From: Vitrella brassicaformis CCMP3155 | Lineage: Eukaryota > Protista > Chromerida | DNA length: 31,423 nt | Direction: 5' to 3' | NCBI GenBank assembly: GCA_001179505.1 | Contig: CDMY01000682.1 | Coordinates: 1 to 31,423 of the forward strand | In this document: positions 1-31,423 of the stretch, piece by piece | How the letters are laid out: each line of letters starts with the position of its first letter | Numbering within the stretch: the stretch's first letter is position 1 | Program-made: the position numbers and the translations under genes | The notes under the pieces: model-generated | What the model saw: only the letters and a program-made list of their open reading frames with translations | What the model was told of the DNA's origin: nothing | Databases searched by the model: none

Positions 1-1475
1 CCGTCGGATGGGGCTCATCCGGCCTTCAACTCGCCTCCCTCTCCCTCTTCCACTCGGTGCATGAGGCCACTCGGGGGTCGGTTATGTGCGACGACCTGGA
101 CGGCTTCCTCTCGGCCTTCAAGGAGAGGCATCTGGTGCCGCTGGAGAAGACCACCCTCGGGCAGCCCAACGCATCGTCGACAGAGCAGTTCTACTGTGTC
201 AAGCCGTCGAGTGAGCGATTTGCCTTAGAGGGGTGTGGGGAGTGCCGCGGGCCGCCGAGCGTCGCGTTGCTGTTCCTTGCGAAAGACAAGGTGCCGTTCG
301 GTCAGCTGTGGGCGGACTGGCTTGGCCTGGCCAGCGACAGGCGCAAGTTCACTGTCTATCTGCACCGGCACGACAACGCCACTGCGGCCCTTCATCCGCT
401 GTTCAATGCCTCGCTCATCGAGCCGGTCGGCACGAGCTACGGCAGCTTCATCCTGGCGGAGAACGCCCTGTGGCGGGCCGCCCTTCGCGACCCGTGCAAC
501 CAGATGATGGTGCTCCTGAGTATCACTCACGTCCCCGTGTCACACCCGGATGTCGTCTACGACGTGCTCTTCGAGACGAGAAGCGATGACATGGGCGGCC
601 TGCCGACCAGTAGAATATGGTAAGGCAGGCAGCCGCATACAGTGATGGGGATGAGGGAGGTAGCCGAATGATTTTCGCGTGTTCTGTTCAGTTATCACGA
701 ATATCGATTCATGAGGGCGGGGCCGGACCGGAGGGAAGCGGGTGTGGTCGCGTCCACGGCAGCAGCCCCTTCGTGTCAAGACGCGCTGAGTGACTCTGCA
801 ATCGGTAGGATTGTCCGTGTTGGGTGAGTACACTAGAAGAGACAAGGAAATGGATCCTCCTGTGTGGTCACAGATCGTAAGCACATGCAGTGGCGGACGT
901 ACAACCGTTACCACGCCGTCCTTACTGCCGCTCAAGGCCTCAACTTCCCTTACGACGGTGTGCACAACTGGAACAAAGCCATCAATTCCGCCCCCGATGA
1001 GTGGTTCCCGCACCACGTGTTGAGGCGCACGCTGGGCAACAAGGCTGTCTGGAAGCAGGTAATGAGAGGGGTGCCCGTCTGGCGACACACACATGGTGCG
1101 TGTGTAATGCTGTCATTCTCGCAGGTCAACGGTGGTCTGGGTGACTGGAGCCAGCAGAGGGAGCCCCACATCGAAGAGCTCTTCTGTGACACTCACATGT
1201 GCTGGAGCTGGCAGAAGACGAAAGACGCCTGCGGTCTAGGGGTCGCGACACAGTGCAGCCGCCTCGGGCCCCTGTGTTACACTCAGCTCAAGCTTGGCAA
1301 GCTGAAGGAGCTGATCAGGAGCCGCCATCCGCTGTTCTTCCGGAAGGTGCTGCCCAATGCCACCGTGATCATCGACTTCAACAAGAGAGAGGTGGGGCTA
1401 GTGGGTGAGCTACTGCTGCCTCTGATAAAGAATGTGAGTGGGACAGATCTAGCCGGCCGCCAGATAGGTGGCTAG
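1..1475 (+). CDS. Core-2/I-branching (Branch, DUF266/GT14-like) glycosyltransferase, 5'-partial, multi-exon (approx. <1-619, 691-~804, 874-1058, 1124-1475)
   Basis: Translation has VALLFLAKDKVPFGQLWADWL..FTVYLH..ENALWRAALRDPCNQMMVLLS..HVPV, then KHMQW and DEWFP, matching the motif order of plant DUF266/BC10-type GT14-like proteins. The frame is open back to the window start. GT-AG introns with compatible phases join the exons. Confidence 0.8.
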
Positions 1476-1920
1476 GGCGTAGAAATGTCCCTTGTGTATT
1501 TTTGTTGTCTTTCTGTATTTGTGTCTCGTGACTTATGGAGCCTCCTCGTCCGTAGCTCGGGCTTGCCCATCTGTACTGTGTAGCATATGATGCGTACTGT
1601 CTCTGTCCTGTGTATTTCCCTTCTTTCGTAGCGCAACGCCTCGTCTGTACTCACACACATGTAGAAACACGAATTTTCTGCCGGTCGGACATTCAGAGAT
1701 GCATATACAGTGGTTGACACGAGGTGATGTGGTATGATATGTATTTGTCTGTTCGTTTGACAAGCAAGCAATCGAGTCGCCAACGAATAAGGGGCTTCCA
1801 AAAGGCATTTTGTTTGTGGAAAATCCAGTACGGTGTATGAGAATCCGAAACGATGAATGAGCCTGCATCTTGTGGGCACCCTTTTTCACATCGAGGAGAC
1901 CCGCTTCATTTGATTTGTGT

Positions 1921-2040
1921 GCTCGTGCGAGCGTCGTGGTCATCAATTTCAAGCAGAGGGAGGTGGGGCTGGTGAGCGAAATGCTCCTGCCTCTGATCCG
2001 GGACAACAGCCAACACACTGTGCAGTCAGCCGTCAGCTAG
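1921..2040 (+). pseudogene. Orphan diverged copy of the Branch/GT14-like C-terminal coding segment
   Basis: VVINFKQREVGLVSEMLLPLIRD (then NSQHTVQSAVS*) aligns with VIIDFNKREVGLVGELLLPLIKN at ~1365-1435, 15/23 identical by manual alignment. An in-frame stop lies upstream near 1857. Confidence 0.7.
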
Positions 2041-2256
2041 ATCGGGCGGCTCGGGTGTCGTTCGATATGTCATTTGAATGATTAGTTCACGTATTGCTTA
2101 TTTGCACACTATTTAGACAATGTGTGGTATCGAAGGGAGTGTGGAGTGTGGAGTGTTTTTTGAGTACGTGTACCTATTTGTGAAGGTGTCTCGTATGCAT
2201 ACATATGGCGTCGGTACGGTTCCCATACACGTAGCTCAAAGTTTCTACCGTCGCTT

Positions 2257-2342
2257 ACACACACATATACACATGTACATATACATTTGCATATACACAT
2301 GTACATGTGCACAGGTATATATATGTACATGTACATGTGTGT
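2257..2342. repeat. Alternating purine-pyrimidine mixed microsatellite (CA/TA/TG; ACATGT units)
   Basis: Almost uninterrupted RY alternation, e.g. acacatatacacatgtacatatac...gtatatatatgtacatgtacatgtgtgt. Confidence 0.85.
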
Positions 2343-2414
2343 CGACGCAACAAGACCCGATACGTATACGTATTTGTCCATGCTTGGTGAACAAGCGAGA
2401 GTGCAGCAATTGCA

Positions 2415-4760
2415 AAGCAGTGGTATTAATTTGTATTCGTTGGCGCGACAGTGAGCGGAGAGACACATGACGGCATACACACTGACAAGATGCTCTTGAA
2501 TGACTCTTTGCATAAACAAATGAACGATAGGCTGCTTGCTTTGCTGCTTCTTTTCCCACGGCTTCACGTCATTCATCGCCCTCCACAGAATATAGGAGCA
2601 AGGGCCATGCTTCCGTGCCTCCGCAGGCTGATCGATTGGAAACGCTACATAGAAACTTCTGCTCACTTCATTTCTTTTGCCCGAGCATTTGGACTGCATT
2701 GGTGTCTCCGTCCTTCACACATTTGCACACGAAAAGACACAGACAGGAAAACACATCGGCCTCACGGCACAAAGGTACGAACACGTATGGTCTATCCGAC
2801 ACACAAAGTACATCAGACACAAGACTGGGCACCCAACAGACAGACAGAGATCTGTGTGTGCACGCAGGCGTGACAAGACGTGCACTCACACATCAGCCAG
2901 CTGGCTATAGCTGTGGCCTCGGAACCCCTAAAGCACCAAACGAACACACTACACGACGCCTTCGCCTTTCAGCACACATGGATGGATGGTACGGATAAAG
3001 GTCTTTCCCCTGCCGGCCTGTTTTGAGCCGGGCAGGAGCAAGAGAGGCAGCAGGGTAGCATCGACAAGGAGACACACAACCACACACACACACACACACA
3101 CACACAGACAGAGAGAGAGAGAGAGACACATACACACGAACCCCGCTTTACACATGAAGGCAAGCAGTGGTATGGCCAGCGGAAAAACCACATGGGTGCA
3201 TGTCCGGCCTGCGAGTGTTGGGAGGCAAATCCCGTCAAGTCACAGGCATGCAGGCTGTGCACAGCGGCTGCTCTCGTACGAACACTCTGGGCCCCACTTC
3301 AAAAACTGCACCCAGGACACACTCACACTCACACACATACACATACACATCGATGAACACATACACAACAAAATGCCACGAGAGGTCAAAAGTGCGCGAA
3401 GGACATGGTGCGGAAACAAAGGAAAAGGAAAACAGAGTGGCAAAAGGTGGACAATGCGAACCACAGAAATTGATTCACTGACAAGGAAGTCACGTATTAA
3501 AAGAGACCATGCCGAGATACCTCAGTATTGGTCAAGAAAGTTGTTGTTCTGCCCACGAGGCACGGGAATCGTGACTGCAGACACACCCAACGAAGCCACA
3601 GGAAGTAAGAGACATTCTCCTTTCTCCCTCTCAGGTCTGCTGCGCAGCTTACAGTGCACTTCGATGTCCTTGCCCTCGATCTCTCTATTGAACGGCGTCG
3701 CTGCGAGTGTGTACATGCCCGGCGAGCCGATGGCCTCACTGGCGGCTTTGGTGAAGGGTGCTTGCAGAGCCATCGTTTCCGAGCCAGCGGGCGGCTCGCT
3801 GTTGCCGAAGGCCGTAAATGCTTGATCCTTGGCGCCCTGGGTGGCCCTCTCGAGATAGGGAGGATCTCGTATGCTGAGCAGCAAGGACATCAAATTGTGC
3901 GTGTGAGGACGTGTGCGTGTGTGTGGGTGCCTTACGTGTCCCAATCCATGAAGTTTCCCTTACACACCACACACAACAGAGCCAGAGCAAACACGTATCA
4001 TCAAGTACGATTCATAAGTGTCTCTGCCCACTTGGTAGTCAAAGAGGAGGAACTGGACGGCTGTGACGCAGGCCGACTCGGGGACGGCCGTGAAGGTGAA
4101 GTCCATACCCATCTCAGCGGGCACCACAAAGTCAGTCGTGCCGTCTTCTATCACCTTGGCGCTGCCCTCGGACTGCCCTCTCTTGACGTCCACCAGCTGG
4201 AAGCCGGCAAGGGACGGAGTGACATCTGCAGACAGAGAGCGGCCACACGGAGAGAGAGATGCACGAGACAAGTAGGTGCATGGAGCTGCGAACACTGACC
4301 TGTGCAATTCTGAGCTGTGTTTGCAATCAGGAGCGACACACACAACGCACAACGTGAATGGCGGCCATCGATCTCATTTGCCCTGTGCTTCCCCGTTACC
4401 TTCGCCTGTTGACGCATCCTCCCCTTCCTGCTTCAGTGTCAGGACGATGCTCTCAAGAACGTCCCCTGGCACGCCGTCTGAAGGGGGAAGACGTTCGAAG
4501 ACGTGGGAAGTGTATGTACAGCGAGGGGCCCTCGGTTACCTTTTTCTGTGCCTGTGTCAGTGTCAGTATCTCTGTCAGTGTCTGTGACTGTGACTGTGAC
4601 TGTGTCAGAATCTCTGTCAGTGTCTCTGCCTTTGTCAATGATAACAGTCACTAAGTCTTTTACGCCGTCCACTAAGTCGTCTAGGTCCTTCGGTTCCTTT
4701 GTCGGGTCCTGCTCTTCCCATTCGTCTGCTGCGACGGCAAGCCCGAGCAGGGCGAGCGAC
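2415..4760. repeat. Inverted segmental duplication arm; partner ~29110-31423
   Basis: The window end (31423) reverse-complements to aagcagtggtattaatttgtattcg at 2415. Similarity continues through the non-coding flank and the unknown secreted protein gene. Confidence 0.9.
3081..3127. repeat. (CA)n(GA)n compound microsatellite
   Basis: cacacacacacacacacacacacacagacagagagagagagagagac. Similar tracts occur at ~15705-15722, ~15933-15971, ~20568-20606 and ~30700-30730. Confidence 0.9.
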
Positions 4761-4795
4761 AGCAGGGTGGCAAGAGAAAAGACCCGAAGATGCAT
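3522..4795 (-). CDS. Unknown secreted protein, copy A1: signal peptide, Asp/Thr low-complexity linker, ~130-aa beta-sandwich-like domain; multi-exon with 15-nt and 23-nt micro-exons
   Basis: MHLRVFSLATLLSLALLGLAVAA|DEWEEQDP is a signal peptide. Spliced product continues ...DGVPGDVLESIVLTLKQEGEDASTGE-AQNCT-DVTPSLAGFQLVD...AVQFLLFDYQ-GNFMDWDT-IRDPPYLE...GMYTLAATPFN...EVH-FTIPVPRGQNNNFLDQY*. Splice sites are largely conserved across the three paralogues. Confidence 0.75.
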
Positions 4796-4896
4796 AGCGA
4801 GAACGAGGACGGAACACGGCAGACCTTAATATCGTATGGGGACCTGAACCTTTTTCCGTGCATGTACGGGGAACGCGTAAACTCAGTGGGCACAAA
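4796..4896. promoter_or_regulatory. Putative bidirectional promoter (A1 / ASST copy 1), 101 bp between start codons
   Basis: Divergent ATGs at 4795 (-) and 4897 (+). Function is inferred from geometry only. Confidence 0.45.
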
Positions 4897-7800
4897 ATGG
4901 CGGCCTCGCTGGTTGCCGTTCTCCTGTGGTCGTCTCTCACGACGGCCTCAGCAGATGAGCACGAGAGAAGCTTCCTTTCTTCTTCGGCCGCAGAGGGCAT
5001 GGCCGCGGCGGTGGATCAGGCGCCGTCCTCCTTTCCATCATCTCCGTTTGTCGTGGAGGGGGCTGTGCGTCCATGGGGCGATGGGCTGTTCGAGTACATG
5101 CATCCCCGGCCAGGGGCGCTGCACGTGTCGGAGCTGACGTCAATTGCAGTCCGGTGATGCACAGCAAAGATGAGACACTCGTTTCAGTGTGCGTGTATGT
5201 CCCGTTTGTCGGTGTATTTCCCGTCAGGGAGGGCGATTTGGTCATCCCCACTGATCTCGACGCACTCTTTGATGTGAAGGGCCGGCAGAGCGGCAAGGTG
5301 GATGGCCGCGTCGTCCTTGCACGCGACAACAAGACGGTGCTCTTCTATCCTGACAAGCCATTTGTCCCTGGCGACAGCGTCACAGTCCAGCTGCGGCCCG
5401 GCCTCCGAGTGCGGCGCTCTGACAACGGCAGAGAGGAGGAGGCGGGCGGACACGAATGGCAATTTCACATCAGAGGCNNNNNNNNNNNNNNNNNNNNNNN
5501 NNNNNNNNNNNNNNNNNNNNNNNNNNNNNNNNNNNNNNNNNNNNNNNNNNNNNNNNNNNNNNNNNNNNNNNNNNNNNNNNNNNNNNNNNNNNNNNNNNNN
5601 NNNNNNNNNNNNNNNNNNNNNNNNNNNNNNNNNNNNNNNNNNNNNNNNNNNNNNNNNNNNNNNNNNNNNNNNNNNNNNNNNNNNNNNNNNNNNNNNNNNN
5701 NNNNNNNNNNNNNNNNNNNNNNNNNNNNNNNNNNNNNNNNNNNNNNNNNNNNNNNNNNNNNNNNNNNNNNNNNNNNNACGGGGGACGAGGAGCTCTATTT
5801 CTTCGGCGTTGGACGGTATTTTGCAGACGAAATCGGCCAGAGCGTCATCACCACTCGAGAGGTACGTCATGTGTCCATCTGCACTGATAGGTGACGCCGA
5901 TGTATCTTGCTGTATGCACATGTAGGGTGACTTGGTCTGGTGGACTCAAGAGGTGGGGAAGGGGGGCGGCATGCTCGGGGTAACGCCAAGGGGCCATCTA
6001 GTCCACTGGGACAAACAGCCTAACGACACGGCCGAGACTGCATACGAGCTGAATTCGACTTATCAGGTGGTCGACAGGCACCAGACCGGTATGCAGACGA
6101 TGTCCTGCGCGGGACGGGGCCAGACGAATGTGTCTGCAGGTCATGGATATCAGCTGGACCGTCACACCATCTCCTTCGACGGCGACAGCGCCATCTTGGT
6201 GGCCTACACTAAGACCAACGGCACAGTTCACAACGGTTTGCAAGCACAGAGCTGCTTGTCTCATCTTTTGACACATCTCTTCTTCTGCTGTGCAGTGGTG
6301 CACGTTCTCGACGCTGACAAGTGGGCAAACGGGAGGACGATTGTCTCATTCATGTACGGACCGCTACGTGTTGCAGGAATGTCCTACTGGAGTGGAGGAC
6401 CATTGATGACTTCATTGGAGCGGCCGACCCTACTCTCGCGGAAGCAACAAAGGATCCAGAAGATGTAAAGGAGAGGCTTGTTTCAGACGTATCGATCGCT
6501 CACTCAACAATTGTGTCTCCGTCTGTCGCTCTGTGCGTTGTGCGCCAGGCCTATCACACCAACAGCGCCGAGCGGACGCCGGACGGTGAGCCGCGCTCGA
6601 CAGGGCACACATCTGGAGATGATGGCTTTTTGCTGCAGGGAACGTAATCGTCTCCATGCGCAACTGTAATCTCGTCCTGTTGCTGAGCGGCAAGACGGGC
6701 CAGATCCTGTGGCGCATGGGAGGCCACACGAAGTACGTCAGTGCAGCTACTTGTGTCCTTGTGCAGCGCCTGTTTGCGTGTGCCATGCAGTGACTTTACT
6801 TTCATCGGCGAAGACATGGATCCCCCATTCGTTGGCCAACATGATGTTCAGCAACTAGCGGACGGCAACATCCTCATGTCAGAAAGATGGCAAAGATAGA
6901 CACAAGAGCCAGTCACCTGTGGACGATGCCCATATGCGGCATGGCATGTAGGTATGACAATGGCCTTCAGAGGGGCATTGGCGGGACACGGCCTTCTAGG
7001 GCTCTCGAGCTGAGTCTTGACCTGAACAAGATGACTGCCACGAAAGTCTGGTCCTTTACGCATCCGAACAAGTGAGGAATCCACTCGCAGGATAGGTCAT
7101 GAGTCTCGTCGTTCTTCGTGTCTGTGCAGAATGAAAAGCTTCTGCTGCGGAGGGGTCCAGAAGGTCGACAACGGAGAGTAAGATAGTAGGCGCGCTCAGT
7201 CATGGAGTGATGCACATTCTGTCTTTGTGTCAGGGGCAACCCACCGACCATGCTAATAAGCTGGGGCTACACTGGTCCATTCTTCACTGAGGTGACTTAC
7301 GAGGAGAATCCGACCATAATTCGCGAGTTCGAGGGTCTCGACGGCCACCGAGGCCTTCTCCAGAGCTGGGAGGGCTTTTCGACGGAGCGGCCGCGGCTGC
7401 TCCTCTGCAGCGACGCCAACACGCAGGCGAGTGGCGGCCAGCCGTCGATCGCCCGGCTGCAGGACTGGACCATGCACTTCTCATTCAATGGCGTCACAGG
7501 TAGGCACGCAGAGACACTACACGCAGGCAGTAATCGATGGCCTTCTGTGTAGGGATCAGCAAGTGGAGGCTGTACATCGGCGCTGACAGTGATGTGCCGC
7601 TCAGCCGGCACCTGATGGAGCGCAGCAAGACCGCCTTCGAGGAGATCATCACACTGCAGGAGCTGGTCGACACCATGGCGGCCCGGAACGTGACTCTGAC
7701 GACAGACAGCAACGCCAACACGACCGACGTGGCCTTGTATGTGCGGGTGGTGCCGGTCAAGGGCGATAGTGAGCTGCTCAGGCCATCCAAGGCACTCAAG

Positions 7801-8224
7801 GGTATGGCGGCCACACGAAATGTAATACAGACCATTGTGGGTGTGTCTGTGTGTGTGTCTGTTGCCTGCAATCAGTGCCGCTGGTTGTGTCGTCTCGCGA
7901 CGAGGAGAGTGGTGCTGTGAGTGTGTCCCCTCCCCGCTCTGCAGTGCCCTGCCGCTGCTACCAGCCCGACATCGGCCTGAGGGAGCACCTGGGCAGACCA
8001 AAGCCGGAGCGGGAGAGCCCCGTTGTGGACATGGTGGCCGTCAGTGAGTGCGCCAGGGCATGTGCCGACAGCGACAAGTGCGAGACATTCTTTTTCTTCG
8101 AAGACACCGGCGAGTGTCAAATGGACGAGAAGAAGCATGAGGGACGCTACGGCAGGACGGATCTCCACTCGCTCGGAGGGGTCGTCTCTGGCCGGAGGAA
8201 CTGCATGTACGAGAGGCTGGCGTG
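4897..8224 (+). CDS. Secreted aryl-sulfate sulfotransferase (ASST / Arylsulfotran_2-like), copy 1, with N-terminal Ig-like (Big_5-type) and C-terminal PAN/apple domain; multi-exon, spans an N gap
   Basis: Signal peptide MAASLVAVLLWSSLTTASA. Ig-like segment FEYMHPRPGALHVSELTSIAVR..VLFYPDKPFVPGDSVTVQL. ASST motifs in order: DRH, YHTNS, NVIVSMRNCN, ILWRMGG, GQHDVQQL, YDNG, SRALELSL, ISWG, FSFNGVT..W...KTAFEE. C-terminal ECARACADSDKCETFFFFEDTGEC...VSGRRNC is an apple-type Cys pattern. Confidence 0.85.
5478..5777. other. Assembly gap (300 N)
   Basis: N run. The paralogous interval 12504-12695 implies only ~192 bp are missing. Confidence 0.98.
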
Positions 8225-9713
8225 AAAAATGCCGACCTTGAAGATGGAACGAGAGGCCTGTCTATTTCCTGTGCTCTTGCGCTCCATGTGTTCGTATCTG
8301 CTGCTGCTGTTGCTGCCTCATCTTCGCCCTTTTCGCTGGTTGCATGGACGATTAGATGGGAGAGGGGGAGACACCTGAGGCCGAGTATGTGTGTACACTG
8401 CTGCTGTGCGTATCGATTTGTCCATGTTCGACTGCACATTTAGACAGACGAATCGATGGGTTGCTCACTCGGGCATTCATTGTGTAGTACGTGCCCTCTG
8501 TAGGATCGATGGCTGTTTTTAATCTGTATTTGTAGAGCCGTTTTCATTCGATTTGTATTTGTTCGTTCATGCTGTCTCCTCACATATATGTACACAACTC
8601 ATGTACGTGCACACTTATTCGTTTGCAACTGTCTGTCCGTGGGGAATTGTGTCCTGTCAGTTCGGCACCCAATCTGACGCTGACGGAACACATTCGGTTT
8701 TTCTTCCAAGGGGGGCCGGGCAGGGTAGAAAGACATGCTGTTTGATAAAAAACACTGTCCCGATATCTTGGAACCATGAATGATATAAACTCTTCGAGCT
8801 CCCCCCCCCTGCCACGAACCAGCCACACAACCGACGTTCTCCGCCTTAGCAGAGAGGGTGAATTTTTTCGCCGCTTTGCTGATCTTGAGAGGTCTCAAAG
8901 TCACCGTCTGATTTGTGGACTGCTAATACGAAAAAATGTGAATCACTCCCGTCGTCAGCCCATGGCGGGAATCCATTGACTCATAGCGCAACGGCAGGCA
9001 GAGTCTGTCGGTCTCTCATGAAATGACTGCGTCAACAGTCAAGGAATCAATGATAGATCTGTCCAGTGATGAATCACTGCATCACTGCAGGCGCCTGCTT
9101 CGTATGTGCTGAGTGAGAGACGCCAGTGATCCTGGCCTGGATGGCCACGACGACGGCAGGTCACATGGGTGTCTCACATCAGAATGCAGTTCAAAACAGT
9201 CCATGTGGCGCTGGATGCTTTCATGCTTTCTCGACCTGCCGCCCTCTTTTTTCTGGTGCCTCGTCCACGATTCTGCCCTTGACCCGCTCCATTTAATTTG
9301 TGTGCTCGTGCAAGCGTCACACAAGTACACTATCCGTCCTTCCACTTTCCCCACATAAAGCCAAGACGAGGAACACACAAACATCTCTGACATCTCTCAG
9401 CTGACACATTCCCCGCGCCCATAAAGGACCGACAAGCGGATACAGGGGGAGGCACACATGGCACACATCCACATCGGCACAAGAAGAGCCAAAAACCACG
9501 CGAGGACAAAATTAGCACTTGGTTTTCTCGCAGGGCATTGCATGCGCCCAAGAATTCCTCGCTGTCCCTTCCCCGTCAATGTGCATCCGGTACGCAGACA
9601 CTAATCAAACACCACCGTACGTGACGAACAAAAGGGAGCTCACGCACGAAGCCACCAGGCAGACATCGTCCGCCAAAACCAATGTCACACTGCAAACAGG
9701 ACTCAAAGACCCA

Positions 9714-10989
9714 TCAGCTTTTCTCTCCCTCTTTCTCTTCCACCGGCGAGCTCAGCAGCTTCCCAAAACGGTGCCGGTTGTCTAGGAAGATGGATTGCCT
9801 GGCGTCACACCAGCCATCGCCAACCCCCCTGAGCCGAAGTGCGTCCTTCTCCTTGTAGTCATGCCGCAGCAGGATGCATGAAGACCAGCACTTGGCAGGC
9901 CACAAACCCGGACGCTCGCAGCTGACCAACTTGTCGCGGTCCTCCTCGTGGTAAGAGCCCCTGAACGCTCCATTCTTGAACGCGGCCTTGTCGACGCCGA
10001 AATTGGCCTGGCCACTGTCGCTCACGGCCAAAGGCACTGCTGCCGGCAGCTCGTCTTGCACCAGCTGCGCAACGAGGTCGTGCTGCTGCACGATGAGATT
10101 GTTCTCGAGAATCAAGAGATGTGACGCGTTGACCTGGCGCATGAGACGCGACGCCTCCTTGTGGGCTGCATTGCCGCTTGTCGCCTCTACGTGCTCATGG
10201 GCTGCTGCAAATCTCTGCTTGAAGCTCTCATCAAGCTGCAGATCGCAGGACGGGCCGCTCGATACGAAAATGTCCGTCTTGCTGTAGTCCACCTCCATTG
10301 CCATGAGCCCCTCAACGAACTCACTGTTGTTGCCGGTCGGGTGCGCACAGATCACCGCCAGGACCATCCTTGGCTGTTCATATGGTGACGCGCTCCTCTC
10401 GTACCATACTGACCCTTCTTCAAAGCTCCACGCCCCAGCCTGATATGGCGGACCCAAAACACAACGAAATAGACACACAGACAGACAGGCAGACAGACAG
10501 ACAGAAATGGTGTCGTCATGTTGACGGATGTCGCTGACCTCAAGTAGCCTCATTTGGTGGTACAAGGGCCTGCCACCGCCGTTTCCGTGGAGCACTGCCG
10601 CGGCGTCCTTGCCATCAGTACGGGCAAAGGTCAGCCCATTCACCATTCCCTCTCCATCTCGCGAGCGGTAAGTGGCGGGCGCGAGCATCCACTCCTCGGG
10701 GTTGACTCTTGTGAGAGTCTGGAAGAGCAGACGCTCATAATCCAGCTTAACTGTCACCCCATGACCAACGTCCTGCTCCAGGAATCGGTTGGTAAAGAAC
10801 AACTGATCGTCCTCCCGAGGTGGATACTTATCCAGGCACAAAGCGAGAGCACCAGCACGACCAGCATAGCCGCCGGAGTTGAGATATCGGTACGCATTCT
10901 CTACATGAGATGGCGGCATGGGATACTTGTGCTTGAGGTGCCACTTGGGCCATATTCCGAGCTCGCTGTGGCAGCAAATAGAGACATAC

Positions 10990-11024
<35 letters not shown>

Positions 11025-11804
11025 GAGTACAAAGCGCTCTGGCTGGCCCGTTTTCGTGCAATCTTTTGGTTAACTGAAGTGGCCCACACACCTGGAAACG
11101 ACAATGGTCGTGTTGTCATTGTCGGGTATAAGCAGACGCATGCGCCGCTCCAGCTCTTCGTTGGGGATCCGCACCAGCGTATCATACCTGCAAGAGATAT
11201 CAAGTAATCAGCCTCTTTCTTGACGAGCTTTTCCACACCCACCCATCAGTGAAGATAACCAGCAAGTCTGGGTCCTGTCTCCAAAGCCATCGCCTCATGA
11301 TCTCGAGTTTGGCTTCTTTCCCGCCCTTTGTCTGATCCTGTCCGAGGGTCAGAAAGTGTACGCCGTAATAACTTGCTGAGAAACCACACACACAGAGGGT
11401 CAGATTGACGGACTGGCAGGGAGCAGGCGGGCAAATGCAGATAAGAGGCGTTCCGACCTGATCGTGACAATGCCCGATAGCCTGGGTGCTCTGGGTTCTG
11501 TCCTATAGTGACGAGAACAAAGGCTGGAAGAGAGCCGTTGACATGTGACACCACCAGCTACACCAAACATAAGCAGTCCAAATAAATGTGCATCGCATTC
11601 TGCGCAGCTCACTTGATCTACAGGCACTTCCCGCTGCTTTGGCGCTGGTCCGGCCCCTGACGTGCACACGATTCCCCTGAGGCTCGAGCTCAGCCATCCC
11701 CGCGAACTCACATACACGCCGACAAAGGAGGAAATGAGGAAGACGCCCAGGAACGCCGCGGCGAAAAGCAAGGCAAAACGAGAAGCAGTCGCCTGGGCCT
11801 GCAT
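9714..11804 (-). CDS. PLOD/LH3-type glycosyltransferase (GT + accessory domains, no lysyl-hydroxylase domain) with N-terminal signal anchor; multi-exon
   Basis: Spliced product: MQAQATASRFALLFAAAFLGVFLISSFVGVYV (TM) ... FVLVTIGQNPEHPGYRALSRS ... GGKEAKLEIMRRWL..LVIFTDG-YDTLV ... SSELGIWPKW ... RYLNSGGYAG ... DDQLFFT ... LDYERLLFQTL ... VLHGNG ... IFLDNRHRFGKLL. This follows the conserved motifs of the PLOD N-terminal GT and accessory domains. The stop comes ~12 codons after FGKLL. Confidence 0.85.
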
Positions 11805-12200
11805 ATCCGGGCACGAGTCAAATGTGTGAAAGAACTTACAGAGGCGGCACAGGGGAGCCAATCGATGGCAGTGAGAGAGTGGCAATGATGACCGTCATTG
11901 GCAACGTGCGGCTGCTCGGTGCCCGTACAGCTGTTGTAAATTCACTCATCGGATATCTTCTCCTTTACTGCTTAATCAAAGCCGGATCACAAGCCGGATC
12001 ACAAGCCGAGGTAGAGAGAAGGTTCCTAATTCCGTCCAATGCGTCGTTGGCGCCGGCCTCTCTTGATCGGAGGCGGTTCATCGTGGAGGGCGCTGTGCGT
12101 CCGTACGGGGGCAACTCGAGTACATGCATCCCCTCCCAGGGGCGCTGCACGTGTCGGAGCTGACGTCAATTGCAGTCCGGTGATGCGCAGCAAAGATGAG
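11528..12200. repeat. Inverted duplication of the PLOD-like 5' end, shared promoter and ASST 5' end; partner ~28330-29042
   Basis: ORFs 11400..11885(-) and 28684..29058(+) are identical up to TCQRLSS. 11822..12163(+) matches 28367..28747(-). Confidence 0.92.
11805..11884. promoter_or_regulatory. Putative bidirectional promoter (PLOD-like / ASST copy 2), ~80 bp
   Basis: Divergent ATGs at 11804 (-) and 11885 (+). The same sequence is duplicated at ~28685-28764. Confidence 0.4.
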
Positions 12201-13291
12201 ACACTCGTTTCAGTGTGCGTGTATGTCCCGTTTGTCTGTGTATGTCCCGTCAGGGAGGGCGATTTGGTCATCCCTACTCAGCTCGACACACTCTTTGATG
12301 TGGAGGGCCGGCAGAGCGGCAAGGTGGATGGCCGCGTTATCCTTGCACGCGACAACAAGACGGTGCTCTTTTATCCTCACAAGCCATTCGTCCCTGGCGA
12401 CAACGTCACAGTCCAGCTGCGGCCCGGCCTCCGAGTGCGGCGCTCTGACAACGGCAGAGAGGAGGAGGCGGGCGGACACGAATGGCAATTTCACATCAGA
12501 GGCAAAACCGAGTCGATCGGCGAAAGGGATATTTGGCCGCACTCGTATTATAGGTTGCACGATGGAAAGCAGGAGGCTGAGAAGCAGCCGGCGCCGATGG
12601 ACCGATACCGCACGCTGCCGACGTGGTCAGCCAAGTGGAGGCCATCAGCCGAGGGGGAGAAGGCGGCCTTGGAGAGGAGGAAGGAAGACATTGACACGGG
12701 GGACGAGGAGCTCTATTTCTTCGGCGTTGGACGGTATTTTGCAGACGAAATCGGCCAGAGCGTCATCACCACTCGAGAGGTACGTCATGTGTCCATCTGC
12801 ACTGATAGGTGACGCCGATGTATCTTGCTGTATGCACATGTAGGGTGACTTGGTCTGGTGGACTCAAGAGGTGGGGAAGGGGGGCGGCATGCTCGGGGTA
12901 ACGCCAAGGGGCCATCTAGTCCACTGGGACAAACAGCCTAACGACACGGCCGAGACTGCATACGAGCTGAATTCGACTTATCAGGTGGTCGACAGGCACC
13001 AGACCGGTATGCAGACGATGTCCTGCGCGGGACGGGGCCAGACGAATGTGTCTGCAGGTCATGGATATCAGCTGGACCGTCACACCATCTCCTTCGACGG
13101 CGACAGCGCCATCTTGGTGGCCTACACTAAGACCAACGGCACAGTTCACAACGGTTTGCAAGCACAGAGCTGCTTGTCTCATCTTTTGACACATCTCTTC
13201 TTCTGCTGTGCAGTGGTGCACGTTCTCGACGCTGACAAGTGGGCAAACGGGAGGACGATTGTCTCATTCATGTACGGACCGCTACGTGTTG
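11885..13291 (+). pseudogene. ASST copy 2, 5' part; frameshifted, truncated at N gap
   Basis: tacgggggcaactcgag versus tacggcggcgggcagctcgag in copy 4 is a 4-nt loss that shifts the frame in exon 1. The signal-peptide Met of copy 4 (MPSSC) is absent. 12696-13291 appears identical to 5778-6373. Confidence 0.7.
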
Positions 13292-13591
13292 NNNNNNNNN
13301 NNNNNNNNNNNNNNNNNNNNNNNNNNNNNNNNNNNNNNNNNNNNNNNNNNNNNNNNNNNNNNNNNNNNNNNNNNNNNNNNNNNNNNNNNNNNNNNNNNNN
13401 NNNNNNNNNNNNNNNNNNNNNNNNNNNNNNNNNNNNNNNNNNNNNNNNNNNNNNNNNNNNNNNNNNNNNNNNNNNNNNNNNNNNNNNNNNNNNNNNNNNN
13501 NNNNNNNNNNNNNNNNNNNNNNNNNNNNNNNNNNNNNNNNNNNNNNNNNNNNNNNNNNNNNNNNNNNNNNNNNNNNNNNNNNNNNNNNNNN
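13292..13591. other. Assembly gap (300 N)
   Basis: N run. Sequence after the gap restarts within the Ig-like exon. Confidence 0.98.
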
Positions 13592-14620
13592 CTGGCGACA
13601 ACGTCACAGTCCAGCTGCGGCCCGGCCTCCGAGTGCGGCGCTCTGACAACGGCAGAGAGGAGGAGGCGGGCGGACACGAATGGCAATTTCACATCAGAGG
13701 CAAAACCGAGTCGATCGGCGAAAGGGATATTTGGCCGCACTCGTATTATCGGTTGCACGATGGAAAGCAGGAGGCTGAGAAGCAGCCGGCGCCGATGGAC
13801 CGATACCGCACGCTGCCGACGTGGTCAGCCAAGTGGAGGCCGTCAGCCGAGGGGGAAAAGGCGGCCTTGGAGGGGAGGAAGGAAGACATTGGCACGGGGG
13901 ACGAGGAGCTCTATTTCTTCGGCGTTGGGCGGTATTTTGCAGACGAAATCGGCCAGAGCGTCATCACCACTCGAGAGGGACGTCATGTGTCCATCTGCGC
14001 TGATAGGTGACGCCGATGTATCCTACTGGAGCGCAGCACGACCGCCTTCGAGGAGATCGTCACACTGCAGGAGCTGGTCGACACCATGGCGGCCCGGAAC
14101 GTGACTCTGACGACAGACAGCAACGCCAACGCGACCGACGTGGCCTTGTATGTGCGGGTGGTGCAGGTCAAGGGCGACAGTGAGCTGCTCAGGCCATCCA
14201 AGGCACTCAAGGGTATGACGGCCACACGAAATGTAACACAGACCATGCTGGGTGTGTCGCTGTCTTTGTCTGTAATCAGTGCCGCTGGTTGTGTCGTCTC
14301 GCGACGAGGAGAGTGGTGCTGTGAGTTTGTCCCCTCCCCTCTCTGCAGTGGCCTGCCGCTGCTACCAGCCCGACATCGGCCTGAGGGAGCACCTGGGCAG
14401 ACCAAAGCCGGAGCGGGAGAGCCCCGTCGTCGACATGGCGGCCGTCAGTGAGTGCGCCAGGGAATGTGCCGACAGCGACAAGTGCGAGACATTCTTCTTC
14501 TTCGAAGACACCGGCGAGTGTGAAATGAACGAGAAGAACTATGAGAGCCATCGAGAGCTGCACTCGCTCGGAGGGGTCGTCTCTGGGCTGTCAGCGTGCG
14601 TACAAGAAGAACTGGCCTGA
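13592..14620 (+). pseudogene. ASST copy 3 with ~1.7-kb internal deletion of the catalytic domain; keeps Ig-like and PAN segments
   Basis: Junction gccgatgtatc-ctac-tggagcgcagca at ~14022-14026 joins copy-1 position 5906 to 7616. The splice donor GAG|GTACGT has become GAGGGACGT at ~13979. Confidence 0.8.
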
Positions 14621-15245
14621 CATCTTGAAAAAGGCCGGCATTGTGTCAGGACCTTTTGTTTTCGACATTGTATGGCATTTGACGTGTGTGGTCCTCGGAT
14701 GTCAGAACTGCTGAGGGAAGAAACTTGATCCAGCAACTGAGCTGCCCTAGTGTTACCAGCTGACCTGGGGAGGGGCACAGAGGGAGGAAGACAATGACGG
14801 GTGCTGTTGGTCCCCTTTGCATCGTGACGGCAAAGTCATGCCTGCCTGTCTGTCTGTCTGCCTGCCTGCGTGTCTGCATGGGAAGCGTTGTTTTTCGCCC
14901 TCCTTGTGTGCCGACACTTTGGGTCTGCAAGGCGGGAGTAGAGGAGAGGAAGAGAGAATGAGGAGTCTTCGAAAGCATGCAATGCCATGCCATGCGATGA
15001 AGCGCCACGCCAATGCCGGACGTGACGCGCACATTCTGATGAGTGCCACGCGTGTCTCCCTCCCTCTCGTCTCCGCTTTATGGCCCTCCGCTTCTGTGTG
15101 AGATGAAGTGTGTATGTTTGTTCTCCCTCGTGCCTCGTGTGGGAATTGGAAGGCTTGTCTGTCTGCTCGTGAGACATTTGCGGGACCGCATCAAGTTGAT
15201 AATTAATTGAAGAGGGTCGAACGCTGAAGGCTGCCGACTGACGTC
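14026..15245. repeat. Inverted duplication of ASST 3' end and 3' flank; partner ~24832-26055
   Basis: The copy 3 C-terminus (ESHRELHSLGGVVSGLSACVQEELA*) and ~620 bp of downstream non-coding DNA match the reverse complement of copy 4 and its flank. Confidence 0.9.
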
Positions 15246-15931
15246 GCTTCAATACTTCATTATTCGCACACGACGCATACTTACTTCACGTGGAGAACGA
15301 CATATGTGGTTGTCTCGGGCGGCAGCCAGAAATGCTTTTCCGCAGGGGGACGTAGTTGCGGATCCTCCTGGCCATCGGATGGGCCTCGACTCCCTTTCAA
15401 TCTACTTCCACCGGCCACGTGTGAGTGAATCAGGAGCACACGCACCCTTCGGGGTGAAGGACTGACGAAAAGCTTTTGCTCCTTGCCATGTTGACAATGC
15501 CTTTGGCATCCGAAGAAGTTCTATGGCACTGAGGGCCTTTATGATCAGTGGCGTCGTGTGGGTGGGACCGACTCATGATTGACCTGTCAGTGGCATCTGG
15601 GGATTCATTTGGGGAAGAAACCATACAGCGTCCCACGGTGTTCGCATCACAAAATACTGCCATTCGATACTAATGTGTTGTGTAGGCAGTAGCGGGCGGA
15701 GAACCACACACACACACACACACGGAGACATTCGCATATTGGGGCTCACGCTCCTCCCTTCACCAAAATGGGACCCTTTTGGGTTCCATTCAACAGACAA
15801 GAGGACTGACTGACAGGCGCAGCATCAACCAAGAGGGGCATGCATCAAGCACCACATACACGAAGAGGGACGGCAAACACACGAGAAAATGGGTGAGAAG
15901 CAAAGAAAGACGAAAGACTCTCAGGAAGAAA

Positions 15932-15972
<41 letters not shown>

Positions 15973-16242
15973 ACACGAAAGAGCTTTAGAAACGACTGTC
16001 TGATGCAAATGTGTGCACGCAGTATGACAATGTTGACGGAACAGCAGGTGTTGGGATGCCTGTCACGTCATAGACAGCGACGGCTCTCATACGAACACCT
16101 TTGATGCTGCCATGCATGCGTTCACGCAATCACTGAACCAAAGCAGCAAACGGCAGACTGAGAAAAGGACCTCACGCACTCATCGACACGGCAAACTACA
16201 TGGGGCGACTAACCAAGCTGACCAGCTGACTTGAAAAACCGC

Positions 16243-17681
16243 TCACATTCTCCAGCCGGACCCTTCATTGCTGAGGAACTTCGCCTTCTCTGAAGCGGGA
16301 ATCGTGACTGCAGGCACACACATCCATACGAAGTCATCCACGTGGCTGTCCAAGTCTAGTTGCCTGTTGTCGACAGCTTACATTGCACTTCGATGTCCTT
16401 GCCCTCGATGTTTGCGTTGAAGGGGATGGCGGCGAGTGTGAATATTCCCGGCGAGCCGATGGCCTCATTGGCGGCTTTGGTGAAGGGTGCTTTCAGAGCC
16501 ATTGTCTCCCAGCCAGCGGGCGGCTCGCTGTTGCCGAAGGCCGTGAATGCTTGGTTCTTGGCGCCCTGGGTGGCCCTCTCGAGATAGGGAGGATCTCGTA
16601 TGCTGAGCAGCAAGGCCATCAAATTGTGCGTGTGAGGACGTGTGCGTGTGTGTGGGTGCCTTACGTGTCCCAATCCATGAAGTTTCCCTTACACACCACA
16701 CACAACAGAGCCAGAGCAAACACGTATCATCAAGTACGATTCATAAGTGTCTCTGCCCACTTGGTAGTCAAAGAGGAGGAACTGGACGGCTGTGACGCAG
16801 GCCGACTCGGGGACGGCCGTGAAGGTGAAGTNNNNNNNNNNNNNNNNNNNNNNNNNNNNNNNNNNNNNNNNNNNNNNNNNNNNNNNNNNNNNNNNNNNNN
16901 NNNNNNNNNNNNNNNNNNNNNNNNNNNNNNNNNNNNNNNNNNNNNNNNNNNNNNNNNNNNNNNNNNNNNNNNNNNNNNNNNNNNNNNNNNNNNNNNNNNN
17001 NNNNNNNNNNNNNNNNNNNNNNNNNNNNNNNNNNNNNNNNNNNNNNNNNNNNNNNNNNNNNNNNNNNNNNNNNNNNNNNNNNNNNNNNNNNNNNNNNNNN
17101 NNNNNNNNNNNNNNNNNNNNNNNNNNNNNNNTTCTATCACCTTGGCGCTGCCCTCGGACTGCCCTCTCTTGACGTCCACCAGCTGGAAGCCGGCAAGGGA
17201 CGGAGTGACATCTGCAGACAGAGCAACACAACGACGACGAGTACGCTAGCTCTGATGTGTGCCATGTCCTGCTTACCTGCGCAGTCTGCTTGGAAAAGGA
17301 ACCACCCGGACAGACACACCCACATGCACACCAAGGTTCCGTACAGACAGGGCCCATTTTCGTCGTCTTTCTGTCACTGGTGTTCGCACCTTCGGTCGTT
17401 GCACCTTCCTCGCTCAGCGTCGTGGCGACGTCTTCCACCACCGCCATGGGCACTGTGTGGCCTTTCAGCCCGATGAGTTTTTTGAGCACCTCGAGGATGG
17501 CCTCAAGAAGGCCGTGACCACCGATTTTCAGGCCGTCACCCTTGTCAGCGCCGTCACCCTTGTCAGCGCCGTCATCCTTCGGTTCCTTTGTCGGGTCCTG
17601 CTCTTCCCATTCGTCTGCTGCGACGGCAAGCCCGACCAGGGCGAAGAACAGAAAAGTGAGCGAGAGAAGTCGGCACTGCAT
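16243..17681 (-). CDS. Unknown secreted protein, copy A2 (spans N gap)
   Basis: MQCRLLSLTFLFFALVGLAVAA|DEWEEQDPTKEPKDDGADKGDGADKGDG. It has the same downstream exons, including the 23-nt micro-exon ggaaacttcatggattgggacac. The last exon after tgcag| reads FTIPASEKAKFLSNEGSGWRM*. Confidence 0.7.
16832..17131. other. Assembly gap (300 N)
   Basis: N run. The paralogous interval 4103-4145 implies only ~43 bp are missing. Confidence 0.98.
17534..17576. repeat. 18-bp coding tandem repeat (~2.4 units; DGADKG)
   Basis: gccgtcacccttgtcagc gccgtcacccttgtcagc gccgtca. Confidence 0.85.
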
Positions 17682-17920
17682 GAGGGGCAGGCGACGCGAC
17701 AGAAAAGAAGCAAGGGATACCAAATCAAAAGGACCAAAAGAGGATACGCGCGCTTTATGTAAATCTGTGGATGCGTAAATGCATGCGCCGTTGGGCTGGT
17801 GTTATCTTCATCATGAATGCCCCATATTTTCATGTCAAAGCGTCCCCCCCTCCTTCTGCCTCGGTGACTGTTTATCGAGCGAAGGCTTCCCATCCACCTG
17901 GCCCTTCTTTGGCTGGGAGA
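17682..17920. promoter_or_regulatory. Putative bidirectional promoter (A2 / GT43), 239 bp
   Basis: Divergent ATGs at 17681 (-) and 17921 (+). Confidence 0.4.
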
Positions 17921-19230
17921 ATGACCACGATGCTCGCCGTCGCCGCTCTTCTGATGGCGGGCCTCCTGGCCTTACTGGCGCCCTTCTCGATGGTGGTGCT
18001 TGTCCTGCGCAGCCACCAGCAGCCCTTGACGGGCGGTCTAGCCGGTCTCACAATCCCAGTGCCGAAGACCTTCGAGAGTGACAGCCACGAGGAATTTCTG
18101 GCCTTGCCGCGGTCCGCTGCTCGGCCTTCGCTTCATCCCGTCTACTCGTCTTCCCCGTCCCTCTCTCCCACTCCTTACTGGCACCCGCACGTACGGTGGG
18201 TTTTCGTCATCACTCCCTCAAAACAGCGCTACACGCAGCGAGTCGATTTGGTGCGGCTCATGAACACGCTGTCCCACATCGACAACTTGCATTGGATCCT
18301 GGTCGGTCACAAGGAATGGCGGAAGCGCACAGTGGCTTTGTGTATCGTGTATGTCGCATTGATGTGTTTGTTAGGTGGAGGACAACGTCAAGCAGTCTCC
18401 CAAAGTGGATCGGTGGCTCAACGAGAGCAGAGTCCAGCACTACACGCACCTGTTTGCGCCGTCCAGGGCCAAGAAGCGCATGAAGGTCAGAGGGTCACAG
18501 CAGAGGAATCGAGCAATCCTCCATCTCAAGAACATGATCGCAAACGAGGAGGACGAGGCGCTCAAAAAGGCATACCAAGTGAGCGAAGTGGGGGCACGTT
18601 GGGGCGCTGCATTTGCTGCTGTGTCCCTGTGTATCTGTGCTGTCACGCAGGAGGGTGTCGTTTACTTTGCTGATGACGACAATGCCTACAGTCTTGCCCT
18701 CTTCGACGAGCTGCGGCGCGTCAAGTCGATTGGTGTCTGGCCCGTTGCCTTCACCGCCGGCCGTTACGTCGAGCGATGCATTCTGAACGAGACCACCGGC
18801 CACATTGCCTCCTATCAGGCGTGGAATGTGCGTAGAAACACACCCACTCACGCGAACGCGTCTCGGCACGAGTCCATGTGCATGACTCTGTCCCTTGTGT
18901 TGCGTGCAGTCCACCGGACGTGCCTTTCCGATCGACATGGGGGGCTTTGGCATCCACACCAGACTATTCCTCCCCGAGAATGCCTCGGCCGACCCGCCCC
19001 TGTTTGACATGCGAAGCAAGCACGGCCAGCTTGAAAGCGACTTTCTCGGTCAGTTTGGCATCCCCCTTGCCGATTTGGAGCCGCTGGCCGACAACTGCAC
19101 CAAGGTATTCGCACGACCACGCTCGAATTGACTAACCTGAAACGCTATGTGGGTATAGGTGAATGTCTGGCACGTCAAGACGAAGATCGACAAGATTGAC
19201 AAGGATATCGACTTGGCCATCGACGTCTGA
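17921..19230 (+). CDS. GT43 family glycosyltransferase (B3GAT/GlcAT-I- or IRX9/14-like), type II membrane protein; exons ~17921-18301, 18375-18578, 18651-18827, 18910-19104, 19159-19230
   Basis: N-terminal TM. Motifs [114 protein letters not shown]. All five exons join in frame. Confidence 0.93.
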
Positions 19231-20498
19231 GGACCTTGGTTAAAGCCGCGTGTGTAGTCTCTATCAATGCAGGGAGGCTTTGGACGTGTGTGTGAGTCTG
19301 GATGTACGCGCACTAAGCCCTTGAGCAAGTCAGAGGGGAGTGGAGGGTCGGGGACCGACAGAAAGAGTCTGGTCAAACGAGATCCGTAGCAGTGTTTTTC
19401 CAATGGAAGCCACGAAAGCACATCAATATTTGTCAGCGTGTGTCGTCCGATTTTATAGATTAGAGGGACGCGCACAGTGAGAAATGGAGGGTATGTACAG
19501 GTTTTTACAAGACCCTCTTTTGGACACCTGCTGCATACACGTATAGAGAGATAGAGAGAGATGTGGTTGTCAGTCGTCTGTATTCTTTCGCGCTAGACTT
19601 ATGGAGACTTATCCTTTCGTTGCCTGCTTGGCCGTCTGCGGGCAAAAAACGCAAGCAGACGGCCAAAAAAATCAAAGGGCGCACACCACTGCGCCCCGCT
19701 TGTTGCCCTTTTGCCTGCGGTGTGATGTGTGTATGCAGACAGCTCTTGATCATGCGTGCATATTGGTTTGCGCACGTGTGCTGTCAGTCTATGTCGACGC
19801 TGTGTGCGATCCTTCATGTCTCTGTGTCCATGTGTATACATACGAATACTTGCTTGTGTGTGTCTACATATGTACGCATGTCTACCAATTCAATTAATGT
19901 GGGATCGAAGCAAGACAAGATCGAATACACACACGTACAACGACAACCAGTATAGAAGCGGAACGAACAGACAATCATCTGTCTATATATCAGGACGCTT
20001 CTGAAGCGTCACTCAGCACTAGCTACTGATAGCCACAAGGCCGCTTTTCAAGCCCCCCTCTGCCTAGGCATGCTGTTTTTCAGTTGCCTTCACCTGTAAG
20101 GTCACAGGTCACGCTTGGTGTCTTCCGGTTGCCTTCGCGCGGATACGTGTCGAGACAGATGGATGGATGCGTGTCGAATCAGTTTCCATTTGATCCACCA
20201 CTTGATGTCAGTGCATGTCAGTGCATGTCAGTGCAGCCGTCCATACATCGATGACAACATACACACACACTCTCACGCTCACAGACTCACACGCACACAC
20301 AGGCAGTCAGGTTGGCAGGCAGGCAGGCAGGCAGACACTTCGGGAGACAGACAGACGTGTCGTCAGCCACTCATGCAGACACTTGTCCATTCACTCATCC
20401 ATCCAATAGTCACCAGTAAGCCGACCGTGACCCAACAGACAAAACCAACACAAACACCATCGAAACTTTGGTGTGAGACGAAAATTGCACCAAACGTG

Positions 20499-20556
20499 AA
20501 TGGATGGATGGATGGATGGATCCATACATCCATCATCGATGGATCCATACATCCAT
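20499..20556. repeat. (GGAT)n / (ATCC)n self-complementary microsatellite
   Basis: gatggatggatggatccatacatccatc is a near-perfect 28-bp palindrome centred on ggatcc. The ggatccatacatccatcatc unit repeats immediately. Confidence 0.75.
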
Positions 20557-20570
20557 CATCATAACTAACA

Positions 20571-20606
<36 letters not shown>

Positions 20607-20808
20607 CGGACTAGCAAACTCTAAGCTGACACACACATGCGACACTGGAAATGGCTGGTTGAGCCCTTACATCACTCTGGGTGCTTTAACGCAGATGTCG
20701 ATGCTGTGTCGAGAAAGGCACAGGGCGAGAACAGTGGATGATCGCGAGCAACACTCGCATCTGAAGCAACCAAGACAGACAGATGATGCAGTGAGTTCAT
20801 GGGTAGGG

Positions 20809-23215
20809 TCATGATCTTTGCGTCTCCGTAGTACCATGTCCGTATGTTCTTCGTACGAAGTCGACTTTCATTTCGTCGGTGAGACACTGCCGTGTCATCG
20901 CGCGAAGCACACTCCTTGCTGTTGTACTGTTCGGCGCGTCCCACAGGACCTTTCGACTGTGGTACTCCATCAGTCGCAGCTTCTCCCTTATCGCTGCGGG
21001 ATCGTCGTGCAACTCCTCCAGAATGGGCCGCAGCGCTGCTCGCGGGTCCTTTTCGAAGACAGAGCCGTTAATTGCATACGTGAAATTCCTGTACGGCATA
21101 CAAATGCACACAAAACAAACATGCTCCGTCTCTCTTCTTCCTCTCTCTCTGTCCGTCACCTCCAGGGCACCTCGCACTGGAACGGCATTGACCACCTGAA
21201 TTGGATAAAGTAGCATGAAGGCACACATGGCCGATGCAAACACAAACACGCAGGGCTATGTACCTGTAGACTTTTTCGACGTCTGTGATAAGCACGTTGA
21301 GAGTCTGCGTCCACACACCATCGACGTATCGGTTGCTGGTCACGTCATCGCCGCGAAAGCAAAGATTCAGCTTCGAGTTGCTCAGCCGATGTAGAAATGT
21401 GGCCGTCTGGAAGAACACGGGCTCGGTCTGCCGCTTTGTCGGAGGGGACCGTCCATTGCACCGCTCGAATTTGCCCATCTTCACACCAAAGGCTTCCTTG
21501 TTCACACCACTCCTGCGTGGGCACTTAGGGAGTGTTTCCTCCCTCTCTTTGCCGTCAGCGTCCAGCACTGTGTACTTCCGTGATGCATCAGACGAAGTGA
21601 CGAAGACGTTGGAGCTCGTGTTGGGTCTGAGTCGCCAGCCGACGAGGTGCTGCATCCCCAGCCGGCGAAGGAGATATCCACCACGAGGGTCCACTTGCCC
21701 TACGTCAATGAAAGCCAAGACAAAACGGGGTAAGAGGAACTGATTGTGTCTTCTTCAATCCCACCTTGGAAAAACATAGTGTAATCTCTCGCGAACCAGT
21801 CGCGCCGTGAGGGTGGATCAAATGCGCTGTCCAGCCGGTCGTCCTCAAAGACATCGTCAGGCTCGATGAAGCCGCGCTCTAGCAAGGTCTCCTTTTCGAA
21901 CGGTTCGTATGCCCTTTGAATGAATGTCATTGCCGAGCTGCACACAAGCTCACACGCAGACAGCTCTAGCAGCACCGGTGCCGAGGGGGACTCGTCTGTC
22001 TGCTTACGTGAATGGTGCAGCGACAGCACATCCCCAGTGCGGATGATCTGCACAGAGGAAGAGACGTTTCCACGTACATTTTCATTTCCCTCGTCTCACT
22101 TACGCTGCTCTGCGAGCTGAGCCACAAAAGTGATGTTCCCCACGAATCTATATGCAGCGACAGACTGTATGTAAATGCGTGTACCCAAGTCTCGTCCACG
22201 TGAGTGAGGGACTACCTGTAGAACGGCATTCCCAGCCCCTGTTTAATGAACCATGACATTTTGTGCCGAAAGTCGTTCGACTGAACGAGAAGCAACAACA
22301 GAGAGACTCATACATCATACATCAAGCGTGTGCAGTGGCGGCTTTTCAGCGTACGCACCAAAGCTACATGATCCAAGCCGCCGTGCCTGCATATACAGAT
22401 AAGGACACTCAGACCCTCGTCCCCCTCTTTCGCCACCGGGTACCTATGAAAGTAGGGCAGCGCTGTGATCTGCATGTGACACCAGAGTCTTAGCGCTGCC
22501 CATGATGTCACATGTGCCTCATGTGCCTGCCCCTGCTTACTTCATTGACAGCTTGAGAAACCAGTGCACGACTCATCTCTTTGGTAATGCCTTCACACGC
22601 CTCTTCGAGCAAAAGGACTGCAATGCACCAAGTGAATCGGATGGCATTCTCTCGTCCATTTTTGTGCGACACGTACCTGGATAGATGGGAAGGACAAAAA
22701 CAAGCGCCTTCTCAGGATCATATGTGCGCCATGTGTCGTTCCACAGCTGGCTAAGCCAGAAGATCTCACCTTGCAGAAACAGTAAGAGACCAAGTTCTGT
22801 TATATTCGCTGATGCGTCGTTCCTTACCCGACTTGTGTTTGACCTTTGAAGACAGGCCCTCTGGCCAGTTGCCATCCAGGATTGTCCTCGCGGGCCCCTG
22901 ACATCTGTTGTATATCTGTTTCAGCGTCGGCGTCTCGTAGATGTAAAACGGGACCTCCAGCCGACTCTCCATGGCCTCCAAATCAGCGAAGCGGTTCTCT
23001 TCGCCTTGTCCTGCTGTGATCACTTCCCGAAAGACAGACTTGTGCAGAGAGCTGGGATAGCCTGCCAGAATGCTGTGGGCGAAGCCATCAGGGCGAGACA
23101 GCAGCAGCAGGTGGGAAGAAAAACTTCCGAAAACAATACCGATAACGAAAGTCGCCACGAGAGGAATGAGGATGAGGGGCCTCGCGGCGCTCGAGTCGCT
23201 CGACAGGATCGCCAT
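20809..23215 (-). CDS. GT47 exostosin-family glycosyltransferase, type II membrane protein; multi-exon (internal boundaries only partly resolved)
   Basis: TM PLILIPLVATFVIGIVFGSF. Motifs EVPFYIYE, GEIFWLSQLWNDTWRTYDPEKALVFVLPIYP, TMFFQGG and FLHRLSNSKLNLCFRGDDVTSNRYVDGVWTQTLNVLITD (cf. GT47 SxFCLxPxGDxxxSxRxxDAxxxGCIPVII). Confidence 0.87.
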
Positions 23216-23332
23216 TGCTTTCTTCCTCTGTCCCCCCTACATATACATAAACGGACGCACAGATAGTTGGAGCTGGTACAAGGAAATTTACGCACGCTGT
23301 ACACATCCGTTGAGGGACTTGCCTGTGTCGGC
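23216..23332. promoter_or_regulatory. Putative bidirectional promoter (GT47 / methyltransferase), 117 bp
   Basis: Divergent ATGs at 23215 (-) and 23333 (+). An AT-rich tacatatacataaa lies in the spacer. Confidence 0.45.
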
Positions 23333-24411
23333 ATGGACTCAGCTGCACAACCTCTGTCCGCACGTGTCCAAGTGCTGAAAACCACTGGCCTCATCCTCCT
23401 TACCGGCCTGTGCGTCTTCCTGCTCGAGCTTCACTTTGGCCTGCGGAACAGCCTACAGAAATTCAGAGGCGCCGAAGCGGCATCGCTCTGCAATGCGACG
23501 GCAGGATACTCAGAGGAGCAGGGCAGTGGAGGTGACGATGCCGTGGCCGCCATCAGTGAGAGTCCGCCTTTGCCCGTCATGGTAGAGATGAGAGACTACC
23601 CTTTCTATCACCGCTCTGCCTGTCCTCGGTCTGTGTTTGCTTTCGCCAGATGCACGAAAAGGAGGCCGCGCTGGTGGAGAGTCTTCTGTCGTCCGATGTG
23701 GTGGCGCTAGAGTGGGGCAGCGGAGGAAGCACATTCCTTATTTCTCCGCGGGTCCAGACGCTCTACTCCATCGAGGCCTCGGCTGGCTGGTGCGACGGCA
23801 TGCAGCAAAACGCTGGAGAGGCAATGAAGGTGCTCAGGAGGGCAGAAAAGCTGTTTTTTCTGTGTGCCAATAGGTGAGCCAAAACAACGCCGCTGCTGTC
23901 ACGCACGGAAGCTCACGGATGGATGGATGGATTGATGAATGATCAGATACGCTCCTACGAAACGCCTCTCCTACCCCACTGACAAGCCGTCAGAGGCCGT
24001 AAAGGCCTTTCGTGGGCCATACATTGAAGTGATGGACACGTTGGCGAACCTTCGAAATGTGACCTACTACGATCTCGTGCTGATTGACGGCCGATATCGG
24101 CTGGCGTGCCTGATGTACGCCCTCAAGTACACGGACAGCAAGTCGAAGGTGAGCGCACAGGGAAAGAGCCGGGCAGATACATTTAGCCGATCTGTTTTCT
24201 TCTCTTTTGTGGTCTTGATTACGTCGTTCAGCTCCTTGTCCACGATTTCGACCGATTCAAGAAGCGAATTGCCGAGCAACTGCCCAACACCTTCGAATTG
24301 GTTCAGGAAGCCGAGAAGATGGGATGGCTGAAGAAGAAGGAAGGGGCCAGCTTCGATAGTGAGGAAGTCCAGAGCTTTTACAAGGAGATGATACTATCGC
24401 CCGGCCCATGA
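23333..24411 (+). CDS. Class I SAM-dependent methyltransferase with N-terminal membrane anchor; exons ~23333-23581, 23650-23873, 23947-24148, 24232-24411
   Basis: TM TGLILLTGLCVFLLELHFGL. Motif I VALEWGSGGST, then YSIEASAGW, YDLVLIDGRYRLAC and LLVHDF. Exon phases are consistent through to the stop at 24409-24411. Confidence 0.85.
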
Positions 24412-25459
24412 ACAGCACCTCTTACTGGGCATGCGGCTGTGGTGGTGTAGTGTTCTCAATCTCCGTGTCGTGTGCCGTTCTCCTGGGTCTTCATGCTTGA
24501 ATGCATACATATAGTCATGAGCCATTTGAGGTGACCAGATGTGTCCCTTTTCTCATGTATAGCCCCGAAAGGGGGAAGTATATAATCGGTGTGCGCAGCA
24601 TTGACGTGTCTCGTGCGGTTGGGTGGCTCTCAGTCTGACTTCTCGGTAGACATGATTGGTTGTCTGAGTTTATGCAAATCATAAGCAAGGGCGAAAAGCC
24701 ACTCAGAAGGGCAAGGGGAGGCACGTCTGAGGTGGCTTTGTGGTGGATGGCACGTCGATGTGTGCCACGAGTGATGAAAAGGTGTTGATATTGAGGTAGA
24801 CCGAGCATGCTCGACTGTGAAGAGACAAAGAGACGTCAGTCGGCAGCCGCCAGCGGTTGACCCTCTTCATTTAATTATCAAAGTGATGCGGTCCCGCAAA
24901 TGTCTCACGAGCAGACAGACAAGCCTTCCAATTCCCACACGAGGCACGAGGGAGAACAAACATACACACTTCAGCTCACACAGAAGCGGAGGGCCATAAA
25001 GCGGAGACGAGAGGGAGGGAGACACGCGTAGCACTCATCAGAATGTGCGCGTCACGTCCAGCATTGGCGTGTCGCTTCATCGCATGGCATGGCATTGCAT
25101 GCTCTCGAATAGAGACTCCTCATTCTCTCTTCCTCTCCTCAACTCCCGCCTTGCAGACCCAAAGTGTCGGCACACAAGGAAGACGAAAAACAACGCTTCC
25201 CATGCAGACAGGCAGGCAGACAGGCAGGCAGACAGGCAGGCAGGCATGACGTTACCGTCACGATGCAAAGGGGACCAACAACACCCGTCATTGTCTTCCT
25301 CCCTCTGTGCCCCTCCCCAGGTCAGCTGGTGACACTAGGGCAGCTCAGTTGCTGAACGAACTTTCTCCACTCAGCAGTTCTGAAATCCACACACGTCAAA
25401 TGCCAAAAAACGTCGACAACAAAAAGCCCGGACCCCAATTGCCGGCCTTTCTCAAGATG

Positions 25460-28400
25460 TCAGGCCAGTTCTTCTTGTACGCACGCTGACAGCCCAGAGA
25501 CGACCCCGCCAAGCGAGTGCAGCTCTTGATGGCTCTCATGCTTCTTCTCGTCCATTTCACACTCGCCGGTGTCTTCGAAGAAGAAGAATGTCTTGCACTT
25601 GTCGCTGTCGGCACATGCCCCGGCGCACTCACGGATGGCCGCCATGTCCACAACGGGGCTCTCCCGCTCCGGCTTTGGTCTGCCCAGGTGCTCCCTCAGG
25701 CCGATGTCGGGCTGGTAGCAGCGGCAGGGCACTGCAGAGAGGGGAGGGGACACACTCACAGCACCACTCTCCTCGTCACGAGACGACACAACCAGCGGCA
25801 CTGATTGCACCCAACAGACACGCAGAGACACCCAGCATGGTCTGTGTTACATTTCATGTGGCCGTCATACCCTTGAGTGCCTTGGATGGCCTGAGCAGCT
25901 CACTGTCGCCCTTGACCGGCACCACCCGCACATACAAGGCCACGTCGGTCACGTTGGCGTCGCTTTTTGTCGTCAAAGTCATATTCCGGGCCGCCATGGT
26001 GTCGACCAGCTCCTGCAGTGTGACGATCTCCTCGAAGGCGGTCTTGCTGCGCTCCATCAGGTGCCGGCTGAGCGGCACATCACTGTCAGCGCCGATGTAC
26101 AGCCGCCACTTGCTGATCCCTACACAGAAGGCCATCGATCACTGCCTGCGTGTAGTGTCTCTGCGTGCCTACCTGTGACGCCATTGAATGAGAAGTGCAT
26201 GGTCCAGTCCTGCAGCCGGGCGATCGACGGCTGGCCGCCACTCGCCTGCGTGTTGGCGTCGCTGCAGAGGAGAAGCCGCGGCCGCTCCGTTGAGAAGCCC
26301 TCCCAGCTGTGCAGCAGTGGACGATGGCCTCGAAAGCCTTCGAACTCGCGAATTATCGTCGGGTTGTCGTCGTAAGTCACCTCAGTGAAGAATGGACCAG
26401 TGGAGCCCCAACCTATCAGCATGGTCGGGGGGTTGCCCCTGACACAAAGACAGAATGCGCATTCTACGCACTGACGACAGTGTCCAATCGCTTACTCTCC
26501 GTTGTCAACCTTCTGGACCCCTCCGCAGCACGTGCTGGTCTTTCTGCTCACACACGACGAGACGCGTCACCTATTCTGCCGCGGGTGGACTTCATACTTG
26601 TTCGGATGCGGAAAGGACCAGACTTTCGTGGCCGTCATCTTGTTCAGGTCAAGACTCAGCTCGAGTGCTCGCGAGGGTCTCCCTGCCCGCATGCCACTTC
26701 GACTCCCATTGTCATACCTACATGCCGCATATGGGCATCGTCCACAGAGGACTGGCTTTTCTGCCTATCTTTGCCATGTCGCTGACATGAGGATGTTGCC
26801 GTCCGCTAGTTGCTGTGCATGGTGTTGGCCAACGAATGGGGGATCCATGTCTTCGCCGATGAAAGTGAAGTCACTGCATGGCAGACGCAGACAGGCGCTG
26901 CACAACACAGGCGGCTTCATTGACGTACCTCGTGTGGCCCCCCATGCGCCACAGGATCTGGCCCGTCTTGCCGCTCAGTAGCACAAGTAAATTGGCATTG
27001 TGCACGGAGACGATCACATTGCCTGGAGCAGGATGCATTCGGGCAATGTGTTTGCCAGTGTCCAACGTTGCTTACCGTCAGGCGTCCGCTCGGCGTTGTT
27101 CGTGTGATACACCTGAGAAACATACACGTTGAGAGGAAAACACGTACCCAGCTTTCCAAAGCATTTGTACGTCCCCTCCATCCCATGGTGCATCCGGCAG
27201 CATCGGGTCGGCTCCGCCTCTGAAATCGTCGACGGTTCGCCATTCCATCAACACGTTCCTGACGGGCCGCACGGAGCCGACTGCTTTGTACACGGCCATA
27301 CGCAAAACGGGCGCCTACTTGTCTGCATCTTGAACCTGAACCACTGCGGCCACAAGGGAATGAGTGGTCAAAACACCCTTTTGCCTGTTCGACTTACCGG
27401 TGTGTATTGTGCGGTTGAGCGCGTTGATCCTGGTGTAAGCCGTCACTACTGAGTTGTCGTTATCAAAAGTAATTGAGTGACGGTCGACTTGATAGCCGTG
27501 ACCTGTTTAAACACATGATGTGCGTTCAGAAAAAAAGAGACGGACAGGCTGGTCCGTAATCAATTACACACGTACCCATTACATATCTGTCGACCACTTG
27601 ATATGTGGCGTTCAAAAGATAGACTGTGTCGGCAGTGTCGTTCAATAACTGGTCCCAGTGTGCCAGATGGCCATTCGGCGTGACGCCAAACATGCCGCCT
27701 CCTAATTTGCCTTCTGAGGTCCACCACACTAAGTCGCCCTAGATGAACACGATGAATGAAGACATGCGCTGGCCACCGTCTTTTGCATGACTGTACCTGA
27801 CGTGTAGCGATCAGGCTTTCGCCAGCTCGCCCGCGGACGCCAAAGAAATAGAGCTCCTCGTCCCCCGTGCCAATGTCTGCTTTCCTCCCCTCCAAGGCCG
27901 CCTTCTCCCCCTCGGCTGACGGCCTCCACTTGGCTGACCACGTCGGCAGCGTGCGGTAGCGGTCCATCGGCGACGGCTTCTTGTCGGCCTCCTGCTCACT
28001 CTCGTTCAGCTGTCTACCATACATGAGCGACCAAATCTCTTCTTCGCTGATCGACTCGGTCTTGCCTCTGATGTGAAATTGCCATTCGTGTCCGCCCGCC
28101 TCCTCCTCTCTGCCGTTGTCAGAGCGCCGCACTCGGAGGCCGGGCCGCAGCTGGACTGTGACGTTGTCGCCAGGGACGAATGGCTTGTCAGGATAGAAGA
28201 GCACCGTCTTGTTGTCGCGTGCAAGGACGACGCGGCCATCCACCTTGCCGCTCTGCCGGCCCTCCACATCAAAGAGTGTGTCGAGATCAGTGGGGATGAC
28301 CAAATCGCCCTCCCTGACGGGACATACACAGACACATCGGCGAGTGTCTCATCTTTGCTGCACATCTCACCTGACCGCAATTGACGTCAGCTCCGACACG

Positions 28401-28612
28401 TGCAGCGCCCCTGGCCGGGGATGCATATACTCGAGCTGCCCGCCGCCGTACGGACGCACAGCCCCCTCCACGATGAACCGCCTCCGATCAAGAGAGGCCG
28501 GCGCCAACGACGCATTGGACGGAATTAGGAACCTTCCCTCTCCCTCGGGTTGTGATCCGGCTGCACAAAAAAGAGCAGTAAGCAAGAGAAAAGACACACA
28601 AGAGGAAGGCAT
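25460..28612 (-). CDS. Secreted ASST copy 4 (Ig-like + ASST + PAN/apple), apparently complete; alternative start at 28684
   Basis: Signal peptide MPSSCVSFLLLTALFCAAG. Exon series parallels copy 1: DRH, YHTNN, NVIVSVHNAN, ILWRMGG, GQHHAQQL, LIGWG, FSFNGVT, KTAFEE, and the apple Cys pattern ending VQEELA*. Confidence 0.82.
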
Positions 28613-28764
28613 AGGTCCGATGAGTGAATTTACAACAGCTGTACGGGCACCGAGCAGCCGCACGTTGCCAATGACGGTCATCATTGCCACTCTCTCACTG
28701 CCATCGATTGGCTCCCCTGTGCCGCCTCTGTAAGTTCTTTCACACATTTGACTCGTGCCCGGAT

Positions 28765-28956
28765 ATGCAGGCCCAGGCGACTGCTTCTCGTTTTGCCTTG
28801 CTTTTCGCCGCGGCGTTCCTGGGCGTCTTCCTCATTTCCTCCTTTGTCGGCGTGTATGTGAGTTCGCGGGGATGGCTGAGCTCGAGCCTCAGGGGAATCG
28901 TGTGCACGTCAGGGGCCGGACCAGCGCCAAAGCAGCGGGAAGTGCCTGTAGATCAG
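28765..28956 (+). other. Duplicated exon 1 (signal anchor) of the PLOD-like gene, followed by a truncated intron/exon 2
   Basis: MQAQATASRFALL...EVPVDQ|gtgagc is 192 nt and nearly identical to 11804-11613 (-). Similarity breaks at ~29042. Confidence 0.85.
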
Positions 28957-29061
28957 GTGAGCTGCGCAGAATGCGATGCACATTTATTTGGACTGCTTAT
29001 GTTTGGTGTAGCTGGTGGTGTCACATGTCAGCGGCTCTCTTCAACTTCCCTACCGTGACAG

Positions 29062-30310
29062 ACAAGGAATACAAAGCACTTTGGCTGGCCCAAACACACG
29101 TACACCGAAGTTGCCGTCGCGGCAGACGAATGGGAAGCGCAGGAGCCGACGCCAGCGGCGGTGGACGTTGGTCCAGCTGACCTGCCTGTGGATGTACCCG
29201 GCGACGGCGTAGAGGTGACTGTTGTCATTGACAAAGGCAAAGACAACACCGACACTGACACTGACACTGACACTGACACCGACACAGAAAGAGGTAACCG
29301 AGCACCCCTCGCTGTACATACACTTCCCACGTCTTCCAACGTCTTCCCCCTTTTAATGGCGTGCCAGGGAAGGTACTCGAGCACATCGTCGTGACGTTGA
29401 AGCAGGAAGAGGAGGGTGCGTCAACAAGCGAAGGTAAAGGTGAAAGCACAGGGCAAATGAGATCGATGGCAGCCATTCACGTTGTGCGTTGATGTGTGTC
29501 GCTCCCGATTGCAAACACAGCTCAGGATTGCACAGGTCAGGGTTCGCACTTACATGCAATCTAGTCGTCTCCTGTCTCTCCCCGTGTGGCCGCTCTCTGT
29601 CTGCAGGTGTCACTCCGTCACTTGCCGACTTCCAGCTGGTGGACCTGAACAGAGGGCAGTCCGAGGGCAGCGCCAAGGTGATAGAAGACGGCACGACTGA
29701 CTTTGTGGTACCCGCTGAGATGGGTATGCACTTCACCTTCACGGCCGTCCCCGAGTCGGCCTGCGTCACAGCCGTCCAGTTCCTCCTCTTTGACTACCAA
29801 GTGGGCAGAGACACTTATGAATCGTACTTGATTGATACGTGTTTGCTCTGGTCTGCTGTGTGTGTGTGGTGTGTATTAAGGGAAACTTCATGGATTGGGA
29901 CACGTAAGGCCACATACACATACACCCACACGTCCTCACACGCACAATTGATGGCCTTGCTGCTCAGCACACGAGATCCTCCCTATCTCGAGAGGGCCAC
30001 CCAGGGCGCCAAGGGAGGAGCATTCACGGCCTTCGGCAACAGCGAGCCGCCCGCTGGATCGGAGGCGATGGCTCTGCAAGCTCATTTTACTAAGGGCGCG
30101 AGTGAGGCCATCGGCTCGCCGGGCATGTTCACACTCGCAGCGACGCCGTTGAATGGAGAGATCGAGGGCAAGGACACCGAAATCACATTTAAGCTGCGCA
30201 GCAAGCCTGAGAGGGGGAGACAGGAAGGAGAATGACTTCGTTGGGTGTGTGTTGTAGTCACGATTCCCGTGACTCCTGAGCAGAAGAACACATTTCTTGG
30301 CCAATACTGA
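29062..30310 (+). CDS. Unknown secreted protein, copy A3: own signal peptide lost; candidate chimeric gene or pseudogene
   Basis: Homology to A1 starts at VAVAADEWEAQEP (~29110). Micro-exons at 29521-29535 and 29881-29903 are intact. One acceptor (cag to tta, ~29355) and the last donor (gt to tt, ~30190) are mutated, so reading may stop at 30235. The terminal exon FTIPVTPEQKNTFLGQY* is still open. Confidence 0.5.
29250..29290 (+). repeat. Coding (GACACT)n hexamer microsatellite encoding (DT)n
   Basis: gacactgacactgacactgacactgacaccgacacag. The related tract in A1 (~4552-4625) encodes DTDRDSDTVTVTVTDTDRDTDTDT. Confidence 0.85.
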
Positions 30311-31423
30311 GATATCTCGGCATGGTCTTTTTCTAGCGCTAGTCGTGGCGGCGATACGTGATTTACTCGTCAGTAAATTCCTTGTCCACCTTTTGCCTCT
30401 CTTTTCTTTTTTTCCGCCCCCGTGTTCTTCGTGCACTTTTAAGCGTTCGTGGCAATTTGTTGGTGTATGTGAGTGTGTGTGAGTGTGTGTGAGTGTGAGT
30501 GTGAGTGTGTCCTGGGTGCAATTTTTGAAGTGGGACCCAGAGTGTTCGTACGAGAGCAGCCGCTGTGCACAGCCTGCATGCCTGTGACTTGACGCGACTT
30601 GCCTCCCAACACTCGCAGGCCAGACATGCACCCATGTGGTTCTCCTGCCACCCATACCACTGCATAGCTTCGTGTGTAAAGCGGGGTCCGTGTGTATGTG
30701 TCTCTCTCTCTCTCTCTGTGTGTGTGTGTGGTTGTCTGTCTCCTTGTCGATGCTACCCTGCTGCCTCTTTTTCTTGCTCCTTCCACCTGCACGGCTCAAA
30801 CAGGCCGGCAGGGGAAAGACCTTTATCCGTACCATCCATCCATGTGTGCTGATAGGGGAGGGCGTCGTGCAGTGTGCTCGTTTGGTGCTTTAGAGGTTCG
30901 GAGGTCACGCCTTGTGACCTCTGATGTGTGAGTGCACGTCTTGTCACGCCTGCGTGCACACACAGATCTCTGTCTGTCTGTTGGGTGCCCAGTCTTGTGT
31001 CTGATGTACTTTGTGTGTCGGATAGACCATCCGTGTTCGTACCTTTGTGCCGTGAGGCCGATGTGTTTTCCTGTCTGTGTCTTTTCGTGTGCGAAAGTGT
31101 GACGGACGGAGACACCAATGCAGTCCAAATATTCGGGCAAGAGAAACGAAGTGAGCAGAGGTTTTTGGCGTCTCCAATCGATCAGCCTGCGGAGGCACGG
31201 AAGCACGGCCCTTGCTCCCATATTCTGTGGAGGGCGATGAATGACGTGAAGCTCTGGGAAGAAAAGCGCAAAGCAGGCAGCTTGTTTGCTTGCTCCAGCT
31301 CTCTCACTCATCACTCGTTTGTTTATGCAAAGAGTCATTCAAGATCATGTTGTCAGTGTGTATGCCGTCATGTGTCTCTCCGCTCACTGTCGCGCCAACG
31401 AATACAAATTAATACCACTGCTT

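What the first reader, a model, noticed from the sequence alone, without database searches (positions are those of the whole stretch)
1..31423. Candidate eukaryotic biosynthetic gene cluster for a sulfated, methylated glycan (GT14-like + PLOD-GT + GT43 + GT47 + methyltransferase + ASSTs + secreted protein)
Seen in sequence: every recognisable gene in 31 kb has a signal peptide or type II anchor (the GT14-like N-terminus lies outside the window), and there is no housekeeping gene. Four unrelated GT families, a methyltransferase and sulfotransferases are interleaved, so simple tandem duplication cannot explain the co-location. Established knowledge: GT14 (XYLT, core-2), GT43 (GlcAT-I) and GT47 (EXT) build animal glycosaminoglycan linkers and chains. 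GT43 (IRX9/14), GT47 (IRX10) and O-methyltransferases build plant glucuronoxylan. In those organisms the genes are dispersed. Inference: this is a clustered pathway for a GAG- or xylan-like surface or cell-wall polymer that is O-methylated and sulfated, possibly built on the co-clustered secreted protein.
Basis: partly seen in the sequence, partly recalled or inferred. Interest (0 to 1): 0.92.

Follow-up and report, generated by a model that had tools for sequence, protein, structure and literature searches.

The report
Golgi sugar-enzyme gene neighbourhood in Vitrella
A small, partly mis-assembled scaffold of the alga Vitrella brassicaformis really does hold four unrelated sugar-adding enzymes and a likely sugar-methylating enzyme side by side. 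That they build one sulfated, methylated polymer is not shown.

Summary
The window is the whole 31.4-kb scaffold CDMY01000682.1 of Vitrella brassicaformis.

**Gene content: mostly confirmed**
- Present: a GT14/Branch gene cut by the scaffold end, an LH3-like PLOD GT, an animal-type GT43 glucuronyltransferase with intact catalytic motifs, and a GT47.
- Also present: a membrane-anchored class-I methyltransferase-fold protein, ASST+PAN genes and an orphan secreted protein.
- Every complete product starts with a hydrophobic anchor or signal.
- Spliced RNA contigs cover PLOD-GT, GT43, GT47 and the methyltransferase.

**Caveats**
- Nearly half the scaffold is 86-100% segmental duplication of one module, orphan gene head-to-head with ASST-PAN.
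- All three gaps sit at repeat edges. One "ASST" model is a chimera without the propeller.
- Only GT43-GT47-MT-ASST3 lie on one gap-free contig.
- Paralogues of PLOD-GT, GT43 and MT are dispersed among unrelated genes. Only GT47-GT14 adjacency recurs.

**Pathway reading**
- The methyltransferase family sits in glycan operons in bacteria and a giant virus, which supports glycan methylation.
- Neither the animal GAG-linker set nor the plant xylan set is complete.
- ASSTs are not known polysaccharide sulfotransferases.

**Verdict:** a probably non-random glycosylation neighbourhood. A single pathway is unproven, and "sulfated" is weak. First-reader notes record other glyco-rich neighbourhoods in this genome.

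The parts
3..1475 (+). GT14 / Branch-family glycosyltransferase. It is partial: the 5' end lies off the scaffold. The NCBI model has 421 aa, with exons at about 3-620 and 837-1475.
   Evidence: Pfam Branch 9.1e-8 on ORF 3-620. NCBI gene call. Atlas: 92 of 100 nearest clusters are Branch. No Xylo_C hit in any ORF.
3522..4795 (-). Orphan secreted protein, copy 1 (NCBI 279 aa). It has a signal peptide, an acidic Thr-Asp repeat linker, and a domain of about 150 aa with no family match.
   Evidence: Gene call with no Pfam hit. Approximate model and N-terminus. Paralogous to 16296-17223 and 29247-31423.
4897..8225 (+). ASST + PAN gene, copy 1. The likely start is 4897, which gives a signal peptide; the NCBI start is 4999. 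It spans assembly gap 5478-5777.
   Evidence: Arylsulfotrans, Arylsulfotran_2 and PAN_1 are on record for the 664-aa model. PAN_1 1.5e-6 on ORF 7773-8222. Motifs YHTNS at 6552 and FVGQHD at about 6830. The gap matches about 192 nt of copy 2.
9714..11804 (-). LH3-like PLOD glycosyltransferase (P0001, 557 aa). It has a type II anchor, a GT domain and an accessory domain, and no lysyl hydroxylase domain. The mRNA spans about 9218-11917.
   Evidence: Pfam GT_PLOD 5.9e-36. Aligns to human LH3 residues 17-495 with FxDxYD, NSGG, DDQLF and HGNG kept. Spliced transcripts L002-L004.
11885..13291 (+). ASST-PAN copy 2, 5' part only. It ends at gap 13292-13591. Its last 596 bases are 100% identical to 5778-6373.
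   Evidence: The NCBI 540-aa model 12124-14620 crosses the gap and carries only a weak PAN hit.
13592..14620 (+). Truncated ASST-PAN remnant. A repeat of 12394-12824 (98%) is joined directly to the PAN-bearing 3' end, which equals copy 1 from 7616 onward. The beta-propeller core is absent.
   Evidence: Self-BLAST. PAN_1 among the ORFs.
16243..17681 (-). Orphan secreted protein, copy 2 (NCBI 241 aa). It spans gap 16832-17131 and lies head-to-head with GT43.
   Evidence: Gene call. 16296-16831 and 17132-17223 match copy 3 at 86-93%, and the gap corresponds to about 43 nt there.
17930..19230 (+). GT43 beta-1,3-glucuronyltransferase-like enzyme (P0006, 339 aa, type II anchor). The mRNA runs from 17795 to about 19909-20596.
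   Evidence: Pfam 7.5e-56 over the full profile. PDB GlcAT-P/S/I at 2e-42 to 1e-38, with the DDD motif and catalytic Glu aligned. Transcripts L007 and L008.
20672..23215 (-). GT47 exostosin-family glycosyltransferase. It has 13 exons, and the RNA-based product is 582 aa with a type II anchor. The NCBI model of 501 aa lacks the anchor.
   Evidence: 12 spliced junctions in three RNA runs and none in the DNA run. Model equals L007:2585-4330:-. Pfam Exostosin_GT47 3.4e-11, above the cutoff. Atlas: 80 of 100 nearest clusters.
23333..24411 (+). Type II-anchored class-I SAM-methyltransferase-fold protein of the PDB 3CVO family (P0028, 284 aa, 4 exons). It lies head-to-head with GT47; the transcript 5' ends are about 35-55 bp apart.
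   Evidence: RNA junctions. P0028 matches the query exon (window 23650-23871) at 100%. Family profile against 3CVO, 6.4e-22. AF2 pLDDT 83.8; Foldseek hits COMT, MeT1 and 3CVO. No Pfam hit.
25460..28684 (-). ASST + PAN gene, copy 3. It is the only copy without a gap. The NCBI model is 731 aa starting at 28426; the likely true start is 28684, which gives a hydrophobic leader.
   Evidence: Arylsulfotrans, Arylsulfotran_2 and PAN_1 on record. PAN_1 1.7e-7 and ASST_2 0.0023 on ORFs. Motifs YHTNN and FVGQHH. RNA runs hold 54-58% of its words.
28765..30235 (+). Orphan secreted protein, copy 3 (NCBI 307 aa). Its first exon is a duplicate of the PLOD-GT first exon, which gives it a TM anchor.
   Evidence: 28652-28955 matches the 5' end of the PLOD-GT mRNA at 100%.
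29247..31423 (.). Inverted copy (about 86%) of 2415-4586. It runs to the scaffold's right end.

Best explanation
This is a genuine neighbourhood of secretory-pathway glycosylation genes in Vitrella brassicaformis.

**The enzymes**
- Five membrane-anchored, lumen-facing enzymes of unrelated families lie within about 24 kb.
- They are a GT14/Branch enzyme, an LH3-like GT without hydroxylase, an animal-type GT43 glucuronyltransferase, a plant/algal-type GT47, and a 3CVO-family methyltransferase.
- They are transcribed.

**Most likely function (inferred)**
- They decorate secreted or wall glycoconjugates with a side chain or short polymer that contains glucuronic acid and is probably O-methylated.
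- A glycoprotein glycan is at least as likely as a wall polysaccharide.

**The interleaved module**
- A locally amplifying module is interleaved with these genes: an orphan secreted protein head-to-head with an ASST-PAN protein.
- It is present in three diverged and partly broken or mis-assembled copies.
- Its presence is better explained by segmental duplication than by membership of the pathway.

**What is shown and what is inferred**
- Shown: gene identities, catalytic motifs of GT43 and PLOD-GT, splicing and transcription, anchors, and the duplication map.
- Inferred: shared pathway, substrate, and any sulfation.
For: **Families**
- Family assignments rest.
- GT43 keeps the DDD motif and the catalytic Glu when aligned to GlcAT-P.
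- PLOD-GT keeps the LH3 metal and UDP-sugar motifs.

**Methyltransferase**
- Its family matches PDB 3CVO at 6.4e-22, and it has a class-I MT fold.
- A bacterial relative overlaps a Wzx flippase gene beside two GT2 genes.
- Another lies among KdtA, LpxK and three GT9 genes.
- A giant-virus relative lies between GT11, RXYLT1_C and GT2 genes.

**Expression and topology**
- Spliced RNA contigs cover PLOD-GT, GT43, GT47 and MT.
- RNA runs hold 54-58% of the words of the ASST3/orphan stretch.
- All complete products have N-terminal hydrophobic segments.

**Linkage**
- GT43, GT47, MT and ASST3 lie on one gap-free stretch, 17132-31423.
- The closest GT47 paralogue (62%) lies tail-to-tail with the closest GT14 paralogue (50-60%) on another scaffold.

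**Chance**
At a GT fraction of 1-2% of genes, such a set is expected 0.004-0.07 times per genome (gene number from PMC4501334).
Against: - No co-expression test was possible.
- The word-limited homologue searches listed no protein named as Chromera, so cross-species synteny could not be tested.
- Paralogues of PLOD-GT, GT43 and MT sit among unrelated genes on three other scaffolds.
- Four other GT47 paralogue loci share no neighbours with this one.
- Vitrella's median intergenic distance is 92 bp and head-to-head pairs are over-represented genome-wide. The GT47/MT bidirectional arrangement is therefore not special (PMC4501334).
- GT14 and PLOD-GT are joined to the rest only by scaffolding across repeat-bounded gaps.
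- The background GT density was not measured. At the biased 6.4% seen near paralogues, the set would not be significant.
- The enzyme set fits no known pathway completely.
Confidence: 0.5

Rival explanations
1. This is co-location without a shared pathway. Vitrella's glycosylation families are expanded, and its compact genome, shaped by duplication, brings glyco-genes together in several places. These genes would then act on different glycans, and the neighbourhood would be a by-product of segmental duplication and gene density.
For: - GT47 alone has at least 12 paralogues at 45-62% identity on many scaffolds, including a tandem pair.
- Every enzyme here has a paralogue at 48-65% identity elsewhere.
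- Three of those five paralogues lie among unrelated genes.
- GT8, Branch and GT47 genes turned up among 47 neighbours of paralogues.
- First-reader notes record other glyco-rich neighbourhoods in this genome: s1-218522 and s1-231158 (unchecked).
- Head-to-head pairing is a genome-wide habit.
Against: - Four unrelated GT families plus a glycan-type methyltransferase among about seven distinct genes is unlikely at realistic GT densities.
- The GT47-GT14 adjacency recurs in a paralogous locus.
- Prokaryotic and viral relatives of the methyltransferase are repeatedly embedded among GTs.
Confidence: 0.3
2. This is the first reader's specific reading: one biosynthetic cluster for a GAG-like or xylan-like polymer that is both O-methylated and sulfated by the ASSTs, possibly built on the co-clustered secreted protein.
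For: - The GT14, GT43 and GT47 families are those used for animal GAG linkers and chains and for plant xylan (established knowledge).
- Candidate catalytic His motifs are kept in ASST copies 1 and 3.
- Bacterial ASSTs can sulfate sugars in vitro (abstract of PMC13426309).
- The orphan protein has a Thr-rich repeat.
- The Chromera wall contains 4- and 2,4-linked xylose and galactans (PMC9293442).
Against: - No GT7, GT31, GT64, GT8, Xylo_C or DUF579 hit was found in any ORF or product.
- The listed relatives of the GT43 outside Vitrella are mainly animal GlcATs, with no plant IRX9/14 among them.
- The GT47 has an Exostosin domain only.
- Polysaccharide sulfotransferases are described as PAPS-dependent, a class apart from ASSTs (PMC11625862).
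- The ASST genes belong to a duplicating module. One copy lacks the propeller, and a first-reader note (s1-209550, unchecked) records another ASST cluster elsewhere in the genome.
- No uronic acid, sulfate or O-methyl data exist for Vitrella.
Confidence: 0.1
3. The cluster is largely an assembly artefact. Repeat-bounded contigs from different loci were scaffolded together, so the apparent 31-kb cluster does not exist as one locus.
For: - All three gaps are at repeat edges.
- The stretch 5778-13291 begins and ends with the same 596 bases at 100% identity, while other copy pairs are 86-94% identical.
- The sequence after gap 2 re-reads 431 bases from before it.
- The scaffold ends inside a repeat.
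- DNA runs hold only about 0.8 of the words of 25400-30300, against 0.98-0.99 of the words of 19200-24500.
- Exon 1 of the PLOD-GT mRNA fits the distant duplicate better than its own locus.
Against: - GT43, GT47, MT, ASST3 and orphan copy 3 are on one gap-free stretch of 14.3 kb.
- A transcript contig bridges GT43 and GT47.
- Each of the other contigs carries a GT next to an ASST module, which fits one repeated locus.
- The copies are diverged (86-94%), so they are real paralogues and not a collapsed repeat.
Confidence: 0.1

Closest known systems
Five-gene galactosaminogalactan cluster of Aspergillus and Metarhizium (PMC8224951)
   Same: A eukaryotic, physically linked set of unrelated enzymes for one extracellular glycan. 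It shows that glycan biosynthetic clusters exist outside bacteria.
   Different: - That cluster is conserved across species, co-regulated and genetically proven.
- Here there is no cross-species synteny, no co-expression test and no known product.
- The enzyme families also differ.
Animal GAG linker and HNK-1 machinery (XYLT GT14, B3GAT GT43, EXT GT47/GT64) and collagen glycosylation by LH3
   Same: - The GT43 aligns to GlcAT-P/S/I at about 1e-40 with DDD and the catalytic Glu kept.
- The PLOD-GT aligns to the LH3 GT and accessory domains with catalytic motifs kept.
- All are type II Golgi-style proteins.
   Different: - There is no GT7, GT31 or GT64, and no Xylo_C on the GT14.
- The GT47's nearest Atlas clusters are mainly streptophyte and diatom.
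- There is no lysyl hydroxylase domain.
- In animals these genes are dispersed.
Plant glucuronoxylan and arabinogalactan machinery (IRX9/14 GT43, IRX10 GT47, GlcAT14 GT14, GXM/AGM DUF579 methyltransferases)
   Same: - The same three GT families occur together with a type II-anchored methyltransferase-fold protein.
- IRX15-LIKE appears among the fold matches of the MT (rank 14).
   Different: - No plant IRX9/14 appears among the GT43's listed relatives, which are mainly animal GlcATs.
- The MT has no DUF579 sequence match and belongs to the 3CVO family.
- There is no GT8 (GUX).
Bacterial and giant-virus glycan loci that carry the 3CVO-family methyltransferase
   Same: The same small MT family lies beside GT2 genes and a Wzx flippase, inside an LPS-core locus, and between GT11, RXYLT1_C and GT2 genes.
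   Different: - Those are operons or intron-less viral clusters.
- The Vitrella gene has three introns, an added N-terminal membrane anchor and a dispersed paralogue.
- No member of this family has a demonstrated substrate.
GT-rich small outlier chromosome of Ostreococcus (my own recollection, not checked here)
   Same: An algal genome region enriched in glycosyltransferases and methyltransferases for surface glycoconjugates.
   Different: That is a whole chromosome with atypical composition. This is a 31-kb scaffold of ordinary composition.

Membership tests
GT43 (beta-1,3-glucuronyltransferase type) | Full Glyco_transf_43 domain above Pfam's cutoff | tested here: met
   P0006 scores 189.7 bits against a cutoff of 27, over profile positions 1-207 of 207.
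GT43 (beta-1,3-glucuronyltransferase type) | DDD metal and UDP motif, and the catalytic Glu | tested here: met
   The alignment to GlcAT-P (1V82) shows YFADDDN and the ES pair in register.
GT43 (beta-1,3-glucuronyltransferase type) | UDP-GlcA donor and Gal-beta acceptor | not testable with these tools
   This needs an enzyme assay.
GT47 (exostosin family) | Exostosin_GT47 domain above Pfam's cutoff | tested here: met
   The RNA-based 582-aa product scores 43.4 bits against 33.4. The NCBI 501-aa model scores only 'weak'.
Animal EXT-type HS polymerase | A GT64 domain fused to the GT47 domain | tested here: not met
   Only the Exostosin domain is found. There is no phmmer hit to solved structures.
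GT14 / Branch | Branch domain above Pfam's cutoff | tested here: met
   ORF 3-620 scores 32.4 bits against 23.4, but covers only profile positions 1-115 of 250. The Atlas agrees.
XYLT-type GAG initiator | C-terminal Xylo_C domain | tested here: not met
   No Xylo_C hit was found among 199 ORFs.
PLOD/LH3 glycosyltransferase | GT_PLOD domain with the DxxD, NSGG, DDQLF and HGNG motifs | tested here: met
   124.3 bits. The motifs align to LH3.
PLOD/LH3 glycosyltransferase | C-terminal 2OG/Fe lysyl hydroxylase domain | tested here: not met
   The alignment ends at LH3 residue 495, and the protein ends at residue 557.
Class I SAM-dependent methyltransferase | Rossmann-like MT fold with a Gly-rich motif I and an acidic residue after strand 2 | tested here: met
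   - AF2 pLDDT is 83.8.
- The top fold matches are COMT, MeT1 and 3CVO.
- E104, G106, G108, E125 and D205 are invariant in the family alignment.
Class I SAM-dependent methyltransferase | A curated Pfam MT family above its cutoff | tested here: not met
   P0028 has no hit. Its homologues reach Methyltransf_24 only below the cutoff.
DUF579 (GXM/IRX15) glycan methyltransferases | Sequence membership (PF04669) | tested here: not met
   There is no Pfam hit. IRX15-LIKE is only one of many fold matches.
ASST (PAPS-independent aryl sulfotransferase) | Arylsulfotrans or Arylsulfotran_2 propeller | tested here: met
   - Hits are on record for the 664-aa and 731-aa models.
- ORF-level hits reach 1.7e-5 and 0.0023.
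- The feature is not met for the 540-aa model of copy 2.
ASST (PAPS-independent aryl sulfotransferase) | A sulfo-carrying His and a second catalytic His | tested here: inconclusive
   - YHTN(N/S) and FVGQH(H/D) are present in copies 3 and 1, and in copy 3 they lie 58-59 residues apart in my approximate gene model.
- No alignment to a solved ASST could be obtained.
Functional biosynthetic gene cluster | Co-expression of the members | not tested
   Only the presence of spliced contigs in two or three RNA runs was seen.
Functional biosynthetic gene cluster | Conserved linkage in other genomes or paralogous loci | tested here: inconclusive
   - Only GT47-GT14 adjacency recurs.
- Paralogues of PLOD-GT, GT43 and MT are dispersed.
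- No Chromera orthologues were found.
Animal GAG linker pathway | GT7 (beta4GalT7) and GT31 (beta3GalT6) present | tested here: not met
   Neither family appears among the Pfam hits to the window's ORFs or products.

The most novel reading that the evidence does not exclude
Vitrella arranges its Golgi glycan-building enzymes in multi-family, operon-like neighbourhoods, and this is one of several. This one would encode a complete route to a glucuronic-acid-containing, O-methylated glycoconjugate. The secreted ASST-PAN proteins would then sulfate it without PAPS. That would be the first glycan biosynthetic cluster in an alveolate and the first natural ASST-type glycan sulfation in a eukaryote.
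Probability: 0.1. Interest if true: 0.85.

Novelty: new variant of a known kind. Interest (0 to 1): 0.45.

Why it matters
- Glycan pathways in eukaryotes are almost always encoded by dispersed genes, which makes them hard to assign. A true cluster in a free-living relative of apicomplexans would give a ready-made hypothesis for an unknown wall or surface glycan.
- Vitrella's wall has never been analysed (PMC9293442).
- It would also give the 3CVO methyltransferase family a first functional context, since no member has a known substrate.
- The more sober value is practical. The annotation here needs repair: the GT47 model lacks its anchor, the ASST starts are too far downstream, and one ASST model is a chimera.
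- The scaffold needs long-read reassembly before any cluster claim is built on it.

Tried and rejected
- **Metagenome scan for the MT transcript.** I searched metagenome contigs with a 36-base exon word and found nothing. The protein id came instead from a representative search with one exon.
- **Solved-structure search with ASST ORFs.** phmmer gave only a chance TetR hit and generic beta-propeller blades. The catalytic histidines could therefore be judged only by motif.
- **My own exon-chaining gene models.** These gave 666-674 aa for ASST3 against NCBI's 731 aa, and 263-304 aa for the orphan gene. They are approximate. I used them only to read motifs and N-termini, not as evidence of exact structure.
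- **Giant-virus origin.** I considered this because the nearest Atlas cluster of the GT14 is viral and PLOD-GT hits mimivirus R699. I rejected it as a recent event. The genes carry 1-12 spliceosomal introns and have dispersed nuclear paralogues, and a viral-contig scan with PLOD-GT found no relative.
- **A second, paralogous copy of the whole cluster.** I rejected this because paralogues lie on four different scaffolds with unrelated neighbours, except for GT47-GT14.
- **The GT47/MT bidirectional promoter as evidence of co-regulation.** I set this aside because head-to-head pairs and gaps of about 92 bp are the norm in this genome.
- **Published CAZyme counts.** No published count for Vitrella was found.

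Full report
**Identity of the window.** The 451-aa ORF at 9717-11069 (-) found a 557-aa protein of Vitrella brassicaformis CCMP3155 whose longest contig is 31,423 bases. The look-up placed it on CDMY01000682.1 of GCA_001179505.1, which has exactly that length. The window is therefore a whole small scaffold, one of 1,064. The genome is 72.7 Mb with 22,817 genes (PMC4501334).

**Gaps and duplication (tested first).** Self-BLAST shows that about 45-50% of the scaffold is internal duplication at 86-100% identity. One module is present three times: an orphan secreted-protein gene lying head-to-head with an ASST-PAN gene.
- Copy 1 spans 2415-8191 (+).
- Copy 2 spans 11527-15249 (+).
- Copy 3 spans 31423-24828 (inverted) and is the only copy without a gap.

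Mapping onto copy 3 and copy 2 gives the following.
- Gap 1 (5478-5777) corresponds to about 192 nt of copy 2.
- Gap 3 (16832-17131) corresponds to about 43 nt of copy 3.
- After gap 2 (13292-13591), the sequence repeats 12394-12824 at 98%. At 14027 it jumps to the equivalent of copy 1 position 7616. That skips the 1.7 kb that encodes the propeller.
- The 596 bases right of gap 1 (5778-6373) and left of gap 2 (12696-13291) are 100% identical, whereas other copy pairs are 86-94% identical.

All three gaps therefore lie at repeat edges, and continuity and frame across them cannot be established. The NCBI models that cross them (664, 540 and 241 aa) are unverified. The 540-aa model is a chimera with only a weak PAN hit. 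DNA runs hold only about 0.8 of the sampled words of 25400-30300, against 0.98-0.99 for 19200-24500. The solid part is the gap-free stretch 17132-31423, which carries GT43, GT47, MT, ASST3 and orphan copy 3.

**Gene inventory.**
- **GT14/Branch, 3-1475 (+).** Pfam gives 9.1e-8 on the first ORF. In the Atlas, 92 of 100 nearest clusters are Branch. The 5' end is off the scaffold, and there is no Xylo_C domain.
- **PLOD-GT, 9714-11804 (-), P0001.** GT_PLOD scores 5.9e-36. It aligns to human LH3 residues 17-495, that is the GT and accessory domains. FxDxYD, NSGG, DDQLF and HGNG are conserved, and there is no hydroxylase domain.
- **GT43, 17930-19230 (+), P0006.** Pfam gives 7.5e-56. PDB GlcAT-P/S/I match at 2e-42 to 1e-38, with the DDD motif and catalytic Glu aligned. 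Outside Vitrella, the listed relatives are mostly animal B3GAT-like proteins plus a choanoflagellate. No plant IRX9/14 appears in the list.
- **GT47, 20672-23215 (-).** Three RNA runs show 12 GT-AG introns of 56-78 nt that are absent from a DNA run. The resulting ORF is 582 aa, identical to the ORF on transcript contig L007, and has a type II anchor. It passes Pfam's Exostosin_GT47 cutoff (3.4e-11). The NCBI 501-aa model lacks the anchor. Its nearest Atlas clusters are mainly streptophyte and diatom, and it has no GT64 domain.
- **Methyltransferase-like gene, 23333-24411 (+), P0028, 284 aa.** It has three introns and a membrane anchor, and no Pfam hit. A family alignment (A3) matches PDB 3CVO, a 'methyltransferase-like protein of unknown function', at 6.4e-22. 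The AF2 model (pLDDT 83.8) matches COMT-type O-methyltransferases, the mycobacterial polysaccharide methyltransferase MeT1, and 3CVO. Motif-I glycines and the acidic residues are invariant.
- **ASST-PAN genes.** Arylsulfotrans, Arylsulfotran_2 and PAN_1 are on record for copies 1 and 3. PAN_1 appears on ORFs in all three copies. Hydrophobic leaders lie upstream of the NCBI starts. The motifs YHTN(N/S) and FVGQH(H/D) resemble the two-histidine arrangement of ASSTs and are kept in copies 3 and 1 (mechanism from the preprint read). I could not align them to a solved ASST.
- **Orphan gene.** It encodes a signal peptide, a Thr-Asp repeat and an unassigned domain. In copy 3 the first exon is a duplicate of PLOD-GT exon 1.
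- No tRNA or Rfam RNA is present.

**Is it a functional cluster?**

Evidence for:
- Five unrelated lumenal enzymes occur among about seven distinct genes. At a GT fraction of 1-2% of genes, such a set is expected 0.004-0.07 times per genome.
- The closest GT47 paralogue (62%) lies tail-to-tail with the closest GT14 paralogue (50-60%) on CDMY01000419.1.
- Relatives of the methyltransferase sit inside glycan loci in three of four contexts examined. One overlaps a Wzx flippase gene beside two GT2 genes. One lies among KdtA, LpxK and three GT9 genes. One lies between GT11, RXYLT1_C and GT2 genes in a giant-virus MAG. The fourth, another giant-virus contig (L079), had no GT among the two neighbouring ORFs scanned.

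Evidence against:
- Paralogues of PLOD-GT (65%), GT43 (48%) and MT (58%) lie among unrelated genes on three other scaffolds.
- Four other GT47 paralogue loci share nothing else with this one.
- The word-limited homologue searches listed no protein named as Chromera, so cross-species synteny could not be tested.
- Vitrella's median intergenic distance is 92 bp, and head-to-head pairs are over-represented. The 35-55 bp between the GT47 and MT transcript starts is therefore ordinary.
- Among 47 neighbours of paralogues, three were GTs. At that biased rate the set would not be significant.
- Co-expression could not be tested.

**What pathway?** Neither template fits.
- The GAG-linker template lacks GT7, GT31, GT64 and Xylo_C.
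- The xylan template lacks an IRX9-type GT43, GT8 and DUF579.
- The best-supported chemistry is beta-glucuronylation by the intact GT43, together with O-methylation of a sugar.
- The LH3-like GT suggests that a protein-linked glycan is at least as likely as a wall polysaccharide.
- Sulfation is weak. Polysaccharide sulfotransferases are described as PAPS-dependent and distinct from ASSTs (PMC11625862), although bacterial ASSTs accept sugars in vitro (PMC13426309 abstract).
- The ASST genes belong to a duplicating module. A first-reader note (s1-209550, unchecked) records another ASST cluster elsewhere in the genome.
- Vitrella's wall is unanalysed. Chromera's wall is mainly cellulose with minor xylose and galactose linkages, and no uronic acid, sulfate or methyl data are reported (PMC9293442).

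**Comparison and novelty.** Eukaryotic glycan clusters exist, for example the five-gene galactosaminogalactan cluster of Aspergillus (PMC8224951). This would be a new variant with a different enzyme set in an alveolate. First-reader notes record other glyco-rich neighbourhoods in the same genome (s1-218522, s1-231158; unchecked). That could mean either a genome-wide habit or a high background.

Noticed in passing
window 28652-28955 (+) and 11610-11917 (-): The promoter-proximal first exon of PLOD-GT is duplicated with the ASST module and now forms exon 1 of orphan gene copy 3. This replaces its signal peptide with the PLOD-GT membrane anchor. The assembled PLOD-GT transcripts match the distant duplicate at 100% and their own locus at 99.7%.
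   Followed up: partly
window 20672-23215 (-): The NCBI GT47 model (501 aa, P0105) starts 81 residues too late and lacks the type II anchor. RNA contigs give 582 aa and 13 exons, some as short as 26-44 nt, with introns of 56-78 nt.
   Followed up: yes
window 4897 and 28684: The NCBI ASST-PAN models start at internal ATGs (4999 and 28426). Upstream in-frame ATGs would add hydrophobic leaders.
   Followed up: partly
window 5778-6373 and 12696-13291: The stretch between gap 1 and gap 2 begins and ends with the same 596 bases at 100% identity, 6,918 bases apart. That is the signature of an assembler walking round a tandem repeat or using one contig end twice.
   Followed up: partly
L021-L100 (viral contigs); L083:7971-8594: The 3CVO-type methyltransferase family is common in viral contigs: 148 relatives, in giant-virus MAGs and other viral contigs. 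In one giant-virus MAG it lies between GT11, RXYLT1_C-like and GT2 genes.
   Followed up: partly
L016 (CDMY01000419.1) 10001-15173; L018 (CDMY01000837.1) 242-5876: The GT47 family is expanded in Vitrella, with at least 12 paralogues at 45-62% identity. One locus has a tandem GT47 pair with an AP2 gene between them. Another has a GT47-GT14 pair.
   Followed up: partly
window 4540-4700 (-), 29150-29290 (+): The acidic Thr-Asp repeat of the orphan protein differs in length between the two copies modelled.
   Followed up: no
window 19157-20761: GT43 and GT47 are convergent and their 3' ends abut or overlap. One GT43 contig reaches 20596, and the GT47 mRNA ends near 20579-20618. One transcriptome contig (L007) fuses both genes.
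   Followed up: partly
window 25400-30300: DNA runs hold only 0.78-0.81 of the sampled words here, against 0.98-0.99 in the unique stretch 19200-24500. This hints at assembly errors or collapsed repeats in the duplicated segment.
   Followed up: no

What the first reader, a model, noticed from the sequence alone, without database searches (positions are those of the whole stretch)
4897..8224. Secreted PAPS-independent-type sulfotransferase with an Ig-like + ASST + PAN/apple architecture
Seen in sequence: ASST motifs (DRH, HxNS, SxRN, QHD, FNGxT..W..FE) lie between an N-terminal Ig-like segment and a C-terminal apple-type Cys module, behind a signal peptide, in an intron-rich gene. Established knowledge: ASSTs are beta-propeller enzymes, best known in bacteria and fungi, that transfer sulfate from aryl sulfates without PAPS. 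PAN/apple domains often bind carbohydrate or protein and are expanded in alveolate adhesins. Inference: a bacterial-type enzyme gained a eukaryotic glycan-targeting module and may sulfate the cluster's polymer outside the usual PAPS-dependent Golgi route. I do not know this domain combination from characterised proteins.
Basis: partly seen in the sequence, partly recalled or inferred. Interest (0 to 1): 0.75.

Follow-up and report, generated by a model that had tools for sequence, protein, structure and literature searches.

The report
Algal secreted sulfotransferase with Apple domain
The alga Vitrella brassicaformis carries a real, intron-rich gene for a probably secreted, bacterial-type sulfate-transferring enzyme that needs no PAPS. 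It ends in an 'Apple' binding module, a pairing I found only in this alga, where it recurs in several sister genes, and its chemistry has never been tested.

Summary
The window is the whole contig CDMY01000682.1 of Vitrella brassicaformis CCMP3155, and the gene is annotated as CEM29820.1.

**Domains.** The annotated product scores 72 and 62 bits on the two arylsulfotransferase (ASST) Pfam models. Its last exon scores above threshold on PAN_1. The N-terminal Ig-like domain is below Pfam threshold, but bacterial relatives share it.

**Active site.** All five E. coli ASST active-site residues that align are kept, including the sulfo-histidine.

**Closest structure.** It is Cpz4 of Streptomyces, which sulfates a sugar hydroxyl.

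**Assembly gap.** It sits inside one exon. Sister copies in the same window show about 64-65 missing codons, in frame.

**Database model.** It is faulty: it drops the signal peptide, splices over the gap and skips 11 residues.

**Family.** The window holds three ASST-Apple copies among four glycosyltransferase genes. At least four more such loci lie elsewhere in the genome. I saw ASST with PAN only in Vitrella.

**Prior work.** This scan already reported the fusion on other DNA of this genome (s1-221646). No paper describes it.

**Not shown.** Expression of this copy, its activity, its donor and its acceptor are all unshown. Other family loci have no glycosyltransferase neighbours, so 'sulfates the cluster's polymer' remains a guess.

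The parts
4897..5153 (+). Exon 1: start codon, hydrophobic signal-peptide-like N-terminus (about 4897-4953), start of the N-terminal beta-sandwich
   Evidence: Hydropathy. Residue 1 of the transcript-derived P0017 of copy C aligns at 4897. The donor is GT. The database model starts at the internal ATG 4999 and loses this part.
5228..5477 (+). Exon 2, left part: Big_5-like Ig-like beta-sandwich, open at the gap
   Evidence: Big_5 is sub-threshold: E=0.12, 13.6 bits. It is 98.4% identical in DNA to copy C and 95.6% to copy B. The equivalent residues 40-145 of the paralogue model are all-beta with pLDDT about 90.
5478..5777 (.). Assembly gap (300 N) inside one exon; hides about 192-195 nt (64-65 codons) of the linker between the sandwich and the propeller
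   Evidence: Copies B and C join the same flanks by 192 and 195 nt of open frame. Both gap edges are in phase 0.
5778..5861 (+). Exon 2, right part (my 'E3'): end of the linker, first propeller strand
   Evidence: tblastn of paralogues. It is 100% identical to copy B 12696-12779.
5926..6088 (+). Exon 4, propeller
   Evidence: GT-AG. Paralogue alignment. The database model cuts its end short.
6140..6235 (+). Exon 5, with GHGY and DRH; His 6163-6165 corresponds to E. coli ASST His252
   Evidence: The transcript-derived paralogues P0011 and P0013 carry GHGY, which the database model P0001 skips.
6296..6320 (+). Exon 6 (25 nt)
   Evidence: Donor at 6321 as in the database model. Paralogues read ...DAD(K/G)|NVLLEW. 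My first choice of donor (6354) was rejected.
6377..6464 (+). Exon 7, propeller
6549..6585 (+). Exon 8, YHTNS: His 6555-6557 and Asn 6561-6563 correspond to E. coli ASST His356 and Asn358
6639..6732 (+). Exon 9, SMRN: Arg 6659-6661 corresponds to E. coli ASST Arg374
   Evidence: Pfam PF14269, E=2e-4, on this exon alone.
6791..6877 (+). Exon 10, QHD: His 6840-6842 corresponds to the sulfo-histidine His436 of E. coli ASST
   Evidence: The profile alignment to 3ELQ puts Q435-H436 on the QH column. The H436N mutant 4P04 shows N at that place..
6952..7071 (+). Exon 11, propeller (YDNG, SRALE)
   Evidence: Pfam PF05935, E=3.7e-3, on this exon alone.
7130..7177 (+). Exon 12, with the clade-specific CCGG
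7234..7499 (+). Exon 13: last propeller blade and start of the C-terminal sandwich (FNGVT)
   Evidence: An exhaustive phmmer search found 8 hits; the 7 real ones are Vitrella or near-identical transcript/JGI sequences, the eighth is a spurious repeat protein.
7553..7801 (+). Exon 14: Cpz4-type C-terminal beta-sandwich (W, FE motifs)
   Evidence: Aligned to Cpz4 417-467. The structural match of the paralogue model covers 178-661.
7876..8225 (+). Exon 15: Ser/Pro linker, PAN/Apple module (Cys 7950 to Cys 8204), stop TGA 8223-8225
   Evidence: PAN_1 29.5 bits against a cut-off of 21.4. The six-Cys apple spacing is read directly. The model of this exon matches only PAN/apple folds. The acceptor at 7875 is supported by paralogue transcripts.
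12050..14620 (+). Copy B of the same gene family: broken by a gap (13292-13591), the middle of the propeller is not assembled
25460..28612 (-). Copy C (P0012, CEM accession on the same contig): complete sister gene, Arg of SxR replaced by His, QHD reads QHH

Best explanation
The gene encodes a protein of about 800 residues that enters the secretory pathway.

**Domain order**
- signal peptide
- Big_5-like beta-sandwich
- a linker of about 65-80 residues, part of it hidden in the assembly gap
- six-bladed ASST beta-propeller
- Cpz4-type C-terminal beta-sandwich
- short Ser/Pro linker
- one PAN/Apple domain

**Proposed mechanism**
- It most likely works as a PAPS-independent sulfotransferase by the ping-pong route known from E. 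coli ASST.
- A phenolic (aryl) sulfate gives its sulfuryl group to the His of the QHD motif. The two other His, the Asn and the Arg hold the group.
- The group then passes to a hydroxyl of an acceptor.
- The Apple domain most likely holds the enzyme on, or selects, a glycan or glycoprotein of the cell surface or wall.
- A sugar hydroxyl is therefore the most likely acceptor, as for its nearest solved relative Cpz4.

**Shown here**
- the domains
- the intact active-site residues
- purifying selection against the sister copy
- the restriction of the fusion to Vitrella among what I searched
- the presence of the fusion on single mRNAs of sister genes

**Inferred**
- secretion
- activity
- the donor and the acceptor
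- the role of the Apple domain
- expression of this copy
For: **ASST family and fold**
- Pfam ASST hits are above threshold and collinear on single exons.
- Sequence match to Cpz4 (9KF4/9KF6): E=3e-25 for the product, 6.5e-112 for the family profile.
- The paralogue model (65% identical) matches Cpz4 at Z 38.9, rmsd 2.6 A over 420 residues, and E. coli ASST at Z 30.

**Active site**
- The columns of His252, His356, Asn358, Arg374 and His436 are all kept in this copy.

**PAN/Apple**
- PAN_1 is above threshold on the last exon.
- The fold matches are only PAN/apple proteins. The best are the galactose-binding lectin SML-2 and TgMIC4.

**Acceptor**
- Cpz4 prefers a sugar hydroxyl as acceptor (review PMC13426309).
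- ASSTs are independently fused to carbohydrate-binding modules in bacteria: CBM_4_9 in P0042, P0022 and P0044.
- In Vitrella they are also fused to trefoil or bulb-lectin modules.

**Constraint and expression**
- dN/dS against copy C is 0.29.
- The sister genes P0013, P0011, P0002 and P0014 carry ASST and PAN on one transcript.
- N-terminal hydrophobic leaders occur in all full-length family members.
Against:
- The 5' part is tied to the rest only across a scaffold gap. The 596 nt right of the gap are identical to copy B.
- No aryl sulfate donor or donor-making enzyme was identified in the window.
- The PAN model is only moderately confident: pLDDT 71, best Foldseek E=7e-4, TM 0.45.
- No signal-peptide predictor was available.
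- Nothing was assayed.
Confidence: 0.6

Rival explanations
1. It is an active secreted ASST, but its acceptors are small phenolic molecules (secondary metabolites, signals, xenobiotics), as for most bacterial ASSTs. The Apple domain only anchors the enzyme to the wall or matrix.
For: Most characterised ASSTs move sulfate between phenols (PMC13426309). The other family loci sit next to unrelated genes, not glycosyltransferases. The active site is the same as in the phenol-using E. coli enzyme.
Against: The nearest relative by far is Cpz4, which prefers a sugar hydroxyl. The repeated fusion of this enzyme to lectin-like or carbohydrate-binding modules points to glycans.
Confidence: 0.22
2. It is a binding protein or pseudo-enzyme. 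The propeller and the Apple domain serve as an extracellular adhesion or recognition module without catalysis.
For: The sister copy C has lost the Arg of SxR and reads QHH. The family is expanding and diverging.
Against: This copy keeps all five aligned active-site residues. It is under purifying selection.
Confidence: 0.1
3. The locus as assembled is not one expressed gene. It is either a scaffold chimera of near-identical copies, or a silent recent duplicate.
For: There are gaps in copies A and B. A 596-nt stretch is 100% identical between them and is bounded by both gaps. Copy B is visibly scrambled. No transcript-derived protein matches this copy, whereas copy C and other paralogues have such transcripts.
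Against: 5778-8225 is one uninterrupted stretch that holds the whole propeller, the C-terminal sandwich and PAN. Its frames are open and every splice site is intact. The flanks of the gap fit the paralogues' single exon exactly. dN/dS is 0.29.
Confidence: 0.08

Closest known systems
Cpz4, the ASST-type sulfotransferase of caprazamycin biosynthesis (Streptomyces sp.; PDB 9KF4, 9KF6)
   Same: It has the same propeller plus C-terminal beta-sandwich: Z 38.9, rmsd 2.6 A, 420 residues for the paralogue model; family profile E=6.5e-112. It shares the DYxHxNS, SxR, QHD and NGxT..W..FE motifs. It is PAPS-independent and prefers a sugar hydroxyl as acceptor.
   Different: Cpz4 is a bacterial enzyme of 472 residues with no N-terminal Big_5-like domain and no PAN. 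It belongs to an antibiotic gene cluster with a dedicated donor-making pair of enzymes. No such genes were seen in this window.
E. coli CFT073 aryl sulfotransferase AssT (PDB 3ELQ, 3ETS, 4P04)
   Same: It has a six-bladed propeller (Z 30, 331 residues). The aligned active-site residues His252, His356, Asn358, Arg374 and His436 are shared. It has an N-terminal beta-sandwich before the propeller and is exported from the cytoplasm.
   Different: Only about 18% identical. It has long active-site loops and no Cpz4-type C-terminal domain or PAN. Thr501 corresponds to a Cys of the clade-specific CCGG here.
Apicomplexan PAN/Apple lectins (Sarcocystis SML-2, Toxoplasma MIC4 apple domains)
   Same: They are the best fold matches of the last exon's model and the only PAN hit in the PDB sequence search (4A5V). 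The six-Cys apple spacing is shared. They come from the sister lineage of chromerids.
   Different: Those are adhesins made of Apple repeats alone. Here a single Apple ends an enzyme. The matches are modest (E=7e-4, TM 0.45) and no binding residues were compared.
Bacterial ASSTs fused to carbohydrate-binding modules (for example the Planctomycetota MAG protein P0042: Big_5, ASST, fn3, CBM_4_9, dockerin)
   Same: The same ASST subfamily, preceded by Big_5 and followed by a sugar-binding module. The logic is the same: an enzyme plus a glycan-targeting part.
   Different: The binding module is of another kind (CBM_4_9, not PAN). They are prokaryotic and also uncharacterised.
Sister genes in Vitrella (copy C P0012; P0013; P0011/P0016; P0015+P0009; P0089; P0003; and the ASST-trefoil genes of notes s1-226951 and s1-233300)
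   Same: The same architecture and intron pattern, 36-84% identity, forming one clade with full support.
   Different: This copy keeps the full active site, whereas copy C does not. This copy lies in a window with two sisters and four glycosyltransferase genes.

Membership tests
ASST (PAPS-independent aryl sulfotransferase; Pfam PF05935 / PF14269) | Match to the family HMMs above the curated cut-off | tested here: met
   P0001 scores PF14269 72.4 bits (cut-off 27) and PF05935 61.7 bits (cut-off 24.2). Exons 9 and 11 alone give collinear hits.
ASST (PAPS-independent aryl sulfotransferase; Pfam PF05935 / PF14269) | Six-bladed beta-propeller like the solved ASSTs | tested here: met
   Tested on the model of paralogue P0013 (65% identical), not of this copy: Cpz4 Z 38.9, E. 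coli ASST Z 30.4. This copy aligns over the whole propeller.
ASST (PAPS-independent aryl sulfotransferase; Pfam PF05935 / PF14269) | Catalytic His (E. coli His436) and the sulfuryl-holding His252, His356, Asn358 and Arg374 | tested here: met
   The profile alignment to 3ELQ and 4P04 fixes the columns. This copy has H, H, N, R and H at 6163, 6555, 6561, 6659 and 6840.
ASST (PAPS-independent aryl sulfotransferase; Pfam PF05935 / PF14269) | Sulfuryl transfer from an aryl sulfate without PAPS | not testable with these tools
   Needs an enzyme assay.
PAN/Apple domain | Match to PAN_1 above the curated cut-off | tested here: met
   Last exon 29.5 bits against 21.4. Whole product 24.8 bits. The atlas neighbours are PAN clusters.
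PAN/Apple domain | Apple cysteine pattern C1 ... C2-x3-C3-x5-C4-x11-C5 ... C6 | tested here: met
   Read directly in the translation of 7878-8222. C2, C3 and C4 are invariant in nine family members. One extra Cys lies next to C1.
PAN/Apple domain | PAN fold (a helix packed on a curved sheet) | tested here: met
   The model of this exon (pLDDT 71) matches SML-2, TgMIC4, factor XI and prekallikrein apple domains and no other fold at the top. Scores are modest: E=7e-4, TM 0.45.
PAN/Apple domain | Binds carbohydrate or protein | not testable with these tools
   Needs binding assays.
Big_5 / bacterial Ig-like domain (N-terminal) | Match to PF13205 above the curated cut-off | tested here: not met
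   Exon 2 of this copy scores 13.6 bits against 23.6. Paralogues score 15-19 bits. Only the Planctomycetota relative P0042 passes, at 25.2 bits.
Big_5 / bacterial Ig-like domain (N-terminal) | Beta-sandwich fold | tested here: inconclusive
   Residues 40-145 of the paralogue model are eight strands with pLDDT about 90. The domain was not modelled and searched alone.
Secreted protein | Cleavable N-terminal signal peptide | tested here: inconclusive
   There is a hydrophobic stretch at residues 1-12 followed by ...TASA. Homologous leaders occur in all full-length family members. No predictor and no experiment were available.
Functional gene cluster for a sulfated glycan | Glycosyltransferase genes next to the sulfotransferase | tested here: met
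   Branch/GT14 3-1475, GT_PLOD 9714-11804, GT43 17930-19230 and GT47 20672-22972.
Functional gene cluster for a sulfated glycan | The same neighbourhood at other loci of the family | tested here: not met
   Four other family loci have no glycosyltransferase neighbour.
Functional gene cluster for a sulfated glycan | Co-expression and a shared product | not testable with these tools

The most novel reading that the evidence does not exclude
Vitrella sulfates an extracellular or cell-wall glycan without PAPS at the transfer step. The glycan would be built by the neighbouring GT14, GT43, GT47 and PLOD-type glycosyltransferases. Apple-tethered ASST enzymes would pass sulfate to it from a secreted aryl sulfate carrier. 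That would be a eukaryotic polysaccharide-sulfation route of a kind so far known only from a bacterial antibiotic pathway.
Probability: 0.12. Interest if true: 0.85.

Novelty: new variant of a known kind. Interest (0 to 1): 0.5.

Why it matters
- All known polysaccharide and glycoprotein sulfation in eukaryotes uses PAPS-dependent Golgi enzymes.
- ASSTs have been studied almost only in bacteria, and their natural substrates are mostly unknown.
- Here is a family of probably secreted ASSTs in a eukaryotic alga. Each is fused to a lectin-like module, and one locus lies among glycosyltransferase genes. That gives a concrete, testable case for glycan-directed, PAPS-independent sulfation outside bacteria.
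- It also gives biocatalysis a new scaffold with a built-in targeting domain.
- The Apple domain is the adhesion module of the alga's parasitic relatives (Toxoplasma, Sarcocystis). What it binds here could show what such modules did before parasitism.

Tried and rejected
- **Joined model.** I searched exon by exon by reference and used the database's own product P0001.
- **Single exon against the PDB.** A search with exon 11 alone found nothing.
- **Splice sites.** I first chose a donor for exon 6 at 6354 and an acceptor for the last exon at 7945. Transcript-derived paralogues support the annotated sites 6321 and 7875, so I dropped mine.
- **Annotated model.** Its splice over the gap, its late start and its skipping of 11 residues before LDRH are rejected on the same evidence.
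- **Search for a copy-A transcript.** The C-terminal 199 residues found only paralogues. Two exact-pattern scans of metagenome contigs found nothing, including a pattern shared with the expressed copy C. That collection therefore seems not to hold Vitrella transcripts, and the blank says nothing.
- **Origin by gene transfer.** The tree does not place the Vitrella clade inside any bacterial group, so I make no claim.
The genome paper has no 'sulfotransferase' or 'sulfat' in its text. The supplements held list only PAN-APPLE genes, with no ASST.
- **Copy-A structure.** I did not model the propeller of copy A itself, because its sequence is incomplete at the gap.
Full report
**What the window is.** The exhaustive protein search with exon 13 returned a 664-residue protein, P0001, 100% identical to the query. 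P0001 is CEM29820.1 / A0A0G4GJ27, 'Apple domain-containing protein' of Vitrella brassicaformis CCMP3155. It lies on a contig of 31,423 bases, the length of the window. The contig is CDMY01000682.1 of assembly GCA_001179505.1. Vitrella is a chromerid alga, the free-living sister of apicomplexan parasites.

**Gene model.** Reading the three frames gives 15 exon pieces on the + strand, from ATG 4897 to TGA 8223-8225.
- Every junction outside the gap is GT-AG, and introns are 51-84 nt.
- 507 nt (169 codons) lie left of the gap and 1707 nt (569 codons, stop included) lie right of it. Both sides are in phase 0 at the gap edges.
Searches were made exon by exon by reference, or with the database's own product.

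**Faults in the database model, judged against transcript-derived sister proteins.**
- It starts at the internal ATG 4999 and so loses the hydrophobic leader.
- It splices over the assembly gap.
- It skips 11 residues that include the conserved GHGY.
- It is right, and my first reading was wrong, about the exon 6 donor (6321) and the acceptor of the last exon (7875).

**The gap, tested first.**
- The stretch left of the gap ends in ...EWQFHIRG and the stretch right of it starts TGDEELYFF.
- In the two sister copies in this window these flanks are joined, within one exon, by 192 nt (copy B) and 195 nt (copy C) of open frame. Both read KTESI...DIG/D.
- So the gap hides about 64-65 codons of the linker between the first domain and the propeller, and the frame is kept. 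The full protein would have about 800 residues, like the sisters P0011 (799) and P0013 (760).
- One caution: 5778-6373 is 100% identical to 12696-13291 of copy B, and that match ends exactly at copy B's own gap. The 5' part of the gene is therefore linked to the rest only by scaffolding.
- 5778-8225 is uninterrupted. It holds the whole propeller, the C-terminal sandwich and the Apple exon.

**Domains.**
- Single exons give collinear sub-threshold ASST hits.
- The annotated product gives PF14269 72.4 bits and PF05935 61.7 bits.
- The last exon alone passes PAN_1 (29.5 bits against 21.4). It shows the six-cysteine apple spacing.
- An AlphaFold model of that exon (pLDDT 71) matches only PAN/apple folds. 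The best are the Sarcocystis lectin SML-2, Toxoplasma MIC4 apple domains and factor XI, at modest scores.
- The N-terminal segment is only Big_5-like: 13.6 bits here and 15-19 bits in sisters. It passes only in a Planctomycetota relative. It aligns with the N-terminal domain of bacterial relatives and is an all-beta domain of high confidence in the sister's model.
- The model of sister P0013 matches Cpz4 (PDB 9KF6) at Z 38.9, rmsd 2.6 A over 420 residues, spanning the propeller and the C-terminal sandwich. It matches E. coli ASST at Z 30 over the propeller.
- Compared with Cpz4, the extra parts are thus the N-terminal sandwich and the Apple domain. Compared with the nearest bacterial relatives, the only extra part is the Apple domain.

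**Active site.**
- A family profile aligned to E. coli ASST (3ELQ, mature numbering) puts His252, His356, Asn358, Arg374 and His436 on conserved columns. The H436N mutant 4P04 confirms the last one.
- The review PMC13426309 names these residues and the sulfo-histidine mechanism.
- This copy has all five, at 6163, 6555, 6561, 6659 and 6840.
- Copy C has His in place of the Arg and reads QHH.
- dN/dS between this copy and copy C is 0.29, so the genes are under constraint.

**Family and distribution.**
- The window holds three copies: A (the finding), B (12050-14620, broken and scrambled around a gap) and C (25460-28612 on the minus strand, P0012).
- Further ASST-PAN loci lie on contigs 435 (two), 574 and 931. 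One locus without a PAN lies on contig 655.
- Transcript-derived sisters (P0013, P0011, P0002, P0014) carry ASST and PAN on one message.
- Among the 29 and 60 relatives found by the word and profile searches, only Vitrella proteins pair ASST with PAN.
- The exhaustive search with exon 13 found no real relative outside this family, and the nearest large Atlas clusters are bacterial ASSTs without PAN.
- These surveys are samples, not a census.
- In a tree of 50 sequences the Vitrella genes form one fully supported clade on a long stem. It is sister (support 94) to fungal plus actinobacterial-type ASSTs, so a bacterial donor is not shown.
- Some bacterial ASSTs are fused to CBM_4_9. Earlier notes of this scan report Vitrella ASSTs with trefoil tails. 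Fusion of this enzyme to sugar-binding parts is therefore recurrent.

**Neighbourhood.**
- The contig also carries genes with Branch/GT14, GT_PLOD, GT43 and GT47 domains.
- The four other family loci I inspected have no glycosyltransferase neighbour, and eukaryotic neighbours need not work together.
- I therefore treat the link as a lead only.

**What it most likely does.**
- I commit to an active, secreted, PAPS-independent sulfotransferase. It takes sulfate from an aryl sulfate onto the His of QHD and passes it to a hydroxyl.
- The Apple domain would tether it to, or select, a glycan or glycoprotein.
- A sugar acceptor is favoured because Cpz4 prefers one and because of the repeated fusions to sugar-binding parts.
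- The donor is unknown.
- Rivals are phenolic acceptors, a non-catalytic binder, and an unexpressed or mis-scaffolded copy.

**Prior knowledge.**
- No paper in the library links Vitrella with ASST.
- The 2015 genome paper does not mention sulfotransferases. In the supplements held it lists only PAN-APPLE genes.
- The scan itself already reported an ASST-Apple gene on other DNA of this genome (s1-221646).

**Limits.**
- No transcript of this copy was found.
- Expression and splicing of this particular copy are therefore not shown.

Noticed in passing
window 12050-14620: Copy B of the ASST-Apple gene is scrambled. It is intact up to 13291, then comes a 300-N gap. After the gap, 13592-14028 repeats the second half of exon 2 up to the next intron. 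At 14027 the sequence jumps into mid exon 14 and the Apple exon. The middle of the propeller is missing, so this is either a misassembly or a truncated copy.
   Followed up: partly
window 5778-6373 and 12696-13291: These 596 nt are 100% identical between copies A and B, and the match is bounded by the assembly gaps of both copies. Either gene conversion was very recent or one sequence was placed twice by the assembler.
   Followed up: partly
window 13702-13893: This 192-nt open stretch is flanked by sequence 99% and 96% identical to the two edges of copy A's gap. It may be the unread piece of copy A placed at the wrong spot. I did not put it into the gap.
   Followed up: no
window 25460-28612 (minus strand): Copy C (P0012) has His in place of the active-site Arg and reads QHH instead of QHD. 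Its database model lacks the signal peptide, which the MMETSP transcript P0017 shows. The transcripts P0014 and P0017 end in retained introns.
   Followed up: partly
window 3522-4795 (-), 16243-17681 (-), 28765-30235 (+): A gene without a Pfam match, with a signal-peptide-like start and an acidic Asp/Thr-rich stretch, occurs three times at 85-100% DNA identity. Twice it sits head-to-head with an ASST-Apple gene, so the pair seems to have been duplicated as a unit.
   Followed up: no
window 3-1475, 9714-11804, 17930-19230, 20672-22972: There are four glycosyltransferase-type genes in 31 kb: Branch/GT14, PLOD-type GT, GT43 and exostosin/GT47. These are families used for glycosaminoglycan-like chains in animals.
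   Followed up: partly
window 7130-7177 (exon 12): All Vitrella family members have two adjacent cysteines (CCGG) where E. coli ASST has the active-site Thr501 and Cpz4 has Gln. I cannot explain this.
   Followed up: no
L003 6239-9346: On contig CDMY01000435.1 the annotated genes for P0015 (N-terminus plus half an ASST) and P0009 (the other half plus Apple) lie 23 nt apart on one strand. They are probably one gene split by the annotation.
   Followed up: no
L006 2111-5093: An LTR-retroelement-like pair of reading frames (reverse transcriptase, RNase H, integrase, chromodomain) lies near the family member P0003.
   Followed up: no
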